Sequence record: MZ443769.1
DNA: 64,000 nucleotides
Reading direction: 5' to 3' (one strand)
Shown here: piece after piece, positions 1 to 64,000 of the stretch
Numbering within the stretch: position 1 is the first letter of the stretch
How the letters are laid out: every line of letters begins with the position of its first letter
The notes under the pieces: generated by a model
The model's database searches: none
What the model saw: the letters and a program-made list of their open reading frames with translations, nothing else
What the model was told of the DNA's origin: nothing
Translations under genes and position numbers: made by a program

Positions 1-1497
1 ATGGAAATGTTTTCGCTTGGCCTTGAAATCAGGGCCATCCGAACTATCACCAACTCTGATATAAAGTCAGCATACAGAACGGTCATGATGGGACGTCTGT
101 CTGTTGCTCATTTCAGTAGTGAGGTCACTCGTAAGTCTTTCCGCCGTCTGTCGAAGATGGTAGAAGTACGAAACGAAATACTTGATTGGGAAGATTTGCT
201 GGAAGACCCGAACTTGGACGAAGAGTTCAGGGATAGTCTGCGTGAAGCAGATGAAGTACCAGCGAAAGGCATGAAAGGATTCGACAAGATATTCGACGCG
301 CTTGAGAAATACAGGCAGCGCCGTGATATCATGAACATCGGCAAGAAGATTGCAAAAGACTTTGAAGAGGCTGATACAGAAGACTTCGACGAACAGCTTT
401 ACATGCAGACGCTTGGCGATAAACTCAATCAAGCCCAGAAGGGCACACGCTCCACAGAAAAGGTTTGGACGTTTGGTGGCAAGAAGTCTAATGCTATGAA
501 ACTCGCCAAGCAAGTAATCAACAACCCGAAAGAAGTGATGTACAAGACTGGCTTTAAATCGTATGACGACAAGAACGGCGGTTGGCCTACTACTGGTGTC
601 GTACTGTTAGCTGGTTCTACTTCTGGCGGTAAGTCCGTGTTGTCTATGAACGTTGCAGACAACATGGCGAACATCAACGGTATTCACTGTTTGAAAGTGA
701 CACTTGAGATGACCGCCGAACAGGAAATGAAACGTATGCTCTCGATGATGAGTGGCATACCGTTCTGGAAGATCAAGCAGGGTAAACTGAGCGGTCGTGA
801 GAAGAAAGAACTTCTCAAAGCGATGGCGAAGTATGACAAAACAATCCGCAAGAACAAGGGACGTAACTCGTTTACTTCTCCTGAGCGCGGCATGTCGATT
901 GATGACGTGTTGTATATGTCTATCCCGTATGGCGTTCACGTAACCTTCATCGACTACGTTGGTCTGTTAGAAGGTATCGACAACGATAACCAGTGGCGCG
1001 AACTATCAACCGTTGTTCGTAAAGCGAAAGTACATGCGAATGCGACAGGTCAGCTTGTTGTTATTCTGTGTCAGCTTGATGATCAGTCTGGTCGTATCCG
1101 TTACTCTGGTGGTATGCGTGAGCACGCCGACGTTGTGTGGGCTTGGAACTATTCAGACCCAGAAGTACGTGAAGGTAAGATCATTCCTGTTCAGGTAATG
1201 AAAGCGCGTGACGGTGAGCTGTTTGAAATGGCTCTGCAAGATGCGTTTGAAGTCATGCAAGTTAAAGACACGGCAGAAGGAACTGTGGTTCCTCAGAAAT
1301 CTTCTGCTATCGCTTCTGATGACGTCCCTTCTGGTAAAAAGAAATTCGGGAAAGGTAATTTCAAGAAAGATAAGATTGAGATTAAGAAGTCTCGTCGTGG
1401 TGCTGCTGCATTCCTTAGCACAGGTAATGAGCCTGATGACGAAGACGACGACCTTCCGAAGAAGAAGAAAAAGCGTAAGTCCTACGCTGTTTCATAA
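1..1497 (+). CDS. DnaB-like replicative helicase (5' end may lie upstream of the window)
   Basis: Walker A AGSTSGGKS, TLEMT, Walker B FIDYVGLL, ILCQL and KARDG arginine-finger region; Lys/Asp-rich C-tail. Confidence 0.9.
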   Translation: MEMFSLGLEIRAIRTITNSDIKSAYRTVMMGRLSVAHFSSEVTRKSFRRLSKMVEVRNEILDWEDLLEDPNLDEEFRDSLREADEVPAKGMKGFDKIFDALEKYRQRRDIMNIGKKIAKDFEEADTEDFDEQLYMQTLGDKLNQAQKGTRSTEKVWTFGGKKSNAMKLAKQVINNPKEVMYKTGFKSYDDKNGGWPTTGVVLLAGSTSGGKSVLSMNVADNMANINGIHCLKVTLEMTAEQEMKRMLSMMSGIPFWKIKQGKLSGREKKELLKAMAKYDKTIRKNKGRNSFTSPERGMSIDDVLYMSIPYGVHVTFIDYVGLLEGIDNDNQWRELSTVVRKAKVHANATGQLVVILCQLDDQSGRIRYSGGMREHADVVWAWNYSDPEVREGKIIPVQVMKARDGELFEMALQDAFEVMQVKDTAEGTVVPQKSSAIASDDVPSGKKKFGKGNFKKDKIEIKKSRRGAAAFLSTGNEPDDEDDDLPKKKKKRKSYAVS

Positions 1498-1506
1498 GGA
1501 GTCCGT

Positions 1507-1767
1507 ATGGACGTCGATTCAATCGAGTGGCTTCCGTTTGATAAAGCTGCTCAAGAAAACATAGACAAAGATTTCGTCTATTACATACGCACCAGGGACG
1601 GTGCAGTATATTCTGGCATGTATCCCAATTACATTGGCTTCCACTGTCAGAACCCTGGAGAGGGTCGTCGCGTAGCAATGTCTGACGTTACAGACTATTC
1701 GCAACAAATGTCTTTCGACGATCACGCAGACGAGTTTGTATTCGGTCATGACAACAAAAAAGTTTGA
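1507..1767 (+). CDS. hypothetical protein
   Basis: AAGGAG RBS before ATG; fills the gap between helicase and next gene. Confidence 0.7.
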   Translation: MDVDSIEWLPFDKAAQENIDKDFVYYIRTRDGAVYSGMYPNYIGFHCQNPGEGRRVAMSDVTDYSQQMSFDDHADEFVFGHDNKKV

Positions 1768-2551
1768 AGGACCGTACGGCCTCGTTGAGACTGCCCAACT
1801 AATTCCCCGCTGGACTTACCCGATCAAGCACGGTCAGGTGAAGAGTGTTGATGCGTGGGAATTAAATACGTTAGAAAACATTGTAACGCCTGTTCGCATG
1901 ATTAACGATATTCATGTGATGCACAACAGAGAGTATGAGGACAATGAAGATGCAATCGACCTCGACGAAGACGCAGAAGCGCTGTCAAAGACTGAATCAA
2001 GACTTCTTATCAAGCCTCGACTCAATCAAATCCGAGCGCGTGGCAAGCAAGATCACATTAGTCCTGAAAACGTCTTCGACGTTGACTCGGAAGTAATCGA
2101 TCAAACGATAGACACAATCAACGATCAGGCTGCGAAGTTCCGCAAGCACTTCTTAGATTCTGTGTTTAGTCCAATACTTGGTTACGACATTGCAGCGGGT
2201 GAAGCCGAAGCGATTGCGCGTGACTGTCTTAAAACCGACTTAGAGATAGACAGCGAACTCGTTCCGTATATCGAACGTATCGGCCTTGCCAACATCATCG
2301 GTAGTATGATGGAAGAAAGCAAGTCAGTGCCCGAAGCTGTTCGTGCTGACGTACTCAAAGACTGGCTTATCAAGTCGTTCGATGATATTCGTGCAGACCT
2401 CAAAGGCGATAAAACTTTCCACAAGATGAAAGCGCAGATGCGCAGACTGATGCACGGCAATGATGAACTCGTTGCTAAAGGTACAGGCATCGGTACAACT
2501 CGTGGTATGTCAGAAGTGAGAAACAGACAAAAAGAAAATGGCCAAGCCTAA
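1748..2551 (+). CDS. hypothetical helical protein (position would fit a terminase small subunit)
   Basis: Long ORF overlapping the terminase start; function inferred from position only. Confidence 0.55.
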   Translation: MTTKKFEGPYGLVETAQLIPRWTYPIKHGQVKSVDAWELNTLENIVTPVRMINDIHVMHNREYEDNEDAIDLDEDAEALSKTESRLLIKPRLNQIRARGKQDHISPENVFDVDSEVIDQTIDTINDQAAKFRKHFLDSVFSPILGYDIAAGEAEAIARDCLKTDLEIDSELVPYIERIGLANIIGSMMEESKSVPEAVRADVLKDWLIKSFDDIRADLKGDKTFHKMKAQMRRLMHGNDELVAKGTGIGTTRGMSEVRNRQKENGQA

Positions 2552-5369
2552 GAAGGGCCCCGCCTTCACACTACGTCCTAAACGAATAGCTGCATTCGAT
2601 GCGCTGCTTGGCGATGACGTTGGTGTGGAGGAATCCTCAGACTTAGACTTCCTGTCTGATAATAATTCAAGTGGTATTAACTTCCTTGAGAAGGGTGAGA
2701 CAAACATTGTTGACTTGGTTGAGAGTGCTCTTGAACAGCGCACACTTGTACCACGCGACTTGAAGTTCGATGATAGCTCAATGCCTCGTGCAAAGAACTT
2801 CCTCGAATGGTGTACTAGCCCGGACTTCTTGAAAGCTGAACCGTATCTTGAGCAGGCCATGATCGGCCTTCGCTTGTTCGGAGAGATCTGTGTACGATGT
2901 TCCCCGAACTTGCAATGGCAACATACAGAAAACCACGAGCCGCAGGAAGGCGTCGCTGCTATTGAGAGGAATCTTCATCTTCTCCATAACGGTGTATGCC
3001 CTCACTGCGGCGCTCGGCGTTCTGACATGATAAAAAAGGGAGAGATGAACTTCTACAACGAGCTGGCCGTGAATGCCGGACAACGTTGTGTTAGTGCTGC
3101 AACTCCTGTGACAACGCATAACGGTATCATGCCTATCGGTCATATGATGATTGGTCATGACAGCCCAGGTTTCCACAAACCGCGTAACAAGTATCGTGCC
3201 CACAACGGACGTGAGATAAAGAAAGTCAGTCAAGTCTATGTGTCTACTGAAAGCCCGACACGTATCATTACGCTGTCTAACGGTATGCACTTAGAAGCAA
3301 CACACGAACATCCTCTGCGTACTGAAACAGGCTTTAAGAAAGCGCTTGTGATTGCAGAAGGTGAACGTGTAGAAGTTGCTCTCGGTATAAACTCGTGGGG
3401 CAAGATCATTACGCCTGTATCTATCTATGATGCTGGCCAGTCTACCCGTGAAGATGCCTTGCGATATCTGACTGACAGATCGCTTCCGTTTAACAGCGGT
3501 TATATGTACGTCACTGACGACGAGAACGTTGCTCAGATGGCGTGGTCGATTCTGATTAACGCAGGCTACCTGCCACAGATTAATCGTGACGACACGAAGA
3601 ACGAGTACAGCATTCTGTTTGATCTCAATGCAGAGTGTTTGAGACGTTCTGTGCATCTGCCTGTGATATCGAATGCAGAAGGTGAAACGAAAGTAACGTA
3701 TGACTTGCAGATGGAGGGAATGCCGCAGTTCGTGGCGTCAGGTCTTATTCATCATAACAGCGGTAAGTCCGTCGTTGTTGCAATGATCTCAACGTATCTA
3801 ACGCATCGCCTGCTTATGTCGCAATCACCGACAGGCATCTTGGGTATCAGTAGCACAACTGTTCTTCACGGAACGTTCGTTGCTCTTACTCAGAAGCAAG
3901 CGTCTGATACACTGTGGACTCCGTACTTCAACTACGTGATGGGTAGTCCGTGGTTCCAAGCATATCATGATCTGATTCGCAGACACGAACGCAAGTTCGG
4001 TATTGAAGTGATGAAGGTTCGTGATACGTTCATTCTTTATGGTCATCGTAGTTTCGTTATTTATCCAGCAGGACCTGATGGTCGTATTCTTCGTGGTCGT
4101 ACACGTATACTCAGCGTAATCGACGAAGTGGCGTATTTCGATAACGACGCCCAATCCAAGAAAATCAAAGTCAGTGCCAACGCTGTATACGGCGCACTCG
4201 ACCGCTCACTCGCTACTGTTCGATCAGCAGAGAAGCGGCAAGTCGAGGCCGGATATGACGAAGCCTTCACGGGTTACTTCTGCAACATCAGTAGCCCGGT
4301 ACACGCTCGTGACAAAATCAACGAGCTGTTGCGTATGGCTTTAGGTAGTAAGACTCTGTTAGGCATTCATGCGCCGACGTGGAAGATGAACCCAACCATG
4401 CCGCGTGATAGTGAGTTCCTGATAGAAGCATTCCGTCGTGACCCTGTAGGTGCAGCGCGTGACTATGGTGCAGAAGCTCCGTTGTCTGCAAGTCCGTTTA
4501 TCACTCAGCCTACATTCATCTCAGATGCAATACGTGAGAAGGGTCGTAACCTGTGTCAGTACACGCATCATATCATTCGTCACAAAGACGGTGAGAGACA
4601 GCGTTACGGTAGTCTCGTTAAAGCTGCTTCGACAACTCGCGCTTCTATTCTCGCAATCGACGCAGGTTATTCGAATAACAGTTTTGCTTTGGTGACAGGC
4701 TCACGCGGTGATGATGGTATTATCAGCGTAGACTGTCTGGTTGAGATTGTGCCTAAGCCAGGTATACCTCTCAACTACACAATGATATTTGACGAACTGC
4801 TTATTCCTCTTTGTAAGTTGCGTAACGTGCGCGTGATGCTTGCCGACCAATGGCAGTCACTCAAGTTGCTACAGGATGCTAAACTCAAAGTTGAATCCAT
4901 CGAAGAATCTGATCAGTACAGCCTGAAATATCAGGACATGTGGACAGTGAAGACGATGTTTGAATCGCAGCCGTCTCGCATTAGTTTGCCTCGCATGGTG
5001 AACACTGCGAATATCAATGAGACGTTGCAGTATGATGGTGATGAATATCCTCAGTGCTTTGAGAACAAGCCTACTGAACACTTGATCATGCAGTTGCAGA
5101 CAGTGCAAGATACTGGCCGCAGCGTTATCAAGAACACAGGTGCAACAGATGACTTGTGGCGTGCAATGGCTCTCATGGTATACGGGTTCGAATGCGGTGA
5201 GTACGAAGACTACCTGATTAAAGCAGCGGAGACTTCTATCAACCGTGACCCGAATCGTCTTGGTCGTGTAGCGCACAGACTCAACTCAGGCACAGCGAGC
5301 ACAACACGCGCTGCTCTTCCTGGTCGAGTGCTAGGTTCAGCCGCTACTCGTATGCTTGGACGTAAGTAG
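2538..5369 (+). CDS. terL: terminase large subunit, intein-containing
   Basis: Walker A GQR|SGKS split by an intein, Walker B VIDEVAYF, nuclease motif ILAIDAGY, DDLWRAMAL; upstream of portal-like gene. Confidence 0.88.
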   Translation: MAKPKKGPAFTLRPKRIAAFDALLGDDVGVEESSDLDFLSDNNSSGINFLEKGETNIVDLVESALEQRTLVPRDLKFDDSSMPRAKNFLEWCTSPDFLKAEPYLEQAMIGLRLFGEICVRCSPNLQWQHTENHEPQEGVAAIERNLHLLHNGVCPHCGARRSDMIKKGEMNFYNELAVNAGQRCVSAATPVTTHNGIMPIGHMMIGHDSPGFHKPRNKYRAHNGREIKKVSQVYVSTESPTRIITLSNGMHLEATHEHPLRTETGFKKALVIAEGERVEVALGINSWGKIITPVSIYDAGQSTREDALRYLTDRSLPFNSGYMYVTDDENVAQMAWSILINAGYLPQINRDDTKNEYSILFDLNAECLRRSVHLPVISNAEGETKVTYDLQMEGMPQFVASGLIHHNSGKSVVVAMISTYLTHRLLMSQSPTGILGISSTTVLHGTFVALTQKQASDTLWTPYFNYVMGSPWFQAYHDLIRRHERKFGIEVMKVRDTFILYGHRSFVIYPAGPDGRILRGRTRILSVIDEVAYFDNDAQSKKIKVSANAVYGALDRSLATVRSAEKRQVEAGYDEAFTGYFCNISSPVHARDKINELLRMALGSKTLLGIHAPTWKMNPTMPRDSEFLIEAFRRDPVGAARDYGAEAPLSASPFITQPTFISDAIREKGRNLCQYTHHIIRHKDGERQRYGSLVKAASTTRASILAIDAGYSNNSFALVTGSRGDDGIISVDCLVEIVPKPGIPLNYTMIFDELLIPLCKLRNVRVMLADQWQSLKLLQDAKLKVESIEESDQYSLKYQDMWTVKTMFESQPSRISLPRMVNTANINETLQYDGDEYPQCFENKPTEHLIMQLQTVQDTGRSVIKNTGATDDLWRAMALMVYGFECGEYEDYLIKAAETSINRDPNRLGRVAHRLNSGTASTTRAALPGRVLGSAATRMLGRK
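3087..3758 (+). mobile_element. 224-aa intein in terminase Walker A, endonuclease degenerate or partial
   Basis: Starts CVSAATPV, block B LEATHEHPL, ends GLIHHN followed by +1 Ser; removal restores AGQRSGKS. Confidence 0.92.
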
Positions 5370-5415
5370 GTTAGCTTAGTAATTTGAATGAGTTAACCTC
5401 AAGAGGATTTAAATC

Positions 5416-5628
5416 ATGACCAGATTCTACAACCCATTGCTTGAAACAACTGTAAAGTCACAGTCTAGCGCAGACAAGGTTAAGAGTGAGAGTTCAGCAT
5501 TCAATGTTGATAACCCGAACTTCTGTCCTAAGTGCGCTTCTGCAACTGTACCGACCAAGTTACTTGACGGCGAAGATGTTATGTATTGCACATCATGCCG
5601 CGTGAGTCTTGCTATTCCTTTGAAGTGA
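5416..5628 (+). CDS. small zinc-ribbon protein
   Basis: CPKC...CTSC; GAGGA RBS. Confidence 0.75.
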   Translation: MTRFYNPLLETTVKSQSSADKVKSESSAFNVDNPNFCPKCASATVPTKLLDGEDVMYCTSCRVSLAIPLK

Positions 5629-5635
5629 GGTCAAA

Positions 5636-7576
5636 ATGGGCATTCGAGTAGGACGCCAACAAAACGGCGAATCACAAGAATCAAACAAGAAGAAAGAACG
5701 GTCAGCGACTGGTTCTGCTTCACTACCTCGCGCAGTCGGAGAAGCTATACGAAGCCAAAGCTCGAAGTCTCAGATGCGTTTTGTGTCAGAGTCTTCGGGC
5801 GCGGGTGCTTCTGCTGGTAACATGCAAGTAGGTACTGTCCCTCTTGATATCGACTTAGAGCCGATGATGGAAGGGATGGACTACGAAGCTGATGACCGAC
5901 AGCTTTTCAACGTCTATCGAGATATTTACCACTTCGACCCGATCTGCGGATCGTATGTCGATTTGTTCTCAACGCTTCCGTTCTCTGACGTTAGTTTCAG
6001 CGGCGCGAAAGACAGCGTACTCGAACCGTATTACGAAGTGAACGAACGTCTGTCACTGACAACCAGTATGCCGAACATCACAACTGATATTCAGGTTACT
6101 GGTGCGTTCTGTGGTTCGATGCTGTACAACAAAGATCGTAAGAAGTTCATCGATCTGATGACGCACCGCTACGATAACATTGACGTTACTCCAATCCCGT
6201 TCTTGTCGCAGGACCCGATGTTCGAACTGCGCATTCCACAGTACGTTAAGCAAGCCTTCGCAAAAGACGGCAAGCGCATTGACGCACTAAAGAAAGAACT
6301 CGGTCAGTCATTCGTTGATAAACTTGTTAACGATGTGACGATGGAGCTTGACCCGATTGGTACTATCTACATCCCGCGTAAAACATTCAGCTTCGGCGAA
6401 GGTATCTCTGTCTTCCGTCGCGTTCTGCCTATCTGGCTGATCGAAAAGAACCTGTATCGCGGTACGTTGATTGAATCAGGTCGTCGTCAACGTGGTATTC
6501 TTCACGCTCAGTTAGGTGATGGTGATCAGTGGGAGCCGTCTCAAGAAGAGATGGACTTCATGACAGACCTGTTGCTGTCTGCTGATAGTGACCCAATCGG
6601 CTCGATCATCACAACACGTCTCGGCGTGAACATCAGTGAGTTCCGTCAGGGTGGGGACTTCTGGAAGATTACTGATATCTGGGACCAGACTGCTACATTC
6701 AAAATGCGAGCAATGGGTATCAGTGAAGCATTCCTTAGTGGTGAAGCGAACTATGATTCCGGTGCTGCTGGCCTGACGATTTTCGTTGAAGCTATGCGAG
6801 CGTTCCGTGATCATCTGACGCGCAAGATCTACTACGAGAAAGTATTTCCCGTTATCAGCCTGATGAATGGTCTTGCTGTTCAGCGTAACGGTAAGATCAT
6901 CAAGAAGAACGGTATGATGGACGGAGGTTTAACTGAAATCATGTACAGACTGAATGACGGCAGCAAGCTGTTTATTCCGAACGTACACTGGTCTAAGCAA
7001 CTGCGTCCTGACGTTGATCAGGCGATGATGGAAAACCTTCGTGCTATGACGGAGCTGGGTGTTCCTGTTCCGCTTCGTGCTATCGCTGCTGCTGGTGGTT
7101 ATAACTTTGATCAGATTCTCATGGATCAAGATGAAGACCTCGCAATGCGTCGTAAGATTATGGCGTACAAGAAACGCATGGCAGAAATCGACAAAGAGTT
7201 TGCTCTGCCTGAAGGTGGCGCAGAAGGTGCTGATAGTTTCAGTTCTGTTAGCTCTCTGTCTAAAGATGCGAAGCGCGATCTCAAACGCCGTCAGCAACAC
7301 ATCGCTGGTGTTGGTCTGTCAAGTGCTGTACTCGGCGGTGAACGTCGTAAAGGCTTGAAGCGCGACTACGGTGAGCACTCTGAAATCTTCGAAGTCGGTA
7401 AGACAGGTAAGAAGAAGCACGTCTTCCGCCAGAACGTTGCTAACTCCAAAGCTAACGATGCAATCTGGAAAGCTGCGAAGAACTACGAAGCCAACAAAAC
7501 AATGCCGCTGGATAATGGTAAGGTATCATTCGAACCAACTCAGCAAGAAATTAGGGCAATGTCGAGGGTCCGTTAA
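5636..7576 (+). CDS. probable portal protein
   Basis: 646 aa, two genes after terL; MRAMGISEAFLSGEANY resembles the portal 'ALGVPxxFL' segment. Confidence 0.65.
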   Translation: MGIRVGRQQNGESQESNKKKERSATGSASLPRAVGEAIRSQSSKSQMRFVSESSGAGASAGNMQVGTVPLDIDLEPMMEGMDYEADDRQLFNVYRDIYHFDPICGSYVDLFSTLPFSDVSFSGAKDSVLEPYYEVNERLSLTTSMPNITTDIQVTGAFCGSMLYNKDRKKFIDLMTHRYDNIDVTPIPFLSQDPMFELRIPQYVKQAFAKDGKRIDALKKELGQSFVDKLVNDVTMELDPIGTIYIPRKTFSFGEGISVFRRVLPIWLIEKNLYRGTLIESGRRQRGILHAQLGDGDQWEPSQEEMDFMTDLLLSADSDPIGSIITTRLGVNISEFRQGGDFWKITDIWDQTATFKMRAMGISEAFLSGEANYDSGAAGLTIFVEAMRAFRDHLTRKIYYEKVFPVISLMNGLAVQRNGKIIKKNGMMDGGLTEIMYRLNDGSKLFIPNVHWSKQLRPDVDQAMMENLRAMTELGVPVPLRAIAAAGGYNFDQILMDQDEDLAMRRKIMAYKKRMAEIDKEFALPEGGAEGADSFSSVSSLSKDAKRDLKRRQQHIAGVGLSSAVLGGERRKGLKRDYGEHSEIFEVGKTGKKKHVFRQNVANSKANDAIWKAAKNYEANKTMPLDNGKVSFEPTQQEIRAMSRVR

Positions 7577-7914
7577 TGTATCGCTTTCAAACATGTCCTG
7601 TTGAAGGTGAAGCGACGAGGGTGGTGTATCGCCACCCTAACTTCTCCGATTATGGTCTTGCGTTAAACGTTGATCGTGATGGTGAGCAGGATTCCATTAC
7701 GTGTAACATCGTTACTGGTGTAATTGATGGTTCGTCAAAGCTTGAGATACTGACTGATCATTCTGTTCCGCTTGATGTGCAAATCTGGGCTTTTGCAGCC
7801 ATGAACCGCATACGCAATTCTGTAAATACAGATAGCAGTCTCAATCTTGATGCGCTGTTCCCAAACAATGGCGGCATCGTATATTATACCGTAAATCAGG
7901 AGAGTACATCGTGA
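7576..7914 (+). CDS. hypothetical protein
   Basis: TAATG coupling to portal stop. Confidence 0.65.
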   Translation: MYRFQTCPVEGEATRVVYRHPNFSDYGLALNVDRDGEQDSITCNIVTGVIDGSSKLEILTDHSVPLDVQIWAFAAMNRIRNSVNTDSSLNLDALFPNNGGIVYYTVNQESTS

Positions 7915-8294
7915 GTGGATTATTCCCGCACAACGTTGTTGAACAGAAAGAAGGTTTCGTTTTCATCGTTGCGCCTGCTGACGAAGACGACGAAAATGCA
8001 GTAGAGCTTGCCTCACAGGCTCAGTCAATCCTCGAAGATAGCTGGCAGCAAGCGCCTTCGAATTTGACAGCGGAAGAAGTGCGCGATCCTGAAGAAGCAG
8101 AACTGATCTACGCAGACGCGGTTCAGTTGCTGGAAGAAGCAGACTTCGAAGAGTGTGCTCAGTTCTTAATCACTGGCGTCATCGTCATCGGCAAACTGGT
8201 AATCGTTAACGCGATCATGGCCGGTGAAGATATCGAAGACGAAGAGGGTGATGAAGATGATTCCCTTGAGGCCGACGAAGACGACTTCGCCTAA
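7911..8294 (+). CDS. highly acidic hypothetical protein
   Basis: AGGAG RBS, GTG start; Asp/Glu-rich throughout. Confidence 0.7.
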   Translation: MSGLFPHNVVEQKEGFVFIVAPADEDDENAVELASQAQSILEDSWQQAPSNLTAEEVRDPEEAELIYADAVQLLEEADFEECAQFLITGVIVIGKLVIVNAIMAGEDIEDEEGDEDDSLEADEDDFA

Positions 8295-8300
8295 TGTTTG

Positions 8301-8326
8301 TAGAGAGGATCTTCGGGTCCTCTCTA
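8301..8326 (+). terminator. strong UUCG hairpin (terminator or RNA processing/stability site)
   Basis: TAGAGAGGATC-TTCG-GGTCCTCTCTA, 11-bp stem with one G-U; weak U-tract. Confidence 0.55.
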
Positions 8327-8337
8327 ATCTTACAGAC

Positions 8338-8460
8338 ATGAACGTTGTGTTAGCAGTGAAGTATCTTGCGAACATGCCTCACGACAAAGCGAAAGCATTG
8401 CTTGCATCACTGCGTAATGAGGAAGTAACTCAACTCTACAACTTCTCGGTACCACAATGA
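8338..8460 (+). CDS. small hypothetical protein (40 aa)
   Basis: ATG after the hairpin, in frame with track ORF 8224..8460; stop overlaps next start. Confidence 0.45.
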   Translation: MNVVLAVKYLANMPHDKAKALLASLRNEEVTQLYNFSVPQ

Positions 8461-8945
8461 CTACACTCAATGAGGAGCAATCCTCAGATAGCGCAAGGCA
8501 TCGCATCTTTTTCCGGCAGCCGAAACGAGTACCCTCCTTCGATACAGCTTTCATAAATGCTTCTCACAAAGAAGGTATGAAGCTGCTTCTCTCGGCTGCT
8601 CCTGAACATTGTCAGATCATTGTGTTCACGGACGGCATCGGTGCTGCTTACGCCATGAAACGCCTCTTTAAGCGAAACTTCCATCTGAATTCTTTTGCTC
8701 TGCAATACGATCTGCGCACTCTAACGTTCACAGGTCAGGTCGCATATCAGTTCGTATGCGGTGGCTCTGTGCGTGACCCGTTATCTCGTTACTTCTGTGC
8801 TGGTGATTCTTACTTGCATGAGATGGGTCAGAGTACACCCGGTTCCGAAGACGTGATTGATATGTTCTGCCTCGGTCAGAAGTTTCATGATGCGTTAGTT
8901 AAAAGAGGACGTGGGCGCTCTCTCGTATTTGCGGAGGAACAATGA
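8457..8945 (+). CDS. hypothetical protein
   Basis: ATGA overlaps at both ends. Confidence 0.65.
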   Translation: MTTLNEEQSSDSARHRIFFRQPKRVPSFDTAFINASHKEGMKLLLSAAPEHCQIIVFTDGIGAAYAMKRLFKRNFHLNSFALQYDLRTLTFTGQVAYQFVCGGSVRDPLSRYFCAGDSYLHEMGQSTPGSEDVIDMFCLGQKFHDALVKRGRGRSLVFAEEQ

Positions 8946-9973
8946 GTAGATCATTTGACTCGATAGGCAAGACGCCTACACCCGGGTCAGGTATCCCACC
9001 AATGAAGATTAAGTACGGTAAGAAGCCTATGCTTCACATCGTTGATGCTTCGAACTGGATGTGTCGTGCGTACTTCGCTACACAGAAATATCCAACGTAT
9101 GCAAAAGACGGTACTCCTACTTATGGCCTGCGCCAGTTCTTGTTCATGGCTCAGACGTTAATCGACATTGCAAACAAAGACCCGAACGGTCCATACTTAG
9201 CTTTCTGCTTCGACCCAGGTTCTAACGAAACGTGGCGTTACCGTGCTATTCAGCAATGGGCAGAAGATAAGAAAAAGAAATACATTCGTCAGGTGTTTCC
9301 CAAGAGCAGCGACTATAAGGGCAATCGTGATCGCTCTAAAACGCAAGAGCTTGGGATTCAGATGACGATGGCTCGGGACATTCTATCACACGCTGGTTAT
9401 TACGTTGGACTTAAACGTCCGTACGAGTGTGATGATGTTGTCGGTACGTTGAGCGACCGCTTCAAGCTTGATTACTTGATCAAGCTGTATTCGCGTGATA
9501 AAGACTACGTGCAACTTGTAGACGACAAGAACGTTGAGCTTATCATGCAAGCACAGTCGAATGCAGAAGAACGTCGGTTCACACTCAAAACATCGAGAGA
9601 CTTCTTCGGCGTGCCTGCTAACCGTGTCATTGATATGCTTGCTCTGTGTGGTGATGGTGTGGATAACGTGCCAGGACTTCCTGGTATGGGTGAGAAGACT
9701 GCGACTGCACTTATTCATAAGTACGGAAGTGCTCTCGAAATTCGTGACGCATTGCTCAGTGGTAAACTCAAATCCAACGCATCTTGGGCGAAAGCACTTA
9801 CGCTCAAACAACCTGCGATGGACATAGAACTGATGCTTGAGCTGGTGACGATTGATCGTAACGTCCCGACTCTGCCTCAATCAATCGAAGCGTTCAGCCC
9901 TAAAGCTGCAAACAACATTGTCCTCAAACAATTGAAGAAACAGCTTGGTCTGAAAAAACTACTACACGTCTAG
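8942..9973 (+). CDS. 5'-3' exonuclease / flap endonuclease (PolI N-terminal, phage RNase H type)
   Basis: IVDASNWMCRAYFA, YECDDVVGTL, SRDKDYVQL, LCGDGVDNVPGLPGMGEKTA (H3TH). Confidence 0.93.
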   Translation: MSRSFDSIGKTPTPGSGIPPMKIKYGKKPMLHIVDASNWMCRAYFATQKYPTYAKDGTPTYGLRQFLFMAQTLIDIANKDPNGPYLAFCFDPGSNETWRYRAIQQWAEDKKKKYIRQVFPKSSDYKGNRDRSKTQELGIQMTMARDILSHAGYYVGLKRPYECDDVVGTLSDRFKLDYLIKLYSRDKDYVQLVDDKNVELIMQAQSNAEERRFTLKTSRDFFGVPANRVIDMLALCGDGVDNVPGLPGMGEKTATALIHKYGSALEIRDALLSGKLKSNASWAKALTLKQPAMDIELMLELVTIDRNVPTLPQSIEAFSPKAANNIVLKQLKKQLGLKKLLHV

Positions 9974-9982
9974 AGGTTCACT

Positions 9983-10498
9983 ATGACGGTTAACGATAAA
10001 CAACTACAGGAATGGTTGAGTGCGGCGCAAGTCGCATTCACTATGGGAAGTCGTCACACAGATAAAGGTCTTGCGCTTATCCTTGCTATCCACAAGGACG
10101 TGTCAACCAATAAGCCAGATCAGGTTGCTGACTTCCTTGATGACCTTGCTTCTGAAATGCGTATGTACGATTTGATTCGTCGTCGCTTCAAACCCGAGCT
10201 GTACACTGACTTTGCTGTCGGTGTTGATGTTCAGATCTATATTGCATACATGGCTCACTCGCCAGGCGAAGCTGTTATGGCTATGACGTATCTGCACCTG
10301 AATAAGTGCAAGAACATTAAAGATATGGTCAAACGCCTGCTGCCGAACGGCTACCCTGCTGATGACGCGATGGGCCTGTTGTGGAATCTCCAGAAAATTC
10401 AGAAAGAGCGCGGTTCACTCGACCCTGACAATATGGTAGACTATCCTAATACTGTAAATAGTCTGTACAACAGCATTCACAATTCGGGAGCGAAGTAA
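9983..10498 (+). CDS. hypothetical protein
   Basis: GAGG RBS, coupled stop/start. Confidence 0.7.
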   Translation: MTVNDKQLQEWLSAAQVAFTMGSRHTDKGLALILAIHKDVSTNKPDQVADFLDDLASEMRMYDLIRRRFKPELYTDFAVGVDVQIYIAYMAHSPGEAVMAMTYLHLNKCKNIKDMVKRLLPNGYPADDAMGLLWNLQKIQKERGSLDPDNMVDYPNTVNSLYNSIHNSGAK

Positions 10499-11082
10499 TG
10501 GACTTATCTGCGATTGGTTTCGCATCGAAGCAGTTCCGAGTTATTCCTGTGGAGAAGGGTAACTTAGTGACTGACTTCATTCAAGGCAAGTTTCAAGTCA
10601 TTGGTGTTGAGTGTAATACTCGTGGTGCATACGGCTCTCCAATTCAACAGAGCTTATCGCGCCGTTTCCCTGAGATGGCTAAGAAGATCGCAGACATTGA
10701 TTATAACCAAGTTATGATCGGTAAGACAGTGATGCTTCCAGTTCAGACCCAGCATCGTCGTCGTTTGTTCGTAGCGAACATGTTTATTGCACGGGGATTT
10801 GGGTTAGGTCAGAACGATGATGTTAAGACAGGTCCTGTCAATCGTTTCTCCGAACGCCATTTGATTCAAGCGCTTGAAAACTTACTGGAACAATGCGAGA
10901 AGATGAACATCGCACCAGACAAGCAGATTGCGGTTCAGCGTGTGTATGGCGGATTAGGTGGGGTTCCTTGGTCAGAAGTGTGTCCAGTGTTGGATAGTGT
11001 TTGTGAAAAGCACAAGTTCAATCTTCTCGCATACTTGCCGAAGAACTATGATACTAACTTTGTGCGGGGTTCTGCGCGATAA
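10498..11082 (+). CDS. macrodomain protein (Poa1p/TARG1-like), divergent
   Basis: CNTRGAYGSPIQQSLSRRFPEM and IAVQRVYGGLGGVPWSEV resemble the macro motifs NxxGxMGxGIA and IGCGLGGLxW. Confidence 0.7.
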   Translation: MDLSAIGFASKQFRVIPVEKGNLVTDFIQGKFQVIGVECNTRGAYGSPIQQSLSRRFPEMAKKIADIDYNQVMIGKTVMLPVQTQHRRRLFVANMFIARGFGLGQNDDVKTGPVNRFSERHLIQALENLLEQCEKMNIAPDKQIAVQRVYGGLGGVPWSEVCPVLDSVCEKHKFNLLAYLPKNYDTNFVRGSAR

Positions 11083-11094
11083 CTTTGGGGTGTA

Positions 11095-11430
11095 TTGATG
11101 AACACAATACGCGGATTCGATTGGTTGTTCTACGGAGACGGTACCGATAGCGGCCAAAATTCAATAACGAGTGTCGTGTGTGAACCACATGCGAAATCAA
11201 TGCAGATCGAGATCGTGCGTGGTTGCGCTCGACCTGTAATTCAAGCGATACAAGAAAACGATATCTTGTATGTTCAGATCCCAGAGGGTCTTTATCGACT
11301 GCGTTACGCCTGCTCTTTCCGCAAGCTTGATTCAGCAGTTTTCCCACAAGAGTTAACGTCAATCAAGTTGAAGCTGGTTGAACTAGATTTCTTAGCGGGC
11401 GTCACAACTCACGATAAGACTCTGGGGTAA
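11095..11430 (+). CDS. hypothetical protein
   Basis: Fills gap, same strand. Confidence 0.6.
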   Translation: MMNTIRGFDWLFYGDGTDSGQNSITSVVCEPHAKSMQIEIVRGCARPVIQAIQENDILYVQIPEGLYRLRYACSFRKLDSAVFPQELTSIKLKLVELDFLAGVTTHDKTLG

Positions 11431-11436
11431 CTCAAA

Positions 11437-12189
11437 ATGATTACAGTAAAGAACATTGAGCGCCGTTTAAAAACTATAGATTATACCAAGCCGAACCCTC
11501 CACAGGAACTGCTTGAGTCCCTTGTAAAAGATGGTCGTTCCCGAATCTTGAAGTCAGCGCAAGAAGATTGCCTGTGTAGTCTTTCTAATCGCTACTTTGA
11601 GTTCTGTCTTTCGCAAGTCGGTTCGTTCTGTACTGCACCTTATAATGCAGTTGAGATAGCGTTGCGCATTGGTGTGCAGCCTATCTATGTAGCCGCTGCG
11701 ATTTATATTTATGGCTTGGACTGGCAGCAAAAGTTCTTAGGCCTTAAACGATTCGACCGCCTTGACCGCGGTGAATACACAGTGTGGAAATCTTCTGATG
11801 CTTGGTTTAACCTTGCTGAATGCAAACACCGTGTAGAATCCGTTACTAATGCGCTGTCTGGTCCGCAGTTTGTCTTGCGTCAAGCTGTGCGTCGCGGTGA
11901 TATGATTGCTATCTTGAAGATCGCTGAAACGAATCCGCATCGCATGATGTCCATTCTGCCTCAGCGTCGTGGTCTGCTATACGATGACCCTCGCATGTCT
12001 CTTGCTAAAAAGAAACGTGAGCAAGAAGCCGCAGCGTCAATTGCAAAAGGCATCTCTACGAATAAGCCTGTCGGTCGCAGTGAGTACGGCGATATCGACT
12101 ATCAGTTTAATGGCGCGTTGCATAAAGCTGAAATGGGTCGCACAAGCGTTAGCGGTATTGAGTGGTCTGAAAAGAAACCTTTATTCTAA
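11437..12189 (+). CDS. hypothetical protein
   Basis: 250-aa ORF in operon. Confidence 0.7.
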   Translation: MITVKNIERRLKTIDYTKPNPPQELLESLVKDGRSRILKSAQEDCLCSLSNRYFEFCLSQVGSFCTAPYNAVEIALRIGVQPIYVAAAIYIYGLDWQQKFLGLKRFDRLDRGEYTVWKSSDAWFNLAECKHRVESVTNALSGPQFVLRQAVRRGDMIAILKIAETNPHRMMSILPQRRGLLYDDPRMSLAKKKREQEAAASIAKGISTNKPVGRSEYGDIDYQFNGALHKAEMGRTSVSGIEWSEKKPLF

Positions 12190-12200
12190 CGGAGCAGTAA

Positions 12201-12590
12201 ATGGATCGTAATAAATTGAAGTTGTTGATGGACAGTCTCAACGGTAACTTCTCCGATATTGATGCAGACCTGATGGACACAACTGTAGGCAATCTCACTC
12301 GTTCTGAAAAGAACATTGTGTTCCTCGTTAGCGCAGAGTACATCACTCAGCATATAGTGAATCTCGGTCGTGCTGTCGAGAAGGCTAACGCTTCTTGGTT
12401 CGAGCCTATCGAAAAACTCGAAACGTTGAAAGAAGGTTTGTTCGGTCACGTTAACGGTGTTCCTGTGTATAGCAACTGGATGCACATTACGCCAGACGAA
12501 TCTGTTAATCATAAGCGACCACTGCTTGGCGTTTACTTCACAGACAAGAACATGATCAAAAGACTTCCCTTAGAAGCTTTTTGTGATTAA
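12201..12590 (+). CDS. hypothetical protein with a capsid-P-domain-like segment
   Basis: GGAG RBS; GLFGHVNGVPVYSN. Confidence 0.65.
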   Translation: MDRNKLKLLMDSLNGNFSDIDADLMDTTVGNLTRSEKNIVFLVSAEYITQHIVNLGRAVEKANASWFEPIEKLETLKEGLFGHVNGVPVYSNWMHITPDESVNHKRPLLGVYFTDKNMIKRLPLEAFCD

Positions 12591-12640
12591 AATCTGCGAA
12601 CGGTAATTTTGTTCAGTCAAAACAAATAACGGAACATCAC

Positions 12641-13411
12641 ATGAGCAATGTAGATAAAACAATGCCTCAAGGTAAGTGGGAATTCAACGAGCCTGTTGCT
12701 GCTGTGTTTGATAACATGCTGGCCAACTCGATTCCTTCTTATGACCGTATGCGTGACCTGACGTTTCGTCTGGGTAAACGTTTCGTGACACCTGGCTCAG
12801 CGATTGTTGATCTCGGTGCATCACTCGGTCGTGCTATCGAACCATTCTGTGAACACTTCGGTCCGTACATGTATCATCATGCAGCAGACCGTCCTGAACC
12901 AGATTCTGAAACAGGCAATCTCTATTCGCTGTATGAGACTGCTCCTGCAATGCGTGAGCGTCTCGCACAGAACGCAGTGTTGAACGCAGCCGAAGCGAAA
13001 CTCGAATCAGAATCGCTTGTGGACGTTGATACGTTCCGTTTCAGTGAGCAAGTCGAATGCTCTTTGATTCTCAGCGTGTTAACTTTGCAGTTCACTCCGA
13101 TTGAACACCGTCAGCACATTCTGGAAAAGGTCTATGACTCTTTGCAGTCTGGTGGTGCATTCATTCTCGTTGAGAAAGTTCTCGGGGATGATAATTATCT
13201 GGACAAGCTGCTGGTAGATACCTACTACAGCATGAAAGGTGATAACGGTTATTCACAAGAAAGCATTGCGACTAAGCGCAAGTCACTCGAAGGTGTTCTC
13301 GTTCCAGTGAAAGCCGCGTGGAATGAAGAACTGCTCCGTAAAGCGGGCTTCAATCGCGTCGAATGTTTCTATCGCGATCTCAACTTTGCAGGTTGGATTG
13401 CTGTTAAATAA
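12641..13411 (+). CDS. cmoA: carboxy-S-adenosyl-L-methionine synthase (CmoA family)
   Basis: WEFNEPVAAVFDNMLANSIPSY, VDLGASLG, LTLQF, GGAFILVEK, NGYSQESIATKRKSLE and LLRKAGF...FYRDLNF align along the full length with CmoA. Confidence 0.9.
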   Translation: MSNVDKTMPQGKWEFNEPVAAVFDNMLANSIPSYDRMRDLTFRLGKRFVTPGSAIVDLGASLGRAIEPFCEHFGPYMYHHAADRPEPDSETGNLYSLYETAPAMRERLAQNAVLNAAEAKLESESLVDVDTFRFSEQVECSLILSVLTLQFTPIEHRQHILEKVYDSLQSGGAFILVEKVLGDDNYLDKLLVDTYYSMKGDNGYSQESIATKRKSLEGVLVPVKAAWNEELLRKAGFNRVECFYRDLNFAGWIAVK

Positions 13412-13436
13412 ATCTGTAAACAGTAGAGGTTAGAGC

Positions 13437-14309
13437 ATGAGTTCTACAGCGGTCATACGCGAGAAAGTTCGCTCGGCATTATTTGCGAGTCATAACAAGC
13501 CTGTCGATATGCGACAAGCGTTGATGGACACTTTGAGTTGGATTCCGAAAGAAGACCAAGTTACTGTGTTCATGTCGGGTGGCATTGATAGTCATGCTTG
13601 CTTGTTTGCTTGCATCGACCTCGGCCTCAAAGTTAACGTGCTGTCGTTCACACTCGACTCACACGAAAGCTCTGACTTCAAGGCAGCGAGACACGCAGCC
13701 GAAGTTTTCGACCTTGACTTCACGCCGATCGTTCTTCCAACGAACGAAGCCCATCTGAAAAGCTGGGTACGTTTCGCAGTACACAAGCTCGGGCTCACGA
13801 ACAAAAGTGAGATCGAATGTTCTTGGCCGCTGTACACCGCAATCCGTCATCTCGAAGGAAAGACCAAACATATCGTACTCGGTCTTGGCGGCGACTCGTA
13901 CTTCTTAATGGCAAAGAGCGCTTCGATGCACTGCAAAGACTTAGTGTTAGAGCAACGTCGAAAAGCTACGCGCCGTGTGCTGTCTCAGAACGTTCTCGTT
14001 AAGCGTGAAGCTTTTGCTCGTGGTATCTACGCGCATCTTCCGTACTTCGAGTTCGGCCGCACTTACGCAGAGCTGCAAATGGAAACCGACTTTAAAAAGA
14101 TCAACAGTCCGCAGAAGTCGTTTTACAATCAGGCATTCCCTGAGTATCGCAAGCGCTGTAAAGTACGCGGTCACCAAAACTTCCAGCTGGGAGACACTAA
14201 CATTAGCGGCATCTTTAGCGATGTGTTGTTGAAGTCCGACTGGAACACAAGAAACTTGAAAGCAATCGTTGGCGTATACAATGACGTTGCATCAGGAATC
14301 TGTAAATAG
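13437..14309 (+). CDS. asparagine-synthetase-like ATP-dependent amide ligase lacking the glutaminase domain
   Basis: PP-loop FMSGGIDS, SDFKAARHAA, IVLGLGGDSYF; 290 aa with no N-terminal Ntn domain. Confidence 0.82.
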   Translation: MSSTAVIREKVRSALFASHNKPVDMRQALMDTLSWIPKEDQVTVFMSGGIDSHACLFACIDLGLKVNVLSFTLDSHESSDFKAARHAAEVFDLDFTPIVLPTNEAHLKSWVRFAVHKLGLTNKSEIECSWPLYTAIRHLEGKTKHIVLGLGGDSYFLMAKSASMHCKDLVLEQRRKATRRVLSQNVLVKREAFARGIYAHLPYFEFGRTYAELQMETDFKKINSPQKSFYNQAFPEYRKRCKVRGHQNFQLGDTNISGIFSDVLLKSDWNTRNLKAIVGVYNDVASGICK

Positions 14310-14316
14310 TAATTTG
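14299..14316 (+). promoter_or_regulatory. overlapping motif I (TCTGTAAATA) and motif II (TAGTAATTTG) upstream of the DPA peptide
   Basis: Both recurring motifs overlap about 60-77 nt before ATG 14376. Confidence 0.6.
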
Positions 14317-14375
14317 AGTAAGCACTGATAATCAGTCTGCTCTTAACATAAACCCAAATCCTTAAGGAGCGCATC

Positions 14376-14525
14376 ATGCGTCATACCGACCCAGCAGTAC
14401 GTTTTAACGATCCAGCCATCACTGACCCAGCAGCCCGTTTCGATCCGGCCGACCCTGCTGATCCAGCAATCGGTTTCGATCCGGCTGACCCAGCAGATCC
14501 TGCTGACCCGGCTGCTCGCTTCTAA
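14376..14525 (+). CDS. 49-aa Asp-Pro-Ala repeat peptide (absent from ORF track)
   Basis: AAGGAG RBS at 14364; MRHTDPAVRFNDPAITDPAARFDPADPADPAIGFDPADPADPADPAARF; synonymous codons vary between repeats; terminator follows. Confidence 0.85.
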   Translation: MRHTDPAVRFNDPAITDPAARFDPADPADPAIGFDPADPADPADPAARF

Positions 14526-14541
14526 TAGCGAAACTTAATAC

Positions 14542-14571
14542 AAGGGGGCTGCTCATTGCAGTCCCTTTTTA
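14542..14571 (+). terminator. intrinsic terminator after the DPA peptide
   Basis: GGGGCTGC-TCATT-GCAGTCCC then TTTTT. Confidence 0.8.
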
Positions 14572-14593
14572 CTTTCCTGTTGAGGAACGTGCT

Positions 14594-15232
14594 ATGTCTT
14601 TTGAGCTTGTAAACATTCTGCCGATACTGTCGCAATCAACTACAGTTCATCGTGCAGCCGACGGCACTGATGTTCACATCGTCCGAAACTTCTTCACACA
14701 TACGGAATGCGAAGCACTAATCGCTGAGGGCATTCAGTATCTCGAACCGAGCCGTGTTGGTGGACCGAACGATACAACTAAGATCGATAAAACAGTTCGC
14801 TCGTCCTCTACTGCGATGTTAAGCGAAGTATCTCAACACCCTGCTGTACTCGAAGCTATTCGTCGCATTGATGACGCATACGGTTACCCACATCTGTTCA
14901 GCAACCCGCTGCAACTCAATCGCTATCAAGTCGGTGAAGAGTTCGTAGCGCATCACGACTGGCATGACCCTGTTCGCCAGCATGATCGTATTCAACGTGA
15001 AGGCCAACGCACTTGGACCTTCTTGATGTACCTCAACGATGACTTCGAAGGAGGTCAGACTGAATTCCCGTTGATGGATCTCACAGTAACTCCTGAGCGC
15101 GGTATGCTTGTTCTGTGGAACAACTTGCTTGTTGACGGTTCAGTCAATGAGACAACGCTACACGCATCGAAGCCTGTAACGTCAGGTACGAAGTTCATGA
15201 TGACCAAGTGGTTTAAGAACAAAGTGCTGTGA
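14594..15232 (+). CDS. 2OG-Fe(II) oxygenase, prolyl-4-hydroxylase family
   Basis: FFTHTECEALI, VRSSSTAML, LQLNRYQVGEEFVAHHD (HxD), TFLMYLND..EGGQTEFP, TLHASKPVTSGTKFMMTKW. Confidence 0.9.
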   Translation: MSFELVNILPILSQSTTVHRAADGTDVHIVRNFFTHTECEALIAEGIQYLEPSRVGGPNDTTKIDKTVRSSSTAMLSEVSQHPAVLEAIRRIDDAYGYPHLFSNPLQLNRYQVGEEFVAHHDWHDPVRQHDRIQREGQRTWTFLMYLNDDFEGGQTEFPLMDLTVTPERGMLVLWNNLLVDGSVNETTLHASKPVTSGTKFMMTKWFKNKVL

Positions 15233-15238
15233 TAATCT

Positions 15239-15258
15239 TGGGTAGCTAAGGCTGCCCA
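15239..15258 (+). terminator. hairpin, GGGTRGC/GCTGCCC family
   Basis: TGGGTAGC-TAAG-GCTGCCCA. Confidence 0.6.
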
Positions 15259-15283
15259 TTGTCGTATCTAAGGTTCAGGAAAG

Positions 15284-15293
15284 TCTGTAAATA
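15284..15293 (+). promoter_or_regulatory. motif I putative phage promoter
   Basis: TCTGTAAATA intergenic, 40 nt before ATG. Confidence 0.6.
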
Positions 15294-15323
15294 CAGAACA
15301 AGATTCCTCTGAGGATAACTCAA

Positions 15324-15932
15324 ATGATAGTTCGTATTATTGACGGAGATATTGGTGCGACGTATGTTGCCGAGCAACTGCAAGCTGCTGGCATTGAGTG
15401 TACAGTTCATTCACCAAACAATCCCCGTGCTCGTGCGCGTTACGCACCTTATCCTTCTATGTCTATTAGTCTTGACCAACTTCTTATCGAGCGTCACATC
15501 GGTGATGTACTCGGTACGTATCGCGGTATCTTCCTGATTAGTAGCTATGCAGGTTCTTTGATTGCAAACAGCATGATTGACCTTTGTGGTCAGTCCAACA
15601 ATATCATTACGTGTGATAAACTCGACTGCGGTAATGTGCCTGTTGCAGCCACCAAGCTTTCTGTAAATATCTACAAGAAGCAACGCCAGCTGGCTCGCAT
15701 CGCTCGTCGTGTTCCGCACTATGAGTCCGACCATGAGTTTATCATTGCGGACAATACTGTTCAGGCTCTCTCATATCCAGAGCTAGTACAGAAAGAAGAT
15801 ATCGAACTTAACAACAAGCCGAAGTTTCTTTCTAGTCCTTCGCTGATCGTTGCTGCAAAGCGTCTGGGTATCAAAAGCAACACGTACCATAACTATGCCG
15901 GCCTTGTGAAAGAGTTTCTCGCCGCGCGGTAA
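15324..15932 (+). CDS. hypothetical protein with degenerate Rossmann-like N-terminus
   Basis: MIVRIIDGDIGATYVAEQLQAAGIECTV has beta-alpha-beta pattern; GAGGA RBS. Confidence 0.6.
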   Translation: MIVRIIDGDIGATYVAEQLQAAGIECTVHSPNNPRARARYAPYPSMSISLDQLLIERHIGDVLGTYRGIFLISSYAGSLIANSMIDLCGQSNNIITCDKLDCGNVPVAATKLSVNIYKKQRQLARIARRVPHYESDHEFIIADNTVQALSYPELVQKEDIELNNKPKFLSSPSLIVAAKRLGIKSNTYHNYAGLVKEFLAAR

Positions 15933-15942
15933 TGAGGATAAG

Positions 15943-16206
15943 ATGATTAATCGCTTCCAAATGAAAAAGACTCCGACACTTGATGCTTGTCAGTGGAACG
16001 GAGAGAACGTTGAAGAGATGGACGAGTTTCTCAACGGTAACGGCTACGTTGTTGGTCGTTATGTGCAACTCGGTGTTCTTGATGATCACGGAGTACCGAC
16101 TATCGCTAACGTGTCTGTAGGTAACTATGCAGTGCGTCACGAAGACGGTACGGTTGAAGCAATGACAGCGACCGAACTGTTTGACAAATATGTATTGGCT
16201 GACTGA
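15943..16206 (+). CDS. conserved small phage protein
   Basis: KKTPTLDACQWNGEN...GNYAV...F.KY pattern common in phage ORFs. Confidence 0.7.
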   Translation: MINRFQMKKTPTLDACQWNGENVEEMDEFLNGNGYVVGRYVQLGVLDDHGVPTIANVSVGNYAVRHEDGTVEAMTATELFDKYVLAD

Positions 16207-16211
16207 GGTAC

Positions 16212-16670
16212 ATGATGAACCTGTTTTCTATTCTGAAACAGCAAGTGAAGAAATCGCTGACGACAGAAGCAGCGCTCGAACCAGAAGTACGCGCACTGTT
16301 TGACTGGCGTTACTCTGTAGACGTCAAAGGTCAGATGTACATCATCGGTAAAACTGGCGCGAACACCTGCTTCTATATCGAACCGGGAACAGTTGAGCCT
16401 ACCGCATGTTATCCCGATGCGTTGCTGGCAAAAATTGACGAGTGGGGAACAGCGAAATACGTTTCCTACTCCGTGTTCTTCAAGCACTTCGATAGTCCTG
16501 TTGCAGAGAATATCAAGACGCTTGAGAAAGCACAGACGGGTAAGCCGAAGAAGTTTAAGAAGGGTTACTTCATCTGTGGTCTGACGCCGAAAGGCAAACG
16601 TGTGAAGTTGTTCAGACTGCAACAAGGTCTGAGCGGTATGCAATGGGTTGCAGTGGAGCCTAAGAAATAA
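16212..16670 (+). CDS. hypothetical protein
   Basis: GAGG RBS. Confidence 0.7.
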   Translation: MMNLFSILKQQVKKSLTTEAALEPEVRALFDWRYSVDVKGQMYIIGKTGANTCFYIEPGTVEPTACYPDALLAKIDEWGTAKYVSYSVFFKHFDSPVAENIKTLEKAQTGKPKKFKKGYFICGLTPKGKRVKLFRLQQGLSGMQWVAVEPKK

Positions 16671-16684
16671 TGTAGGAGAGTACG

Positions 16685-17183
16685 ATGAAACAACAACTGC
16701 TTGATCGTGGCTTCGACCACGAACGATATCATTGCTGGTTAAGTGAGACACAGATGACTGTGCCTCTATTCGGATTTGATCGTCAACTTCATGGCGTTCA
16801 AGTCTACACACCAGACGCACCGAAACAAACGTCGAATCCGAAAGATGCTCGTTACTTCACGCGCACGTTCGGTGGCAAGCAGTTGGTGTGGGGAACAGAA
16901 ATTGAACCTATACGGGTCGACCGTATTCTTAACTGAGTCCGTGTTCAAGGCATGTGCTGTTCATCGTCTTGGACTCAACGCTTGGTCTGTATTAGGTTCT
17001 AATGTCAACGATGCTCTGTACCTTCAACTGCAACTGCTTGGCCTGAGATTTGTCTGTCTCGGTGATGCTGATAAAGCGGGTGAAGAGTTCAGTCAAACGT
17101 TTGGTCTTGGTGCAGTATCAAAAGACCTTGACGAAATGACTGACGCAGAGCTACTGGATTTAACTCGTCCTTTCTTGAGGTAA
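16685..17183 (+). pseudogene. TOPRIM-domain (primase-like) gene split by a +1 frameshift near 16898-16901
   Basis: Frame of 16685 gives VPLFGFDRQLHGVQVYTP..RYFT..VWGTE; frame of 16776 continues VFLTESVFKA..LGS..CLGDADKAG..KDLDE. Confidence 0.75.
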
Positions 17184-17185
17184 CT

Positions 17186-17608
17186 ATGGAACATAAAGTA
17201 AGAATCCGTATCATCGGACCTGTCGGTTGCGGCAAGTCAGAGGTGTACGTGCAATTGGTGAAAGCTCTCGCTATGACCAACGCGCGTGTTGTGCATCAAG
17301 ACCCTAAAGCTTGGGACCTGATTGCGCAGACTACTGGCCGTGCGGATAGCAACGAAGAACAATTCAATCCAGAAGTAACGATTGAAGAAGTCTGCATTCG
17401 CACCGACCCGAAAGCGTCACAGAATCCGATCATGCAGTTCTTTGCGTATGCGCATCTGCCTCCACATCTGCAAGGCGTTAGCCGTGAGATTGCGCTTCTC
17501 GCCCAGGAAATGGATCAGCGTCTGCCGCAAGGTCCTGAGAAATCTGCGGGTCTGCGTAAGTTGCTCGAGGCGAAAGACTGCTTAGTACGGTCGCTTGTAC
17601 GCGAATGA
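17186..17608 (+). CDS. two-part protein: P-loop-like N-terminus plus Acb2/Tad1-like helical hairpin
   Basis: GPVGCGKS; FAYAHLPPHLQ...LPQGPEKSAGLRKLLEAKDCLVRS. Confidence 0.55.
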   Translation: MEHKVRIRIIGPVGCGKSEVYVQLVKALAMTNARVVHQDPKAWDLIAQTTGRADSNEEQFNPEVTIEEVCIRTDPKASQNPIMQFFAYAHLPPHLQGVSREIALLAQEMDQRLPQGPEKSAGLRKLLEAKDCLVRSLVRE

Positions 17609-17997
17609 TTGTATCCGCAGACAACTGCCCTCCACTTAACGGCGCAGCGTATTGGGAACGCAGTCAAGATCCGTATCATGTTGATGCGTTCCCAAACGAA
17701 GAAGCTATCACAGGTCCTGGCATTGCAACAGGCATTCGTGCGTCTGGCTGGATGGCTATCGGCTGGCATGAAGACTGTCTCGCTTTTGTTGCGGACGGTT
17801 CTGAGTATGAAGATGATGGTATCGACTACATCCACTTCATAAGTTTTAATGGACATGAAGTGCGTATCCCTCGTGATGCACCATATCTGTCTGAACTTAT
17901 TCAGCGCCATATCAGCTACATCGAGGCTAAAGCTAAAGCCAAACCTCGTAGCGTTCTGTGTCTGCTGCGCTCAATCTTTTATCCTGTTCGAAACTAA
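17605..17997 (+). CDS. hypothetical protein
   Basis: ATGA overlap. Confidence 0.6.
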   Translation: MIVSADNCPPLNGAAYWERSQDPYHVDAFPNEEAITGPGIATGIRASGWMAIGWHEDCLAFVADGSEYEDDGIDYIHFISFNGHEVRIPRDAPYLSELIQRHISYIEAKAKAKPRSVLCLLRSIFYPVRN

Positions 17998-18006
17998 GGA
18001 ACTCCA

Positions 18007-18426
18007 ATGCGTCACACGCTTACGTGCAGTAAAGAATGTGAAACAGAATATCGTATCACATCAGGTGCGGATTTCAGTTCACGCTATTCAAGTCCAGAAC
18101 TCTTGTTTGAAACTGCGCGTGAGCTTGGCATTGGTCTGACTGACCAAGAACAGAAATGGTTCCGTGAACTGTCTGATCGTTGCCTCGGTGATCTCTCTAT
18201 GGAGATTCAGAAGTTTGACACTGAGGAAGAGGTTGCAGATGAACTCAAAAACTTGACGCACAATCAAGGCTTTGAGATCTCTGAGGACGTATACGATGAT
18301 TGCATCGCAGCAAAGTCTATCATCCACGTATTCGCTTTCACTGAAACGCAGAACGGCTTCTACGACTTCATTGCATCGACAACAACCGACGCCTTAGAAG
18401 CAGCGCATGGCTTCATCTTCGAGTAA
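18007..18426 (+). CDS. hypothetical protein
   Basis: AAGGA RBS, terminator after. Confidence 0.7.
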   Translation: MRHTLTCSKECETEYRITSGADFSSRYSSPELLFETARELGIGLTDQEQKWFRELSDRCLGDLSMEIQKFDTEEEVADELKNLTHNQGFEISEDVYDDCIAAKSIIHVFAFTETQNGFYDFIASTTTDALEAAHGFIFE

Positions 18427-18432
18427 CAATAC

Positions 18433-18455
18433 AGGGTGCCTTAGGGTGCCCTTTT
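18433..18455 (+). terminator. intrinsic terminator with tandem G-U pairs
   Basis: AGGGTGCC-TTAG-GGTGCCCT-TTTCT. Confidence 0.7.
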
Positions 18456-18579
18456 CTGATCGTATACAACTAAAATAAGCCTAAAAGGACCGAGTAGAAT
18501 CATGCGTAAGGCGTATAAAACGATGCGTAGGCAGCGTAGAAACACCACCTTTTTCTTGAGCAGTGCATTGCGCTTGAAA

Positions 18580-18589
18580 TCTGTAAATA
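18580..18589 (+). promoter_or_regulatory. motif I putative promoter for dam
   Basis: TCTGTAAATA 28 nt before ATG. Confidence 0.6.
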
Positions 18590-18607
18590 CTGATAAAGGA
18601 GAGATAA

Positions 18608-19450
18608 ATGACAGCAATAAGCCCAATCCGATATCAAGGAAATAAGCGCAGCCTAATACCCTTGATTTTAGAGAACGCTCCTTCTGTTAAGGACTGTTCT
18701 CGTTTCATTGATGCGTTCGGCGGTAGTGGTACTGTCTGCTTGAATATGCCTCAACCGTTTCGCGTGTACAACGAACTCAGTCCTCAGGTATTTGAGATCG
18801 TCAAGATGCTGTCAGAGCAAGACCCGAAGAAAACTCTGTCGCAGATTAAGCGTGTTGTGAAACACTGGGCGCTGACGAACAGTAGTGAAACGAGTTACGA
18901 CGACTTCCGTGTTCACGTCCAGAAGAAGCGTACCCCGTTACTGCATTACGTTGCACACAGACACTCACACTCCAACATGTTGCGCTTCAATCAGCAAGGC
19001 ATATACAATGTGCCATTCGGTGCTCGTGGTCTGATTGGAAAGTTCGATGAACTTGAGCATGAGCTTGTGCAATTCCATGAGCGTATGCAAGGTGTGCATC
19101 TGACTAACCTGCGCTACAATGACTTGCTGGGTAAAGTGCATAACCAGCTTAACAGCAACACGTTCTGCTACTTCGACCCACCGTATCTGGCAAGTGGTGC
19201 AATGCAATACGGGAAGTGGACTGAGCGCAACGAGCGTAACCTGCTTTCGATGCTGGAACATCTGACTCGCCTTGGCGTTCCGTGGATGTTGAGCAACGTT
19301 GTCGAGCACAGACACTTCAAGAACGATTTGTTGAAACGTTGGTTGAAACGTTGTGCAACGACCGTGCTCTATCCGAATAAAACATACGCACTGGCAAATG
19401 GTCAAGGCGGTTCACACGGTACTGTTGAAATTTTAGCAATGAACTATTAA
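18608..19450 (+). CDS. dam: DNA adenine methyltransferase (Dam/T4-Dam family)
   Basis: SPIRYQGNKRSL, FIDAFGGSGTV, FCYFDPPY. Confidence 0.9.
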   Translation: MTAISPIRYQGNKRSLIPLILENAPSVKDCSRFIDAFGGSGTVCLNMPQPFRVYNELSPQVFEIVKMLSEQDPKKTLSQIKRVVKHWALTNSSETSYDDFRVHVQKKRTPLLHYVAHRHSHSNMLRFNQQGIYNVPFGARGLIGKFDELEHELVQFHERMQGVHLTNLRYNDLLGKVHNQLNSNTFCYFDPPYLASGAMQYGKWTERNERNLLSMLEHLTRLGVPWMLSNVVEHRHFKNDLLKRWLKRCATTVLYPNKTYALANGQGGSHGTVEILAMNY

Positions 19451-19459
19451 GAGGTCGCT

Positions 19460-20170
19460 ATGGAAGATATTCAAAAGCAGATTGAAGTGTTGAAGACAAT
19501 CCGCATTGATGATGTGAGCGCATTCAAAGGCATTATGGATTATATCCATGCAGCACCAGCAGATCAGAAGCCTACAGAAGAAATGCAGAATCAGATCTGT
19601 GCTAGCCTCAAACTCAACTACGATCACTGGCGTTACTACAACGAACTGGCGCTGGTACTGTCGTACGGGGTTCCGTCTGCGATGACTGCAATAAATATTG
19701 CATGTTCGATGTTCAACGGACCTGACATCCGTGAAATTCTTGAACGCTACCAGCACGTCGAGAAAGAGCTTATCATCACTGCTGCTGAAATCGGAAATGA
19801 ATGGCTGCTTGATAACGGTAAGTTGATCACTGCGCGTAAAGCGATTGACAATTTGGTTGCGTTGTATCTTATCGACAACATCGACGAACCGGAAAGTACA
19901 CGTTGCATTGCTTTCCCATCTATGCCTGAGATGCACCCGTATCTTGTACAGGTATTTGAACTCGTAGACAAGTACGGTCTGAACGATAATGGGCGCTGGC
20001 GTACTGCGTACAGAACGATTGGTCAAACTGACCGCAACTTCATGCTGGATTATCCGACTGACCTGTCTGAAAAACAGAACCCTGTTATCAAAACAGATAT
20101 CGGGACAATCTATTTGCTTGCAGCACCTAAACGCGGTGACACTAACAGCAATCATCTTCGCTCTATCTGA
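19460..20170 (+). CDS. hypothetical protein
   Basis: GAGG RBS. Confidence 0.7.
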   Translation: MEDIQKQIEVLKTIRIDDVSAFKGIMDYIHAAPADQKPTEEMQNQICASLKLNYDHWRYYNELALVLSYGVPSAMTAINIACSMFNGPDIREILERYQHVEKELIITAAEIGNEWLLDNGKLITARKAIDNLVALYLIDNIDEPESTRCIAFPSMPEMHPYLVQVFELVDKYGLNDNGRWRTAYRTIGQTDRNFMLDYPTDLSEKQNPVIKTDIGTIYLLAAPKRGDTNSNHLRSI

Positions 20171-20177
20171 GGCGCTC

Positions 20178-20549
20178 ATGGCCAGAATTTATATCTCTGA
20201 TAAATACGAGGGTGACTTAGCGAATCACCCTGCTGTGTTGTTGCTGTCACTCAAGATAGGTGGTGCTACTGCCCAAAGTATTTCTGGCCGTGATCTGTAT
20301 CGCTATCTTGGTCTTAGTAAATGCTACACCGCTTGGATTAAAGATGGAGTTGAGGACTGTGGTCTTATCGAGAACGAGGACTATGTAGTCGAGTGGTTCA
20401 AGTCTGATGCAAATGGTCACTCCATCGAGCACAAGTTCACTCAGCTTGCTGCTGTCGAGATCGCTATGCGCAGCCGCAGTCCTTTAGCTAAACGTATTCG
20501 CCGTTCTGTTTGCAGACGTGACGGCTTCATTAAATTCGCAGGAGAGTAA
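20178..20549 (+). CDS. AntA/AntB antirepressor-type DNA-binding domain protein
   Basis: ISGRDLYRYLG..YTAWIK..GLIENEDY...AVEIAM..SPLAKRIRR. Confidence 0.75.
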   Translation: MARIYISDKYEGDLANHPAVLLLSLKIGGATAQSISGRDLYRYLGLSKCYTAWIKDGVEDCGLIENEDYVVEWFKSDANGHSIEHKFTQLAAVEIAMRSRSPLAKRIRRSVCRRDGFIKFAGE

Positions 20550-20550
20550 A

Positions 20551-21201
20551 GTGGAAAACGAAAACGAAATGCGCTTTGAACCGAAACACGTTGTTAATGG
20601 TTTTCAGTTCAATGCCGGTAACGTCCGACTGATGGCGTATGCTCTGGACTTAACTCGTCTTGGTGCAAAGCTTGGTCCTGACTTCTGGGAGAAACATATT
20701 ATCTCTGATCAGGAAGAGCAGGACATTATGATGAAACTCAAGGTCAAAGGTACTGTGATTCATTCACGTAACTTTGACATTTTCGAATCACTCGAACGCT
20801 GTCGCTTAAATGCTGCAATCGTTCTCGATGCCCTGTACTCAGGGTTCAATCAGTACGCTGATGCACTGCACCGTGTGATCTCAAACAATGAAATGCCTGT
20901 AGCCAGTTTGAAAACAGTTGGTGCTGAATATTTCACACGCACTGTCAGCACTTCGGACTTCGAACTGTGTACGCGCAGTCAGGCTGCAATGCTCGTAGAC
21001 TACGAACCGATTGTGATTGAAGTTGATCGTGATAACTTCGTACTGTCTGGCAACTGGCACGCCATCTCTTTTGCTGATGCTGAATCGCGTCTGCAACTGT
21101 ATCACAAGTGGTTGTTCAATCATACACTGACCACTTTCCGCATGAAGCAGATTCTTAATCTTCATCTGCGCACCGCATACCCTGAGTCTTTCGGAGGCTG
21201 A
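20551..21201 (+). CDS. hypothetical protein
   Basis: GGAGAG RBS before GTG 20551. Confidence 0.65.
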   Translation: MENENEMRFEPKHVVNGFQFNAGNVRLMAYALDLTRLGAKLGPDFWEKHIISDQEEQDIMMKLKVKGTVIHSRNFDIFESLERCRLNAAIVLDALYSGFNQYADALHRVISNNEMPVASLKTVGAEYFTRTVSTSDFELCTRSQAAMLVDYEPIVIEVDRDNFVLSGNWHAISFADAESRLQLYHKWLFNHTLTTFRMKQILNLHLRTAYPESFGG

Positions 21202-21202
21202 T

Positions 21203-21718
21203 ATGAACGAAGAACATATTGAAGCACTGCGTGAACGTCTGGCTAAAGCTTTGGGTTATGTACTCAAATGCGGTGACAAGACAACTCCAAGCTTTACGAG
21301 TGTCGGTCTAGGCTTCTATGTCGATGCAGAAGGTAAAGATGTGTGTTGGGTTTCTGACTGGTTGCCTGACTCGCCTGATAAGATTTTGCAAGTGATTGAG
21401 CGATATGGCTTGTCTGTCGAACGTGTTGCAAGCCCTAACCAGCGACCTCAATGCGCAAGCGAAGTCAAATGGGAATATCATGTCTGGTCACGCATGGTAA
21501 TGTATCGTAATCTCTCAAGCGATGCGCACAGATACCATCGAGTTAAAGGCGCTCGCGTAACTGCCAAAGACCTGACGACTGCTGTTCTGACTTGGGCTGT
21601 TCTCCGTGCTGAACATGTGCTTGCCTTGAAGCAAGACGCACTCGCCTCAGATCAATACAACTTCGACCGTTTAAAGGAAAAAGTTTATGTATCAGAAGCT
21701 GGACACGAAGAAGCCTGA
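21203..21718 (+). CDS. hypothetical, possibly phage ABA-sandwich (BC1872-like) domain
   Basis: LAKALGY...DWLPD..ILQVIERYGLSV...LTTAVLTWAV pattern. Confidence 0.45.
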   Translation: MNEEHIEALRERLAKALGYVLKCGDKTTPSFTSVGLGFYVDAEGKDVCWVSDWLPDSPDKILQVIERYGLSVERVASPNQRPQCASEVKWEYHVWSRMVMYRNLSSDAHRYHRVKGARVTAKDLTTAVLTWAVLRAEHVLALKQDALASDQYNFDRLKEKVYVSEAGHEEA

Positions 21719-22103
21719 CGACGATGCAGTCCGCAAAATGTATCAAGCCCGCAACCAACTCGTTGAACAAAAGATGCGAGAAATCTGGACTATGCGTGGT
21801 TGGACTATCGAGTGGGACTGGCACTGTGGATTTTGCGACGATGCCGAGTTCTTGTTTGATGCTGAGGGCAAGCGTCTATACTCCATAGAAAATGGTATTC
21901 CTCATGAAACGTCAATCGCTACGTTGCTGGACAAGCATAAGCTGAATGTCACGTACATGAAGAAAACTGTAAAGATCATAAACAAGCAAGCTGATAACCC
22001 TGTTACGGGGTCTGGTGATTGCATTTATATGGCATACATCAATTGGCTACTAGCCTTCGAAAAGCAGAAATTTGAGGAGAAGAATAAGTGCGCTGCGAAT
22101 TAA
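21687..22103 (+). CDS. hypothetical protein
   Basis: Overlapping operon ORF. Confidence 0.6.
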   Translation: MYQKLDTKKPDDDAVRKMYQARNQLVEQKMREIWTMRGWTIEWDWHCGFCDDAEFLFDAEGKRLYSIENGIPHETSIATLLDKHKLNVTYMKKTVKIINKQADNPVTGSGDCIYMAYINWLLAFEKQKFEEKNKCAAN

Positions 22104-22606
22104 CCGAACTGCCTATCGCTGTCGATCAAGCAGAAGCAATCATGGCCAGCGTGTTTGCTTTGGCGGTTGCTTCTAAATCAAAGCGCCGTGCTACTGCTGC
22201 AATGATGATTCAATTCATTGACGGCTTTCCGATGATCAAAAGCAGCGGCGTTAACGGTACTGTGCCGGGTTCGTCAAACGTTTGTGAAACACCAGACCTG
22301 CTGACAACGCTGCCTCATGTTATTCATGCGGAAGCGAACTGCCTTGACCGTCTGAATGATTACAACTCTCTGGTGACTGACCAAGACATTCTGTTTTGCA
22401 CAGACAGTCCGTGCCCAGATTGTTTGCGTCAACTGACAGACGAAGGCGTTAAGACCGTTGTGTATGCGCGTGAGTATCGCCTGACTGATCATCTCGACGC
22501 TTCTGATATTCGCATGTTCTGCCTCGATCTGAAAGCTGTTGAACAGCGTATGATTCGTAGCATCGAACGTATGTCGGAAGTTATCTCTACAACACCAAGT
22601 GTCTAA
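22088..22606 (+). CDS. dCMP deaminase family
   Basis: HAEAN and SPCPDC zinc motifs, SGVNGT. Confidence 0.85.
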   Translation: MRCELTELPIAVDQAEAIMASVFALAVASKSKRRATAAMMIQFIDGFPMIKSSGVNGTVPGSSNVCETPDLLTTLPHVIHAEANCLDRLNDYNSLVTDQDILFCTDSPCPDCLRQLTDEGVKTVVYAREYRLTDHLDASDIRMFCLDLKAVEQRMIRSIERMSEVISTTPSV

Positions 22607-22634
22607 CAGACCAATAACGTAAGGGTAAAACCAA

Positions 22635-23390
22635 ATGAACTTTTCTCCGTGGAATGTGAATCGTGATGGGCATCTCCTATCTGATGAAGATATCAAACGC
22701 ATAAGAACGTTTATGGACGAACAGCGTGGACGTATTATGCGCGAGTTTATGGACGTAGCCAACATGCCGCCTGATATGCCACAAGATATCTTTCGTAAAG
22801 GCAATAAGAGTGGCTTCTCTACAACTGGTCGTGTTGTAGCGCACGGTACAGGTCGTTACTCGCGTTCACCTGATAACATTCCACGCGACGGCATTCTCAA
22901 GATGCGTAACATGGTCAAGGTCGATTTAGATGATGTGCTGTTACAGCATCATTCAGATGACTTGTTTAGCACGATTGTCAAAAAGTACGCGGACGATTCG
23001 CTTGCTCAGACGATAGCAGAAATTCACGGTGCAGAAAGTCATTCTGGTCCTAAAGGTCCTGATGGTGCTTCTCGTGCGTTCAGACTCGGACAAGCTCCCG
23101 AACGTCGTCGTATTAATCATGACGGTACTATCGACGTTTCAGATATTCCTCCAGGTACTTCTGTGGATATCGAATATCATTCTTACCAGTTAGACGCGCA
23201 GCGTAGTTCTGCACTGTCTACTGTTAATGCCCAAGCTATGGCTCGAATGATGGAACGAAGGGTCCGTAGTAAAACTGCCGTGTGGTCTGCTGATCGTCGT
23301 GACCGTGCTGCAACACCAAAAACGAAACGAGCTGCTCTGCGTAAGAAGTCTGCCGCACAGAAGAAAGCCCGTAAGCAACAACGTTCATAA
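22635..23390 (+). CDS. hypothetical protein with basic C-tail
   Basis: 251-aa ORF ending RKKSAAQKKARKQQRS. Confidence 0.7.
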   Translation: MNFSPWNVNRDGHLLSDEDIKRIRTFMDEQRGRIMREFMDVANMPPDMPQDIFRKGNKSGFSTTGRVVAHGTGRYSRSPDNIPRDGILKMRNMVKVDLDDVLLQHHSDDLFSTIVKKYADDSLAQTIAEIHGAESHSGPKGPDGASRAFRLGQAPERRRINHDGTIDVSDIPPGTSVDIEYHSYQLDAQRSSALSTVNAQAMARMMERRVRSKTAVWSADRRDRAATPKTKRAALRKKSAAQKKARKQQRS

Positions 23391-23398
23391 GGAACAAC

Positions 23399-23878
23399 AT
23401 GGACACGTCATTTGATAAATCAATCGCAGACGCACTGGCCAAAGCACTCGGTGTCCCTGCTTATATGTTAGATGCGACTGCTGACCAAGACGCTATCGCT
23501 CACTATCAAGCGCAAGACAAGCATACGAAACGTAAAGTCGCTTGTGGTCTGGCTCTGCTTCAACTTCAAATTCCTGATGATATGCGCTTCGACCTGTTGA
23601 ACAATCATCTCGAAGAAACCGAACAGCTTATCAAAAGTTCGTTCGAGGAACTCACAGCAAGTCTGGTCAATGTGCTGTCTCAAGACCAAGACTCTGCTAA
23701 ATCATCGCAACTCAATGGTGTTCGTCTCGCTATGCTGATGAATATCCTTGGGTTCGATAACGATACCCTTAAGGGTGTGCTACTCAGTCCGATGGCAACT
23801 CAAGCTGCTGCGATTGCTTCAACGGGCTTGAACGATATTGGACTGAAAATCCAACAACTGTACGACGAGAAAAAGTAA
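23399..23878 (+). CDS. hypothetical protein
   Basis: AAGGA RBS. Confidence 0.7.
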   Translation: MDTSFDKSIADALAKALGVPAYMLDATADQDAIAHYQAQDKHTKRKVACGLALLQLQIPDDMRFDLLNNHLEETEQLIKSSFEELTASLVNVLSQDQDSAKSSQLNGVRLAMLMNILGFDNDTLKGVLLSPMATQAAAIASTGLNDIGLKIQQLYDEKK

Positions 23879-24033
23879 TGAGCCAACCAGACAATCCACT
23901 TGCGAAGTTCTTTGATGAAGAAGCATCTTTCCCGGGCCTCGATGAAGCACAAGATCGCGTAGATGCAATGCGTGACGGTGGCGGCGAAGCACTGGAAGAT
24001 GGCGAAGCTGATTGTGACGGCTGCAAGATCTAA
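23878..24033 (+). CDS. 51-aa acidic protein resembling the NrdA C-terminal redox tail (absent from ORF track)
   Basis: TAATG coupling; MSQPDNPLAKFFDEEASFPGLDEAQDRVDAMRDGGGEALEDGEADCDGCKI; terminator follows. Confidence 0.7.
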   Translation: MSQPDNPLAKFFDEEASFPGLDEAQDRVDAMRDGGGEALEDGEADCDGCKI

Positions 24034-24039
24034 AACCAT

Positions 24040-24067
24040 TGGGGTGGCTGTGTGCTGCCCCATTTTT
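24040..24067 (+). terminator. intrinsic terminator, GGGTGGC/GCTGCCC family
   Basis: TGGGGTGGC-TGTGT-GCTGCCCCA-TTTTT. Confidence 0.8.
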
Positions 24068-24081
24068 GTTTGGAGAACGAA

Positions 24082-24543
24082 ATGGAATCTGAAATTCTAA
24101 CTAAGGCAGAGCGAGATCATTACCTCGTCGAGATCACTCGCTATCTGCACCCCTCTCTTCAACGTGAAGCTTTACTCAAACTTACTGCTGCACTCGATGC
24201 GATTATCGGTGATTCTTGCTTTGCGTTTGTGGACGAACCGACACGTATCTTGATAGACGGTCGTGCTCAAGAGGCTTTTCAGCAATGGGCTTCTGAGTAC
24301 CCTGACTGTCCTGCGCTCGCGGATAAGTCTCGTTTCTGGGTAAAAGTGGAGTTACGCAAAACATTAGCTCGGTCTTCTTTCCACATGGGGCTTTCTACTG
24401 AACTCTGTTCGCTTTATGCAGGCAACTGTTCTGTAGATTTGACATCACATATAAACAAGTGGCCTGATCATAAAATTCGAGCGGTATATCATCAGGCTAT
24501 TTCAAAAGAGGCCAACTCAGATGCAAACAGCATTCCGTTGTAA
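24082..24543 (+). CDS. hypothetical protein
   Basis: GGAG RBS before ATG 24082. Confidence 0.7.
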   Translation: MESEILTKAERDHYLVEITRYLHPSLQREALLKLTAALDAIIGDSCFAFVDEPTRILIDGRAQEAFQQWASEYPDCPALADKSRFWVKVELRKTLARSSFHMGLSTELCSLYAGNCSVDLTSHINKWPDHKIRAVYHQAISKEANSDANSIPL

Positions 24544-25051
24544 ATCGTGCAAGTACGTTCACATCGGTCGAGTAAGTAGTTGTGACTGCAATAACAAACC
24601 CTTTGCGTACACGTTGGTGCATATCATCGACGTACCGGAAAACGAAGACGAAGTGCCTGAATTCAAAAGCTTGATGCACTCGCGCGAACCTCGTTTCGTT
24701 AACTACGAGCACGGTAATCTGCTCAACGGAATCTATACGCATGTAGGCAAGCGCGAATCAGGTCGAGCTGATGTTCAAGTCATGGGGAACATGGGCAGCA
24801 CGTTCGAGAAGCGTGACGTCGGGACTAAGCTTATAGACCTGAACATGAAAGCAAACTGTGTGCTTGCAACCGCAGGTCCTGAATTGCTTGAAGTTGCGTA
24901 CATGGCTTATCAGTATTTCCACACTAAGCGTCTGGTGCAAGGTTCAAGCCCTCGCGTAGATAATCAAATCAAGTTGCTGGCTGAGGCAATCAAGAAAGCA
25001 ACTGACCTTTCACCTTTCAGGACTAAACAAAATGTTAGAGATGACGATTGA
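24521..25051 (+). CDS. hypothetical protein with N-terminal Cys cluster
   Basis: CKSC...CDC; ANCVLATAGPELLE..AIKKAT motif common in phage proteins. Confidence 0.65.
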   Translation: MQTAFRCKSCKYVHIGRVSSCDCNNKPFAYTLVHIIDVPENEDEVPEFKSLMHSREPRFVNYEHGNLLNGIYTHVGKRESGRADVQVMGNMGSTFEKRDVGTKLIDLNMKANCVLATAGPELLEVAYMAYQYFHTKRLVQGSSPRVDNQIKLLAEAIKKATDLSPFRTKQNVRDDD

Positions 25052-25706
25052 GTTGGTAAATGCGTGGGCACCTCTGATCTTCTTCGCAGTAGGTGTCATT
25101 GGAACTCTCTGGTACTGTGGTCGTACAGACCTACTCAAACTGCGTCGTTCTCAGAAAGAACAGGCTCGTCATGATGCAGCACGTCAGTTCATGGAGCAGG
25201 GTAAGATCAAAGGTGCGCAAGTCTGGATTCATCGTAAGACAGGCAATGCGTATAACATCCTGTTCCTGACAAACATGTACACCGATAAGCCCTCGTTTAT
25301 TGTGAATGTTGTCTATTCGAAACACTGGGCGTATCTGTACTCACGACCTCTCGCGGACTTCCTTGATAAGTTCTACCACGACCCATCAGTTGACAACACA
25401 CCCGCCACAGGGTTTGACGACCTGATGGCTTTGACGCATGATGCTTTAGGTCGTGTTGTTATCGACAAGCCTGAACCTGATTCTATCTGGGTGCGCGTCG
25501 ATCATCTGCCTGATGGGTTCAAAGAACTTGATGGTGAAATGACTGCCAGCTACAAAGCCAGGTCTGTCGAAGTCACCGTTCAGGAAATCGTTAATCAGTC
25601 GCCGTCTCAACCATTCGTTTTATATTCTGTAAATGGAGAGCGTGAGCTGTTAAACCTCGATCGTTTCCTCAGAACTTATAAACGTAAGGAACTTGAAAAT
25701 GTATGA
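25032..25706 (+). CDS. membrane-anchored protein with DUF1653-like domain
   Basis: N-terminal TM; WIHRKTGNAY..VVYS..YSRPLADFLDKF. Confidence 0.55.
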   Translation: MLEMTIELVNAWAPLIFFAVGVIGTLWYCGRTDLLKLRRSQKEQARHDAARQFMEQGKIKGAQVWIHRKTGNAYNILFLTNMYTDKPSFIVNVVYSKHWAYLYSRPLADFLDKFYHDPSVDNTPATGFDDLMALTHDALGRVVIDKPEPDSIWVRVDHLPDGFKELDGEMTASYKARSVEVTVQEIVNQSPSQPFVLYSVNGERELLNLDRFLRTYKRKELENV

Positions 25707-26013
25707 TGCCTTTAAGTACATCATGTGCGTATTGAAGGGAAGTAACCGTGAGAACGTAGATGTGTATCTGCCTATCATCTTCCCGCAGCATATCATGCAC
25801 AGTGATATGAAGGAATGTATGCAGCAATACTCCATGAGTAGTGGCTATCGTGATAACAAATACGATCAGCATATCGAATTCGTATCTGCGGGTTTCATTT
25901 CAATGGACATGCAGACGTGCTTCGGCGAATCTGAATCAATGAGCTTGAAGTCTCGACCAGAAGACGCAGAGATCATTCGTACATGGAATCAAAATCATGG
26001 AAAAGTTTCTTGA
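25699..26013 (+). CDS. conserved small phage protein
   Basis: VSAGF..CFGESESMSLKSRPED motif. Confidence 0.65.
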   Translation: MYDAFKYIMCVLKGSNRENVDVYLPIIFPQHIMHSDMKECMQQYSMSSGYRDNKYDQHIEFVSAGFISMDMQTCFGESESMSLKSRPEDAEIIRTWNQNHGKVS

Positions 26014-26332
26014 GCTACTGAGCACTTTCTTTGACTCTCCAGCCAGTGCGTTCGTCGTGCCTTTCGTTGTGATCAGCTATTTCATCATTGAGCACAAATA
26101 CGAAAAGCGGACCTTACGCCAGTCTCGCGCTGTGTTTGCAGACGGCTGGAATCCTGCTAAAGGCACAGAGTATAAACACAAGTGGTGGCCGGGTAGACGT
26201 TGCAGTATGTGCTTCACGTCGAACAGTCCGAACGATAAGTTTGTACCGAGTGTAGTGATCAACATCGCAGGTGTTGGTGTACGTGAGATGAATGCTAACA
26301 AATTCCGTTCACGTTATAAGGAGATCGTATGA
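25997..26332 (+). CDS. membrane-anchored hypothetical protein
   Basis: N-terminal hydrophobic segment. Confidence 0.6.
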   Translation: MEKFLELLSTFFDSPASAFVVPFVVISYFIIEHKYEKRTLRQSRAVFADGWNPAKGTEYKHKWWPGRRCSMCFTSNSPNDKFVPSVVINIAGVGVREMNANKFRSRYKEIV

Positions 26333-26634
26333 TTCCTTATGTGTATCTCGAACAGTCAACAATCGAAACAATGAAGTCTGTATTCGGTTGTGACAAACCT
26401 TTCGTTGTCGCCAGCACAATGAACATCGCTGGGCATAAAGGTGATCGTGTTTACTTCTCTAACGGAGCTAACACTGTCATCGTTCCTCGTCTGCAAGGCT
26501 TCTCTATTGGTCAGGTCTACTATATCGCACTCGATAACAATGTGTACGAGTGGAAAGCAGGCACTGAATACGATCAACCGCAAGTAACAGATAACGCCGT
26601 AGTACAGGCTTATCGCATCACACCTATTCGTTAA
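26329..26634 (+). CDS. hypothetical protein
   Basis: ATGA overlap. Confidence 0.6.
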   Translation: MIPYVYLEQSTIETMKSVFGCDKPFVVASTMNIAGHKGDRVYFSNGANTVIVPRLQGFSIGQVYYIALDNNVYEWKAGTEYDQPQVTDNAVVQAYRITPIR

Positions 26635-26645
26635 CAGGACTAACA

Positions 26646-27746
26646 ATGTCAAAACAAATGCTTGACCTCCGCAACCCTCAGGACTTTGCTTTCTTTAACA
26701 TGCACAGTGCTGATGGCCAGTACATCTCTGTGTGTGACACTATCCTGCGTGAAGGTACGCTTGAGTGGGATGCAGCACGTACAGACGATCAGTGGCAGAC
26801 AATCATCGGTGTGGGTATGCAGTTGGTCAACACGCTGATCGCTTTCCCTGCGTTGCTGTCTGCGCGTAAGAACTGGGTAGCAGCCGTTGATGAAATGTGC
26901 TGGATGGCTCGCGGCGAAACGAATATCAAAACCCTGGGTTCTAAAATCTGGGACGAGTGGGCTGACGAAAACGGCGAGTGTGGTCCTATCTACGGTGAGA
27001 TGTGGCGACGTTGGCCTGATGTGAAAGCGTTTTTCGATGCAGCTGGTGCTTTACCTGCATTATGGTCTCCTGATCATATTCGCAATCAAGCGGAAATCTC
27101 GCGTATGCGTGAAGACGGATATCTCGAAACGCCTATGTCAGACGGTCGCATTCTGTTTGAAGGTCAGATTGACCAGTTCGCTAATGCGCTCGAACACATC
27201 ATGGCGCGTTCGCGCTCTCGTCGTATTCGCGTTCAGGGATTCAACCCGTCTTATGTGAACATGCAGGGTCTGCCTCCGTGTCATACCGAGTTTGAATTCA
27301 ACGTTACTCAGGCGACTGATTACGAAACCGCACAAATGAACTGGCGTGGGTTCGCACCGCAGAAAGACAGTCTGCATATCACTGTGCAATTACGTTCTAA
27401 CGACTGCCTGCTTGGGCGTCCCTTCAACATCATGGGCTACAGCGCCATGCACCAGTTGATTGCGAAGTGGGCTGGCCTGAACGTTGGTAGCTTCACGTTG
27501 AACTCGACTAACACTCACATCTATACGCACCACGTTGAAGCATATAAAAAGCAGCGTGAGCAGTACGTCGAACTTGAAACGCAGATGAAAGAGACAGGCA
27601 ATCCTATTCAGTATCCGTTGCTGGAAATCTCTGATGAAGTGCTTGGTCTGACTGCGAAAGAACTTCTCGATAACGTGAACATCGACTGGTTCCAGCTTCT
27701 CGACTATTCGCCTAAACCTGCTGTTCGTGGACGGGTGACTAAATGA
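26646..27746 (+). CDS. thyA: thymidylate synthase
   Basis: WDEWADENGECGPIYG, SRRI, LPPCH, RSND..PFN, THIY. Confidence 0.92.
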   Translation: MSKQMLDLRNPQDFAFFNMHSADGQYISVCDTILREGTLEWDAARTDDQWQTIIGVGMQLVNTLIAFPALLSARKNWVAAVDEMCWMARGETNIKTLGSKIWDEWADENGECGPIYGEMWRRWPDVKAFFDAAGALPALWSPDHIRNQAEISRMREDGYLETPMSDGRILFEGQIDQFANALEHIMARSRSRRIRVQGFNPSYVNMQGLPPCHTEFEFNVTQATDYETAQMNWRGFAPQKDSLHITVQLRSNDCLLGRPFNIMGYSAMHQLIAKWAGLNVGSFTLNSTNTHIYTHHVEAYKKQREQYVELETQMKETGNPIQYPLLEISDEVLGLTAKELLDNVNIDWFQLLDYSPKPAVRGRVTK

Positions 27747-28396
27747 AACTCCTGTTGATCAAACGTGTCAGTGCGTTCCTATACGTCGGCTATGCAGAGA
27801 GCGTTCTCGATATCCCGCGTCGAGGTGTTGAACCTCTTAACTTCGACATTCAAATTGATCTGCCGAACAGCGAACGTGAGATAGTAGGTCTGCGTATGGA
27901 TGCTCGCTGTATCTATCATCTGCCTCACAACTGCTTCCTCATTCAGGGTGTTGATACTGATCTCATTCCTCAAGAGATGCCTGCTTCGATGAAGAGTCTG
28001 TGTGCTGAGAACATGGCAATCTTCCTCAACTCGACTCACGGTCGCAACCAAGTTGCTATCAATGACATGCTGGACGAACTCAGTGCAGCAGAGCAGGTTC
28101 ACCCGCACTGGCCAGAAGAAGTGATTCATGCTGGTGCTATTCTGACAGAAGAAGCTGGTGAATGTCTGCGTGACTGTGTAACGTATGATGAAACAGGCAT
28201 TCCTGATCTGATAACGTCCATGCGTCAAGAAGCAGTGCAGACAGGTGCAATGGCGATTCGCTTTATTAAGAATCTCAAGACCTCTCAGAAGCGTACTATG
28301 CCTGCATCTGCGTTACGTTTAATCCTCGAAGGTGATCTCGATGACAGCAGCAAGCTGGCTGAAATCAAACGCCTCATGAATAACGGACCCGTCTAA
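27743..28396 (+). CDS. protein with C-terminal MazG-like NTP-pyrophosphatase domain
   Basis: ILTEEAGECL...MRQEAVQTGAMAIRF EExxE/E pattern. Confidence 0.55.
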   Translation: MKLLLIKRVSAFLYVGYAESVLDIPRRGVEPLNFDIQIDLPNSEREIVGLRMDARCIYHLPHNCFLIQGVDTDLIPQEMPASMKSLCAENMAIFLNSTHGRNQVAINDMLDELSAAEQVHPHWPEEVIHAGAILTEEAGECLRDCVTYDETGIPDLITSMRQEAVQTGAMAIRFIKNLKTSQKRTMPASALRLILEGDLDDSSKLAEIKRLMNNGPV

Positions 28397-29277
28397 TGCA
28401 ATTACTCGCATACATTCCTGCTGCAACGACTGGCGTATTCCGTACGTTGCGTGTTCTCGACCTCGGACTTGAACCGGGTCACGTAGAAGAACTGAAACTG
28501 TTCAACTGCGTCTTTAATAATGTTGAAATCGTTAGCACCGAAGTGCCTGGCGTCTCCGACATTCTTATCCGTGATGCGTATAGCTGGCGCGTCGACCCTC
28601 ACTTCATTCGTCTCGATGCTGAGTACAGTTACTGGTGTGGTAAGCATACTCCATCCATTGAGCAGATGCTTGATGCGCATATCATGAAAGGTCATGTGCC
28701 GGATTTGATCGCGGACTTCGACCAGTTCATTGCGTGGCTCAAAGCAGAACTGGCGAAGCTGCCGCGTGTTGCTACAGACGACCTAAAGTTCGCAGGCTCT
28801 GAGATGAAGCACGGCAATAACCGTTACGACTTGTGGTTATTGTTCAAACACTATCTGATGCTTGACGGTCAGATGACTCTCACTCACAGTCCTGAAAACG
28901 ATATCGGCGTTAGTGACCTGTTTATCTCTGATAAAGGTGTACGCTGGTGGTTGGTCGAGCACAACAAAACGCTGATGGACATTGCACGTTCATCTAACAT
29001 GCTGGCGGCCTATATCACGTTTGATACTCGTCGCGGTGCGCACTATTCGTTTGTGTATGATGATGGCCAGACAGTTGTACGCCACGTCGATGAATCAGAA
29101 TTCATGCACATGGCAGTTCATGGCCAATTCCCGAAAGTGTCCATCACTGAGTCGGACACTGTGTACGATCTCAACTTTGACTTCGCTGAGTTCTTCACTG
29201 AGAAGTATCACAAGTACAACAACCACGTATTCATTGGCGGTCAAAGTGAAGCTCGCGACCTTGTGCGTTTCATCTGA
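28396..29277 (+). CDS. hypothetical protein
   Basis: TAATG coupling, 293 aa. Confidence 0.7.
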   Translation: MQLLAYIPAATTGVFRTLRVLDLGLEPGHVEELKLFNCVFNNVEIVSTEVPGVSDILIRDAYSWRVDPHFIRLDAEYSYWCGKHTPSIEQMLDAHIMKGHVPDLIADFDQFIAWLKAELAKLPRVATDDLKFAGSEMKHGNNRYDLWLLFKHYLMLDGQMTLTHSPENDIGVSDLFISDKGVRWWLVEHNKTLMDIARSSNMLAAYITFDTRRGAHYSFVYDDGQTVVRHVDESEFMHMAVHGQFPKVSITESDTVYDLNFDFAEFFTEKYHKYNNHVFIGGQSEARDLVRFI

Positions 29278-29292
29278 CGGCTAGGCCTCTTG

Positions 29293-29304
29293 CACAGTAA
29301 TTTA
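29293..29304 (+). promoter_or_regulatory. motif II putative promoter
   Basis: CACAGTAATTTA, identical 12-mer also at 46059 and 55321 on the minus strand. Confidence 0.6.
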
Positions 29305-29326
29305 GTCTAACCAAACAGGAGGCCGT

Positions 29327-29662
29327 ATGAATTACGACAAAGCAAAAGATTTTAAACCGTTCAAGTATCTCTCACCTCCTTCTGAGGCACCAGTGCGAGG
29401 CTTCTATGGTACTGTCACTCGTTTGCGCACACTGGACGTTAACATAAACGAAGATACAGCCGAGTTCGTCTTTACTAGGGAAGAGTTAGACTCAATGGAT
29501 CGAGGAACACTGACGTTTCGCGCTAAGGACAGCGGAAGCTCTATCGCAATCAAGAAATGCTCTGTGTCTGGTTTGAAAATGGTAATTACGCTTGAACGAA
29601 GAGTGTTGAACTTCGGTAAAGTCCAAGTCGAGTGGAAGAACGTCGTCCACTATGAATGGTAA
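29327..29662 (+). CDS. hypothetical protein
   Basis: AGGAGG RBS; CACAGTAATTTA motif upstream. Confidence 0.75.
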   Translation: MNYDKAKDFKPFKYLSPPSEAPVRGFYGTVTRLRTLDVNINEDTAEFVFTREELDSMDRGTLTFRAKDSGSSIAIKKCSVSGLKMVITLERRVLNFGKVQVEWKNVVHYEW

Positions 29663-29664
29663 TA

Positions 29665-29674
29665 ACTGTAAATA
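29665..29674 (+). promoter_or_regulatory. motif I putative promoter for the ParB-C5 transferase pair
   Basis: ACTGTAAATA intergenic, 44 nt before ATG. Confidence 0.55.
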
Positions 29675-29708
29675 CAGAGCATTCAGTAACTCATAAAGAG
29701 AATGTACA

Positions 29709-30413
29709 ATGGCAAAAATTGCTAAAGCAAAAGCAAAGGACGGGAAAAAGAAAGGCGCTATGGCTATTGATTTGAAATCTTTCAAGTCGGCTAAACAGCT
29801 TAAAGGCGCTAAGTACAATCCACGTTTCATTACAGACAGTCGCTTGAGCGCACTCGAAAGTTCGTTGGGTAGCTTCGGTGACTTGTCTGGCATCGTGTTT
29901 AACAACAGCGTCAGTTCAGGCGTTCTTATCTCCGGTCACCAGCGTCTCAAGTCAATCAACGATTGGGAAACGCGCATCGAACTCCAGCCTACTTCTGACA
30001 AGTACGGTACAGTCGCTTTGGGTTACGTTCATGCAACGCATCCGAAGTCGAGCAAGACGATTAGCATTCCTCTGCGTATCGTAAACTGGAACGATAAGAA
30101 AGCCGAGTACGCTGCGAACATTGCTGCGAATGCGCACGGCGGTGAGTTCGATAACAAGAAGCTTGCGAATCTGGTTGAGAAACTTGACCTGACTTCTATC
30201 AAGCCTCAACTGCTCGGACTCGACCCGCTGGAAATCCGTGGTCTGCAACAGAAGCTGAAATCACAAGCACTTGTTGAAGGCGAGAAACGCGCAGGCAAAA
30301 CTACTGGTCAGATGAACGGTAGTACGGGCGCATTCAAAGAATACACACCAGATGAAGTCGGCGATAAGCTGTCATGCACCTGCCCACGCTGTGGATTTAA
30401 GTTCGAGGGATAA
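29709..30413 (+). CDS. ParB/Srx-like N-terminal domain protein with C-terminal Zn knuckle
   Basis: LKGAKYNPRFI..LESSL..FG..LISGHQRL..ANIAAN; ends CTCPRCGFKF. Confidence 0.8.
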   Translation: MAKIAKAKAKDGKKKGAMAIDLKSFKSAKQLKGAKYNPRFITDSRLSALESSLGSFGDLSGIVFNNSVSSGVLISGHQRLKSINDWETRIELQPTSDKYGTVALGYVHATHPKSSKTISIPLRIVNWNDKKAEYAANIAANAHGGEFDNKKLANLVEKLDLTSIKPQLLGLDPLEIRGLQQKLKSQALVEGEKRAGKTTGQMNGSTGAFKEYTPDEVGDKLSCTCPRCGFKFEG

Positions 30414-30414
30414 T

Positions 30415-32544
30415 ATGATCATCAAGCCGCCTACAATGAAAGAGATCAACGCGCAAGACAACAATTGGCGTGGCATGAGCTTCTTCGCAGGCTGTGGTGG
30501 TTCTTCTACCGGTCTCAAATGGGCCGGTATTAACATCATCTTGAGTAATGAGTTCGTAGACGTGGCGCGTGAGTCTTATCAAGCGAACCACCCATCTACG
30601 TTAGTTCTCCCTCACGATATCCGTCGTCTCGACCCGAAGAAGATTATGCAGCACTTCGGGATGGGTAAGGGTGAACTTGATTTCCTCGATGGTAGCCCAC
30701 CATGCTTCACTGAGAACACTCTGATTCACACTGCTGAGGGGATGAAGTTCATCTCTGATGTTAATGTCGGCGACATGGCAATGACTTCTGTTGGTCGTTA
30801 TCATGAAGTGTACGATACTATGGTGCGTCCTTATGTTGGTACGATGCACAAGATCGAAACACTGCTCGGCGCGAATAACGCAACGCCTGAACATCCGTTC
30901 TTCATTCGCCGCGTTCAACCTACCGGCTTGTGGTCTGAACCTTTCTGGTGTGATGCGAAAGATGTACAAGAAGGTGATTTACTCTCAACACCTCGAACAA
31001 CTCCTGACATGGGTGCTGACGCTTATCATGGTCAAATGTCATTGCTGACGCCTGTCATTCAGAGCTGGGTAACTTTCCCTGAGTTCTGGTGGGCTATCGG
31101 TCATTGGTGTGCGCACGGTACTCTTGAAGTTGTGCAGGGTGTCGATGTTGTTAGCTTCGAATCGCACACAGCTCAGGAAAACGATCTGATTGAGCAGGTG
31201 TTTGATGTTCTGAAAATCAGTAGCATCAACAGCGTAGACACAACCGTTGACCAGCGCAAGACGTATCGCGTTGTCATGGATTCAGAACTGTTTGCGTTCC
31301 TGAGCAAGTTCGTGGCACAGGGTAAGAACAACCTGTCTCGTCGTCTGCCGTCGATGATCTTCCACTTAGCTACTGAACTGAAACAGCAATTCATTCTCGG
31401 CTATCTCGGTCGTGACTACGTTAGTGCAATGGGCATGAGCCAGTTGATTAGCACAGACAACCGTCGCTTCCTCACTGAAATGAATTACCTGACGTGCTCT
31501 GCATTCAACAGACCTCTGTTCGATGGTATGTTGTTCTCTGATGTGAACTACGGTTCAGCGCTTACGCCTCGTGATCGCAATCAGAAGAAAGAGCATGTCG
31601 GCTATCTGCTGCTGCAAGATGAAAACAATTTCTTCTACGAGTTCAACGATAACGATCCACATCTGTGGGTTCAAGTGATTGAGAACCTAGCGTATCAGAC
31701 AACCTGTGACGTGTACAACTTCTCGGTCAGTGAAGACGAGACGTATGTGGCGAACAGCATTGTCGTGCATAACTGCAAAGGCTTCTCGACTGCTGGCGTG
31801 AAAGAAGAAGGTTGGGGTAAAGAAGTCAAGTACAGCGAGAACAAGAAACAGCAGGTTGATGACCTGTTCGATCAGTATTGCCGTATGATTAGTGGCTTCC
31901 AGCCTAAAGTGTTCACAGCGGAAAACGTCAGTGGTCTTGTGAAAGGATCTTCTAAAGGTTACTTCCTTGAGATCATGAAAACGTTTGACGAGCTTGGCTA
32001 CTATGTCAAAGCACCGTTGATTAACAGTGCATGGCTTGGTGTTCCACAGTCGCGTGAGCGTATCATCTTCATGGGTGTGCGTAAAGACGTTGCACATGCG
32101 TTGGGATATCGCTCAATCGGTACTGCTGTGCCTGCTGTCGTGCCTGCTTCAAGCATGGCTGTGCTTGCTGATGCTCTGCCTAACATCCTGCGATACAAAT
32201 CGGCTGAGAAAGATATCATCAAGTATAAGCCCGCGATGAACGGACCTATGCCTACGATAACTGCTGCTGATGCGATTGCGTATGAGACGGCACGATTCTC
32301 TTCTGCTGGATTTATCGAGGACAACAAGGGCATTCGTCGTAAGCTTACGATTGATGAACTGAAAGTTGTTTCCGGTCTGCCTGCTGATTACAAGCTGGTC
32401 GGTAAGTTCGAACAACAGTGGGAACGTCTCGGTCGTATCTGCGTACCTCACATGACTCATGCTGCTGCGACTGCGTTGATCAATCATATTCTTGTGCCTT
32501 ACGCCAAGAAGAAGAAACAGAAACCGGGCGCTCTCTTCCGCTAG
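30415..32544 (+). CDS. C5 cytosine transferase (DNMT fold), intein-containing; candidate carboxymethyltransferase (CmoX-like)
   Basis: Motif I FFAGCGG, IV GSPP|C, VI ENVSGL, VIII VPQSRERI, IX RKLTIDEL, X LGRICVP (Arg instead of Asn); ATG at 30415 follows the ParB stop. Confidence 0.88.
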   Translation: MIIKPPTMKEINAQDNNWRGMSFFAGCGGSSTGLKWAGINIILSNEFVDVARESYQANHPSTLVLPHDIRRLDPKKIMQHFGMGKGELDFLDGSPPCFTENTLIHTAEGMKFISDVNVGDMAMTSVGRYHEVYDTMVRPYVGTMHKIETLLGANNATPEHPFFIRRVQPTGLWSEPFWCDAKDVQEGDLLSTPRTTPDMGADAYHGQMSLLTPVIQSWVTFPEFWWAIGHWCAHGTLEVVQGVDVVSFESHTAQENDLIEQVFDVLKISSINSVDTTVDQRKTYRVVMDSELFAFLSKFVAQGKNNLSRRLPSMIFHLATELKQQFILGYLGRDYVSAMGMSQLISTDNRRFLTEMNYLTCSAFNRPLFDGMLFSDVNYGSALTPRDRNQKKEHVGYLLLQDENNFFYEFNDNDPHLWVQVIENLAYQTTCDVYNFSVSEDETYVANSIVVHNCKGFSTAGVKEEGWGKEVKYSENKKQQVDDLFDQYCRMISGFQPKVFTAENVSGLVKGSSKGYFLEIMKTFDELGYYVKAPLINSAWLGVPQSRERIIFMGVRKDVAHALGYRSIGTAVPAVVPASSMAVLADALPNILRYKSAEKDIIKYKPAMNGPMPTITAADAIAYETARFSSAGFIEDNKGIRRKLTIDELKVVSGLPADYKLVGKFEQQWERLGRICVPHMTHAAATALINHILVPYAKKKKQKPGALFR
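30703..31773 (+). mobile_element. 357-aa intein with degenerate LAGLIDADG endonuclease, inserted before the catalytic Cys
   Basis: Starts CFTENTLI, block B ATPEHPF, ends ANSIVVHN with +1 Cys; blocks C and E read AIGHWCAHG and FILGYLGRD. Confidence 0.93.
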
Positions 32545-32555
32545 TGAGGTAGATT

Positions 32556-32654
32556 ATGTTTTGGACTGGACTAGCTGTAGGTATCGTCATCGGAATCGTG
32601 GTGACACTCGGTGCTCTCGCATATCTGTTCAGAGACTTCCGCGTGTTTCGTTAA
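32556..32654 (+). CDS. 32-aa single-TM protein
   Basis: GAGGT RBS; MFWTGLAVGIVIGIVVTLGALAYLFRDFRVFR. Confidence 0.6.
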   Translation: MFWTGLAVGIVIGIVVTLGALAYLFRDFRVFR

Positions 32655-32689
32655 CGCACATGGACAAGGAAGTCCATTGAGGATTCACA

Positions 32690-33262
32690 ATGAGCTATTT
32701 GATTAAGAAAGATTTCGTTATCGCGTTTGTCCACGACAAGCGTATGCAAAGTGCTAAAGTCCGACTGAAACTTTCAGGGCTTGATTCAACGTTGCTGTTC
32801 AACCAACTCGCAGCGTTTGATCGTATGACTGCATATCAACTCGTATGTACTCAAGCCGAGAGCATTGATAGCAGTATCGTACTGCCGCAGTATCAGCAAC
32901 ATTTATCTCTGGTCGAAGGTTCAGACCATGTGTTTAAACGCATCGAACAACTCCTTGCAGTTGATGGCGTTAAGTGCCGTGTGGTTCATCTCATTGACCG
33001 CTCGTCGAATACAGCAAGCGTGTTCTGGACCAACCATTCAGGTCATGTATCTGTGAGTGTGCTCGACACAGACAAAGAAAGCCTGAACAAACAAACAATT
33101 TTTGTACGTGACAAACGCTTGGTAGAGAACCTCAACTACGGTACTCACATCCTCGTGTCTGAAAACACGTATGAAGTGGACGACGGCTTGCTGTGCAATA
33201 ACATGTACACGCTTCATAGCCGTGACGCAGAAATCCTCGTTATGAGAGAAAAGCAAAAATGA
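32690..33262 (+). CDS. hypothetical protein
   Basis: GAGGA RBS. Confidence 0.7.
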   Translation: MSYLIKKDFVIAFVHDKRMQSAKVRLKLSGLDSTLLFNQLAAFDRMTAYQLVCTQAESIDSSIVLPQYQQHLSLVEGSDHVFKRIEQLLAVDGVKCRVVHLIDRSSNTASVFWTNHSGHVSVSVLDTDKESLNKQTIFVRDKRLVENLNYGTHILVSENTYEVDDGLLCNNMYTLHSRDAEILVMREKQK

Positions 33263-33459
33263 TGACGTTGTGCCTTGTAATCCTGTTCCTTGCATTCATC
33301 TCCGCAATTTTAACGTCTGATACTTGGCGTGACGTTATGTACGCTACGCCAATGTTTTTCTTCGCTATCGCTGGCATCATTATCGTTGCGCTGTTCTACG
33401 TGATTAAATATCTGGTTAGTACAGTGTGTGATAAAGCCGCTCCTTATTTCAGGACCTAA
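33259..33459 (+). CDS. small two-TM protein
   Basis: Two hydrophobic stretches; ATGA overlap. Confidence 0.6.
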   Translation: MMTLCLVILFLAFISAILTSDTWRDVMYATPMFFFAIAGIIIVALFYVIKYLVSTVCDKAAPYFRT

Positions 33460-33461
33460 TC

Positions 33462-33599
33462 ATGACTGAAACACACATGCTGTATATTGGTCTTGCCCTA
33501 CTCCTCGTTATACTTGGAGTTGTTGGCACTGTGCTGTACTGCGTGTTACGCGCTGTTAATTCGGTAGGTAAAGCCGTTATTAAAGGCTTCGTTCGCTAA
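33462..33599 (+). CDS. 45-aa single-TM protein
   Basis: AGGA RBS; MTETHMLYIGLALLLVILGVVGTVLYCVLR... Confidence 0.55.
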   Translation: MTETHMLYIGLALLLVILGVVGTVLYCVLRAVNSVGKAVIKGFVR

Positions 33600-33775
33600 T
33601 GAGATATGTCATAATCTTCGCACTAGTGTGGATTGCTAGTGCGCACTCGTTATCAACGCTTAACGTATCTGCCGAGAACTCAAACTCGCTCGGCATCATC
33701 TTCGCTGCACTGGTTGTCGTAGTTGAGTGGCAGTGGCTGAAAGCTATTAGGAAAAGTAATGAGCAAAAACACTGA
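33599..33775 (+). CDS. 58-aa two-TM protein
   Basis: TAATG coupling; MRYVIIFALVWIAS...LGIIFAALVVVEWQW. Confidence 0.5.
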   Translation: MRYVIIFALVWIASAHSLSTLNVSAENSNSLGIIFAALVVVVEWQWLKAIRKSNEQKH

Positions 33776-34160
33776 TATTCTGGACGAGTACGGTTTTGAC
33801 TACCAAAGTGGTTACGTTCGTTTTCGTCGTGCTGAGATGTTGTCTGCGTTTCAGTTCCATGTTCGTGAAATTCGTGAAGTTCAGATACATAGCGGTTTGG
33901 CTACACGTATCAGTGACAACGAACAAATTCCTGTCATCCGTGTTCACATTGATCTGATCGGCGGTGGCACCTGCAACTCTGGTCCTATGCACCCAGAGCT
34001 TGATGCAGAAGAAGCTGGGCAGTTGGCCTATGCGTTCTTACGTCTGCGTGACGGTGCGTGTGGTCTTGACGAAGTTTCGTATGAAATCAAATCAGTGAAG
34101 ACTGAGTTCTACCCTAAAGTATACGTCAACTGGAATCTTCCAGTGACACCCGCTGAGTAA
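33759..34160 (+). CDS. hypothetical protein
   Basis: AGGA RBS. Confidence 0.65.
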   Translation: MSKNTDILDEYGFDYQSGYVRFRRAEMLSAFQFHVREIREVQIHSGLATRISDNEQIPVIRVHIDLIGGGTCNSGPMHPELDAEEAGQLAYAFLRLRDGACGLDEVSYEIKSVKTEFYPKVYVNWNLPVTPAE

Positions 34161-34220
34161 TCAGCAACCCATAGTGTGAGGCACAGACGTGACTTCACCT
34201 ATTAGTAGAAGGTATGTATC

Positions 34221-34958
34221 ATGACTAAGCAACAGAACTATAGCTCCGCATTCTCTTTGTTCGACCACGCTGAACTGCGTATCGACAACTTCGGACAACC
34301 TATGCCTGTAGGTGTCATCGAAGGTATTATGTTCTATGGCGATCAGATTCGCTATCGTGTTGCGCTGTTTGTGAATGATGCACCAGTGTACAAACAACCC
34401 CTTCCTTTCTTGCACGAAGGTCTGCCTATTGATGGATTCGTTGAACGTGATTTAGTGCGCTACGGTTACGATAACTTTGCGTCTGTGAAAGAGTCCGAGC
34501 GTAGACCTCAATACAACTTGAACTTGGCTCGCGCTAAGTTTCAGATTGGGGATTTAGTGTCGATTCGTATTCAGATCAGCGATCAAGAACAACAGGACTA
34601 TCACAACATTCCTGTGCTGCTGACTGCTGTACGTTACGAAGAAGGTAAGGTGCTGTACGATGTGAGCATTGACCGTGCATCATACATCGGCACAGACGCA
34701 GAGCACACGAACATCGGTCGTCTGGTTATTGATGAACTGACAAACATTGATGGCGTATTCATTGAGCCTGTCGGTGGCTGGCACGAATACTTAGGCCTAC
34801 CTGAAACTTCTTCTATTGAAGTGAATGGCAATGATGTTAAAGTCCTGCATAAGCCTGAGCCTAGTGCAGTCAATATCTCTGTACAGGTTGAAGGCACTGC
34901 TACTGGTAGATCTTCTGGTACTGAGCCTAATGAGAGTGCTAAACCACGCTCTGAATAA
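34221..34958 (+). CDS. hypothetical protein with apparent internal duplication
   Basis: GIMFYGDQIRYRVAL resembles AVRYEEGKVLYDVSI. Confidence 0.65.
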   Translation: MTKQQNYSSAFSLFDHAELRIDNFGQPMPVGVIEGIMFYGDQIRYRVALFVNDAPVYKQPLPFLHEGLPIDGFVERDLVRYGYDNFASVKESERRPQYNLNLARAKFQIGDLVSIRIQISDQEQQDYHNIPVLLTAVRYEEGKVLYDVSIDRASYIGTDAEHTNIGRLVIDELTNIDGVFIEPVGGWHEYLGLPETSSIEVNGNDVKVLHKPEPSAVNISVQVEGTATGRSSGTEPNESAKPRSE

Positions 34959-34968
34959 TCTGTAAATA
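34959..34968 (+). promoter_or_regulatory. motif I putative promoter
   Basis: TCTGTAAATA intergenic. Confidence 0.55.
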
Positions 34969-34979
34969 TAGAGTAAGCA

Positions 34980-35006
34980 ATGGGTGGCCTTGTGCTGCCC
35001 ATTTTT
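34980..35006 (+). terminator. hairpin + U-tract, GGGTGGC/GCTGCCC family
   Basis: ATGGGTGGC-CTTGT-GCTGCCCAT-TTTT. Confidence 0.75.
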
Positions 35007-35026
35007 GTTTCTAAGGAGATAGTGAC

Positions 35027-35365
35027 ATGCTCAAGTATGACGCTTTGGTTAAACACATGCAGGAGTCTCTGCAAGAATCCGTGTCCGACAAACTGTTCGA
35101 CCATTCTAAAACTGCGCAACAGATACGTGACTCGCTTGTTGAAAAGTTAGATGGTTCTGAGTTTCAGTTTCGTATCAACGATAAGCCTGCTGCATTCCGC
35201 AAAGTCATTTGTGATAGCTCAAACAACACAGATGAAATGATCGCACAAGGTCTTATGATGTGTACGGTTGTTTTCGAATGTCCTGTATTAATTCAACGCA
35301 TTAAGGAGTCCGATAATGTTCAGCAAACTATTGGCTATGTTCCGCAGCAAGAAGAAACCAAGTGA
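35027..35365 (+). CDS. small protein resembling the tail-sheath C-terminal segment
   Basis: FRKVICDSSNNTDEMIAQGLMMCTVVF resembles sheath 'VVCDxxNNTxxVIDxNxFV'. Confidence 0.55.
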   Translation: MLKYDALVKHMQESLQESVSDKLFDHSKTAQQIRDSLVEKLDGSEFQFRINDKPAAFRKVICDSSNNTDEMIAQGLMMCTVVFECPVLIQRIKESDNVQQTIGYVPQQEETK

Positions 35366-35765
35366 AGAGAAGTTGGAGCACTGGAGTGGACCGCCATTAG
35401 GCACTAAGCCACGTAAGGACCACAAAGTGGTAACGATTGGTAATCGTCGGACGTACCATGCACCACCGACGCCTGTACCTCCAATCAACCATATACGTCC
35501 GACGCCTGCACCCGCTGCCTCTGCACCTGTAAGCAACGATGCGCTGCTTGTCGCGTTGATCATGCAAGACTCTATTGCGCAGGAGCAATCACGGTCACAT
35601 CACGCAGATAGTGTAGACTCAACACGGATAAATAGCTGTGTGCAAGAGCATACACCGACGTATCATTCACCTGCATACAACACGCCAAGTCATACACCTT
35701 CTGGTAGTGACTCGTATGATAGCAGTAGCAGTTCAGACGGTGGCGGTGGCGGTTCTTGCGATTAA
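35316..35765 (+). CDS. hypothetical protein with Ser/Gly-rich tail
   Basis: AAGGAG RBS; ends DSSSSSDGGGGGSCD. Confidence 0.7.
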   Translation: MFSKLLAMFRSKKKPSEEKLEHWSGPPLGTKPRKDHKVVTIGNRRTYHAPPTPVPPINHIRPTPAPAASAPVSNDALLVALIMQDSIAQEQSRSHHADSVDSTRINSCVQEHTPTYHSPAYNTPSHTPSGSDSYDSSSSSDGGGGGSCD

Positions 35766-35785
35766 TCTTTTGATAAGAGGCACGT

Positions 35786-36070
35786 ATGTTTAAACGATTC
35801 TTAAACTGGATTGGCTTGATGCTGATCTCGAAAAGCAATAAGAGTAAACTCCGTCAACACGAAATGATGCTGCGTTCGTGCACCGATGTTTATGATTGGT
35901 GTGGTGCTGATTTCCCACAAGCCGCAGAAGCTGTTGAATACGTGCGCACTTCTGCTTTAGGCTATGAAGGCCGCTTGAACTACAACAACCGCGTAATGTC
36001 TCCGCGTGAATGTCATGTAGGCATCAGTGACTGGCGTGAAGCGATGCGTCGTAAGTATCTAAGGAAATAA
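35786..36070 (+). CDS. hypothetical protein
   Basis: GAGG RBS. Confidence 0.65.
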   Translation: MFKRFLNWIGLMLISKSNKSKLRQHEMMLRSCTDVYDWCGADFPQAAEAVEYVRTSALGYEGRLNYNNRVMSPRECHVGISDWREAMRRKYLRK

Positions 36071-36071
36071 A

Positions 36072-36182
36072 ATGCGCGAGCTTGACCGCGAGAAGTTGCG
36101 TGAGTTCCGTGAAGAACTCGATCAAGACTGCGACGATACAGAAGAAGAGGACTTCGACTTCACTGACTACGGCGCAGAGTAA
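36072..36182 (+). CDS. 36-aa acidic peptide
   Basis: AAGGA RBS; MRELDREKLREFREELDQDCDDTEEEDFDFTDYGAE. Confidence 0.55.
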   Translation: MRELDREKLREFREELDQDCDDTEEEDFDFTDYGAE

Positions 36183-36206
36183 GTACCAACCTATACCGAG
36201 AATAAT

Positions 36207-36731
36207 ATGGAAAAGAATACTGATAGAAAAGTTGTTGTGCTTGATGCGTGTCAGTTTCAGCGTCTGATGCGTCTTGCACAGATTGGTGCGAGTGAGTGTG
36301 GTGAACTGGACGCAGCATCTGCTATCATGCGCCATGCGATTAAGTTCAATCCTGAGCTTGCGCGTGACCGTAAACAAGAACTCCGTGAACGTGCTGATGA
36401 CTTAGCATGGGATAAGCGCCAGCTAAGACGTTTGCGCCGTATGATGACTAACAAAACAGTTATGTCTTATACTAACGTTAACGGTGCGACCGCAGTCAGT
36501 AAGAAGCCTCGTACTTACTATCATCTTGATCATCCGAGCAGCACAGCAGTTCCTGTGTATCTTACAGGCATCTTTGATATTAAGCGGCTTCAAGTTAAGT
36601 TCGACTTCTCTGAACCTGATACTGATGCGCGTGACCTTGATTACCGCCGAGTCTCTCATATCAAGAACATCATGGAGACTCGTGAAGAGATTCCGGCCTC
36701 GTTCGAGATCATCGAGGGCAGGACTGAATGA
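36207..36731 (+). CDS. hypothetical protein
   Basis: Operon ORF. Confidence 0.65.
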   Translation: MEKNTDRKVVVLDACQFQRLMRLAQIGASECGELDAASAIMRHAIKFNPELARDRKQELRERADDLAWDKRQLRRLRRMMTNKTVMSYTNVNGATAVSKKPRTYYHLDHPSSTAVPVYLTGIFDIKRLQVKFDFSEPDTDARDLDYRRVSHIKNIMETREEIPASFEIIEGRTE

Positions 36732-37129
36732 AAGCATTGTCGATACGCCAGCCATGGGCTTGGTTGATCACACACGGTCACAAGAAGATTGAGAACCGTA
36801 CGTGGGATACTAAGAAGCGTGGACGGTTCTTGATCCATGCGAGCAGCAAGCGACCCTCAGCTGACGATATGCGTGTTGCCAAAGAGATCTGCGATAAGCT
36901 CAACATCTGTCTGCCGCAAGCGATGGACTTTTCACTCGGTTGCATCGTAGGTTACGCAACTCTTACAGGCACAGTGACTGAATCGTCAGATCCATTCTTC
37001 TTCGGACCTGTTGGTCATACTTTGCAAGACTGCAACATAGTCGAGCCTGTTCGTTTCAAGGGTGCATTGAGTTTCTTCTCAACACCATTCACTATTCATA
37101 AAGGCGAGTTAGTTAAGGAAATCAAATGA
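36728..37129 (+). CDS. ASCH domain protein
   Basis: MKALSIRQPWAWLI..GHKKIENRTW..RG..LIHAS. Confidence 0.88.
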   Translation: MKALSIRQPWAWLITHGHKKIENRTWDTKKRGRFLIHASSKRPSADDMRVAKEICDKLNICLPQAMDFSLGCIVGYATLTGTVTESSDPFFFGPVGHTLQDCNIVEPVRFKGALSFFSTPFTIHKGELVKEIK

Positions 37130-37761
37130 TCACAGAACATGAGCAACACGCAGCGCAACAAGTATTGAACGTCCTCGAAACAATGCGCACTATGTCGAAA
37201 GAGCGTGGCTTTGAAGTGAGTGAAGACCAGAAGAGTATTATGCGTATTCAGTACAGCGGCTTCACAGGCCGTCAGGACTATGAGCACTACGCTCTAGCTA
37301 AGATGGGTCTTATTTCCGCTGTAACAGGCACACCAATGTCAGTTGATTTTGACAAGCGTCACGGTGTCTTGCAGCCCAAGGTAGACGTTGATAACTTGGA
37401 GACTATCGCTAACATCTTCCGCAAACTGAATAAAGGTCTGAGCACGTTTGTATCTGAACAAGATCTTCTGGGACCTTCTCACGTTGTATGGCGTATGCCG
37501 CCTACTCCTGGTATTAACGCCACTGAATCAGAGCGTAGCGCTCATGCTGTTCTTGAGAACATCTACGAGTCAGGTGCTTTCCGTAATCGTACCTTTAACA
37601 GAGATGCCTTCATCTACCTGTATCTAACTGATCGCTTTACTTACGTTGTAAACACAGATGCAGACGGTTCACATGAACGCCATGTCGATGTGCCTGAAGA
37701 ACTTCTTCCACAGTTCAGTCAAAGTGTTTTGCGTATCGTAGAGCTTGTAGCTGCCGGATAA
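37126..37761 (+). CDS. hypothetical protein
   Basis: AAGGA RBS. Confidence 0.7.
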   Translation: MITEHEQHAAQQVLNVLETMRTMSKERGFEVSEDQKSIMRIQYSGFTGRQDYEHYALAKMGLISAVTGTPMSVDFDKRHGVLQPKVDVDNLETIANIFRKLNKGLSTFVSEQDLLGPSHVVWRMPPTPGINATESERSAHAVLENIYESGAFRNRTFNRDAFIYLYLTDRFTYVVNTDADGSHERHVDVPEELLPQFSQSVLRIVELVAAG

Positions 37762-37767
37762 AAATAG

Positions 37768-37791
37768 TGGGTGGCTTCGGCTGCCCATTTT
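37768..37791 (+). terminator. intrinsic terminator, GGGTGGC/GCTGCCC family
   Basis: TGGGTGGC-TTCG-GCTGCCCA-TTTT. Confidence 0.8.
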
Positions 37792-37806
37792 GCATTTGGA
37801 GGACGT

Positions 37807-38217
37807 ATGTTACCTTTTGGGCCTAGAACGACTGTCGTCAACATGAGGAACGGCAACAAGAATTTTGATGTGCGGATTGACAGGCAAAGCGAATGGGGTA
37901 ACAAATATCACATGCGTCGAGACACACTTGAAGAACGCAACCGAGTGTGTGATGAACACGCAACAAGTCTTTGGCTCAAGATCTACAGCGGCGATATAAC
38001 CCTCAGCCAACTTGATGCACTGTACGGTAAACGTTTAGGCTGTTGGTGCTTCCCGAAACGTTGTCACGGTAACGACATTGTAGAGGCTGTAGAGTGGGCA
38101 CACGCAACACTCTGTAAATGGGAGCGTATAAAGCGTACATACAGGAAGAGACGAAATGCAGCAGCAAAAGCAAAAAGCAAAAACTCTGATCACAAGAAGA
38201 AAGTTTCTCGGAAGTAG
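37807..38217 (+). CDS. DUF4326 family protein
   Basis: VVN..DVRIDRQSEWGNKY..LYGKRLGCWCFPKRCHG. Confidence 0.8.
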   Translation: MLPFGPRTTVVNMRNGNKNFDVRIDRQSEWGNKYHMRRDTLEERNRVCDEHATSLWLKIYSGDITLSQLDALYGKRLGCWCFPKRCHGNDIVEAVEWAHATLCKWERIKRTYRKRRNAAAKAKSKNSDHKKKVSRK

Positions 38218-38722
38218 TCCTTCAATGAAGGCTATTAGCTGGGAAGTATTCCTCAGCAATTTTAGTGGTAGTGCGTTCGGACAGTTTCGTCTAGCGTGGG
38301 GAGCCTCTTGTGTGACGATTCACACGCTTGACCAAAGCTCTCGCGCTAAGTCCGACACAGAGTACCTTGAGAAGCTCGACAAAGTTGTTGAGGCCCTCAA
38401 GAAGTTCTCTGATATACTTGGCAAGAAGGGCGTCCAGGCTGCTTATCGTGATTGGCTTAATCCGCTAGACACCTCTGCGACTGGCAGCATTGCATATCAT
38501 TACGATGTGGACAGTGCAGAAACAATGGTGTATTTCGAACTGGCCTCGTGTGACGATAAGATACGAATCTATCCACACCACTTCCCTCGACCTCAATTAA
38601 AGAACATGCAAAAGTGCATGGATAGCATAAGGGTCGAAATAGCCAATCACAGGCTCACTTTCACTCGTTTGATGCAGCAGATAGAATCTGTAAATATAGA
38701 GCAAGAGAAAGCTTGTTCTTAA
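38156..38722 (+). CDS. hypothetical protein
   Basis: Operon ORF; true start may be downstream. Confidence 0.55.
   Translation: MQQQKQKAKTLITRRKFLGSSPSMKAISWEVFLSNFSGSAFGQFRLAWGASCVTIHTLDQSSRAKSDTEYLEKLDKVVEALKKFSDILGKKGVQAAYRDWLNPLDTSATGSIAYHYDVDSAETMVYFELASCDDKIRIYPHHFPRPQLKNMQKCMDSIRVEIANHRLTFTRLMQQIESVNIEQEKACS
38687..38696 (+). promoter_or_regulatory. motif I putative promoter
   Basis: TCTGTAAATA 51 nt before ATG 38738. Confidence 0.55.
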
Positions 38723-38737
38723 ATTGAGGTATATTCT

Positions 38738-38968
38738 ATGGACCACAAAGATTTCGTAATTGCGGTATTTGTGTGTTGTGGACTGATTGCAGCAGTAGCC
38801 GTTAATGTGTTTGCAGTTCGGTCTGAGCGCAAAGCAAGAGCGAGTTATTGGGCTACGCCTACAATCGCTGTTGTGCAACGTCGCTACCGCATTGCACGTC
38901 GTGTATCACTCGCAACAATCGCGCTGGCTATTGTGATTATGGCTTTCGCATTCGGAGCACACGCATGA
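38738..38968 (+). CDS. small two-TM protein
   Basis: GAGG RBS; two hydrophobic segments. Confidence 0.65.
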   Translation: MDHKDFVIAVFVCCGLIAAVAVNVFAVRSERKARASYWATPTIAVVQRRYRIARRVSLATIALAIVIMAFAFGAHA

Positions 38969-39084
38969 ACAACAATGATGAATCGCCGTGGTCTGCATTT
39001 GTCATGGGACTTTTACTCGGACTGTTCTTAGGTCTGTCTGTTGCAGCGTTCGCAGTTAAATATGGAGTGTTCATAAAACTATGA
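38965..39084 (+). CDS. small single-TM protein
   Basis: GGAG RBS, ATGA overlaps; MNNNDESPWSAFVMGLLLGLFLGLSVAAF. Confidence 0.55.
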   Translation: MNNNDESPWSAFVMGLLLGLFLGLSVAAFAVKYGVFIKL

Positions 39085-39593
39085 GCTACACAATGATTGT
39101 TCAGCACAATATAAAGCTGAAAGCAGACACGCCTAAGATCGTGTTGCAGCGTCTGCGTGAATGGCACAACTGCCCGTGGGCGCATGATCAGCTTGAGCGA
39201 GCCTACAGCATTGATGTGTATCGTGCTCTTGGAGCAGGCTGCGGCGGTCAGTATGGTAACTTGAAAGCTGAAAGCGTATTCAACACAGGCAGCGGTGTTG
39301 TGTCTCACGTCCGCACTACTGCGTTGTTCAGCCGAGGCCGAAAGGGTGCTGATGCCCTGCTTCCGTTCTTCGAGTGTCTGGCTGAATATGTACAGAACAC
39401 GGATGAAGTGATTGCTGTCATTCGCGGCGAAGACATGCTGTACGATCAGAACGAAGGCATGACCAACATGTTTGAAGAAGTGCCGAAGCGTTACGGCTAC
39501 TATGAAGTGCGTATCGTTTATGGCCATGCGAAGATCGAATACGTGGTCAACGACATTTATGAAGTCCTACCGTGGGTGACTTATGCTTATTAA
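39081..39593 (+). CDS. hypothetical protein
   Basis: ATGA overlap. Confidence 0.65.
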   Translation: MSYTMIVQHNIKLKADTPKIVLQRLREWHNCPWAHDQLERAYSIDVYRALGAGCGGQYGNLKAESVFNTGSGVVSHVRTTALFSRGRKGADALLPFFECLAEYVQNTDEVIAVIRGEDMLYDQNEGMTNMFEEVPKRYGYYEVRIVYGHAKIEYVVNDIYEVLPWVTYAY

Positions 39594-40263
39594 TGTTGCT
39601 AAATTTGTGGCGACCACTGCACACGCTGGTCAGACACGCAAGTTCTCTGGTCTGCCATATATCACTCACCCGGCAGGTGTTGTTGCTTTCCTCGAAAAGT
39701 TTAATGTAGGTGAAAACATTCTGGCTGCTGCTTGGTGCCACGATGTGATTGAAGATACGTCGATCACCTACGAATCACTTGAGCTTGTTATTGGCACTCA
39801 AGTGACAGATATCGTTCAGGAACTCACGAACTACAAATTCCCTGAAGGTACGTCGCGTGTTACTGAGTACTGGGCAAACGTGATGCGCCTTGTACAGTCC
39901 AGTCACCAAGCACAGACAGGCAAGTGTGGTGATGTGTACGATAACTGCAAAGACGTGTACGCGCAAGACCCTGTGTACGGTGCACGTTTCATCGCAGAGA
40001 AATTCTTCCTCGTGCGTTTGCTTTATCTCGCTCAAGGCGATGTGCGCCAAGCGGTGCTCGATCTTCTTGCGGATGTGTATCGCTCGATGACGGCTGAACA
40101 CCGTCAGTTCTGTCTGGCTTATATCGGATATCTCAACGAAGACGTACCTGCCAGCTATCTCGATTTATATCGTGCTGCTAAAATCGCTGCCGGTTCAGGT
40201 ACATCACGGTTCGTTGGTGCAGAGGATTTCTTCCATGGAACTACCGCAATTCAAAACTCGTGA
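39583..40263 (+). CDS. HD-domain (p)ppGpp-hydrolase-like protein (SpoT-HD/Mesh1 type)
   Basis: TAHAGQTRKFSGLPYITHP, AAAWCHDVIEDT, IVQELT, KCGDVYDN. Confidence 0.85.
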   Translation: MLINVAKFVATTAHAGQTRKFSGLPYITHPAGVVAFLEKFNVGENILAAAWCHDVIEDTSITYESLELVIGTQVTDIVQELTNYKFPEGTSRVTEYWANVMRLVQSSHQAQTGKCGDVYDNCKDVYAQDPVYGARFIAEKFFLVRLLYLAQGDVRQAVLDLLADVYRSMTAEHRQFCLAYIGYLNEDVPASYLDLYRAAKIAAGSGTSRFVGAEDFFHGTTAIQNS

Positions 40264-40585
40264 TGTGCGTGTGTCCGATATCACAATCGTAAGTGATACA
40301 GCAAAGGCTTCTGTCATAGTGACTGAGACGCGCTACTGGGGATTATCCACTAAGCGTCTTGTTGTTGCTTGCTCTTGCGCTAACATCAAACGCAAGAAGG
40401 TCTGCTGGCTGTCTGAGCACAATATCTTCATTGACGAAGAGTCCGATGTCCATCAGGCTCTCACCAACACGTTAAAGGATATGCGTCGTATGTCCTTTGT
40501 TGTCTTCAACCAACTGCTTGCATATCGTTTGCAGATTCATATTAGGAAACATCATGGCCGCAATACAACTCCTGTTCTATCCTGA
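40235..40585 (+). CDS. hypothetical protein
   Basis: GAGGA RBS before ATG 40235. Confidence 0.55.
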   Translation: MELPQFKTRDVRVSDITIVSDTAKASVIVTETRYWGLSTKRLVVACSCANIKRKKVCWLSEHNIFIDEESDVHQALTNTLKDMRRMSFVVFNQLLAYRLQIHIRKHHGRNTTPVLS

Positions 40586-40940
40586 TGTGAAGGATGAAAA
40601 GCTGTTTGTTGAACAACGTTTCGGTAGAAGCATTCTGTTCATGCACGGCATCAGTCCAATGTCTGTGTATCGCGCTGACTCACGCCCTCTCGAATTTCGT
40701 CTGTATCAGGTCAATGACAGCAAGACCTATACGATGGATAAGGGCCCTCGCAATAAAGATATTGAACAGTTGCTTAATCTGAAACTCGTTAAGCAATGGA
40801 CATTAGTCCGTCGTAACAACCGTATCTTTTATGTCGGCGAATGCTCGGAAGCAATCATCGCTGATACAATTCCATTAGGCACACAAGTAGAAGGTGAACA
40901 AGATGCTCGGAGATGTTTTAAGTCAACCAATCCCCTTTGA
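40554..40940 (+). CDS. hypothetical protein
   Basis: AGGA RBS before ATG 40554. Confidence 0.6.
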   Translation: MAAIQLLFYPDVKDEKLFVEQRFGRSILFMHGISPMSVYRADSRPLEFRLYQVNDSKTYTMDKGPRNKDIEQLLNLKLVKQWTLVRRNNRIFYVGECSEAIIADTIPLGTQVEGEQDARRCFKSTNPL

Positions 40941-41523
40941 GCTGCAGGATATCGAGTTGTACTGGAAAGGTCGTACATACATCGAAGCTGCTCACATGGC
41001 GCACTTAGCTGACGAAGACCCGTTTAAGAATACCATCTCCTATGAGTATCTTGCACCGTTCCTCGAACAGGCTGCTGTTAAGATCCAGCTCGAACGTTCG
41101 ACTGTGGAAGAAGGTTCATCAACACTTCCTGCTGCAAAGTTTGATGACGATAACGAACTTGAACCTCGCTTCGTTGTTATGCTGGCGTTGTTGATCGACT
41201 CTGAAAAGCCTGTCGAAGGTAAAGCAGTCCAAGCGTTAGCTCGCCTGTCGAAAGCGGAGAAAGATAAGAAGATCATTATCGTTCTTGGTGGAGTTAAAAC
41301 ACAGCTTGGTCGTGCGTTGCTTGAAGAGATGCAGCAAGATCGCTTAATTGTATCTGATACGCATCTGTTCTCTGAATTCGAAAACGTTCCGCGTGGTGTT
41401 AGACAGAAGCCTGAGTATAACCTGTCCGTGCGTGATCAACATCAAGCGCGAGCGAAAGCAAACAGGAACCAAATACAGAAGGCCCGTATACCGCGCACTA
41501 ACTTCAAAGGCAGAGGTCGCTAA
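40894..41523 (+). CDS. hypothetical protein with basic C-tail
   Basis: Operon ORF ending RIPRTNFKGRGR. Confidence 0.65.
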   Translation: MNKMLGDVLSQPIPFELQDIELYWKGRTYIEAAHMAHLADEDPFKNTISYEYLAPFLEQAAVKIQLERSTVEEGSSTLPAAKFDDDNELEPRFVVMLALLIDSEKPVEGKAVQALARLSKAEKDKKIIIVLGGVKTQLGRALLEEMQQDRLIVSDTHLFSEFENVPRGVRQKPEYNLSVRDQHQARAKANRNQIQKARIPRTNFKGRGR

Positions 41524-41864
41524 TGCGCACTGAAATGTATGCGGTTGAGTACGTGAACAATGTGCCTACTCGCGTCCACGTATTCCTGCCAGAGAAAGAC
41601 CCACAACAATCAGACTATCGTGCGCTCGTTAGTATGGGTGCTTTCGATAAGCGTATGTGTCAGATTTGCGGTAAAAACCTCATGGCACGGCGCTTCTGGC
41701 TCAAGCGTAAGCATGAGTGGGATCAGCTGGTGGATAGTGATAAACGCATGATGCGCTTACGCCACTCTCCTATCTACGTCAACCTTCCTAAGCGGATGCA
41801 CGATGACCTGTGGTCTTTCTATCGCGCAGTCGGCTGGGATTACAAGAGCAAGCGATTCATTTGA
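41523..41864 (+). CDS. hypothetical protein (CQIC motif)
   Basis: TAATG coupling. Confidence 0.65.
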   Translation: MRTEMYAVEYVNNVPTRVHVFLPEKDPQQSDYRALVSMGAFDKRMCQICGKNLMARRFWLKRKHEWDQLVDSDKRMMRLRHSPIYVNLPKRMHDDLWSFYRAVGWDYKSKRFI

Positions 41865-41957
41865 CAACTAAACCATCTCTGCCTCTTTCCGCTATCTGTC
41901 TGCAAGAGGTATCAGAGCGTAGCCGCGTATATCTGGAGACGCTGAATAGCAATAATC

Positions 41958-42350
41958 TTGAAGGGCAATGTATCAGTCACGTTGTCGATGCAGCCCTCGT
42001 ACGAGGTCATTATGCAGCACAACCTGTTGCTTCCGCAGTGGAAAACAGAAGTCTTGTCGCTGATAGTTGAAGACGGTAGAGCGGTCGGTGTAGTGCGTTC
42101 TTCGCTTGTCCGTAAGTCTAAGACGATTATGACTTGGACTAAATCGTATCTGTGTATGGATATAACTCGTCGTGAGTTCTTTTGGTCTGACGTTACGAAC
42201 CTGAAAGACTTGCGTCAATCAAACAACGCAGCCAAAGCATTAAGTAAAAGACTGCGTACCGAATTAGCCTATTTAATTGCAGAAGGTAAACTTGATGGTT
42301 CAGTCATTAGATCACTTGAGCATCGGAAGCCCGTTACCGAACAGCTCTGA
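41958..42350 (+). CDS. hypothetical protein
   Basis: Longest + ORF in the gap; start uncertain. Confidence 0.45.
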   Translation: MKGNVSVTLSMQPSYEVIMQHNLLLPQWKTEVLSLIVEDGRAVGVVRSSLVRKSKTIMTWTKSYLCMDITRREFFWSDVTNLKDLRQSNNAAKALSKRLRTELAYLIAEGKLDGSVIRSLEHRKPVTEQL

Positions 42351-43023
42351 CTTAATCGCACAGCAGATGATTAACGGTCAGATTGAAGTAATGAACAACC
42401 TGTGGTCGTTGCACAACTACAGTTCAGTAGTGTTGCGCAGTACGCCGGAGTTGGGTAAAGAGCTTCTTAATGGTAGCTGGACGTTTACTCCACCCTACGT
42501 TGAAAAGCAAAAGCATCCTCTGTCTTACGTGCTTGGTCATATGCAGAGTATTCCGGGTCGTGGCTATAACGATCTGATGAACGACCTGTGCTCTAAGGCA
42601 GAGCAGGAATTTTACTACGGACCTCTTCGTGCGCTTCGTCGATTCATTCTCAACGAAAACAAACCCAATGATCGTGAGCAATTAAAGTTGCCTGATTTCT
42701 GGTACGTTAATCTCGATAAGACGGATGCTCGCAACGTTATCGGTGTTGTTAATCAGTATTGCACAGGTATGCCTTGTATCGCAAAAGACTGCTCAAGTGC
42801 ATTGTATCTGTATCTCGCTGATTGCGCAGACACCAGTCTGGACGTAGTTGAAGAATCTCATATCTTAGTGTCCTCGAAAGGCAGCACGAAAGTCCTGTAC
42901 GGACATGCACCAGATGTGGGTTACGTTGATATGACCTCAATCTTCAACTTCCTGTGTTCTCCGTTTGAGCACGGTCTGAAACAAGACATTTTGCAGCAAT
43001 ATCGTAAAGCAGTAAATCTGTAA
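42277..43023 (+). CDS. hypothetical protein
   Basis: Long ORF; start uncertain. Confidence 0.6.
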   Translation: MQKVNLMVQSLDHLSIGSPLPNSSDLIAQQMINGQIEVMNNLWSLHNYSSVVLRSTPELGKELLNGSWTFTPPYVEKQKHPLSYVLGHMQSIPGRGYNDLMNDLCSKAEQEFYYGPLRALRRFILNENKPNDREQLKLPDFWYVNLDKTDARNVIGVVNQYCTGMPCIAKDCSSALYLYLADCADTSLDVVEESHILVSSKGSTKVLYGHAPDVGYVDMTSIFNFLCSPFEHGLKQDILQQYRKAVNL

Positions 43024-43026
43024 ATA
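43017..43026 (+). promoter_or_regulatory. motif I putative promoter
   Basis: TCTGTAAATA at a gene end before an AT-rich spacer. Confidence 0.55.
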
Positions 43027-43083
43027 CTAGTTGCTGATTTGAAATATACACATAACTTTTAACTGAATGGAAAGGTATTATCT

Positions 43084-43779
43084 ATGTCAAAGAAATTGGT
43101 AAGTGGTTCTGATGCGAAAGTGACTCGCGGCGGTGCTTCTGCTCCACGCACTTTGTCCTCTGTTGCGCAAGACCCTGTTGCAGGCAAAGCGTTGCAGGCG
43201 AGCGCTGTTATCGGTTCTCAAACCCTGGCCGGACGTCTGACTGAACGTGTTTACGATCTGACTAATTCCACGTCTCGTCTGGAAAGCGTGTTGATGACAC
43301 TGGGCGTTCTCGAATCTGTTCCTACCGCAGGCACAGACGATAAAGCAGTACACCCACACAATAACGTGCTGGCGATTCTGAACGAAAACCTGGGCGATTC
43401 GCTGCGTTATCTTGATCGCGTAACCTTCAAAGCTGTCTATGGTAATGCTGATGCCATGGACGATGAAGTAGATGAAGACGGCGACACCAAGAAAGTTGCG
43501 CAGGAAGAGCCTGTGATTGCGTCCACAGCTTTCGGTCGTGAAGTGCATCGCAGCGCCCGCACAAATCTGGGCTACCTTGAAATTTACGTTGAACGTGTGT
43601 ACCGCGTACGTTCATCTCTGCTGGGTGATTCATCAGGCTCACTCGCCAACGATCGTGTGGAAGATAGCGGCGTTGCGCAGTGTATTGAATCTGTGCTCAC
43701 TCGTCTGTCAAACGCACAGAGTGTTATCGAAACTCTGATCGATGAACTGAACTACAACCTGCTGGGTGGTGTGCAATAA
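43084..43779 (+). CDS. hypothetical helical protein
   Basis: TCTGTAAATA upstream, AAAGG RBS. Confidence 0.75.
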   Translation: MSKKLVSGSDAKVTRGGASAPRTLSSVAQDPVAGKALQASAVIGSQTLAGRLTERVYDLTNSTSRLESVLMTLGVLESVPTAGTDDKAVHPHNNVLAILNENLGDSLRYLDRVTFKAVYGNADAMDDEVDEDGDTKKVAQEEPVIASTAFGREVHRSARTNLGYLEIYVERVYRVRSSLLGDSSGSLANDRVEDSGVAQCIESVLTRLSNAQSVIETLIDELNYNLLGGVQ

Positions 43780-44600
43780 TGTCTGACGCAATCAAACAAG
43801 ATGACAAAGGTCATTACCGCATAGTGCGTGGTGCTGGTGGTCGCTTCGAACGTCAGTATCTTCCACAGTCTGAAATCGGTCCGACTGGCCCAGTCGGCGG
43901 CATCGGTGATATTGGCTCTGCCGACGAAGTCCCGATCCACGATCATCAGTTCATCATCCCTGCTATTCAGGAAGATGAAATTCGTTTCAATCTGCCTGCC
44001 GGTAAACGTCTGGTCGAAGAGAACGTCCGCCTGATCAATGAGATTCAGCGTCTGTCTACCAACCTGTACAACTTCGGCCAGATCAACGAAAACAATTTTG
44101 CCGAACTGCGCGACAGCATCGAAACCGCATACACAGGTGACGATGAAGATATCGACGAAGTTGTTGATACTGCATCCTACATTAGCGTGTTGTCTTCACG
44201 TCTCTCCCGCGCATATCGTACAGCACGTTCGGACAGCCCTCGTTATGTAATGGCGACGCATTCCTCGCACACGTTCTACGCTCTGCAATACCTGCTCGGT
44301 ATGGTTTATCCTGACTCTGCTGGTGTTGAGCGTTCTTCTGGTGCTGTTGGCCGTATCAACGTATCACCTGAGCCTCGTGAAGTGTTGTCTGATCTTATCT
44401 ACACGTACAACACCATGCAGGAAACGCTGGGTAGCCTGGGCATGGATTTAGTCGGCGTAGTACCGGAAGAAGTTGGTGCTAACATGACTATTCCTGATCA
44501 GTTCTCACTGATTGAAATGGTTAACGGTGCAATCGACCTGACCAACTATCTGGTTGAACGTCTGGATAGCGTGAACAATCTACTCGAACAGCACATCTAA
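43779..44600 (+). CDS. hypothetical helical protein
   Basis: TAATG coupling. Confidence 0.75.
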   Translation: MSDAIKQDDKGHYRIVRGAGGRFERQYLPQSEIGPTGPVGGIGDIGSADEVPIHDHQFIIPAIQEDEIRFNLPAGKRLVEENVRLINEIQRLSTNLYNFGQINENNFAELRDSIETAYTGDDEDIDEVVDTASYISVLSSRLSRAYRTARSDSPRYVMATHSSHTFYALQYLLGMVYPDSAGVERSSGAVGRINVSPEPREVLSDLIYTYNTMQETLGSLGMDLVGVVPEEVGANMTIPDQFSLIEMVNGAIDLTNYLVERLDSVNNLLEQHI

Positions 44601-44617
44601 AAATCTGTACAAGATCG

Positions 44618-44660
44618 AAAAAGGGCGACTCTCTTGATTGAGGGCCGCCCTTTTTATTTG
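44618..44660. terminator. bidirectional terminator where the + and - gene blocks converge
   Basis: AAAAGGGCGACTCTC...GAGGGCCGCCCTTTTT with A/T tracts on both sides. Confidence 0.8.
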
Positions 44661-45125
44661 CTACAACGCTAATCCTATCCCAATCGCAGCCGCAATGCGA
44701 GTCAACCACAATTGGAAATCAGCAGACTTCTGATCTTCAATACGTGCCTTACGCTCTGCAACTAGATCTTCTGATAGACCGTTCGCTCTCACCTCTTCGG
44801 CTTGAGCAAGACGCAGCAACTTATTGCGTTCGTCTACGGTAAGGTTCAGTACATCGAGTAACTTGTTTCGCTCTTCGGTACGGTCTTTAGCAGACTGATA
44901 GAGCGTTATTAAATCAACCATTCCCTTTTTATCGAGAACTGCAACCTTCTGCTTGTCTATCTCTTTGACAGTAACAGTCGGCTTAGCAGGAACAGGCTCT
45001 TTGTCCCATTCTACTTTGTTGATTTGTTGAACATCCTGCATAGTCGTTTTCTTCTGAGCATCAATATTGCTTAGCCCAGAACATCCAACGAGGAACAGTG
45101 ACAGTACGAGCACGATTATTTTCAT
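44661..45125 (-). CDS. spanin lipoprotein (lipobox plus C-terminal hydrophobic segment)
   Basis: MKIIVLVLSLFLVG|C; coiled-coil middle; ends LWLTRIAAAIGIGLAL. Confidence 0.7.
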   Translation of the reverse strand: MKIIVLVLSLFLVGCSGLSNIDAQKKTTMQDVQQINKVEWDKEPVPAKPTVTVKEIDKQKVAVLDKKGMVDLITLYQSAKDRTEERNKLLDVLNLTVDERNKLLRLAQAEEVRANGLSEDLVAERKARIEDQKSADFQLWLTRIAAAIGIGLAL

Positions 45126-45415
45126 AGCTTATTGTACTTATTGACCAGCTCATCCATACTGTCGTCTTCGCTTGGTGGTTTGCTTGTCGTCTCAGGCTTC
45201 CGCTCGTTCAGTTCTTTCACCGCCTCGTTAACAGTCTTGCTGTCATCGACTTGGTTCTTGATTGCTGCTTCGCGCGTATTGTCTGCGGCTTTCTGCTCAC
45301 CTGCTGTAGTAGACTCTGCTTTCGGACGACGGAATAACAACGCAGTCACGATCAACACAGCTACAGATGCGAAAACCTTCCAGTATTTCTGAATCACTTC
45401 AATGGCCTTTGACAT
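45122..45415 (-). CDS. i-spanin-like type II membrane protein
   Basis: N-terminal TM (VFASVAVLIVTALLF), helical periplasmic tail; overlaps lipoprotein start. Confidence 0.6.
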   Translation of the reverse strand: MSKAIEVIQKYWKVFASVAVLIVTALLFRRPKAESTTAGEQKAADNTREAAIKNQVDDSKTVNEAVKELNERKPETTSKPPSEDDSMDELVNKYNKL

Positions 45416-45427
45416 TGTACTACCTCG

Positions 45428-45733
45428 CTATTCTTTACCCGGCTCCTGCTTCTCTGCTTTAGTCGTCTGCAAGTTGACAAGATTCTCAACGGTAAACGCT
45501 AACGAGAAGTAGGTCAAATGATCTGTCTGGCCATTCATCAGAAGACCGATGAACATACCGGTAGACACGAAGATTGCCGCGATGGAGGAGATAGGATTCA
45601 ACGTCCAATACTCTTTCCAGTTTAAGCCTTCGCGCTTAGTCTTAACAACATAGTTCATCAAGACACCGCCAACGTATGACAGAAAGAAAGCTACAATCTG
45701 AATAGTCGGCATTTGGGATAAAGCATCACCCAT
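45428..45733 (-). CDS. probable holin
   Basis: 101 aa from ATG 45733 (GGAG RBS), 2-3 TM segments, charged C-tail, next to spanins. Confidence 0.55.
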   Translation of the reverse strand: MGDALSQMPTIQIVAFFLSYVGGVLMNYVVKTKREGLNWKEYWTLNPISSIAAIFVSTGMFIGLLMNGQTDHLTYFSLAFTVENLVNLQTTKAEKQEPGKE

Positions 45734-45754
45734 GTTCAAAACTCCATATTGGAC

Positions 45755-45782
45755 AAAAAGAAAGGGCAGCCGAAGCCACCCT
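45755..45782 (-). terminator. intrinsic terminator, GGGTGGC/GCTGCCC family
   Basis: Minus strand AGGGTGGC-TTCG-GCTGCCCT-TTCTTTTT. Confidence 0.8.
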
Positions 45783-45789
45783 CTATTCA

Positions 45790-46029
45790 TCAGAGTTGAC
45801 CAGATTCTATCTGACCATCCTGATACAGTTCGCGTTTGCGTTCTTTCCAAGTGGAAGACACATCGTTGAAGAACTCGCGCAATTTATCATCGTCAAGTTC
45901 GAACGGTTGTGCTACTTCGTACTTATCGCAAAGGCTTTTAAACGTTTTCGCATACTCCGTTTGAAGCAGTGATTGTGCTGCGCTCACGCTAATAAACGGC
46001 TTAGCAGATAGAACAATGTTCAGTTGCAT
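45790..46029 (-). CDS. hypothetical protein
   Basis: GAGGA RBS; CACAGTAATTTA upstream. Confidence 0.7.
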   Translation of the reverse strand: MQLNIVLSAKPFISVSAAQSLLQTEYAKTFKSLCDKYEVAQPFELDDDKLREFFNDVSSTWKERKRELYQDGQIESGQL

Positions 46030-46058
46030 TATGTTATCCTCTCTTGTTATGTACGTTT

Positions 46059-46070
46059 TAAATTACTGTG
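46059..46070 (-). promoter_or_regulatory. motif II putative promoter
   Basis: CACAGTAATTTA oriented with gene 46029. Confidence 0.6.
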
Positions 46071-46665
46071 CGTACTTCAAAACAAGATCATTGAGAAGAA
46101 TAGCTTTTGACTGATCGAGCGTTGCGGAACTGTTAGCGAATACTTGCCCTCCAACGATTTTAAGATCAGCAGCAGAGTTTTCATCACCAACAGAGCCAAC
46201 AAACAGTTCGACAGTACGGCCAAGGTTAGTGCTTACAAGACCTGTTGACAAGTCAAGTTCGTTAACGCCCAGCATCAGATAGCAGAACCATGTAGGAGTA
46301 CCATCAGCTTTGATGTAACAACTACGGGTATCGCTCGCACCTGCAAGAATGTTGTTGGCAGCGGCAGCAGATAACGCGGCAACGTACTTCGTATCCGCTT
46401 GAACAGACACAGGGCGGATAGTTGCAACACCACCAAGATAGTCTGTGTTACGTGCGTCAAGCAACGGCTTAGGATAGATGAAGTACGAGTTACTACCTGT
46501 GATGCTCGTCTTGAGATAATCCGTCAATTCTGCTTTCGTTGGCATAACGCCTTTGAATAACAGAACAGCAGAACCGACGCCTGTTACTGTAGTGGGCTTT
46601 GTAGAGATAGCGCTATTGACAGCCATTCGATGCAGAGCCGCAGCAGTGTTAGGAAGTAAGCGCAT
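46063..46665 (-). CDS. virion structural paralog, short type A1
   Basis: LLFKGVMPT...PTWF...VGSVGDENSAADLKIVGG. Confidence 0.7.
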   Translation of the reverse strand: MRLLPNTAAALHRMAVNSAISTKPTTVTGVGSAVLLFKGVMPTKAELTDYLKTSITGSNSYFIYPKPLLDARNTDYLGGVATIRPVSVQADTKYVAALSAAAANNILAGASDTRSCYIKADGTPTWFCYLMLGVNELDLSTGLVSTNLGRTVELFVGSVGDENSAADLKIVGGQVFANSSATLDQSKAILLNDLVLKYAQ

Positions 46666-47531
46666 TAGATTGTCTCCCCTACTGAGGCAATGAAAGGGAT
46701 TGTGATATCACTGATATTCGGATGCCCGTACTTACCTGTCTGTGTGATATCAAGTACAAAGTCTGTATTGATATCAAGGACCATACCGAGATACTCGTCA
46801 TCAACAGCAGACAACACAGTGATATAGGATGACGTAGCGATTGTACTCGGCACCAACACTGCATGAGTGATAGGAGTCTGAGTAAACGCCGTGCCCTGTT
46901 CAGCATAGAACTGGAATACATTATTCTGTCCTGCTGATTTACACACAAGTCTGATCTTACGTGCAGAGAAGTCAAGACCTTCTGTCATACCAGTATTCAG
47001 AACGATAGGAGTCCACACACCAGTAGCAATGTCTTGGTAGAGTGCATCAAAGCCGCTGATAGCAAGAGCATAGATGCTACGGAATTTCAAAGTACGACCG
47101 AAGTCATACTCAACCATTTCACCTACAGCCCACGCAGTTGTCAGAGCTTGCAACTCAATACCGAGAGCACCTTGTGCTACGATCAAGTTTGCCGCTTTAG
47201 AAGAACCCACTAAGTTCGTGATGCGTGTGTATTCAGGATAGACAGCATAGATCTTAGTCGGGACGCCTGCAACGCTAACAGTACGGGGTGCACCATAACC
47301 ACCAAACGGAAGCATACCACGAGCGCGTGAGAAGCGGCGCTGGAAGTTGTTGTCTGAGTCTGAGGTCTGCGCCATATACTTCATATCAACAACAGCGCGT
47401 GAACTAGCAATCAAGTCGGCGAGTGTCTTAGGCACGTTGTTCGAACTACCGGAACGAAGGAACGCAAGCATTCCAGTACCTGCGTAGTTGTTGAGTAACG
47501 TGTAAAGAGCAAATTTTTCTGTACCAAACAT
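46665..47531 (-). CDS. virion structural paralog, long type B1 (discoidin-like insert)
   Basis: VEYDFGRTLKF...ARKIRLV. Confidence 0.65.
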   Translation of the reverse strand: MFGTEKFALYTLLNNYAGTGMLAFLRSGSSNNVPKTLADLIASSRAVVDMKYMAQTSDSDNNFQRRFSRARGMLPFGGYGAPRTVSVAGVPTKIYAVYPEYTRITNLVGSSKAANLIVAQGALGIELQALTTAWAVGEMVEYDFGRTLKFRSIYALAISGFDALYQDIATGVWTPIVLNTGMTEGLDFSARKIRLVCKSAGQNNVFQFYAEQGTAFTQTPITHAVLVPSTIATSSYITVLSAVDDEYLGMVLDINTDFVLDITQTGKYGHPNISDITIPFIASVGETI

Positions 47532-47540
47532 ACATGCTCC

Positions 47541-48077
47541 TTAATACTTGAGACGCAAGTCCATCGGACGGATTGGAGCAAGCGTGTTCATTGTGACAGC
47601 ACCGCCTACGATCTTGAGATCAGCAGCAGAGTTTTCATCGCCGACAGTACCTACGATAATTGTGTAGGCGTTAGTACCAGAAGAAAATCCTGCCCAAGCA
47701 TCTGAGGTTTGCGCAGCAGACGAGATGCGAAGCAAGAACCACGTAGGCGTACCAGCTTGTGCAGCAGTGAACGTTGCAGTCTGAGCACTAAGCGGGAATG
47801 ACATTTGCATATTCTCAATGTCTGTTACAGGCACAAACGATTGTGGGAAAACAACGTCTGCAAGGAAATTGCCTGTAGTGGCGAATGCAGCAATTGTACC
47901 AGCAGACCACAGAACAGACTGAGAAGCTGTTCCAAGTAGAGCTGTAAGCTGATCGTCAGTAGGCATCGTACCAGAGAACAGTGCTAAATGCAGTGCGTTC
48001 GCAGAGACGGTACCGAAAAGACGCTGTGCCTGATTGATAAGACCCGCGTTGCGGTTATAAGCTTGAGCCGTGCGCAT
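47541..48077 (-). CDS. virion structural paralog, short type A2
   Basis: LALFSGTMPT...PTWF...VGTVGDENSAADLKIVGG. Confidence 0.7.
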   Translation of the reverse strand: MRTAQAYNRNAGLINQAQRLFGTVSANALHLALFSGTMPTDDQLTALLGTASQSVLWSAGTIAAFATTGNFLADVVFPQSFVPVTDIENMQMSFPLSAQTATFTAAQAGTPTWFLLRISSAAQTSDAWAGFSSGTNAYTIIVGTVGDENSAADLKIVGGAVTMNTLAPIRPMDLRLKY

Positions 48078-49150
48078 TAGTATGCCTCCAGGACAATAGG
48101 TTTGTATGCGTAGGAAATAAGACCTACAGTCTGTTCAGTACCTGGGTATACAGTAGCATCAGTGAGGAATAAATCATTCACAGAAGCCTGCTTCAAGTCA
48201 TCAGTCACAGTGAATCCAATGTGCGGGAACAAGCGACCTAATGCCCAGCCAACCGCGTACGGGTTTGTTGAGATAACGCCTGAATACACGTTGGCGGGAG
48301 CAGCAGTCATTAGCACAGCATGTTGAATCTTACCCAACACACGCGGGCTTGAGCCTGAAACATAATCGCCGTAGAAGTGCAGACTGAACAGACCAATACC
48401 GAGCGTGAATGGCCACCCAGCCGCTTTCGATACAAGACGGAACTTACGGCCAGTCACAGTTGCAGGAAGTGTGAAGAACTTCTCGCTGTTAGTAGCAGCA
48501 ACTGTCAGGTTAGTTGTAACGTTCGTAACATCAGTCCACGTGCTGCCTACTAATACTTGCAGGAAGACCATGTACACGCCAGATGCTAAGAACGGATGAG
48601 AACCACTAGACCCTTGATTCAGAGAAGTCAGACTGTTGATAGTCACGTCTGCACCGAAGTCATACTCTGCGATAGGCCAAGTACCGTCAGCGTTTTGCTT
48701 AGGAATAGGCATAGTACCGGCTGCTGCCTGAGTAGCGTACATGATAGCAGAAGTTGCTGAGGCACAACGGTGATTCAAGATCGTACCGAGGGCAATGTCC
48801 AACTGATACTGAGCATTCGCTTGTGGTACAATGTCAGCGTAAGCAGATGCGTAAGGCAGAGTCAATTTAGGTAGAACGCGCTTGCCACGGAAGCCTGCAA
48901 CTGTAGTCCATGCAGGCGCTGGAGATATCTGATATGCAGGATACGTCAGTGGTGTAAGTGTTTGCAACCCGTTAGCACTAGCAGCCTGAACAAACATACG
49001 GCCAGACACCATGTTGTTGGCAAGAGTCTGAATATCATAGTTCAGCGGATTCGGAAGCGTGTTCTCCATAAAAGCACAAAACTGTACTTGTGGAGTCGTC
49101 TGTGCAATTGGTAACATTTTCATATTTACATGCCCTAGTTTTAAAGACAA
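48077..49150 (-). CDS. virion structural paralog, long type B2
   Basis: AEYDFGADVTI...GRKFRLVSK; start may be 49123. Confidence 0.65.
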   Translation of the reverse strand: MSLKLGHVNMKMLPIAQTTPQVQFCAFMENTLPNPLNYDIQTLANNMVSGRMFVQAASANGLQTLTPLTYPAYQISPAPAWTTVAGFRGKRVLPKLTLPYASAYADIVPQANAQYQLDIALGTILNHRCASATSAIMYATQAAAGTMPIPKQNADGTWPIAEYDFGADVTINSLTSLNQGSSGSHPFLASGVYMVFLQVLVGSTWTDVTNVTTNLTVAATNSEKFFTLPATVTGRKFRLVSKAAGWPFTLGIGLFSLHFYGDYVSGSSPRVLGKIQHAVLMTAAPANVYSGVISTNPYAVGWALGRLFPHIGFTVTDDLKQASVNDLFLTDATVYPGTEQTVGLISYAYKPIVLEAY

Positions 49151-49194
49151 TTTAAATTAAAGACAGTGGCCTGAATGAGCACCACTGTTTGGCA

Positions 49195-49716
49195 TTACAG
49201 TTGGAAGTTCAGATCAAGCAGACGATACGTTTGACCCGCAACAATATTGCCACCAATGAAGCGGAGTTCTGCATCTGAGCTATCCGTACCGACAGTACCG
49301 ATAATCAGATTATTGATATATCCTGTTGAGTTGAATCCTGCCCATGTCTGAGCGGCCGCTGCAACACTGCATTGACGTAACACGAAATACGTAGGCGTAC
49401 CCACAGCAAGACCTAACACAGATTGAGATAAAGCGCTCAATGGTAGTGTGACTGTTCGAGCATCTACGTTAATCACAGGTGTCATTGCTGGGCACACGAT
49501 GGAACCAAGATAGTTCGCTTGTACGATACCCATGTTCGTGAACGCAGTGGCTAGCGAGATCAAAGTTGAGTTCGGTGTGCCAGGAGCTGAGACCAGAGCA
49601 TCTTCCAGTCTAGGCACAGAGCCTTTGAACAGACCGATGTGCATCGTGTTCAGAGGAATAGCAGAAGCGAACAGACCATTAATCTCAACAAGAGATGTAC
49701 CTTTATTGCTAATCAT
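49195..49716 (-). CDS. virion structural paralog, short type A3
   Basis: IGLFKGSVP...PTYF...IGTVGTDSSDAELRFIGG. Confidence 0.7.
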   Translation of the reverse strand: MISNKGTSLVEINGLFASAIPLNTMHIGLFKGSVPRLEDALVSAPGTPNSTLISLATAFTNMGIVQANYLGSIVCPAMTPVINVDARTVTLPLSALSQSVLGLAVGTPTYFVLRQCSVAAAAQTWAGFNSTGYINNLIIGTVGTDSSDAELRFIGGNIVAGQTYRLLDLNFQL

Positions 49717-50807
49717 ACACCTCTCCCTTTCATTGGGTATGCACGAAGACGAAACGCAGGGATAGGGAATTCACCGAGATTGCGTGAATAGTTTGCATCG
49801 CCTACCAGCAGATCGTTTGCGCCCTGCAATTTGATATCATCAGTGATACGCAATCCGATTTGAGTCCAATAGCGTCCGCTCGCAGCGTTAGCTACAGCAG
49901 GAGCGGTAAAGGACCAAACAGATGACGCAACTTGTGTGCCCGCTATGATAGTCGTCATGACCATACTTTTAATCTTCCCGATAACGCGAGGTGCTTGACC
50001 TACATAGTTACCGAAGAACATTAAGCTGAACGGATAGAAGCCGCTCGTAGTAGGCACGGCTGCTTGCTTGCTCACGATACGGAACTTCGTTGCAGTTACA
50101 GGCTGGTCGAGCGTAGTGCCTACAGGTGTATAGTTTGTGATCGTCCGCAGTCGAGCGAATGCGTCTACAACATCTACCCACACGTTATTCACAAGAGCCT
50201 GTACAAACTGTTGCTGGTTGTTGAAGAACACCATCTGAGTCTGCGACGTTGAACCCGTAGAGACTACAACAAGGTCTGAGATAGTTACATCAGCACCGAA
50301 GTCGTACTCGGCAAACAAATACCAACCTTCATCTGTCTTTGAATAGTTCGGACAGAACAGGTTGCTTGTCGTTAGCACATACTGAGGACTTGTAAGGCCT
50401 AAGCGATGTGACAAGATAGTCTGAGCCACAGTCTCGTTATATGCTGTTACGTTGAGTGCATTCAGCGCGCGGGTACGCTGATCAAGAGCAGGCAGTCGCA
50501 CTTTAGGGATGATGCGATTCAGTGTGTCATAACGTGTGCCCAAACCACTAGGCTGCTTGAATGGAACCCATGCAGGGTAGAAGTTATTCATAGGCATGTG
50601 CGCGAGAAGTTGCGGCTCATACTTTTGTTGAATAGGTGACGCAGGCGGAGTTGTGTTGATCGCACGAGTCAGTGAACGGAACGTTACTGCATCATTGAAC
50701 GCTCCGTGTACGCCTCTGTCTAACGGGTTAGGCAAGTCTGTGTCAAACAGCAGACCTAGCATCGTAGTCATGGGCTGGTTAAGACTCGTCATCGGTAAAA
50801 TTTGCAT
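49713..50807 (-). CDS. virion structural paralog, long type B3
   Basis: AEYDFGADVTI...ATKFRIVSK. Confidence 0.65.
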   Translation of the reverse strand: MQILPMTSLNQPMTTMLGLLFDTDLPNPLDRGVHGAFNDAVTFRSLTRAINTTPPASPIQQKYEPQLLAHMPMNNFYPAWVPFKQPSGLGTRYDTLNRIIPKVRLPALDQRTRALNALNVTAYNETVAQTILSHRLGLTSPQYVLTTSNLFCPNYSKTDEGWYLFAEYDFGADVTISDLVVVSTGSTSQTQMVFFNNQQQFVQALVNNVWVDVVDAFARLRTITNYTPVGTTLDQPVTATKFRIVSKQAAVPTTSGFYPFSLMFFGNYVGQAPRVIGKIKSMVMTTIIAGTQVASSVWSFTAPAVANAASGRYWTQIGLRITDDIKLQGANDLLVGDANYSRNLGEFPIPAFRLRAYPMKGRGV

Positions 50808-50816
50808 AACGATTCC

Positions 50817-51398
50817 TTATGAGTACACGATGTTGTTGAGAACGGTAGGGCTCGTCAGAGTTGCTGAACCATCGCCTGCAATAACAATTGGAGCACCCAT
50901 CTTTTGAAGATCTTCAATGGTCAACTCGATGCAACTACAGATACGCGCAGCACTCACAGTTGGTGCAATTGTTGAGTTGTGCATCATGATATACATGCGA
51001 TTGAACGGCACCAAGTTCACAGGCAGAGAACCGAGTGCGTTGTCGATGAATTCAAACACACGCTCGCCACCACCTCTATTTGTTTGACGCAGCAGACCAG
51101 TAGAGAACTGAGTAGGCGTCATCACACACGTAGGGAAGTTTGCTGCGAGGAAAGCGCGTAACGTGTCAAGACTGAATGGAGCACCGACCACAGTATTCCA
51201 CACAGAATCAGGTATAGCATCACCGTTAGAGAATACGATAGCAGCCTGATATTCAGTTGAGTAAGGTACGCCGAACCCTGTGTCAGTTGCGTCAGTATAA
51301 GCAGACACATAACGAGGCATAAAGACGCCTTCTGTCGTATTAACAGCAGAGCCGAGTGGGTCTCCGCGCATGTTCTGCAAAGCTTTTGAGATAAACAT
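50817..51398 (-). CDS. probable virion structural protein
   Basis: Coupled to B4; AAIVFSNGDAIP resembles the array N-terminal motif. Confidence 0.55.
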   Translation of the reverse strand: MFISKALQNMRGDPLGSAVNTTEGVFMPRYVSAYTDATDTGFGVPYSTEYQAAIVFSNGDAIPDSVWNTVVGAPFSLDTLRAFLAANFPTCVMTPTQFSTGLLRQTNRGGGERVFEFIDNALGSLPVNLVPFNRMYIMMHNSTIAPTVSAARICSCIELTIEDLQKMGAPIVIAGDGSATLTSPTVLNNIVYS

Positions 51399-52306
51399 TA
51401 TGAGCCACTCCTTTGCGTGAAGCGAAGCTTAGGACAGTACACGCGAGTCAGTTTGTTCGGCACGATGTTGCCTACAATTTTAAACGGACCTGCAACACCA
51501 CACGCATCAGCAGCGAACATGATTTCATCAGAGTAATCAATATCACCGTGAGTACGTGTATTCGTGTGGGCAAGTGCAGCCCAAGTAGGTTGAGTCTGGG
51601 CCGTGGACGGAGCTTGGTCTACAGAAGACAGAAGAACGAAAGCAGCATCAATAGCATTAGCGCCACCAACGGACTTGAGACGATATTTCTTCGAAGCAAC
51701 AGGCGAAGTTACAGGATAACAGTTTGCTTCGCCTGCAACAACAGCACCTAAAGTAGTGGCTGTCTCTGTGTTGTCGTCTGCAATACGCACAAGCTGATAC
51801 GTGTTACTGACAGCACTCATGAACTTAAGGTGAGTGATAGTAACCGCAGCATCAAACTCAATCACGTAGTCGCCGTATCCTTGACGTGCGTGGTTGAAGT
51901 TGCTTGAACCGCCTGAGGTGAGCAATGAGATGTTACGATCAGACTGTGCATTGCTCTGAATAGTACGAGGCATAAGCTGTGTGACAGGCAAGAGTGCTGT
52001 ACCAATAGTCCCGTAATATGATACACCCTTTGGAATGTATTGAGACTGGAGCTGTAGCGCAATAACGTTACCGTTCTCAATTCCTGTAACAGGGTTGCGC
52101 ACAAGTCCGAGACTTTTGTTGTACAAGTCTGCGAGAGAACGTGAGTTGAAGACCTCTGCGAAGCCTTCTTTTGAAGTAGGCATACGTCCATCAAACATGA
52201 ACAACGACCAGCCTGCTCCGACATGTGGACTATTTATTGCGACCGCTAGATTGACGTTACTGCCAATCATGCTCTGCGCCATAATTCTGTTATTGATGAT
52301 TTTCAT
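51398..52306 (-). CDS. virion structural paralog, long type B4
   Basis: LFMFDGRMPT...IEFDAAVTI...SKKYRLK...PTWAAL; ATG at 52306. Confidence 0.65.
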   Translation of the reverse strand: MKIINNRIMAQSMIGSNVNLAVAINSPHVGAGWSLFMFDGRMPTSKEGFAEVFNSRSLADLYNKSLGLVRNPVTGIENGNVIALQLQSQYIPKGVSYYGTIGTALLPVTQLMPRTIQSNAQSDRNISLLTSGGSSNFNHARQGYGDYVIEFDAAVTITHLKFMSAVSNTYQLVRIADDNTETATTLGAVVAGEANCYPVTSPVASKKYRLKSVGGANAIDAAFVLLSSVDQAPSTAQTQPTWAALAHTNTRTHGDIDYSDEIMFAADACGVAGPFKIVGNIVPNKLTRVYCPKLRFTQRSGS

Positions 52307-52307
52307 A

Positions 52308-52766
52308 TTACCCCACCAGCGGCGCAACAGGCTTGTTAGCAAACTTGGTGTCTGTCAGGTCAAGAGCACCAACAGTCACTTCCATTACGATGTTGTCGTA
52401 CAGGGGTTCAAGCTGTACATCAGTGACGAAAGAACCAGAAGCTTCAACAGCACTAATAGTAGGTGCTGCGAGTGAGCCACGCATCGTGGAGTTCTTAAAC
52501 GTTGACTGAATCTGTGTCACTACTTTTGGTGCAGGCACAGAAGTGTTTGTGGTTGCTACAACAACTGAGCGCTGAGGCAGTGCAATCGGAGTGAATGCAA
52601 GAGCAGCGGCAGGTGCTGAATCAACTTTTACCTGTTGGCGCGTCAAATACACTGACTTGTCATACGACGAAACGAACGGTTGGCTGTTGTCCGTTTCAAT
52701 CTGTGAGAATATCAGCGTGAAGTCTACGAACAGGTCTGGGTCATATGCTACGACTTGAACAAACAT
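52308..52766 (-). CDS. probable virion structural protein
   Basis: Beta-rich, coupled in the array. Confidence 0.55.
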   Translation of the reverse strand: MFVQVVAYDPDLFVDFTLIFSQIETDNSQPFVSSYDKSVYLTRQQVKVDSAPAAALAFTPIALPQRSVVVATTNTSVPAPKVVTQIQSTFKNSTMRGSLAAPTISAVEASGSFVTDVQLEPLYDNIVMEVTVGALDLTDTKFANKPVAPLVG

Positions 52767-53851
52767 TAGTAAGCTCCTTGACGTACACCGTACTGATCGA
52801 TGATAGGAGTGTAAGTAGCATTAGCGCCAGCACCGTAGCCCCCAGTAACCATGTGACCAGAAGCAACAGGCTGAAGGTTAGCGAAAGCAAACGAGTCCAT
52901 CAGCACACCATTCGCGTAGAACGAGTGCATGTTGGTTGTCGCATCATACACGTACTTGATCTTAATCGGCGTTGTAGACTTCATCGCTGCATAGTTATCA
53001 ATCGGGCGTTGAACACGTGGTGTAATTACGCCGCCACCAACGTTGTTCCAGACAAGCAGACCGCCTTCATTCGAGAAGTCTAATGCTACTGTGAAGCGGT
53101 TAGTCAGCGTCGTACCAATCTTAATGATGTTAAACTCTGCCAGACGTGTAGCATCTTGCTGGTGGTACATGAAATCAATCGTGTAAGACTGAGAAGGGTT
53201 GATGAAAGTACCGGTCACGCTCAACACGCCAGTGGTACCTAAATCAATCCCAAGTCCATCGGCAGCAAGAACAGCATTGCCTGTAACAGCAAAGTTGTTG
53301 TTCATGTAATCAAGGAACGAAGGAGTTGAGAACTTGAGTTTATCCAGTGCGATAATCTCATTACCTTGAATCCATGAGTTAAGATCAGAGAACGTCTTAG
53401 ACAGGCTGATACCGAATGCGAGAATGGTGACAGTAGTCTTATATCCGTTCGGGTCGAACTTGATGTTCAGATCAGGATAAAGCAGTGTCACATCAGGGCC
53501 GACTTGCAGACAGATAGGCAAGACACCACCTAAAATCAGATGTGTCGGTACACCCTCCGCTGTAGCAGTCAACGTGCAATCCGAGATTGCTAACGTTGCA
53601 GCAGAAATAGTGCGGACGCAGTTAGTGCCTTTAGCAAGGACTTTGCAGATGCCAGTAGACGCAGCAAGCGCAGCATCAAACATATAGCCAGCACCTGTTG
53701 CAGTTTGATAGTTCAGGCACTTGTTCAGGTCATTCTCCGTGAAGCCACTATTGAGTGACACGAGATAGCATGACTTGTCATCAATGTTGGCGTTGGCGAA
53801 TAAACGAGAAAGCTGGCCTACAGTAGAACCAGAAAACAGTTTCAATTTCAT
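52766..53851 (-). CDS. structural protein with C-terminal LamG/concanavalin-like domain
   Basis: PTHLIL motif, then SYTIDF...YANGVL..VTGGYG..IDQY. Confidence 0.6.
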   Translation of the reverse strand: MKLKLFSGSTVGQLSRLFANANIDDKSCYLVSLNSGFTENDLNKCLNYQTATGAGYMFDAALAASTGICKVLAKGTNCVRTISAATLAISDCTLTATAEGVPTHLILGGVLPICLQVGPDVTLLYPDLNIKFDPNGYKTTVTILAFGISLSKTFSDLNSWIQGNEIIALDKLKFSTPSFLDYMNNNFAVTGNAVLAADGLGIDLGTTGVLSVTGTFINPSQSYTIDFMYHQQDATRLAEFNIIKIGTTLTNRFTVALDFSNEGGLLVWNNVGGGVITPRVQRPIDNYAAMKSTTPIKIKYVYDATTNMHSFYANGVLMDSFAFANLQPVASGHMVTGGYGAGANATYTPIIDQYGVRQGAY

Positions 53852-53852
53852 G

Positions 53853-54797
53853 TTATACCTCGGTCGATGTTCTGATCTGAGCTACGGTAGCAAACTCACC
53901 TGGGCCTAATGAAGGCGCAAGCAGTTCGACCATATTACCGCTGTTGATTCCACCGACAGATACAGCGAAGTAGGTAGGCTCGTAGTTGCCTGTAGCAAGA
54001 GCACCGTAGTTTGTGTCGTGAATAACAACCATCGCCCACTTCAATGTCTTATATGCAGCAATGGCAGATACATCAGACGCAGTTGCAGGAACAGCAAGAC
54101 GTTGAGCAGTAACTGCCTGAACGATACGGAAGCGTTTCGAAGAAGGAGTAGGCGTAGCCATCACGTTACCTTCTTGGTTTGCTGCAATAGACCACGCGAG
54201 TGCAGTACCCACAACACCTGTATCAGACACAGGAGCAATCGTACCGTTACAGGCAGTCAGGCTTGTTGAGCGACCAACGAATGCGTTGATGACTACAGCT
54301 TGATCGAACTCAACCTCTGTAACTAGCCCGCGAATGACAGGCGCGAGTTCGTCAGTAGGTACACCTGCATAACGATGAACAGGATAAAGCGCTGTACCGA
54401 ACAGCTTACGATTGCCTGTGAGAGCAGACGTTGTGTACGCTGTCGTAATGTCGGTGCCTGCAAGCTGACTGATAGGCTGAACGATCTTCGGATAGTGAAT
54501 CGTTGCACCAGACTTGTCTTCATACACGCTACCGGAACGTGCTTTAAATCCAACTTGCTGGTCCATCATATTCAGCAGACCTTCTTGCGTCGGTCGAAGA
54601 TACACGGCAGTTGCGGCTACTGATTGTTTCAGTAGTTCACGCAAGTCCATCGTGTAGTTGGTGAACATGCCTGCTTCTGGCATATCGCTGTCGAAGAAAA
54701 ACATCTGAGCGAGAATGCCTTGGTTAGCTACAGCAGCCCAACCCGACGTTAGTTGCGCTACAGAGAACGGCAACAAGTTGTGTCCTAAAATGCGCAT
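53853..54797 (-). CDS. virion structural paralog, long type B5
   Basis: MFFFDSDMP...VEFDQAVVI...SKRFRIV...KWAMV. Confidence 0.65.
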   Translation of the reverse strand: MRILGHNLLPFSVAQLTSGWAAVANQGILAQMFFFDSDMPEAGMFTNYTMDLRELLKQSVAATAVYLRPTQEGLLNMMDQQVGFKARSGSVYEDKSGATIHYPKIVQPISQLAGTDITTAYTTSALTGNRKLFGTALYPVHRYAGVPTDELAPVIRGLVTEVEFDQAVVINAFVGRSTSLTACNGTIAPVSDTGVVGTALAWSIAANQEGNVMATPTPSSKRFRIVQAVTAQRLAVPATASDVSAIAAYKTLKWAMVVIHDTNYGALATGNYEPTYFAVSVGGINSGNMVELLAPSLGPGEFATVAQIRTSTEV

Positions 54798-55294
54798 TAG
54801 AACTCCTTAGAATCACGGCATACGGTTGCAAGAAACTTACCGTTACGGAAGTTCGCAGCAGTCAGAATCAAGTCAGCACCAGAACCAGCGGCACCGATTG
54901 TCAGAATCAGGAAGCCGCCGTACGGTGTACTTGAGATATCTTTGTTGAAGACTAACACGTTATACGCTGCAAGGAAGTCACTCACTGTTCCTGCGAACGT
55001 TCCGTTTACTGTTGCAGTAAGACGAAATTTGTACTTGTTCGTAGAGCCGTGAATCCAACGTACAGGGTTGACATTGAGTGTTGTCATGTCAAGCACTGCG
55101 GTTGCACCGATTGCAGTCTGGATAGTCGTGCCGTCAGCAACAACGATGTTTGCTGGGTCAGGGACTTTTGCAAAACACACAGTTTTCTGCATGTTAGACA
55201 GACCATACTTCAATGGTGGGTCAGTTGCAGGACGTGCACCAGAAGAAGGAATGGTGATTCCGTTGGCAACTAGGGGGAAGGAAATTATTTCCAT
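54797..55294 (-). CDS. virion structural paralog, short type A-like
   Basis: LTIGAAGSGADLIL C-terminal motif; AGGAG RBS; CACAGTAATTTA upstream. Confidence 0.65.
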   Translation of the reverse strand: MEIISFPLVANGITIPSSGARPATDPPLKYGLSNMQKTVCFAKVPDPANIVVADGTTIQTAIGATAVLDMTTLNVNPVRWIHGSTNKYKFRLTATVNGTFAGTVSDFLAAYNVLVFNKDISSTPYGGFLILTIGAAGSGADLILTAANFRNGKFLATVCRDSKEF

Positions 55295-55320
55295 TGTGGT
55301 TTCTCCTGTTGATTCAAACT

Positions 55321-55332
55321 TAAATTACTGTG
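55321..55332 (-). promoter_or_regulatory. motif II putative promoter
   Basis: CACAGTAATTTA intergenic, oriented with gene 55294. Confidence 0.6.
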
Positions 55333-55371
55333 TGACGAAGTTCGTCTCAATAATAGGTCTGTGTTCTTGTC

Positions 55372-56385
55372 TTAAACTTGAAAGAGGCTCGTATACTCAG
55401 GGAAGAGGAAAGATGATGTGGACAGCGTGTACGATTGACCAGCAGTCCATGCAACTGATTGCACTATGTCACCGTCCTGATGAATATCAAATGACTCACA
55501 CACAAATTTCTCAGCAGTCCACACAGGACACAGTGCTTTAGTCAGCAGATAGTCTTCTGTGTTTGATGCCGTCGTTATGCCGTGCAGCAAGCGACTGGTC
55601 TTTAGTGGTGTATACGTTGTATTGTACCAATTATAGAAGCCTACACCACTTCCGTTGTTTTGGTACAAGTAGTATCTCCATACAGGCAGAGTACATACAA
55701 CGCCATTTAGTGCTGGTATAACTGGTATTGCTATCTCTTGTCCTGCAACTACGTTGCCTGCCATTGACTGACCGCCGGGTTTGGCCATAGCGCTCTGAGG
55801 TGAAGCGTAAGAGAAAGAGCTTTTATATGTGTCGTAGTAGTATAGATTTGTGCCAGAATTGGTAAATGCTGTTTGAGTTGAGGCCTCCGCAGCAGTAATA
55901 CGCCATGCAGTTACGGACGCAGCAAGAGCAGGGTCCATGTAATGGTATCGGAAATCGTACACGTTATTGTTGGTCGTTTTCGATGCACGAATTGCACTTC
56001 CTGTTGTTGTGCTGTACACTCCTGTGTCATTACCTCTATGCACGGAATACTCTTTGATTGCACGGTAGTCAGTGCCTAAAGTATCAGCAGCAACTACTTG
56101 GTCGCCAGACGAAGTGTTGGAATACTCATTAGAGAAGGACGCAAGTGCACCAGTCATTACAGGATAGTATCGGCCATCCTTAATACCAGAAGCAGGCGTG
56201 CATGATATAGTTTGTCCATCATTGTTGTATGCACAGCCTTTAGCTTTTGATACGGCCTGCATCCAATCTGCACCAGCCTTAATCGTATTTGTATCAAGTC
56301 CATTGAATAGAAAAAGCGACTTGCGAGCAATAGCCAAGTCTGCTTTAACACGCATACTACCTACAGATGCAAACTGCATACACAC
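55372..56385 (-). CDS. virion structural paralog E1
   Basis: ARKSLFLF..SKAKG..GIKDGRYY; Thr/Ser/Tyr-rich. Confidence 0.6.
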   Translation of the reverse strand: MCMQFASVGSMRVKADLAIARKSLFLFNGLDTNTIKAGADWMQAVSKAKGCAYNNDGQTISCTPASGIKDGRYYPVMTGALASFSNEYSNTSSGDQVVAADTLGTDYRAIKEYSVHRGNDTGVYSTTTGSAIRASKTTNNNVYDFRYHYMDPALAASVTAWRITAAEASTQTAFTNSGTNLYYYDTYKSSFSYASPQSAMAKPGGQSMAGNVVAGQEIAIPVIPALNGVVCTLPVWRYYLYQNNGSGVGFYNWYNTTYTPLKTSRLLHGITTASNTEDYLLTKALCPVWTAEKFVCESFDIHQDGDIVQSVAWTAGQSYTLSTSSFLFPEYTSLFQV

Positions 56386-56390
56386 CTCGA

Positions 56391-57413
56391 TTAAATCAAG
56401 AATGACTTAGGAATAACAATATCCGTAATCGCCGAGACTGTTATGTCAGGCTTGGTCGCAACAACGGTCTGTCCGTTCTGCACAAAGTCAGTTGATGCTC
56501 TGGCTATCTGAACAATAGCTCGGCCTTCTTCCGTAGCAACAGGCATCATACCCCAAGTGATTGCGTAGTTTGGTGTATCAGCTTTTGTCAGCTTGCCATA
56601 CATACGGTTAACATCGGACTGAACTATAGACGTCATAGGACCTGCGAAGTACGTTGTCTGATAGTTCCAACCACCACCTGAGAAGTTGTTCTGGCCGTAC
56701 ACAGACGTTCTGTACGAGGACAGAATTCTAGGTCCGTATAAACTTGCTAAGTTCAGAGACAACTCCGCACCAGCACTACCATTTCCTACACCAGTGTTCG
56801 AGCCTGTTAATACCGAAGTACCGTTAAGGTCTTTCGACGTCAAAGCCAGAGTGTTCATCTGAGATGTAATGGAAGAAGTCCAGCTATATGTCGAAGTAGA
56901 GCCGGACTGCGCGGAAGAGGGTGAGTAGCCAGAGTCCAACGTATTATACAGCGCAAGTCCAACATCTGTACCATCAAACGCAGGCATTAACATCACAGCA
57001 GTTGGTGCGAAGCCGTTATCGTCACTTGTATTTACATCTAAGTGCGAGCCTGCTTCTGCAATACCTGAGCCTGTAGACAGAGCACCGATAGAATAGAATC
57101 TGCGGAATACTTCACTGCCTGTGATAGACACGTTACCCCCAGGAATATTCGGAGGTGCGCCTGCATAGTTCGTTGTAGCAATTGCGAAGTACAGCTTATT
57201 CGTTTTCCAGCCCGCAGCACGACTGGTCAACATCTTGTTCGATGCGTTAACGCTGCCACTAAACGAACGAGCTTTGTTCATTGTATCTATTGCTGAGATG
57301 AGGGTGCTTTCGGAAGTCGGGGGAGTAGCATCATCTGTGAACAGAAACATTCGGCGGCGAGCCTGATTCAATTTCTGTTCAAGCAGGAAAGAGCCTTTCG
57401 CTGCATACATCAT
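56391..57413 (-). CDS. virion structural paralog E2
   Basis: ARRRMFLF, AGWKTNKLY, MPAFDGT, TWGMMP. Confidence 0.65.
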   Translation of the reverse strand: MMYAAKGSFLLEQKLNQARRRMFLFTDDATPPTSESTLISAIDTMNKARSFSGSVNASNKMLTSRAAGWKTNKLYFAIATTNYAGAPPNIPGGNVSITGSEVFRRFYSIGALSTGSGIAEAGSHLDVNTSDDNGFAPTAVMLMPAFDGTDVGLALYNTLDSGYSPSSAQSGSTSTYSWTSSITSQMNTLALTSKDLNGTSVLTGSNTGVGNGSAGAELSLNLASLYGPRILSSYRTSVYGQNNFSGGGWNYQTTYFAGPMTSIVQSDVNRMYGKLTKADTPNYAITWGMMPVATEEGRAIVQIARASTDFVQNGQTVVATKPDITVSAITDIVIPKSFLI

Positions 57414-57424
57414 AGGTTATTTCC

Positions 57425-58483
57425 TCATACAATATATTTCTTATCCATACTCAATGCTGTGACTTCTCTCATTTGCATAACAGGCTTCACTCCTGGTGTA
57501 GTTAAACCTGTCTGGTCGAAGTCAGTTCCTGCACGAAGTACGATTGCGTACAGAGGTACATCAGGCTTATCACCTGCGATAGGCATCATACCCCATGTGA
57601 GTGAGTAATCAGCAGTATCTGGTTTCGATGAAGCGATACCAAATAAATAGTTCTCGTCTTTAACGGCTGTTGTTGAATTCAAAGGTCCATAGGAATAGTT
57701 AGACGTAGTGCCTGTGACTGTCTCACTGTAAGGGCTCTTAGATACTGTGTACACCCAGGTGCTGGGCGCAAACAATCTAGGACCAAGTGAACCTGCCGAA
57801 GTTGTATAGACACCACCATTAGATATATCACTCCCTGTTTTGAATATATACGCAGTATCAGCCGTGAAATTTAACTGAGTAATCTCCGTATAGTTCAACA
57901 TAGTAGTCGTGGTCGTGGTCCAACGAGAAGTCACGATACCCAAGCTTGTCTGACTAGAGCCAGACGAAGATGTAGAAAGAGTAGGCAACGAGTCAGGTAA
58001 CGAGCGCAGAGGCGTAGACAATTGACTGACCTGGGTACCATCGAATGCAGGCATTGACATTACGTGATCAAGTGGTGCTCTTGGTACTGCATGATCAAGT
58101 GTCTCAAGTACAGAACCTGTCCCATCATAGTATGTACCTGGATTTGATCTACCCATGCTATAATATCTGGAGAACATATCAAAAACAGTTACAGTTTTCG
58201 ATGCCTGCGCTCTCGATATAGAGGTGTCAGTAGGAAACACAGATGGCACAAAATTGTAATACAGGCGATTGTTTTTCCAACCTGCTGATCGCACACATGA
58301 CATTGAAAGGTCTGCATTCAGTTTAGCGCAGAAACCTCTTGCTGCATTTATCTTTCCAACAACCGTCTGCACTGAATCGTATCTGTCAGGCACAACAACG
58401 TCATCAGAGAAAAGGAACATGCGTTGAGCCGCTAGCTTGGCTTTCTTCTCCAGAACCCATGCTGCGTTTGATACGAATAGCAT
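57425..58483 (-). CDS. virion structural paralog E3
   Basis: AAQRMFLF, AGWKNNRLY, MPAFDGT, TWGMMP. Confidence 0.65.
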   Translation of the reverse strand: MLFVSNAAWVLEKKAKLAAQRMFLFSDDVVVPDRYDSVQTVVGKINAARGFCAKLNADLSMSCVRSAGWKNNRLYYNFVPSVFPTDTSISRAQASKTVTVFDMFSRYYSMGRSNPGTYYDGTGSVLETLDHAVPRAPLDHVMSMPAFDGTQVSQLSTPLRSLPDSLPTLSTSSSGSSQTSLGIVTSRWTTTTTTMLNYTEITQLNFTADTAYIFKTGSDISNGGVYTTSAGSLGPRLFAPSTWVYTVSKSPYSETVTGTTSNYSYGPLNSTTAVKDENYLFGIASSKPDTADYSLTWGMMPIAGDKPDVPLYAIVLRAGTDFDQTGLTTPGVKPVMQMREVTALSMDKKYIV

Positions 58484-58524
58484 ATACTCTCCTCAGTATA
58501 ACCTAATGCTTCTATTGGAAATGC

Positions 58525-58562
58525 GAAAGGGGCAGTACCTCAGAAGATACATGCCCCTTTTT
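58525..58562. terminator. hairpin with flanking A/T tracts
   Basis: AAAGGGGCA...TGCCCCTTTTT. Confidence 0.6.
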
Positions 58563-58563
58563 G

Positions 58564-59145
58564 TTATACCAGCAAGCGGCCGGCTATTGTGACTGCTACA
58601 CCGTTAAGAGTAGTATCAACTGTTTCTGGTGCAGTAACACGGAGCTGATCGCCAGAGACTAAGATAATCTCTTGACCGATGTAAGCACCAACAGCAGCAA
58701 ATACACCTGTCTTAGATGCAGCCGCGAAAGTGATAGTACCAATCTGAATGACAGACGCAGTGAGTGAATCGTATACGTTCACTTTGAACACGCTACTTGC
58801 GGTCGCTGCGGTATCAGCTTGAGCCATACTGCCTGCAAAGTTAGTGGTGATTGCAGTCGTGCGCACAGATAAATAACGTGCGATCTCCTGAGCACCCGCA
58901 TAACGTTTAAGCATAGACAGTCCGACGTCATATGGATTGACAGACTGGAGTTGAGAAACCCACTTAGCACGTACAGTCGAGTAGACATATATGCCAGGTT
59001 GGTTCTGGCCAACAACAGCAGTCAAATACCAGACACGTCCGTTCGTCGGGCTTGATGGAAAAGCAGGACCTGATGAATTGGGGTCACCTGGTACTCGTGT
59101 GATCTGGGATTGCTGTCCAGCGAGTTGAATACCAAAAGAGTACAT
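58564..59145 (-). CDS. probable virion/fibre-associated protein
   Basis: AFPSSPTNGRVWY fibre-type motif; AGGAG RBS. Confidence 0.6.
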   Translation of the reverse strand: MYSFGIQLAGQQSQITRVPGDPNSSGPAFPSSPTNGRVWYLTAVVGQNQPGIYVYSTVRAKWVSQLQSVNPYDVGLSMLKRYAGAQEIARYLSVRTTAITTNFAGSMAQADTAATASSVFKVNVYDSLTASVIQIGTITFAAASKTGVFAAVGAYIGQEIILVSGDQLRVTAPETVDTTLNGVAVTIAGRLLV

Positions 59146-59155
59146 AATGTTTCTC

Positions 59156-59377
59156 CTATGCTACGCGCACTTCACCGCTAACGGCATACGGGAACGTAAC
59201 TTTGACTGTGTTGTTATCGACGATCACCACATCAAGCGGAAGCACCTGATGTAACAAACCGTCCGGCATGTTCACGCACGTAGTTACAACTACTGGTCTG
59301 CCGAAGTTATGAACAATTGTCCATTCGGTGGCAGGCTCCTGTTGAACGTGCGACTTACCCATCGAATAATTGAGCAT
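59156..59377 (-). CDS. 73-aa stand-alone W-x3-HN module protein
   Basis: EWTIVHNFGRPVVV...DNNTVKVTF...SGEV. Confidence 0.65.
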   Translation of the reverse strand: MLNYSMGKSHVQQEPATEWTIVHNFGRPVVVTTCVNMPDGLLHQVLPLDVVIVDNNTVKVTFPYAVSGEVRVA

Positions 59378-59389
59378 AAGTCCTCGTTG

Positions 59390-60319
59390 TTAAAGATTGT
59401 AGATCGCTGCTGGTATGCGGACTAGCGGCAGGCTGTCTGAGAAACTTCCTTGATACACATCACCGGGAATCATTGATTCAGGCACTGTGAATTCGCTCTC
59501 GTCTAGCAAGTACATCAGAAAATCATTAGCACCCGTGTACACAACGACAGCAGCCCACGAGATGTTTACTGATTCATCCGTAGAAGCAACTACAGGCAGA
59601 CGGGCAGTGCGCTTAGACGTCGTACCGTTCGAAAACGCAGGGAAGCTTGTACTGCGATTCACTCCACAAAACGAAATACCTTTCAATGTGGAGACGTTTA
59701 CGCTTATACCCGCATCCATTGTGAAGTTTATCGTGCTCGTGGAGTTACCGTAGTTATAACCGTACGCAGTGTTCTGACCGTTCGTTGTATCGGTATGCGC
59801 GTTGGCTAACATACTGATCGACGTGGTGGACGGATATGGGTTCGTGTTAGCTCTAGACGACATACCTACAGGTGGAATAGAGATTCGAGCACTCCCTCCT
59901 ATAGCCCTGACTGCTTGAGGGACTAGGTACACAGCAGTAACATCCGTTGTAGCAAACGTTACACCATAGCCACCAGCCCATGACGGACCCACATCTTGCA
60001 ACGTCGGACCACTACCTCTTCGATTATTTTCCTGCACACCACTTTCCATTGGGACAGCAGAGAGTGAGAAAGTATCATCAGAAGTAAAGTCCAAGTCAAT
60101 GCGCATGTACGACATTTTAGTCAGATAGTACGTGCTGCCCAATCGGCCTCTAACTGGGTTCAGATTGAAGTTTCTTCCCAGCATAGAGTATACGGTAGTA
60201 CGCGCCTCTCCCTGCGTTGCCTTCCAATCTGCAAGAGACTTGACGTCCTTTGAGGTTGTTTCATCGAAGAACGATGCGTACCGCAGAACACTATCTGTAG
60301 AAAGAAGTGCCATCTGCAT
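59390..60319 (-). CDS. virion structural paralog E4-like
   Basis: RYASFFDET...ISWAAVVVY; GGAGG RBS. Confidence 0.6.
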   Translation of the reverse strand: MQMALLSTDSVLRYASFFDETTSKDVKSLADWKATQGEARTTVYSMLGRNFNLNPVRGRLGSTYYLTKMSYMRIDLDFTSDDTFSLSAVPMESGVQENNRRGSGPTLQDVGPSWAGGYGVTFATTDVTAVYLVPQAVRAIGGSARISIPPVGMSSRANTNPYPSTTSISMLANAHTDTTNGQNTAYGYNYGNSTSTINFTMDAGISVNVSTLKGISFCGVNRSTSFPAFSNGTTSKRTARLPVVASTDESVNISWAAVVVYTGANDFLMYLLDESEFTVPESMIPGDVYQGSFSDSLPLVRIPAAIYNL

Positions 60320-60332
60320 ACTAACCTCCAGA

Positions 60333-60929
60333 TTAATACAGGACTACGGTACCAGACTGAGCAGAATCGAATGTAATGGTCAACTGGCTTGTGCTGTTAT
60401 GCACAATAGACTGCGGCTGAACTTCTTTGCTGCCCTGATAGATACGAACAGCAGGATTGTAGCCGAGGTTATGCGTCACTACCCACTCAGCTTCATCCGT
60501 ATACGACGCAGTGAATGCAACAGTAGGAGTAGGCAGACCAGACTCAACACCAGACAGCAGAACAGCAGTACCGGCCACAGGCTCTGGGAAGAGTACAACA
60601 ATGTTGTTTGCGTCGGTTGCGTGAATCGAGGAGGGCATGACCACATCACCGTTTTCATCGTAACACTGTACGATAGGTGTTGCAGAGTTCATGTTGTGCG
60701 CGATTTCCCAGCGTGAGCTGGCGGCGGGTTGCTTGTAACGGTACATCGTCATTTGCTGCGTAAGCGGAACCCACACAGGAAGTTCTGCGATTTCAACACA
60801 CAGCATCAAACGCTTTTCCATGAAGATTGCCATGCCCGGCTTAGGGTTAGATGGCCAGTCAGTCGCAATGTCGAAAGCGAATTGACTAAGGGAACCAAAC
60901 GTAAGATCGAGTGTTCCGTAGAGTTTCAT
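60333..60929 (-). CDS. structural protein with two W-x3-HN modules
   Basis: WEIAHNMN...FPEPVAGTA and WVVTHNLG...FDSAQSGTV; ATG at 60929 with AGGAG RBS. Confidence 0.65.
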   Translation of the reverse strand: MKLYGTLDLTFGSLSQFAFDIATDWPSNPKPGMAIFMEKRLMLCVEIAELPVWVPLTQQMTMYRYKQPAASSRWEIAHNMNSATPIVQCYDENGDVVMPSSIHATDANNIVVLFPEPVAGTAVLLSGVESGLPTPTVAFTASYTDEAEWVVTHNLGYNPAVRIYQGSKEVQPQSIVHNSTSQLTITFDSAQSGTVVLY

Positions 60930-60947
60930 AAATCTCTCCTGAATAGT

Positions 60948-60977
60948 AAAAAGGGTGAGCACAGGCCCACCCCTTTT
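60948..60977 (-). terminator. probable terminator
   Basis: GGGTGGGC-CTGT-GCTCACCC-TTTTT on the minus strand. Confidence 0.55.
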
Positions 60978-61008
60978 GGATGCTTCTATTAACTTACTTG
61001 CTTAACGC

Positions 61009-62622
61009 TTAGACTTCAACGTAAGCATTGACACCGGTTACGAATGCGATTGCAACTTTCTTCGCAGTAGACAGTTCTACGCGCAGGCTGTTAGCATCAA
61101 CAAACACAACTTCATCAGGGATGATCTGGTAGCCAGTGTCATCAACAACGGTAACGGTACCGTACTTCACACCAGCGTTGTGCGTGAAGGTGTGAGCAGT
61201 TGCAGCAACATCGCCACCAGCAGTTTTGTCGTACTGATACAGTTTAGCAGCACCAGAAGCGGAGCCAGCAGCAACTGCGTCATCGACATATTTCTTGGAG
61301 ACAACAGACGCATCAACCAGTGGGTCTTCGCCAGTCAGAGTCAGGGCAGCAACTTCACCGCCTTCTGCATCAATGAAGCCTAGGGTTTTCAGAGCAGCAG
61401 CATCAACGATGATTTTGCTTGTACCAGCGTCTTTAGTCAGACCAGCACCCAGAGCAGCGGCAGCGATCTTCGCATAAGTAACGCCGTCGTCAGCGATGCC
61501 GATACCATCAACAGTACGGGACAGTGAAGCACCGTTCAGTTTAACACGGGCTTTGTTGGCGTTGAACTCCAAGCCGCTGTTAGTGTCAAGGCCGAGTGTC
61601 ACAGCGTTGTCAGTGATAACAATACCGTCGCCTGTCTTAACGTTAACAACGTTCGCTACTTTCTCCAAACCGTTACCGGCGTTGAAGTCAGAAGTACCGC
61701 CGAAGCTACCCCATGCAGTACCATCGAAGCGACGGTAGTCAGTGTCTGCTTTAGACCAAGTAACAGCACCACCAGCTTCTGGGCTAGTAGGGTCGAACTT
61801 GATAACAAACGCAGAACCAACGTACTGAACGATCATGTTGTCGGTCAGGCCAGTGATAGTGCCGAAGTTCGGGTTGATGGTTTCAGCATCCAGAATCAGG
61901 TAACGCTTGCCAGCAACCAGCTCTGGGTCAAGAGTACCGTCAGTCTGAATCGCGTCGATATCAGCTAACCAGTCGATACCAGCGATTGCGTTGTCGATAT
62001 CGATCTTACGAGCGGCATCGTTCGGGCTTGAAGGCGCTGCCAGATTGGTAACAGTGTTACCGTCTGCATTCAGGTCACCAGTCAGTGTGCCGTTAGCAGC
62101 ATTCAGCTTAGAAGCAACCTCAGTACCCAGGTCAGACACATCACCACTGATAGTGGTCAGCTGGGTCTGGATGCCAGAAGTAACACCAGACAGATAGCCG
62201 AGTTCAGCAGCAGTGACAGTTGAAGTTTGCAGGGCATTATCAGCACCCGCAATAACAACGCCGTTCTGAGTCAGACCAGTGATTTTGTCTTGCTTGGTAC
62301 CGACAACGGTTTCTACGTGTTTCTTAGAAACAGCAGCGTTGTCAGCAGAAGCAGACTGGTCATCACCAGACAGTTCGAGGTCAGCAGTCATTGCCACGGT
62401 ACCGTCAGCCAGAATAACTCCGTCTAACGATGCTCCGCCTTCGCCCAGTGCCTTGATTGCAGTGCCATCGAAGTATTTGTATTTACCTTCGGTGGTGTTG
62501 AACCACAGGCGGCCAGTTTGTGCTGCAACCAAATCACCTACGACCGGATCTGTATCAAGATTTTCCGGACGGAAGTTCTTAATTGCTGCACCTAACATTA
62601 AATCAAGATTACCAGTACGCAT
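61009..62622 (-). CDS. tail-fibre/whisker-like protein
   Basis: Fibre neck motifs (NAAVSKKHVE, VTNLAAP..NDAARKIDID, VVSKKYVDD), GxGL beta repeats, C-terminal HN module. Confidence 0.7.
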   Translation of the reverse strand: MRTGNLDLMLGAAIKNFRPENLDTDPVVGDLVAAQTGRLWFNTTEGKYKYFDGTAIKALGEGGASLDGVILADGTVAMTADLELSGDDQSASADNAAVSKKHVETVVGTKQDKITGLTQNGVVIAGADNALQTSTVTAAELGYLSGVTSGIQTQLTTISGDVSDLGTEVASKLNAANGTLTGDLNADGNTVTNLAAPSSPNDAARKIDIDNAIAGIDWLADIDAIQTDGTLDPELVAGKRYLILDAETINPNFGTITGLTDNMIVQYVGSAFVIKFDPTSPEAGGAVTWSKADTDYRRFDGTAWGSFGGTSDFNAGNGLEKVANVVNVKTGDGIVITDNAVTLGLDTNSGLEFNANKARVKLNGASLSRTVDGIGIADDGVTYAKIAAAALGAGLTKDAGTSKIIVDAAALKTLGFIDAEGGEVAALTLTGEDPLVDASVVSKKYVDDAVAAGSASGAAKLYQYDKTAGGDVAATAHTFTHNAGVKYGTVTVVDDTGYQIIPDEVVFVDANSLRVELSTAKKVAIAFVTGVNAYVEV

Positions 62623-62645
62623 TGTATTCTCCTAGTGCGCGGGAT

Positions 62646-63389
62646 TTAGAAAAACTGACTGTCACACTCACCTAAACTACAACGTAGTCTTTGGTATGCA
62701 GCAACACGTTCTTCAATGAGATTAATATACTTGTCGTCGATGCTGAACTTCGCTCGTAACGGCGCTTCATAGTCATCGAGTAAGTGATGCCTCTTGTACA
62801 CGTCGGCACGAAGAAGCGGTGTGCTAACCCCAGTACATTCCATAATACTAAGATCAATTTTGTCGGCATAAATGAAAGGCCGCTCCCGTTTACACAGGAT
62901 ATAATCTATCTCATGTAAATTAAAGAGTGTGAAATTCATATAGCCAATAATGAACTCTGCGATAAGCCTGAACGATTCAGACATATCTTGCCTGAGCTGT
63001 TGTGTGAGTATCTGACCAATCAGCGGAGTTATTTCTTGTCGCAGATCAGTCCAAGTCTCATACAGCGGCACGGGAAAATCTTCAGGATGTGCTTCCATAA
63101 TAGCAAGCACATTACGTTCCATATCAGCGAACGATGTTAGAACGTCAGCAGCGTCAACTTCCGTGACGACACCACTGCCTGTTAGAATGAATCTGCATTC
63201 AACGTCTCTTAACCACGATTCAGATGCAGATAAGTATTGGAGTAAAATTTCTCTGGCTCCAGCAGTGAAATCATGCCGTTCGGAGTCAAGAACCTCACTG
63301 AGCATGAAAGCCTTTGCCTTGTAGAAATCAATATAACGTTCGGCAGTAAATCGTCGAAACGCTATGTTATTTCTCAAGTAGCCTGTCAT
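62646..63389 (-). CDS. hypothetical protein
   Basis: ATGA overlap, 247 aa. Confidence 0.65.
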   Translation of the reverse strand: MTGYLRNNIAFRRFTAERYIDFYKAKAFMLSEVLDSERHDFTAGAREILLQYLSASESWLRDVECRFILTGSGVVTEVDAADVLTSFADMERNVLAIMEAHPEDFPVPLYETWTDLRQEITPLIGQILTQQLRQDMSESFRLIAEFIIGYMNFTLFNLHEIDYILCKRERPFIYADKIDLSIMECTGVSTPLLRADVYKRHHLLDDYEAPLRAKFSIDDKYINLIEERVAAYQRLRCSLGECDSQFF

Positions 63390-63892
63390 CGCAACGCCCT
63401 CAGATCATTTACGCCCGAACCACCAGGTGCATTCGGGGACGTATACAAGGAACTCGACAAGCTGTGCAGTCTGAGACTGAGCGAGCCAAGTTCTTGTCGC
63501 AGATCGCTTATACCATCGAGCACTTCACGCATTAAGTCGGAAGAGGATTGATGATCACGCGATTGTTGGGAGATGATTCGCTCGAAGCGTTGAATAGCTC
63601 TGAGCACTGAATTCAAACCCTCTTTCATATCTAAATTATCGACTGGTGCAGACTCGGAAAATGCCTGAACAGCTTTCTTAATCTCTTCCAGTTCAGCAGA
63701 CACAGTAACTGAATCGTACTGGCCTGTTGGGTCTTCGTCTATTTCTGCTAACCTTGCTTTCGCTTGCTCCAGCTCTTCCATCATGGGAATGACTTTCAAC
63801 CAATAAAAGCCTCCCCCTAGAATGAGCGCAATAACTGAAAGAGCAGTTGCATACTCGGACGCAAGCAGTTGCCCTAAGATATCCGTCCACAT
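63386..63892 (-). CDS. membrane-anchored coiled-coil protein
   Basis: TM LSVIALILGGGFYWL then heptads; ATG at 63892. Confidence 0.6.
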   Translation of the reverse strand: MWTDILGQLLASEYATALSVIALILGGGFYWLKVIPMMEELEQAKARLAEIDEDPTGQYDSVTVSAELEEIKKAVQAFSESAPVDNLDMKEGLNSVLRAIQRFERIISQQSRDHQSSSDLMREVLDGISDLRQELGSLSLRLHSLSSSLYTSPNAPGGSGVNDLRALR

Positions 63893-64000
63893 TCTATTCA
63901 ACCCTTACAGGTGTTCTCATTAAGTTCGATGATAACCCTCTGAGCACCTGGTTCGTTTACGTCAGTGGTTTTATACGTGTGCGCCATCCGAGGCTTGAAC

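Follow-up and report, generated by a model that had tools for sequence, protein, structure and literature searches.

Does Erwinia phage pEp_SNUABM_52, a 261-kb jumbo phage close to vB_EamM_Y3, hypermodify the cytosines of its DNA, and if so, with what final adduct? In Synechococcus phage S-B43, the enzymes CmoA, CmoX and CmoY produce 5-carboxymethylcytosine (5cxmC) and its glycine amide, 5gcxmC; SpCmoX is represented by structure 8YF3, and glycine is the amine substrate of SpCmoY (Yang et al, Nat Commun 2025; PMC12783734). A preliminary description of the Erwinia phage DNA had invoked this work and read the phage genes in its light; the paper bears out what was said of it.

We analyzed bases 1-64,000 of the phage genome (100% identity to MZ443769.1; hereafter the window) and found that they encode all three enzymes of the CmoA/CmoX/CmoY pathway. 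The genes form two loci on the plus strand, 15.4 kb apart: an upstream locus with cmoA, an amide ligase, a small ORF for a proline-repeat peptide and a prolyl 4-hydroxylase (P4H)-type gene, and a downstream locus with a ParB-like gene and a C5-transferase. Every feature singled out earlier, from the CmoA homologue and its adjoining PP-loop ligase to the distant DNMT-fold gene, its intein, the peptide, the P4H and the ParB-like gene, was recovered in place.

The cmoA gene (12,641..13,411) encodes a 256-residue homologue of Cx-SAM synthase. The protein matches TIGR00740 (E 2e-41), its closest relative in the PDB is E. coli CmoA (4GEK; E 6e-29), and its identity to the validated SpCmoA amounts to 28%. 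It does not reach the trusted cut-offs of the CmoA equivalog models (TIGR00740, 142 bits against 193.3; NF011995, 105 against 285), and the validated SpCmoA is equally divergent, with 27.9% identity to EcCmoA. In the alignment, the arginine that forms a salt bridge with the carboxymethyl group (Arg199) is kept as R213, as are the cofactor contacts Y39, D62, G64, S66 and F137, while D89 is replaced by glutamate, as in SpCmoA. These observations bear out the assignment of the gene as a CmoA homologue. One relative (L029) carries a chorismate mutase gene between cmoX and cmoA; the product of chorismate mutase is prephenate.

Starting 26 nucleotides past the end of cmoA, the ligase gene (13,437..14,309) encodes a 290-residue CmoY homologue, which we term type-A amide ligase (LigA), with a PP-loop SGGIDS at residues 47-52. 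LigA matches the Pfam families Asn_synthase (E 3e-5) and QueC (E 6e-5) and corresponds to the AsnB synthetase domain alone, without the glutaminase domain. An AF2 model (pLDDT 91) shows as its best folds the synthetase domains of AsnB, beta-lactam synthetase and carbapenam synthetase, with TM scores of 0.6-0.69. Together with full-length homology to SpCmoY (27% identity over 266 aligned residues, E 2e-21), the motif and this AsnB-type fold uphold the earlier reading of a PP-loop amide ligase beside cmoA.

The transferase gene in the downstream locus is interrupted by an intein. A 96-residue N-extein (30,415..30,702) carries motifs I-III and the GSPP of motif IV; it is followed by a 357-residue class 1 intein (30,703..31,773) with Cys1, a TPEH block B and a C-terminal His-Asn, and by a 256-residue C-extein (31,774..32,544) with the catalytic cysteine, ENV, QxRxR and the motif X sequence LGRICVP, which includes Arg317. 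The likely start codon is the ATG at 30,415, and not position 30,352. The protein has the C5-methyltransferase fold (PF00145, E 8e-38), with FAGCGG, GSPPC, ENV, QSRER and LGRICVP located as motifs I, IV, VI, VIII and X. After splicing in silico, the protein matches SpCmoX far better than any methylase among solved structures (8YF3, E 8e-58, against 1.5e-16 for the next hit, M.HaeIII, and 3e-12 for M.HhaI).

Both published CmoX markers are found in the spliced transferase. One of them, the SPPC motif (Yang et al; PMC12783734), occupies residues 94-97, its cysteine being supplied by the C-extein upon splicing. The other is in motif X: ERLGRICVP aligns with ERVGRMVPP of 8YF3 and places Arg317 (spliced numbering) at the position of SpCmoX R350. 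That position corresponds to N304 of M.HhaI; methylases have asparagine there, and the window transferase has arginine. Wild-type SpCmoX accepts only Cx-SAM, and its R350N mutant is inactive (Yang et al; PMC12783734). The altered cofactor motif noted at the outset is thus a CmoX signature, and assignment of the enzyme to the CmoX type is supported by its sequence, from which its use of Cx-SAM and formation of 5cxmC are inferred.

The intein is inserted immediately in front of the catalytic cysteine, which is its +1 residue (GSPP/C...HN/CKGFS). It starts with CFTEN, contains the TPEH block and ends in VVHN; its C-terminal region matches TIGR01443 (score 26.7, cut-off 15.6), and the Pfam models Intein_splicing and Hint_2 score under their cut-offs. 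Because the insertion interrupts the catalytic loop just before the nucleophilic cysteine, transferase activity is predicted to depend on splicing. All Erwinia, Dickeya-AD1 and Yersinia records show cmoX as two pieces, and the Pseudomonas jumbo phage PaBG has it undivided; inteins occupy the identical site in fHe-Yen9-02 (37% identity) and in the metagenomic cluster L014 (26%). We count an intein in this position among the new features of the system.

The stop codon of a ParB-like gene (29,709..30,413; 234 aa) abuts the cmoX start. Its product has an invariant SGHQR and a C-terminal CPxC, and matches PHROG 620 (E 1.6e-32) and PHROG 498 (E 2.4e-18). Pfam ParB_N (PF02195) does not match the window protein and reaches only 0.057 in one of eight orthologues; a PDB search by sequence and by profile returned no match, and the AF2 model (pLDDT 48) is too poor to use. 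In PaBG, too, cmoX is immediately preceded by this gene, and nine metagenomic clusters (L012, L013, L014, L022, L023 and L026-L029) show the same arrangement. Proposed earlier as a novelty, this partner does not qualify as one: ParBc proteins neighbor 1660 of 5615 CmoX candidates in the published survey (Yang et al; PMC12783734).

Separate occurrence of cmoA and the Arg-type transferase in related genomes had been named as an outcome that would refute the pathway. Across 57 records of the clade, for which Day et al (2018) was among the sources, we found cmoA, cmoX and the ligase all present in 51 and all absent in 6. The split layout had also been put forward as new. Two separate loci do exist, but this rearrangement is confined to the Erwinia/Dickeya/Yersinia clade, and PaBG and environmental relatives have compact clusters. 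In PaBG (Baikalvirus), a related lineage, the order is parB-cmoX-cmoA-orf-ligase, and each of the four proteins has a homologue there (37-47% identity); this cluster differs from the Erwinia loci in its compactness, in lacking the intein, peptide and P4H, and in having a ligase of another type (37% identity).

Downstream of LigA, a small ORF (14,376..14,525), preceded by the ribosome-binding site AAGGAG 7 nt upstream, encodes a 49-residue acidic proline-repeat peptide, MRHTDPAVRFNDPAITDPAARFDPADPADPAIGFDPADPADPADPAARF, of the form (DPA)n, in which the DPA repeats are encoded by synonymous codons. Right behind this ORF, a hairpin scan identified a GC hairpin that resembles a terminator and has a T run after it (14,542..14,568). 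The next gene (14,594..15,232) encodes a 212-residue 2OG-Fe(II) oxygenase of the peptidyl-prolyl 4-hydroxylase type (PF13640, E 1.6e-15). Its best PDB matches are the Bacillus anthracis P4H structures 3ITQ/5HV0 (E 1e-23), and human C-P4H, Chlamydomonas P4H and PBCV-1 vP4H also match. With H120, D122, H190 and the 2OG-binding lysine K200 all in place, the enzyme belongs, as judged from its sequence, to the peptide-substrate family; hydroxylation itself is inferred. The same H-x-D...H...K set is found in B. anthracis P4H and in PBCV-1 vP4H (5C5T), members of a family that acts on peptide substrates. PBCV-1 vP4H reportedly hydroxylates virus-encoded proline-rich repeats, and a virus-encoded proline-repeat sequence is likely also the substrate of the phage enzyme. 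What sets the phage system apart from these P4Hs is that the candidate substrate is a dedicated 22-54-residue ORF beside the enzyme, inside a DNA-modification cluster.

LigA, an X-Pro-[Ala/Glu] repeat peptide (22-54 residues) and P4H form a fixed module in 11 distinct phage lineages. Each LigA+P4H locus has exactly one proline-repeat ORF, always between the two genes, giving 11 distinct peptides; all 11 ORFs have an SD sequence and a terminator-like hairpin downstream. A scan of 17 further cmo loci, which have another ligase type or lack P4H, showed no such ORF, nor does one lie beside any of 79 unrelated phage P4H-like genes. Some clusters have the order parB-cmoX-LigA-peptide-P4H-cmoA (L012, L013, L027 and L028) and others parB-cmoX-cmoA-LigA-peptide-P4H (L014, L026 and L029). 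Between the window and L012, LigA is 75% identical, far more than CmoA (42%) or CmoX (47%), which indicates that the module moves as a unit. Close P4H homologues lie on contigs equal in size to those with LigA homologues. The indication that peptide and P4H belong to the pathway is much stronger than the preliminary description had suggested. Neither gene is mentioned by Yang et al (PMC12783734), and the link of LigA, peptide and P4H is new, not having been described previously. It suggests a different final DNA base.

Sister phages carry other CmoY-type ligase cassettes at the same site. Even between near-identical phages, what lies downstream of cmoA varies: ligase with peptide and P4H, ligase alone, or ligase plus DUF1611, to which a PLP enzyme may be added. 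The site looks like an arms-race hot spot at which the final adduct is swapped. The gene context of LigA differs from that of SpCmoY, which argues for another amine donor; probably, the donor is not free glycine and the final base is not the glycine amide. This judgment rests on gene context only, the amine pocket not having been compared.

How else might these genes be read? They could be unrelated housekeeping functions, with CmoA serving tRNA cmo5U or SAM depletion, alongside an ordinary 5mC methylase and an asparagine synthetase fragment; public annotations ("tRNA methyltransferase", "DNA-cytosine methyltransferase", "asparagine synthase") and the 15 kb between the loci are compatible with this. 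We consider it very improbable, given the motif-X change from Asn to Arg, an Arg with which SpCmoX takes only Cx-SAM, the all-or-none distribution over 57 records, the adjacency of the genes in PaBG and many metagenomic clusters, and the absence of a glutaminase domain from the ligase. A second reading keeps the DNA at plain 5cxmC and has the ligase act on the peptide, like lasso-peptide cyclases on Asp/Glu carboxylates. The AsnB family includes peptide-modifying members, the fold matches of LigA are generic (AsnB, beta-lactam synthetase, carbapenam synthetase), and the peptides, with repeat units DPA, DPE, EPE, NPE and APE, are rich in Asp/Glu, with one acidic residue per proline. Yet the ligase stands in the CmoY position with full-length homology to SpCmoY, module clusters contain no second ligase, other CmoY-type ligases take the same site in sister phages, and the peptides have neither a leader nor a fixed acidic position (DPA, NPE, APE, EPE), all of which leaves this reading with little to recommend it.

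A more serious rival, though one that we still judge unlikely, accepts the core pathway as in S-B43 and gives the ligase a common free amine (glycine, another amino acid or ammonia), so that peptide and hydroxylase would be a passenger function, for example an acidic hydroxyproline anti-defense or regulatory factor. SpCmoY does use glycine; phages often carry oxygenases of the P4H type as accessory genes (PHROG 61; the 79 unrelated loci); and no conserved amine other than the N-terminus was found in the 11 peptides. Against a passenger role stand the position of peptide and P4H between ligase and cmoA within compact clusters, the restriction of the peptide to LigA+P4H lineages (11/11, against 0/17 and 0/79), and the matching sizes of contigs with close P4H and LigA homologues.

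Overall, with confidence only a little better than even, we favor Cx-SAM-dependent cytosine hypermodification of the S-B43 CmoA/CmoX/CmoY kind that includes a peptide-derived donor and is divided between two early-gene loci; its chemistry, expression and splicing are inferred. CmoA would convert SAM and host prephenate to Cx-SAM, as inferred from homology and Arg199. The transferase precursor would first splice out its intein. The mature CmoX, probably with assistance from the ParB-like protein, would then carboxymethylate cytosines of phage DNA at C5 and so form 5cxmC; here the inference draws on SPPC, the motif-X arginine and 8YF3. By homology to SpCmoY, the AsnB-type ligase would then adenylate the 5cxmC carboxylate and join an amine. 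Production and amidation of 5cxmC thus remain inferences, and the assignment of the genes to this pathway is supported. Purely by inference, P4H may turn the repeat prolines into hydroxyproline, and the modified peptide, hydroxyproline or short released fragments may serve as the nucleophile. The likely role of the modification would be to shield phage DNA from host nucleases.

The last part of this scheme, in which the hydroxylated ribosomal peptide (whole, as hydroxyproline or as fragments) is the amine donor and yields a hydroxyproline or peptidyl amide of 5-carboxymethylcytosine in DNA, is a tentative proposal that we regard as possible rather than probable. Carbapenam and beta-lactam synthetases are among the best structural matches to LigA. 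Carbapenam synthetase activates a carboxymethyl carboxylate by adenylation and acylates the nitrogen of a pyrrolidine, so that coupling of 5cxmC to the nitrogen of (hydroxy)proline would have a precedent in known chemistry; these synthetases differ from LigA in catalyzing intramolecular, small-molecule reactions and in keeping the N-terminal domain that LigA lacks. The peptide ORF also resembles RiPP multi-core precursors in being a short repeat ORF with its own SD and downstream hairpin, situated between tailoring enzymes and predicted to be highly expressed. It does not meet the criteria for a RiPP precursor: the first repeat comes after a mere 3-5 residues, and the module contains no leader, protease or recognizable RiPP recognition element. 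The lack of a conserved amine other than the N-terminus and of a dedicated protease counts against the donor step, and donor release is unexplained. For the favored explanation as a whole, the sub-cut-off CmoA scores and a ligase only 27% identical to SpCmoY count against it, packaged DNA would become more negatively charged if its adducts were acidic, and the ligase-peptide-P4H link could reflect a co-inherited block with a separate function. In the papers that we searched, we found no statement as to whether the virion DNA of Y3-like phages carries modifications.

The core pathway and ParB partner are already published, the chemistry having been described in December 2025 for one cyanophage (Yang et al; PMC12783734). 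The Erwinia phage shares with S-B43 the three enzyme families, a CmoX with SPPC and the arginine for the Cx-SAM carboxylate, a glutaminase-free AsnB-type ligase, and a ParB-like neighbor of the kind that the paper reports for many CmoX candidates. Identities are low (CmoA 28%, ligase 27%, CmoX about 35%), and, unlike S-B43 with its single operon, the Erwinia phage has two loci 15 kb apart, an intein before the catalytic cysteine of CmoX, and a ligase lineage tied to a proline-repeat peptide and P4H. The pathway is now placed in some 50 cultivated jumbo phages of Erwinia, Dickeya and Yersinia, a group under development against fire blight, and the ligase-peptide-P4H module offers a concrete starting point for experiments on a novel kind of DNA adduct and on what viral prolyl hydroxylases may do. 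If the peptide donor is real, it would provide the first case of a hypermodified DNA base with a gene-encoded side chain, and the repeat unit (DPA, DPE, EPE, NPE or APE) would diversify the adduct between phages. DNA modification in these phages would affect their host range, restriction evasion and sequencing.

The cmo-related genes considered here are all encoded on the + strand, within the part of the Erwinia phage pEp_SNUABM_52 genome that holds early and replication genes, and every feature named in the preliminary description could be located there. In the first locus, a CmoA homologue (12641-13411) is followed by a 290-aa PP-loop ligase with an SGGIDS motif and matches to Asn_synthase and QueC (13437-14309), a small proline-repeat peptide ORF with an AAGGAG ribosome-binding site (MRHTDPAVRFNDPAITDPAARFDPADPADPAIGFDPADPADPADPAARF; 14376-14525), a terminator-like hairpin (14542-14568), and a 2OG-Fe(II) oxygenase of the prolyl 4-hydroxylase (P4H) type (14594-15232). 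The second locus comprises a ParB-like gene (29709-30413; match to the PHROG "ParB-like" family) and an intein-containing gene with a C5-DNMT fold, cmoX (30415-32544). The likely ATG start of cmoX at 30415 abuts the ParB-like stop, has GAGGG just upstream, and agrees with the annotation of Erwinia phage vB_EamM_Y3 (genus Sasquatchvirus). Both loci are 98.5-99.4% identical to those of Y3, and 100% identical at matching coordinates to the 261,095-bp pEp_SNUABM_52 record (MZ443769.1). Between them lie a D12-class (Dam-like) N6-adenine methyltransferase (18608-19450), a dCMP deaminase (22088-22606), and a 366-aa thymidylate synthase (ThyA; 26646-27746) that exceeds the Pfam model by about 100 aa; we regard all three as ordinary nucleotide-metabolism genes. 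Since the phage encodes the D12-class enzyme, its DNA may carry m6A as an additional mark.

The CmoA homologue matches TIGR00740 (E 2e-41, under the equivalog cut-off) and, as its closest protein of known structure, E. coli CmoA (PDB 4GEK; E 6e-29), with no match in a Pfam search. The cofactor contacts of E. coli CmoA are known, and Arg199, which salt-bridges the carboxymethyl group of Cx-SAM, has been singled out among them (Byrne et al., PMC3663124). In a MAFFT alignment, the phage protein retains Y39, D62, G64, S66, F137, and R199, and replaces D89 with Glu, as does the biochemically validated CmoA of Synechococcus phage S-B43 (SpCmoA). The phage protein is 28% identical to SpCmoA, which is itself 27.9% identical to E. 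coli CmoA. In a 293-kb metagenomic phage contig (L029), a type II chorismate mutase (CM_2, E 7e-16; 4718-5161) lies between cmoX and cmoA. Chorismate mutase produces prephenate, the co-substrate of CmoA, and its position beside cmoA independently supports the Cx-SAM reading of this cmoA family; that phage would raise its prephenate supply for Cx-SAM synthesis, a suggestion without activity data.

The cmoX intein (30703-31773; 357 aa) begins with Cys1, contains a TPEH block B, and ends in His-Asn, with junctions GSPP/C...HN/CKGFS. The Cys that follows it has two roles, as the +1 nucleophile in splicing and as the catalytic Cys of motif IV, so the precursor is predicted to be inactive until the intein is removed; we have no splicing data. 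Spliced in silico, the 352-aa CmoX matches SpCmoX (PDB 8YF3; E 8e-58), M.HaeIII (1.5e-16), and M.HhaI (about 3e-12). In SpCmoX, R350 touches the Cx-SAM carboxylate, Cx-SAM is the only cofactor accepted by the wild-type enzyme, and an R350N mutant is inactive; candidate CmoX proteins were accordingly defined by SPPC plus R350 (Yang et al., PMC12783734). The alignment ERLGRICVP / ERVGRMVPP places Arg317 of the spliced phage enzyme at R350, and both criteria are satisfied. The S-B43 modification target is GC (Yang et al., PMC12783734). The motif VIII-IX region of the phage enzyme does not align to SpCmoX, so its target sequence cannot be inferred.

The ligase aligns to SpCmoY across 266 residues (27% identity, E 2e-21), and like SpCmoY it has no glutaminase domain. 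An AlphaFold2 model built with 16 homologues (pLDDT 91) has as its closest folds the synthetase domains of AsnB, beta-lactam synthetase, and carbapenam synthetase (TM 0.6-0.69). For the ParB-like protein, sequence and profile searches against the PDB found nothing and the AF2 model (pLDDT 48) was too poor for a fold search, leaving its membership of the ParB family unproven. The preliminary description had considered this partner new, but ParBc proteins near CmoX candidates were already reported: among 5,615 CmoX candidates, 4,257 have a nearby CmoA, 2,251 a ligase, and 1,660 a ParBc protein, and several ligase clusters probably take other amines (Yang et al., PMC12783734). The core pathway and its ParB partner were thus already known. 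The main text of that paper does not mention Erwinia, inteins, or oxygenases, and full-text literature searches returned no further paper on the cmo system.

We examined co-occurrence in 57 records that a backbone gene, a DNA polymerase I fragment, defines as one clade: 48 of Erwinia, 8 of Dickeya, and 1 of Yersinia phages. CmoA, the CmoX-type transferase, and the CmoY-type ligase each occur in the same 51 records (48 Erwinia, two of Dickeya phage AD1, and the Yersinia record), and none occurs in the six records of Dickeya phages JA11, JA13, JA29, and JA33. Failure of these genes to co-occur would have refuted the proposed pathway; because their presence and absence coincide, that refutation fails. 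Day et al. (2018) had noted, without interpretation, that these genes and a radical SAM gene are shared by AD1 and Y3 and missing in the syntenic JA11. The radical SAM gene (Y3_272/AD1_267), which lies outside the window, shows the same presence and absence as the cmo genes (Day et al., 2018). Taken with SPPC and R350 in CmoX, R199 in CmoA, and the homology to CmoY, this distribution supports a Cx-SAM cytosine pathway to the limit of what sequence can provide, the chemistry itself being inferred. Judged from sequence, the core is a new member of the system published in 2025.

In all 51 clade records with cmo genes, the transferase gene is in two pieces, the mark of an intein, and in Pseudomonas jumbo phage PaBG it is in one. 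Inteins at the same cmoX site in phage fHe-Yen9-02 (L009; 15292-16338) and in locus L014 (4009-5181) are only 37% and 26% identical to that of pEp_SNUABM_52, which points either to an intein of long standing or to a site that was invaded more than once. The pEp_SNUABM_52 intein has no match in the PDB, and its LAGLIDADG-like blocks seem degenerate, as judged by eye only. In the metagenomic locus L013, the C-terminal part of cmoX (5351-6051) aligns as two pieces with a 44-nt gap between them, and this copy may carry a frameshift or small insertion. PaBG has the compact order parB-cmoX-cmoA-orf-ligase, and metagenomic relatives are also compact, so the 15-kb split between the two loci, noted in the preliminary description, reflects a rearrangement peculiar to phages of the Erwinia/Dickeya/Yersinia clade.

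The segment from cmoA to a gene for a 202-aa protein without family match (15324-15932) is a cassette that varies between sister phages sharing 85-88% identity in CmoA. It consists of a type-A ligase with the repeat peptide and P4H in Y3, SNUABM_52, and Yoloswag; SNUABM_35, 2, 5, and 30 carry another ligase by itself (35% identity); in AD1 (L005; 1516-3433), a DUF1611 protein accompanies a third ligase type; and pEa_SNUABM_1 (L006; 1516-5612) combines DUF1611 and a ligase with a 420-aa unknown protein and a PLP enzyme of the alanine-racemase fold. Locus L022 (5899-7873) is a further example of another cassette. Such cassettes may make another amine donor, for which there are no chemistry data. 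The 202-aa gene belongs to the clade backbone and forms the downstream cassette edge in Alexandravirus and Sasquatchvirus phages; we rejected it as a conserved pathway member, since Yoloswag lacks it and the PaBG gene at the corresponding place is not related to it (E 0.11).

We gathered type-A ligase relatives from IMG/VR, JGI metagenomes, ENA, Logan, and NCBI assemblies; a metagenome scan with the ligase profile gave one locus only. Among the loci gathered, every one with a type-A ligase and P4H has a small X-Pro-[Ala/Glu] repeat ORF between them. The repeats are (DPA)n in the window, Yoloswag, L024, L025, L031, L012, and L013; FDPE(M/I)T units in L026; DEPEEPE units in L014; (NPEI)6 in L027; (APEI)5 in L028; and (NPER/NPE)n in L029. 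The 11 distinct peptides span 22-54 aa, most with one acidic residue per proline, and their repeats are built from synonymous codons; each of the 11 ORFs is preceded by a Shine-Dalgarno sequence and followed by a GC hairpin and T run. Salmonella phage Sen-NF (L002; PV359490.1) is excepted: its 108-kb record seems to be a string of joined CDSs and not a genome sequence, as all annotated CDSs abut without gaps or overlaps, and the apparent lack of intergenic DNA accounts for the missing ORF.

A blind scan for proline-repeat small ORFs found exactly one in the 64-kb window and one per ligase-P4H locus, at a constant position. Loci whose ligase is of another type had none, and neither did the two lineages of type-A-like ligase without P4H (L022/L023, with DUF1611 instead, and L030); none adjoined 79 unrelated phage P4H-like genes, a control set from an IMG/VR P4H scan that consists mostly of distant oxygenases. 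In L037 (minus strand near 9832), a 60-aa ORF with (PVE)11 lies about 4 kb from one unrelated P4H-like phage gene; this ORF is probably a fragment of some larger gene or of an unrelated one. The ten closest P4H homologues in a 5.8-billion-protein collection lie on contigs equal in size to those of the ligase homologues. The best solved relatives of the P4H are peptide-substrate prolyl 4-hydroxylases from B. anthracis (E 1e-23), human (C-P4H), Chlamydomonas, and PBCV-1, and H120, D122, H190, and K200 are present. PBCV-1 P4H hydroxylates virus-encoded proline-rich repeats. The neighboring peptide is the obvious candidate substrate of the phage P4H, pending any activity data.

By homology to the published pathway, CmoA would make Cx-SAM, CmoX would carboxymethylate cytosine C5 once its intein has spliced out, and the ligase would adenylate 5-carboxymethylcytosine to form an amide. 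By inference only, the nucleophile may come from the peptide, either as the whole hydroxylated chain or as hydroxyproline or fragments set free from that chain. We favor a consumable donor, because proline is the sole invariant residue of the repeats, the peptides have no leader, their expression signals point to high stoichiometry, and small-molecule enzymes, plausible sources of other amines, are encoded by other same-site cassettes. Carbapenam synthetase, one of the structural matches of the ligase, offers a chemical precedent for this last step: it activates a carboxymethyl carboxylate by adenylation and acylates the nitrogen of a pyrrolidine. Ligation of whole peptides to DNA seems unlikely if sites are frequent, as 4,076 GC dinucleotides occur on each strand of the window alone. 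The ligase might instead amidate peptide Asp to Asn, which is ruled out because loci with NPE- and APE-type peptides still have the ligase. Against the proposed peptide-derived donor, the ligase-peptide-P4H module includes no protease, and the adduct would be acidic.

The three genes could also be associated through co-inheritance alone. In L012, L013, L027, and L028, the order parB-cmoX-ligase-peptide-P4H-cmoA places peptide and hydroxylase within the cmo cluster. The type-A ligases of the window and L012 are 75% identical, compared with 42% for CmoA and 47% for CmoX, indicating that the module travels between otherwise divergent systems. In the Sen-NF relatives L025 and L031, ligase, peptide, and P4H adjoin recA, with no cmoA within 6 kb. 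Their RecA-family genes (L025 3482-5965; L031 3497-5959) encode 820-827 aa, far exceeding RecA, and may contain an intein too.

Full-text searches found no paper tying a prolyl hydroxylase to phage DNA hypermodification, and the conserved module of ligase, proline-repeat peptide, and P4H appears new. This module, the swapping of cassettes among sister phages, and an intein that gates the catalytic Cys make the pEp_SNUABM_52 system worth bench work.

Follow-up and report, generated by a model that had tools for sequence, protein, structure and literature searches.

A gene for a CmoY-type ligase, a micro-ORF encoding an acidic proline-repeat peptide and a gene for a collagen-type prolyl 4-hydroxylase (P4H) form a unit that is kept in 13 phage lineages through four arrangements relative to CmoA and CmoX. 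This new observation suggests that the hypermodification of phage DNA draws on, or is accompanied by, a ribosomal peptide. The window in which the unit was read (64,000 nt, bases 1-64000 of the Erwinia jumbo phage pEp_SNUABM_52; Table 1) is 99% identical to phage vB_EamM_Y3, in which the small ORF is annotated as Y3_019. Among the explanations weighed here, the one placed first, as a working preference that falls somewhat short of probable, is that this conserved phage-specific module would be a peptide-dependent branch of the CmoA/CmoX 5-carboxymethylcytosine (5cxmC) pathway, in which a peptide-derived amine is joined to 5cxmC-DNA.

Table 1. Features of the module and of its CmoA/CmoX context in the window.
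Feature	Position	Strand	Remarks
CmoA homologue (carboxy-SAM synthase), upstream neighbour of the module	12641..13411	+	TIGR00740, phrog_4752
ATP-dependent amide ligase, 290 aa	13437..14309	+	divergent CmoY clade, Asn-synthetase synthetase-domain fold
Promoter-like motif CTGTAAATA(..TAATTT)	14300..14315	+	76 nt upstream of the micro-ORF
Shine-Dalgarno AAGGAG of the micro-ORF	14364..14369	+	direct sequence reading; 6 nt 5' of ATG
49-aa acidic proline-repeat micropeptide, ten D-P-A units, net charge -6	14376..14525	+	
Intrinsic terminator, 11-bp stem + T run	14542..14573	+	between the micro-ORF and the P4H gene
Collagen-type peptidyl prolyl 4-hydroxylase, 2OG/Fe(II) oxygenase, 212 aa	14594..15232	+	PF13640
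CmoX candidate, C5-cytosine methyltransferase homologue with intein	30352..32544	+	PF00145 + intein/Hint matches

The three ORFs, which the first-pass annotation had read as consecutive genes, do follow one another on the + strand, and the idea that they make up a genuine functional unit is borne out by their conservation, since they are contiguous and in the same order in all 13 lineages (ligase identity 56-100%). The order CmoX-ligase-peptide-P4H-CmoA is found in L013, L014, L113 and L114, CmoX-(chorismate mutase)-CmoA-ligase-peptide-P4H in L015, L115 and L119, CmoA-ligase-peptide-P4H in the window, Yoloswag and L116, and RecA-ligase-peptide-P4H in L112, L117 and L118. The module lies inside CmoX/CmoA clusters in 10 of the 13 lineages, and its placement between these two genes in four of them makes a role outside the CmoA/CmoX pathway hard to argue. 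All the instances come from related jumbo phages, and the synteny may be partly a matter of plain inheritance.

The unit has also been lost or replaced in part. In L120 the P4H gene is gone and the micro-ORF is down to 8 codons, with the MRN start, the Shine-Dalgarno sequence and the terminator retained beside an intact ligase and cmoA, and in L023 and L111 a DUF1611 gene stands in place of the peptide and P4H. In these three lineages ligases of the clade persist with cmoA in the absence of P4H, a point that weighs against the preferred reading. The Salmonella phage Sen-NF was considered as a case in which the ligase gene abuts the P4H gene, with neither peptide nor CmoA, and was rejected. Its GenBank record is a head-to-tail concatenation of coding sequences from which the intergenic DNA is absent, and L112, a real contig whose ligase is 99.7% identical to that of Sen-NF, carries the micro-ORF between ligase and P4H, so that Sen-NF is not a counter-example. 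Purpose-built HMMs found no CmoA or CmoX in the Sen-NF-like sequence (29 kb contiguous, and the 108-kb record), which also counts against the preferred reading; these genomes are incomplete, since their polymerase places the phages in the Y3 jumbo-phage group of approximately 260 kb.

The micro-ORF is a real coding ORF rather than a chance DNA repeat, given its Shine-Dalgarno sequence and its terminator with an 11-bp stem (14542-14568), the restriction of the variation among its ten DPA units to synonymous changes at third codon positions, and the presence of homologous micro-ORFs at the same place in 12 further lineages. The expected frequency of DPA in the window is 1.5e-4 per position, and repeats of this type were found in no other ORF of the 64 kb. 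A Shine-Dalgarno sequence equivalent to AAGGAG precedes the micro-ORF in 13/13 lineages, and hairpins of -14 to -24 kcal/mol occupy the terminator position in 13/13. The window holds ten copies of the motif CTGTAAATA, all of them on the + strand, against 0.43 expected; the longer form is present there in a single copy and recurs 5' of the micro-ORF in Yoloswag, L116, L120 and L121.

The peptide was described in the first-pass annotation as having 10 Asp and 10 Pro, a count that is exact, and all of these residues lie within the ten D-P-A units. Depending on the lineage, the repeat unit is DPA, DPE, NPEI, APEI or EPE, and the sole constants across the 13 lineages are Pro and one flanking acidic residue, which may come before or after it. 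The second-best conserved part is the N-terminus, M-[R/K/N/F]-[N/K/H/T]. All the module peptides are strongly acidic (net charge -3 to -10), a conserved Lys is absent from them, and that of L119 lacks basic residues altogether.

A short ORF rich in one residue, followed by a terminator and then a gene, is the classic layout of an attenuator, and the micro-ORF could be taken as a regulatory leader peptide in which the speed of the ribosome on the Pro codons controls the downstream terminator, and through it P4H expression, and the peptide itself is functionless. This explanation is very improbable. In folding calculations, codon-shuffled ORFs pair with the 5' arm of the terminator as stably as the real ORF does in 12 of the 13 lineages, and this pairing is much less stable than the terminator; the residues that flank Pro are restricted, which implies constraint at the level of the peptide; the enzyme groups with peptidyl P4Hs and not with free-proline hydroxylases; and Rfam holds no family that matches the region.

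The oxygenase has the double-stranded beta-helix domain (PF13640, E-value 1.6e-15), and its residues H120, D122, H190 and K200 (the HxD...H iron ligands and the 2OG-binding Lys) do not vary among 12 P4Hs of the module. The solved structures closest to it all belong to peptidyl enzymes, namely those of Bacillus anthracis (1e-23), human C-P4H, Chlamydomonas and PBCV-1; among the PDB matches (3ITQ/5HV0, the Bacillus enzyme; 7ZSC; 2JIG; and 5C5T, the PBCV-1 enzyme, at 9e-13) there is no free-proline hydroxylase. A candidate substrate, the micro-ORF peptide, is encoded 69 nt upstream. The natural reading, well supported by the comparison of lineages, is that P4H acts on the prolines of this peptide, as the first-pass annotation had supposed, because Pro is the only invariant residue of the repeats in the 13 lineages and peptide and P4H were lost jointly in L120.

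Several substrates may be considered for the ligase. Lasso cyclases belong to the Asn-synthetase fold, as do enzymes such as the beta-lactam and carbapenam synthetases, which activate Asp-type carboxylates by adenylation and close amide bonds within one molecule. On these grounds one may envisage a pathway confined to the peptide, in which the ligase would adenylate peptide carboxylates (Asp/Glu side chains or the C-terminus) and amidate them or close a macrolactam, P4H would hydroxylate Pro, and the product would be a free modified peptide, DNA not being a ligase substrate. The Asp side chain is chemically equal to the carboxymethyl group that serves as the handle in 5cxmC, one acidic residue is kept beside Pro in every repeat unit, and the Sen-NF-like loci carry the module with no CmoA/CmoX nearby. 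In the broad sense of the term RiPP, the locus does hold a short ribosomal precursor gene adjoining potential modifying enzymes, co-conserved in 13 lineages.

Nevertheless, such a peptide-only pathway is distinctly unlikely. The first-pass annotation had put Asp at the centre of the ligase chemistry, a view that the comparison of lineages does not support: Asn, Ala or Glu take the place of Asp at position -1, and the acid moves between -1 and +1 of Pro, so that amidation or cyclisation of a defined Asp side chain fits poorly. Its caution that no canonical lasso pathway is visible was well founded, since a leader peptidase, an RRE, a lasso-cyclase match and a leader/core layout are all absent. 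Specifically, no Pfam match to a leader peptidase (B, transglutaminase-like) or an RRE (PqqD-like) was found among the ten neighbouring proteins, and both are also absent from the called genes of the related loci; the lasso precursor layout was not found, as there is no leader and the first acidic residue lies at position 4-7 of the whole ORF, whereas a lasso ring is closed by an Asp/Glu at position 7-9 of the core; and the lasso cyclase model of NCBIfam gave no match for the ligase, which showed only weak matches to AsnB, QueC and LarE. Further points against confinement to the peptide are the location of the module within the CmoX/CmoA clusters, the invariance of the catalytic motifs common to the ligase and SpCmoY, and the persistence of the ligase with cmoA where the peptide decayed (L120).

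The window contains the genes by which a 5cxmC system is recognised, that is, a CmoA homologue, a CmoX candidate and an SpCmoY-homologous ligase adjoining CmoA. In Synechococcus phage S-B43, CmoA, CmoY and CmoX produce 5-glycylcarboxymethylcytosine (Yang et al., Nat Commun 2025, PMC12783734). The CmoA homologue of the window is 28% identical to the characterised CmoA of S-B43 and matches phrog_4752 with an E-value of 4e-82 and TIGR00740 with 2.4e-41, the latter under the equivalog cut-off. CmoX enzymes have been sought by an SPPC motif together with an Arg equivalent to R350 of SpCmoX (PMC12783734), and the candidate found 16 kb downstream of the module (PF00145, 8e-38) was aligned with SpCmoX and seven homologues. 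The equivalent Arg is present, an intein of 357 aa (nt 30703-31773) interrupts the SPP|C motif exactly before the catalytic Cys, and motif X reads GR in place of the usual GN, as in SpCmoX.

As for the ligase itself, its matches in Pfam to Asn_synthase (PF00733) and QueC (PF06508) are weak but over the cut-off. It has the PP-loop SGGIDS, it is devoid of a glutaminase domain, and its AlphaFold model (pLDDT 93) matches the fold of the synthetase domains of AsnB, beta-lactam synthetase and carbapenam synthetase (CarA). It is 27% identical to SpCmoY over 266 aa (E 2e-21 in the pairwise comparison, and 4e-14 when searched against the whole phage database), and the PP-loop and the KSxxEC, PQK and HQxFQ motifs are invariant and common to both. 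SpCmoY ligates glycine to 5cxmC in phage DNA, an activity that requires no peptide (PMC12783734). In the tree, the module ligases form one clade with a support of 100/100 and a stem branch of 2.39 substitutions/site, and the peptide-less CmoY of PaBG, AD1 and S-B43 fall outside it. The long stem is consistent with a change of substrate, and the separate, long-branched clade suggests that the pocket of these ligases may differ from the glycine-carboxylate pocket of the SpCmoY cluster. The ligases have isoelectric points of approximately 9-10, a value that is no guide as to whether DNA or an acidic peptide is the substrate.

The first-pass annotation had asked which of the two, cmoA or the peptide, the ligase accompanies across genomes, and the answer is both, at different levels. 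The wider ligase family (AD1/Alexandra type, PaBG and S-B43) goes with cmoA/cmoX, the peptide being absent, while the ligase's own clade goes with peptide and P4H in 13 of its 15 members, still inside cmoA/cmoX clusters. For this reason the attachment of peptide material to carboxymethylated DNA, the second option of that annotation, is now ranked first.

The same distribution may be looked at in another way, as two functions that travel together: an ordinary CmoY would join a small amine (glycine, ammonia or another) to 5cxmC-DNA, and the micro-ORF and P4H would form a separate unit. This unit would yield a free acidic peptide rich in hydroxyproline, which might serve, for instance, as a polyproline-II DNA mimic or in anti-defence. 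A division of this kind agrees with the independence of SpCmoY from any peptide, with the CmoY homologues of AD1, PaBG, S-B43, L023 and L111 that stand beside cmoA without one, with the retention of ligase and cmoA in L120 after the loss of P4H, with a promoter-like motif and a transcript common to peptide and P4H that start after the ligase gene, and with the strong acidity of every module peptide. We consider it rather unlikely, however, because peptide and P4H were never found away from the ligase clade in IMG/VR, the phage database, 185,579 bacterial and archaeal genomes and a large protein set, because contiguity survives four rearrangements, one of them a move beside RecA, and because the long ligase stem coincides with the presence of the peptide.

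If the preferred, peptide-dependent 5cxmC pathway operates, its first steps would be those expected from homology to the characterised S-B43 enzymes, in which CmoA makes carboxy-SAM and the intein-containing CmoX transfers a carboxymethyl group onto C5 of cytosine in phage DNA. Transcription of the micro-ORF would start at its own promoter-like motif and its strong Shine-Dalgarno sequence would direct translation, and the P4H gene would be read on the same transcript through a leaky terminator, so that the peptide would be expected in excess over P4H. The enzyme would then hydroxylate the prolines of the [D/N/A/E]-P-[A/E] repeats, as its family membership, the invariant Pro and the joint loss suggest. 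Finally, the divergent CmoY ligase would adenylate the 5cxmC carboxylate, as SpCmoY does, and would take its amine from the hydroxylated peptide instead of from glycine, leaving a peptide-type amide adduct on DNA; this outcome is the least certain step and purely conjectural. The donor could be the N-terminal alpha-amine of the peptide or the N-terminus of a short X-Hyp-containing fragment cut from the repeats. As there is no conserved Lys, and in L119 no basic residue, the N-terminus is the only universal amine of the peptides, and it would need deformylation, a point against this reading.

In its fullest form, with a multi-copy RiPP-like proline-repeat precursor that is hydroxylated by P4H and joined, whole or as X-Hyp fragments, to 5cxmC by the CmoY-clade ligase, the proposal is doubtful, although worth keeping in sight. 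The modification density in S-B43 is 10% of C. At that density, a whole peptide of 3-5 kDa would raise the packaged mass by roughly a third, which argues against a whole-peptide adduct; a protease able to make fragments is absent from the module, which argues against a fragment adduct.

Wider searches delimit the distribution of the module. In IMG/VR the F-DPADPAD coding pattern is confined to module loci, save for three further matches that lie within high-GC ORFs and were dismissed as chance. In a set of 5.8 billion proteins, close P4H homologues occur on contigs equal in size to those of the ligase matches. The genome-contig scan found no member of the ligase clade in bacterial genomes; for P4H it returned 48 bacterial loci with identities of 37% or less, near which there is no similar peptide, ligase or CmoA. 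A scan of metagenome contigs with the alignment of the ligase clade gave one locus (48%), of the peptide-less type. Two other candidates were discarded. In L028, the (EPV)10 small ORF that lies close to a distant P4H proved to be a (GST)n repeat of a larger gene read on the opposite strand, and the 46 (P-E-I-x) repeat loci obtained from IMG/VR in a DNA-pattern scan are unrelated linker-type repeats, the module genes being absent from them, so that acidic Pro repeats alone are not diagnostic.

Among known systems, the closest is that of S-B43, with which the present locus has in common clustered phage genes for CmoA, for a methyltransferase homologue with SPPC and the carboxylate-binding Arg, and for a glutaminase-less Asn-synthetase-like ligase; the ligases align over their full length and have invariant motifs in common. 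In S-B43, by contrast, the micro-ORF and P4H are absent and the amine is free glycine, whereas the present ligase falls in a long-branched clade of its own and CmoX bears an intein and lies 16 kb off. The text that describes the S-B43 system makes no mention of an oxygenase, a substrate peptide or Erwinia phages (PMC12783734). The P4H of the Chlorella virus PBCV-1 is likewise a virus-encoded, small, monomeric enzyme of the same family, and its substrates are virus-encoded short tandem Pro repeats, with Pro followed by Ala preferred. Unlike the present phages, PBCV-1 is a eukaryotic virus, its substrate repeats lie inside larger proteins, and it has no dedicated micropeptide gene, ligase or link to DNA modification. 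Lasso biosynthesis is similar in that the gene of an ATP-dependent enzyme of the Asn-synthetase fold adjoins that of a short ribosomal peptide with Asp/Glu; the module differs from it in the absence of B protease, RRE and leader, in an acidic residue that varies in position and identity, and in that the nearest characterised relative of its ligase is the DNA-modifying CmoY.

A further parallel is the peptide-carboxymethyl-cytidine 'Trojan horse' microcin C-like antibiotic of Bacillus amyloliquefaciens (reference 24 of PMC12783734). The likeness is that one pathway brings together a peptide of ribosomal origin, a cytosine base and the chemistry of carboxy-SAM. The C-terminus of the antibiotic peptide is reportedly joined to the nucleotide by a ThiF-like MccB enzyme, and the target is said to be a free nucleotide, not DNA, with no Asn-synthetase-like ligase or P4H involved.

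The module provides a concrete, genetically encoded candidate partner for one clade of CmoY-type ligases. The 5cxmC pathway was first described in late 2025 (PMC12783734). A peptide or peptide fragment on DNA, if confirmed, would be a new chemical class of phage DNA hypermodification and the first instance of a DNA base hypermodified with a peptide (or hydroxyproline-peptide), as well as the first use of a ribosomal peptide as amine donor for nucleic-acid modification, with consequences for the evasion of restriction and CRISPR and for enzymatic DNA-peptide conjugation. Should the product be instead a free acidic peptide rich in hydroxyproline, the module would supply the first substrate identified for a bacteriophage P4H, and possibly a new anti-defence DNA mimic. 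In either case the module offers a testable example for the many unexplained phage 2OG-Fe(II) oxygenases, and all its components are small and expressible in E. coli.

The window comprises bases 1-64000 of pEp_SNUABM_52, a jumbo phage of Erwinia that is 99% identical to vB_EamM_Y3 (genus Sasquatchvirus). The first-pass annotation had described an Asn-synthetase-like gene, a peptide with 10 Asp and 10 Pro and a prolyl 4-hydroxylase (P4H) in consecutive order, and all three reading frames are indeed where it placed them. The matches of the ligase to Asn_synthase and QueC are weak, yet above both cut-offs; its confidently predicted structure (pLDDT 93) can be overlaid on those of the AsnB, beta-lactam synthetase, carbapenam synthetase and human ASNS synthetase domains, and the protein contains no glutaminase domain. 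Every one of the best solved relatives of the oxygenase is a peptidyl prolyl 4-hydroxylase (Bacillus anthracis, 1e-23; human C-P4H; Chlamydomonas; PBCV-1), and by homology the enzyme is clearly of the peptidyl type.

Features of the window and of related phage loci (L-numbers)
Feature	Position	Strand	Remarks
Ligase, 290 aa	13437-14309	+	Asn_synthase/QueC matches; PP-loop SGGIDS; AsnB-type fold
Micro-ORF, 49 aa	14376-14525	+	Exactly ten D-P-A units
Terminator	14542-14568		Between micro-ORF and oxygenase gene; 11-bp stem, T-tailed
Oxygenase (P4H), 212 aa	14594-15232	+	PF13640, 2OG-Fe(II) oxygenase
CTGTAAATA sites	7820, 10452, 14300, 15285, 15661, 18581, 29666, 34960, 38688, 43018	+	Probable promoter element
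Dam-type methylase	18608-19450
Thymidylate-synthase homologue, 366 aa	26646-27746		PF00303, 1e-55
CmoX candidate	30352-32544		C5-methyltransferase homologue; SPPC motif and R350-equivalent Arg
Intein in CmoX candidate, 357 aa	about 30703-31773
RecA-like gene, ~820 aa	L112:2485-4953, L117:2497-4959, L118:2482-4965		Upstream of relocated module
Chorismate mutase, type II	L115:3718-4161		PF01817; between CmoX and CmoA; 293-kb phage contig
DUF1611 protein	L002:5847-6902, L023:3899-4975		P-loop and Rossmann-like domains; between CmoA and ligase

Synechococcus phage S-B43 makes 5-carboxymethylcytosine (5cxmC) by means of CmoA, a carboxy-SAM synthase, and CmoX, a C5-methyltransferase homologue, and its Asn-synthetase homologue CmoY ligates glycine to the carboxyl group of this base (PMC12783734, December 2025). 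According to the same work, there must be ligase clusters whose amines are unknown. The window ligase aligns with the S-B43 enzyme, SpCmoY, along its whole length (27% identity, E 2e-21) and is, by this homology, a divergent CmoY; a CmoA homologue lies directly upstream of its gene, and the CmoX candidate has both features that define CmoX in PMC12783734. An intein interrupts the candidate immediately in front of the catalytic Cys of its SPPC motif (SPP / C...HN / CKGF); the CmoX homologue of L015 (765 aa) also seems to bear one, and none is present in the other homologues compared (L006 PaBG, L007 S-B43, L013, L023, L113, L114, L115, L119). The ligase, its neighbour and the CmoX candidate thus indicate, by homology, that the CmoA/CmoX/CmoY background pathway is present, and by all sequence features tested the locus is a member of this kind of system. 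The published system, however, lacks the micro-ORF and the P4H that the window locus has, and the text of PMC12783734 refers to no oxygenase, hydroxylase or substrate peptide; judged from sequence, what is new is a conserved ligase–micro-ORF–P4H unit.

The D-P-A units account for the Asp and Pro content of the peptide. This tripeptide has an expected frequency of 1.5e-4 per position in the window, and no other ORF in the 64 kb resembles the micro-ORF. Codons differ among the units, and all the differences are at third positions. An AAGGAG Shine-Dalgarno site sits 6 nt 5' of the ATG, and 76 nt upstream of the micro-ORF lies one of the 10 copies of CTGTAAATA in the window (0.43 expected), whose excess, restriction to one strand and location, mostly shortly upstream of gene starts, mark it as a probable promoter element in this group of phages. 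A longer form, CTGTAAA..TAATTT, occurs once in the window and again upstream of homologous micro-ORFs. These occupy the same place in 12 other lineages, each with a Shine-Dalgarno site and a downstream hairpin (-14 to -24 kcal/mol), and the signals as a whole establish, at the level of sequence, a coding and separately expressed micro-ORF. That it is instead an attenuator leader is highly improbable, given that this model did not pass a folding test and that no Rfam family matches the region. The Y3 peptide differs in one residue outside the repeats, Ile4 (L001:6386-6388) instead of Thr4 (14385-14387).

Searches of the phage database, IMG/VR, a 5.8-billion-protein set and the contigs encoding its matches recovered the ligase, micro-ORF and P4H in this order in 13 lineages (ligase identity 56-100%): the window and Y3; L116; Yoloswag (L004); L121; L117, L118 and L112; L013 and L014; L119; L113; L114; L015; and L115. 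The internal order is kept while the surroundings vary: the module lies between CmoX and CmoA (L013, L014, L113, L114), after CmoX–CmoA (L015, L115, L119), after CmoA (Erwinia phages) or beside an intein-bearing RecA (Sen-NF-like contigs; the insertion in the Sen-NF gene is intein-like). In a maximum-likelihood tree the module ligases group in one clade (100/100 support) whose stem measures 2.39 substitutions per site; the CmoY homologues of PaBG, AD1 and S-B43, which come without a peptide, fall outside it. Ligase and P4H identities correlate across lineages (Spearman 0.59), in the large protein set the contigs with close P4H homologues have the same lengths as those of the ligase matches, and within IMG/VR the F-DPADPAD coding pattern is confined to module loci. 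The ligase clade is absent from all bacterial and archaeal species genomes searched, and bacterial P4H homologues reach at most 37% identity and have no module-type neighbours. These comparisons establish the module as a real and conserved unit. The chorismate mutase of L115 would make prephenate, the CmoA co-substrate, so that this phage may boost its carboxy-SAM supply.

The lineages nearest to the window share D-P-A as their repeat unit; elsewhere it is D-P-E (L119), N-P-E-I (L113), A-P-E-I (L114), E-P-E (L015) and N-P-E(-R) (L115). The micropeptides (5 to 11 units, 22 to 54 aa) are all strongly acidic (net charge -3 to -10); they share no conserved Lys, and one lacks basic residues altogether. 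Only Pro and one adjoining acidic residue, before or after it, are invariant, Asp being dispensable, and the next best conserved part is the N-terminal M-[R/K/N/F]-[N/K/H/T]. The invariance of Pro is the pattern expected of a P4H substrate. The viral P4H of PBCV-1 has a reported preference for Pro followed by Ala, and in PBCV-1, as in the window locus, P4H and Pro repeats are both viral; the P4H probably hydroxylates the repeat prolines of the micropeptide. The proposal that the ligase amidates or cyclises the Asp residues of the peptide fares worse: the acidic residue shifts from one side of Pro to the other and Asp is replaceable, which fits poorly with a ligase activating one defined Asp side chain, and a pathway confined to the peptide, with the ligase modifying its carboxylates, is accordingly quite unlikely. 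The earlier doubt about a canonical lasso pathway was justified, as there is no leader peptidase or RRE gene nearby, no leader-plus-core precursor and no match to the lasso-cyclase family.

Whether the ligase tracks with cmoA or with the peptide, a question raised by the first-pass annotation, has a divided answer. The module clade goes with peptide and P4H in 13 lineages; in L120 the ligase (58%) adjoins cmoA, the P4H gene is absent and the micro-ORF has shrunk to eight codons, retaining its MRN start, Shine-Dalgarno site and terminator. The decay of peptide and P4H thus goes hand in hand, and the ligase outlasts them beside cmoA. An alternative into which this survival would fit, though an unlikely one, is that the ligase works as a usual CmoY on small amines, with peptide and P4H as an independent free-peptide unit. 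L023 and L111 (ligase 48%) have neither peptide nor P4H; there and also in the AD1/Alexandra type, which is more distant, a DUF1611 protein stands between CmoA and the ligase, whereas in module phages peptide and P4H follow the ligase. The ligase thus has two alternative partners, and the DUF1611 protein may be an alternative accessory for its step.

The abutting ligase and P4H genes of Salmonella phage Sen-NF were rejected as a peptide-less exception, since its 'complete genome' (PV359490.1; L005, L008-L010; 108.5 kb) consists of CDSs joined head to tail, with no intergenic DNA between them. By its polymerase Sen-NF belongs with the ~260-kb jumbo phages of the Y3/Yoloswag group, so that its record is no reliable guide to small genes or to which genes adjoin; a genuine contig whose ligase is 99.7% identical carries the micro-ORF between ligase and P4H. 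CmoA and CmoX were found neither in the 29 kb around the module of a Sen-NF-like contig nor in the 108-kb record, which, for genomes of ~260 kb, does not establish their absence.

The reading ranked first, and held tentatively, is that the ligase would still adenylate 5cxmC on DNA and would take a peptide-derived amine. It is preferred because the module lies inside CmoX/CmoA clusters, in four lineages between both genes, and because the appearance of the peptide coincides with a sharp divergence of the ligase clade; tandem units and a leaky terminator would suit a precursor made in bulk. Its weaknesses are that the N-terminus is the sole universal amine, that a whole peptide would be bulky if 10% of C were modified, as in S-B43, that the module encodes no protease and that the L120 ligase manages without P4H. 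The locus might, though this is rather doubtful, represent the first peptide-type hypermodification of a DNA base. The thymidylate-synthase homologue of the window exceeds the 266-position Pfam model by about 100 aa; it could represent an enzyme of the pyrimidine hydroxymethylase type and a second DNA-modification route.

Follow-up and report, generated by a model that had tools for sequence, protein, structure and literature searches.

A predicted CmoY-family amide ligase of jumbo phages and its association with a proline-repeat micro-ORF and a prolyl 4-hydroxylase homologue

Introduction

One question raised by the locus described here is which carboxylate and which amine are joined by an asparagine-synthetase-like enzyme that is devoid of a glutaminase domain and encoded directly after cmoA. 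The gene lies in a 64,000-nucleotide stretch of record MZ443769.1, referred to as the window, which over bases 12600-15300 is 99.4% identical to vB_EamM_Y3, a jumbo myovirus (261 kb, genus Sasquatchvirus) that infects Erwinia amylovora. An earlier note on this DNA had proposed that the enzyme is an amide ligase that acts on the carboxylate of 5-carboxymethylcytosine (5cxmC) and needs an external amine, and that this amine would define the final base.

A three-enzyme pathway of Synechococcus phage S-B43 provides the point of reference (Yang et al., Nat Commun Dec 2025; PMC12783734). In S-B43, CmoA produces carboxy-SAM, and CmoX, which is homologous to C5 methyltransferases and carries an SPPC motif and Arg350, produces 5cxmC in DNA at a density of 75% of GC sites. 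CmoY, a 271-amino acid asparagine-synthetase homologue, then performs the ATP-dependent ligation of glycine to 5cxmC (PMC12783734). The same study found 2,251 ligases of the CmoY kind near CmoX genes, a neighborhood in which ParBc-domain genes are frequent, modelled residues that bind an amino-acid carboxylate in the largest ligase cluster and in several of the smaller ones, and proposed that other clusters use other amines; the ligases characterised so far number one, a cyanophage enzyme that uses glycine (PMC12783734).

The CmoA/CmoX/CmoY-type system of the window is of this published kind, and the gene discussed here is a fresh member of it. In the clade to which the ligase is assigned, the ligase gene is followed by a micro-ORF, usually for a proline-repeat peptide and accompanied by a prolyl hydroxylase, which raises the possibility of a novel final DNA modification. 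The features on which the argument is built are collected in Table 1.

Table 1. Position, strand and basis of assignment of the features of the window considered in the text
Feature	Position	Strand	Basis or remark
cmoA homologue, carboxy-SAM synthase, Cx-SAM supply	12641..13411	+	TIGR00740, phrog_4752, SpCmoA identity
Predicted stand-alone AsnB-type synthetase-domain (PP-loop) amide ligase, CmoY family, own clade	13437..14309	+	homology, fold, context
Phage promoter-like motif CTGTAAATA	14300..14308	+	overlaps ligase stop codon, 67 nt 5' of micro-ORF start
Micro-ORF, 49 aa, acidic, 10 Asp-Pro-Ala units	14376..14525	+	gp019 annotation in Y3
Intrinsic-terminator-like hairpin, 11 pairs, with T-run	14542..14568	+	3' of micro-ORF
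Prolyl 4-hydroxylase homologue (P4H type), 2OG-Fe(II) oxygenase	14594..15232	+	PF13640, E 1.6e-15
ParB-like gene	29709..30413	+	precedes CmoX; annotated ParB-like in Y3
CmoX-type DNA cytosine-C5 carboxymethyltransferase homologue	30415..32544	+	two SpCmoX BLAST segments, PF00145

Results and Discussion

A stand-alone synthetase domain encoded after cmoA

The ligase ORF starts with ATG, encodes 290 amino acids, and begins exactly 25 nt past the stop of the cmoA ORF, with a GAGG ribosome-binding site within the gap. The SGGIDS and GLGGDSYF motifs start at residues 47 and 149, respectively, and neither Pfam nor NCBIfam scans detected a GATase or glutaminase domain; the N-terminus reads MSSTA and is without a Cys2 nucleophile. 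The earlier description of a synthetase domain standing alone, with these two motifs and this spacing from cmoA, was thus correct in all its details. Genes in this part of the window lie on the + strand. Only two Pfam families match the protein, Asn_synthase (residues 41-159, E 2.9e-5) and QueC (about residues 43-100), both weakly and both confined to the PP-loop half. A QueC identity was set aside, as the match covers the PP-loop region only, scores 20.9 bits against a cut-off of 150.3, and corresponds to a structural TM of 0.34. PADLOC, run on six larger neighboring genes, returned just the weak QueC match for the ligase and a generic 2OG match for the oxygenase.

Structure prediction, suggested in the earlier note, yielded a high-confidence AsnB-synthetase fold (AlphaFold2 with a 123-sequence alignment; pLDDT 96.9, pTM 0.92). 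Over its full length the model superposes on the synthetase domain that forms the C-terminal part of E. coli AsnB, human ASNS, beta-lactam synthetase and carbapenam synthetase, with TM scores of 0.64-0.68 normalised to the query. Against a 271-amino acid viral homologue the TM scores are 0.82/0.88. The PP-loop residues S47, G49, D51 and S52 are kept family-wide, other clades included, as are D80, K123, E127, C128, G149, R174, K227 and Q250. The protein has a net charge of +9, and some members of its clade carry Lys-rich N-terminal tails. Net positive charge was rejected as evidence of DNA binding, since SpCmoY, for which action on DNA is proven, is itself acidic (pI 5.8).

The name "asparagine synthase" under which the gene is annotated in Y3 and PaBG, together with the role of bacterial CmoA in tRNA modification, would suit an auxiliary metabolic function, either as an ammonia-dependent asparagine synthetase on free aspartate or as a tRNA enzyme acting with CmoA on cmo5U-type bases. 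We regard this reading as barely credible, and it is not supported by the profile scores, which fall far under the AsnB cut-offs (25.1 bits against 267.1 for TIGR01536 and 16.7 against 499 for PRK09431 AsnB). In the alignment the ligase has a Leu at the position equivalent to E348 of AsnB, in the SGEGSDE motif, a glutamate with a functional role in AsnB. Furthermore, searches with Pfam, PHROG and NCBIfam found no CmoB match among the genes at 9983-15932, and a DNA C5 methyltransferase accompanies this gene set.

The window encodes the other components of the pathway

The cmoA homologue matches TIGR00740 with an E value of 2.4e-41, a score that lies under the curated cut-off because of an insertion in the protein, and is 28% identical to the assayed SpCmoA (E 4e-25). 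The CmoX homologue is interrupted by an apparent intein of about 30703-31773, inserted exactly at the catalytic Cys (C-FTENTLIH...VVHN-C). Its residues 21-97 are 52% identical to SpCmoX and end in GSPPC, and residues 454-693 begin with C and contain ERLGRI, in which the Arg aligns to the carboxymethyl-binding R350 of SpCmoX. PF00145 matches in two pieces, and matches to Intein_splicing and Hint_2 are weak. The same intein insertion site is used in the metagenomic locus L023. The ParB-like gene ahead of CmoX has no Pfam match, and its product is 41-47% identical to that of the gene before the C5 methyltransferase in PaBG and in metagenomic clusters.

This linkage recurs well beyond the window. 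The ligase is found with cmoA, mostly together with a C5 methyltransferase and often with a ParB-like gene before it, in PaBG, Staphylococcus phage F1, Yersinia phage fHe-Yen9-02 and numerous metagenomic jumbo-phage contigs, and the arrangements in which relatives have the ligase, cmoA and C5 methyltransferase genes side by side are many. Two of the clusters contain a chorismate mutase, which would supply prephenate, the co-substrate of CmoA. In an independent comparative study, genes for a ParB-like protein, a C5 methyltransferase, an Asn synthase and a methyltransferase are all listed for Y3 and AD1 and as missing from the relative JA11 (PMC6143709).

A distinct clade of the CmoY family

The ligase aligns end-to-end with SpCmoY (A0A514ABJ0) at 27% identity over 266 residues (BLASTP pairwise E 2e-21), and tblastn with the ligase as query finds the cmoY locus of S-B43, where cmoA, cmoY and cmoX follow one another in this order. 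When 1.84 billion protein representatives were searched with a profile, it recovered 769 cluster representatives at E<=1e-3 and 428 at E<=1e-10, nearly all of them stand-alone proteins of 255-320 amino acids. Among the exceptions are four independent cluster representatives in which a C5 methyltransferase is fused to the ligase (P0037, P0045, P0059 and P0143) and two long representatives in which the ligase is fused to a protein of the UDG superfamily.

A phylogeny against CmoY, another suggestion of the earlier note, placed both enzymes in one family tree, with the window ligase and SpCmoY in separate well-supported clades. In this maximum-likelihood tree of 138 family members the jumbo-phage ligases form three deep clades: that of the window ligase (16 rows, SH-aLRT 96); a second with SNUABM_5/35 and fHe-Yen9-02, inside a larger and weakly supported grouping that includes PaBG; and a third in which SpCmoY groups with the AD1 and SNUABM_3 ligases. 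Thus, as judged from sequence, the window gene belongs to the CmoY family, within which it falls into a distinct clade, an assignment made because of the homology to SpCmoY, the presence of CmoA, CmoX and ParB-like genes in the window, the fusions, the recurrent clustering, and the joint absence of these genes from JA11. An identity of 27% to SpCmoY leaves substrate specificity unfixed.

These observations bear on the earlier proposal of an amide ligase that uses the 5cxmC carboxylate and an external amine. That proposal gains support because the enzyme is homologous to SpCmoY, because the rest of the pathway is encoded in the window, and because C5-methyltransferase-ligase fusions occur naturally; the end-to-end alignment, the position after cmoA, the SPPC motif and R350 equivalent of CmoX, the ParB-like gene and the four fusions all point the same way. 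The fold, the PP-loop, membership of the family and a full set of pathway genes are observed, and from these the action of the ligase on 5cxmC-DNA can be inferred with good support. No report on the state of Y3 DNA was found in the literature searched, which did not extend to the original Y3 paper.

An exchangeable slot after cmoA

Related jumbo phages of Erwinia, Dickeya and Yersinia share cmoA at 70-94% identity and have collinear flanking genes. The ligase that follows cmoA in these phages is just 30-37% identical to that of the window, with the exception of Yoloswag (89%), and the genes that accompany it differ. In AD1 the order is cmoA, DUF1611, ligase; in SNUABM_3, cmoA is followed by a 420-amino acid protein, DUF1611, an alanine-racemase-like gene and then the ligase; and in SNUABM_5/35 the ligase follows cmoA directly. 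The 420-amino acid protein of SNUABM_3 is 27% identical to a glycosyltransferase-like protein of the metagenomic locus L034, whose gene lies between cmoA and the ligase in that locus.

This is cassette exchange at a fixed position after cmoA, and it fits an amine, hence a final base, that differs between close relatives. Near-identical cmoA genes are paired with ligases of three deep clades, and accessory genes come clade by clade, as a micro-ORF with P4H, as DUF1611 with or without alanine-racemase-like and glycosyltransferase-like genes, or as no accessory gene at all. Such a pattern would be expected if pressure from host nucleases drove the DNA chemistry to diversify. The earlier suggestion that the amine would define the final base agrees well with a near-constant cmoA beside so divergent a ligase and such different accessory genes. 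Furthermore, the pathway is now placed in cultivable Erwinia jumbo phages (Y3, pEp_SNUABM_52 and Yoloswag), and these closely related phages represent a tractable set for reading out the chemistry.

A micro-ORF follows the ligase

At about fifty loci of other clades, the gene that follows the ligase directly adjoins it or overlaps it, typically by 4 nt. In contrast, all checkable members of the window clade, one sub-lineage excepted, have a micro-ORF after the ligase, with its own ribosome-binding site and terminator. In the window, the CTGTAAATA motif occurs in 10 copies against 0.43 expected, on the + strand only, and further copies directly precede the Dam gene (18581) and ParB-CmoX (29666). 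The sequence AAGGAG is positioned 7 nt 5' of the micro-ORF ATG, and the encoded peptide begins MRHT, has a net charge of about -6 and has no Pfam match. Hairpins equivalent to that of the window are found 3' of the micro-ORFs in the other loci.

Positional counterparts of the micro-ORF are present in nine further distinct loci, and their products are highly variable. Six encode proline-repeat peptides and have P4H as the next gene: MRNRF(DPA)n...ARF in Yoloswag, MFKF(DPA)n in L021/L022, MRTC(NPE-R/N)n in L013, MRN(APEI)n in L014, (EPE)-rich repeats in L023 and (FDPExT)n in L036. Three have neither P4H nor proline repeats, namely L035 (MRNDKNPF), L033 (MSIGGEGY, present as two tandem copies) and the sister locus L017 (MQDRTGF). 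The exceptional sub-lineage, L012/P0019, has DUF1611 upstream of the ligase and no micro-ORF. A second peptide-linked ligase clade (L018, L024 and L038) has conserved peptides 3' of the ligase that are basic and Ala/Lys/Pro-rich, of which the L024 peptide has no Pfam match. A degenerate (DPA)3 DNA scan of viral contigs returned at least 120 loci and was uninformative on distribution; among the matches listed, nearly all were unrelated frames or large proteins, and micro-ORFs came only from Y3, Yoloswag and L021.

Within the repeats, codons swap synonymously (GAC/GAT, CCA/CCG/CCT and GCA/GCC/GCT), and over the last 10 codons the window and Yoloswag micro-ORFs differ at 5 synonymous and 0 non-synonymous positions. 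Change that is synonymous only argues for selection on the peptide. A role as an attenuation leader peptide was also considered and, though conceivable, set aside, since the repeats are kept at the amino-acid level with synonymous variation and the repeated amino acids vary by locus; a further point against it is that the micro-ORF stops 16 nt before the scanned terminator stem.

A prolyl 4-hydroxylase homologue completes a trio

The oxygenase encoded after the micro-ORF matches the Bacillus anthracis P4H 3itq with an E value of 1.4e-23, as well as human, algal and other prolyl 4-hydroxylase chains, and the H-x-D...H triad and the 2OG-binding Lys align. The micro-ORF, the prolyl-hydroxylase identity of this oxygenase and the prior publication of the CmoA/CmoX/CmoY system had not featured in the earlier note. 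Among isolated phages, P4H occurs with the window ligase clade only, bar two weak matches in a Microcystis phage and an unannotated fecal phage contig. Besides the window, it is found in seven distinct loci whose ligases are 56-89% identical to that of the window (Yoloswag, Sen-NF, L013, L014, L021/L022, L023 and L036). For Salmonella phage Sen-NF the identities are 77% for the ligase and 63% for P4H, and this phage was left out of the synteny and micro-ORF analysis because its record consists of abutting CDSs without intergenic DNA.

P4H accompanies all seven of the proline-repeat peptides and none of the three peptides having at most one Pro, counts that are not independent because the loci are related by descent. 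In L014, L021 and L022 the hydroxylase lies within a cluster of the order ParB-CmoX-ligase-peptide-P4H-cmoA, and overall the ligase-peptide-P4H trio stays contiguous while cmoA and CmoX shift around it. No description of a ligase-peptide-hydroxylase arrangement was found in the literature searched, and literature searches that paired phage with Cx-SAM or CmoY, or phage hypermodification with prolyl hydroxylase, yielded, apart from the 2025 paper, only unrelated work. Thus, the association of a CmoY-family ligase with a micro-ORF and a prolyl hydroxylase appears to be undescribed.

Which amine would the ligase use?

The best explanation, and one that we consider probable, is that the protein is a CmoY-family amide ligase that depends on ATP and acts within the CmoA/CmoX pathway. 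By analogy with S-B43, CmoA would make carboxy-SAM, and the CmoX-type enzyme, once its intein is spliced out, would move the carboxymethyl group onto cytosines of the phage DNA. The ligase would then adenylate the 5cxmC carboxylate in DNA by PP-loop chemistry, an amine would attack, and the product would be an amide-linked hypermodified cytosine that probably shields the DNA from host nucleases. As a working model, the trio would act jointly, with P4H hydroxylating prolines of the peptide and the micro-ORF peptide, or a derivative or fragment of it, serving as the amine partner of the ligase. These last two steps are speculative, and a free amino acid such as glycine as the amine and the model in which the trio acts jointly are about equally likely.

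In its most specific form the joint action of the trio would make 5cxmC the handle for a ribosomally made peptide, with the ligase coupling the carboxymethyl group to the N-terminal amine of this peptide or of one of its fragments, and P4H hydroxylating the proline repeats; this we hold to be rather unlikely. In the acidic peptides the N-terminal amine is the only amine, and their N-termini are alike, with M followed by R, K or F. That the acidic peptides offer no other amine, and that the L012/P0019 sub-lineage does without a micro-ORF, can both be set against the peptide as partner. Moreover, if CmoX modified a short motif at the density seen in S-B43, attachment of a 5-kDa peptide to each site would be difficult to square with packaging.

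It is quite possible that the enzyme is instead a plain functional orthologue of CmoY that joins 5cxmC to glycine or to a different free amino acid or small amine, the micro-ORF and P4H being an unrelated enzyme-substrate pair. The use of glycine by SpCmoY and the residues for an amino-acid carboxylate modelled in the largest and in several smaller clusters (PMC12783734) both favor this reading. The promoter-like motif, ribosome-binding site and terminator that the micro-ORF has to itself give it a moron-like character, and the ligase may have been inherited together with a separate peptide-P4H module. A chlorella virus offers a precedent, with a P4H that acts on Pro-rich repeat proteins and a Pro-repeat substrate candidate in the same genome. 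In such a case, which seems to us plausible to the same degree, a hydroxylated acidic peptide with, for example, a host takeover or virion role would simply travel with the ligase lineage. Against an unrelated pair can be set a trio that remains contiguous as cmoA and CmoX move and that lies inside the cmo cluster in L014, L021 and L022, micro-ORFs that persist after clade ligases in the loci that have no P4H (L033, L035 and L017), and the second ligase clade that has conserved basic downstream peptides of its own. The ligase also departs from SpCmoY in clade-specific substitutions (W110 for D, H76 for D and L157 for G).

Alternatively, the ligase could act on the peptide and not on DNA, in a RiPP-like adenylation of Asp/Glu side chains or of the C-terminus that leads to amidation or cyclisation as in lasso-peptide cyclases. 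Cyclases of the McjC type are two-domain Asn-synthetase homologues of about 500-600 amino acids that occur with a leader peptidase/RRE and a precursor peptide. The window ligase is a single 290-amino acid domain, and identity with such a cyclase was rejected, the analogy being kept only as a rival mechanism. An adjacent, hypervariable, Asp/Glu-rich micro-ORF fits this mechanism, and a basic ligase would suit an acidic peptide. We nevertheless judge it improbable, given the C5-methyltransferase fusions and the invariant linkage to cmoA/CmoX in the family, the action of the proven homologue SpCmoY on DNA, a ligase without an N-terminal domain, and neighbors among which Pfam and PHROGs identify no leader peptidase or RRE. 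Furthermore, the peptides MSIGGEGY and MQDRTGF hold one acidic residue each, and 5cxmC would be left without a ligase in these phages.

If the peptide does become attached to DNA, the product would be a peptidyl, hydroxyproline-bearing cytosine, with a sister arrangement based on the basic Ala/Lys/Pro-rich peptides of the other clade, and genetically encoded peptide-DNA hypermodification would constitute a new class of nucleic-acid modification. Should the peptide prove to be the partner of the ligase, this would be the first case of DNA bases that carry a genetically encoded peptide, and the system would provide a natural tool for site-specific DNA-peptide conjugation. The association of micro-ORF and P4H is a concrete lead to a new DNA hypermodification.

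Comparison with known systems

The closest known counterpart of the ligase is SpCmoY. Both are stand-alone AsnB-type synthetase domains of about 270-290 amino acids with an SGGxDS PP-loop and no glutaminase domain, both are encoded directly 3' of cmoA in phages that also have a CmoX bearing SPPC and the key Arg, and both have the residues conserved family-wide. The window ligase differs from SpCmoY in a 28-residue N-terminal helix extension, in being basic where SpCmoY is acidic, and in clade-specific residues that include H145, R179 and H200 in addition to the three substitutions given above. The genes 3' of the ligase differ as well, being the micro-ORF and P4H in the window and cmoX directly in S-B43.

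With AsnB (1CT9) and human ASNS the ligase has in common the synthetase-domain fold (Foldseek E 1e-8, TM about 0.65), the PP-loop and, presumably, acyl-adenylate chemistry. Unlike them, it has neither an Ntn glutaminase domain nor an ammonia tunnel, scores far under the family cut-offs, and would take as its carboxylate substrate a DNA base and not aspartate. Beta-lactam and carbapenam synthetases (TM 0.60-0.68) are likewise relatives of Asn synthetase with a carboxylate other than aspartate and no use of glutamine; unlike the window ligase, they have a vestigial N-terminal domain and carry out intramolecular lactam closure on small molecules. Lastly, the hydroxylase is a clear homologue of collagen-type and bacterial enzymes such as B. 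anthracis P4H (3ITQ), with the Fe and 2OG ligands present, and is set apart from known P4Hs by its candidate substrate, an acidic peptide of 22-49 amino acids encoded between a DNA-modification ligase and the hydroxylase itself.

Micro-ORFs between the ligase and oxygenase genes

The interval separating the genes for the CmoY-family amide ligase and the oxygenase contains a micro-ORF that is conserved across the window and six related ligase loci. The products are acidic X-Pro-X repeat peptides (DPA, NPE, APEI, EPE, FDPExT), with synonymous variation among the repeats, and every one of these micro-ORFs is preceded by a Shine-Dalgarno sequence and followed by a terminator. The neighboring gene, a '2OG-Fe(II) oxygenase', has a narrower identity as a prolyl 4-hydroxylase homologue, and this homologue accompanies the micro-ORFs with Pro repeats in seven of seven cases and those that lack them in none of three. 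A ligase of a different clade (L018, L024, and L038; L024 and L037 are one contig) is followed by short ORFs for basic peptides with a high content of Ala, Lys, and Pro, which resemble a histone-H1 tail and fit the pattern H-A/P-L-H/M in their N-terminal portion. This clade is a second instance of a peptide gene paired with the ligase.

Accessory genes, fusions, and an apparent CmoX intein

In five relatives, insertions have placed other accessory genes in the interval from cmoA to the ligase gene: DUF1611 (a P-loop protein of two domains), an alanine-racemase-like gene, and the gene for a glycosyltransferase-like protein of 418-420 aa. They hint at modification variants bearing D-amino acids or sugars. 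In two jumbo-phage contigs, the cluster of cmoA, the ligase gene, and the gene for the C5 methyltransferase CmoX also encloses a chorismate mutase (CM_2) gene, presumably raising prephenate for synthesis of the CmoA product, Cx-SAM. Natural fusions within the ligase family (P0037, P0045, P0059, P0143; P0136; P0169, P0135) are of two kinds, joining the ligase domain either to a C5 DNA methyltransferase or to a UDG-superfamily domain.

The CmoX-type enzyme of the window is split by an apparent intein exactly at the SPPC catalytic Cys (C...HN|C). An insertion at the identical C5 methyltransferase site is found in L023, an unrelated metagenomic jumbo-phage contig.

In the record of Salmonella phage Sen-NF (L003, PV359490), the CDSs abut with zero intergenic bases and an IS605 transposase adjoins the oxygenase. 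The record has the appearance of concatenated pieces, not of a native genome, and the L003 synteny is therefore unreliable.

Other genes of the window

The 129-aa ORF directly 5' of cmoA matches no family, and none of the related loci in the comparison carries an equivalent; the ORF has the look of an insertion specific to this lineage. Two short overlapping ORFs may represent a split or frameshifted primase gene. The macro-domain protein is conserved at 50-69% identity throughout the jumbo-phage relatives in the comparison, and its gene may serve in counter-defence.

Coordinates of features in the window and in related ligase loci
Feature	Location	Strand	Match or annotation
Micro-ORF	window 14376-14525	+	
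Micro-ORF counterparts	L011 4973-5107; L013 6983-7090; L014 7156-7224; L021 6546-6653; L023 6962-7066; L036 4972-5067		
Prolyl 4-hydroxylase homologue (collagen/bacterial type)	window 14594-15232	+	3itq, E 1.4e-23
Small basic ORFs 3' of ligase	L018 2836-2934; L024 7036-7188; L038 4974-5096		
Accessory-gene insertions	L007 (SNUABM_3) 2219-5444; L010 (AD1) 2899-3954; L034 2680-3936; L012; L016		
Chorismate mutase	L013 4718-5161; L023 4934-5200		CM_2
CmoX-type C5 methyltransferase	window 30415-32544 (apparent intein about 30703-31773)	+	
C5 methyltransferase, same insertion site	L023 2628-4925		
129-aa ORF	window 12201-12590	+	
Overlapping ORFs	window 16685-16936 and 16776/16902-17183	+	both 'DNA primase' in Y3 (close relative vB_EamM_Y3)
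Macro-domain protein	window 10498-11082	+	phrog_335; O-acetyl-ADP-ribose deacetylase in Y3
CTGTAAATA copies	window 7820, 10452, 14300, 15285, 15661, 18581, 29666, 34960, 38688, 43018	all +	

A promoter-like motif

The window has 10 copies of the short motif CTGTAAATA, where 0.43 would be expected. Every copy is on the coding strand, and most lie a short way 5' of a gene; the micro-ORF, the Dam gene, and the ParB-CmoX pair are among those preceded in this way. The spacer between cmoA and the ligase gene holds CTGTAAAC, a copy with one mismatch. CTGTAAATA is probably a class of phage promoter, recalling the T4 late TATAAATA.
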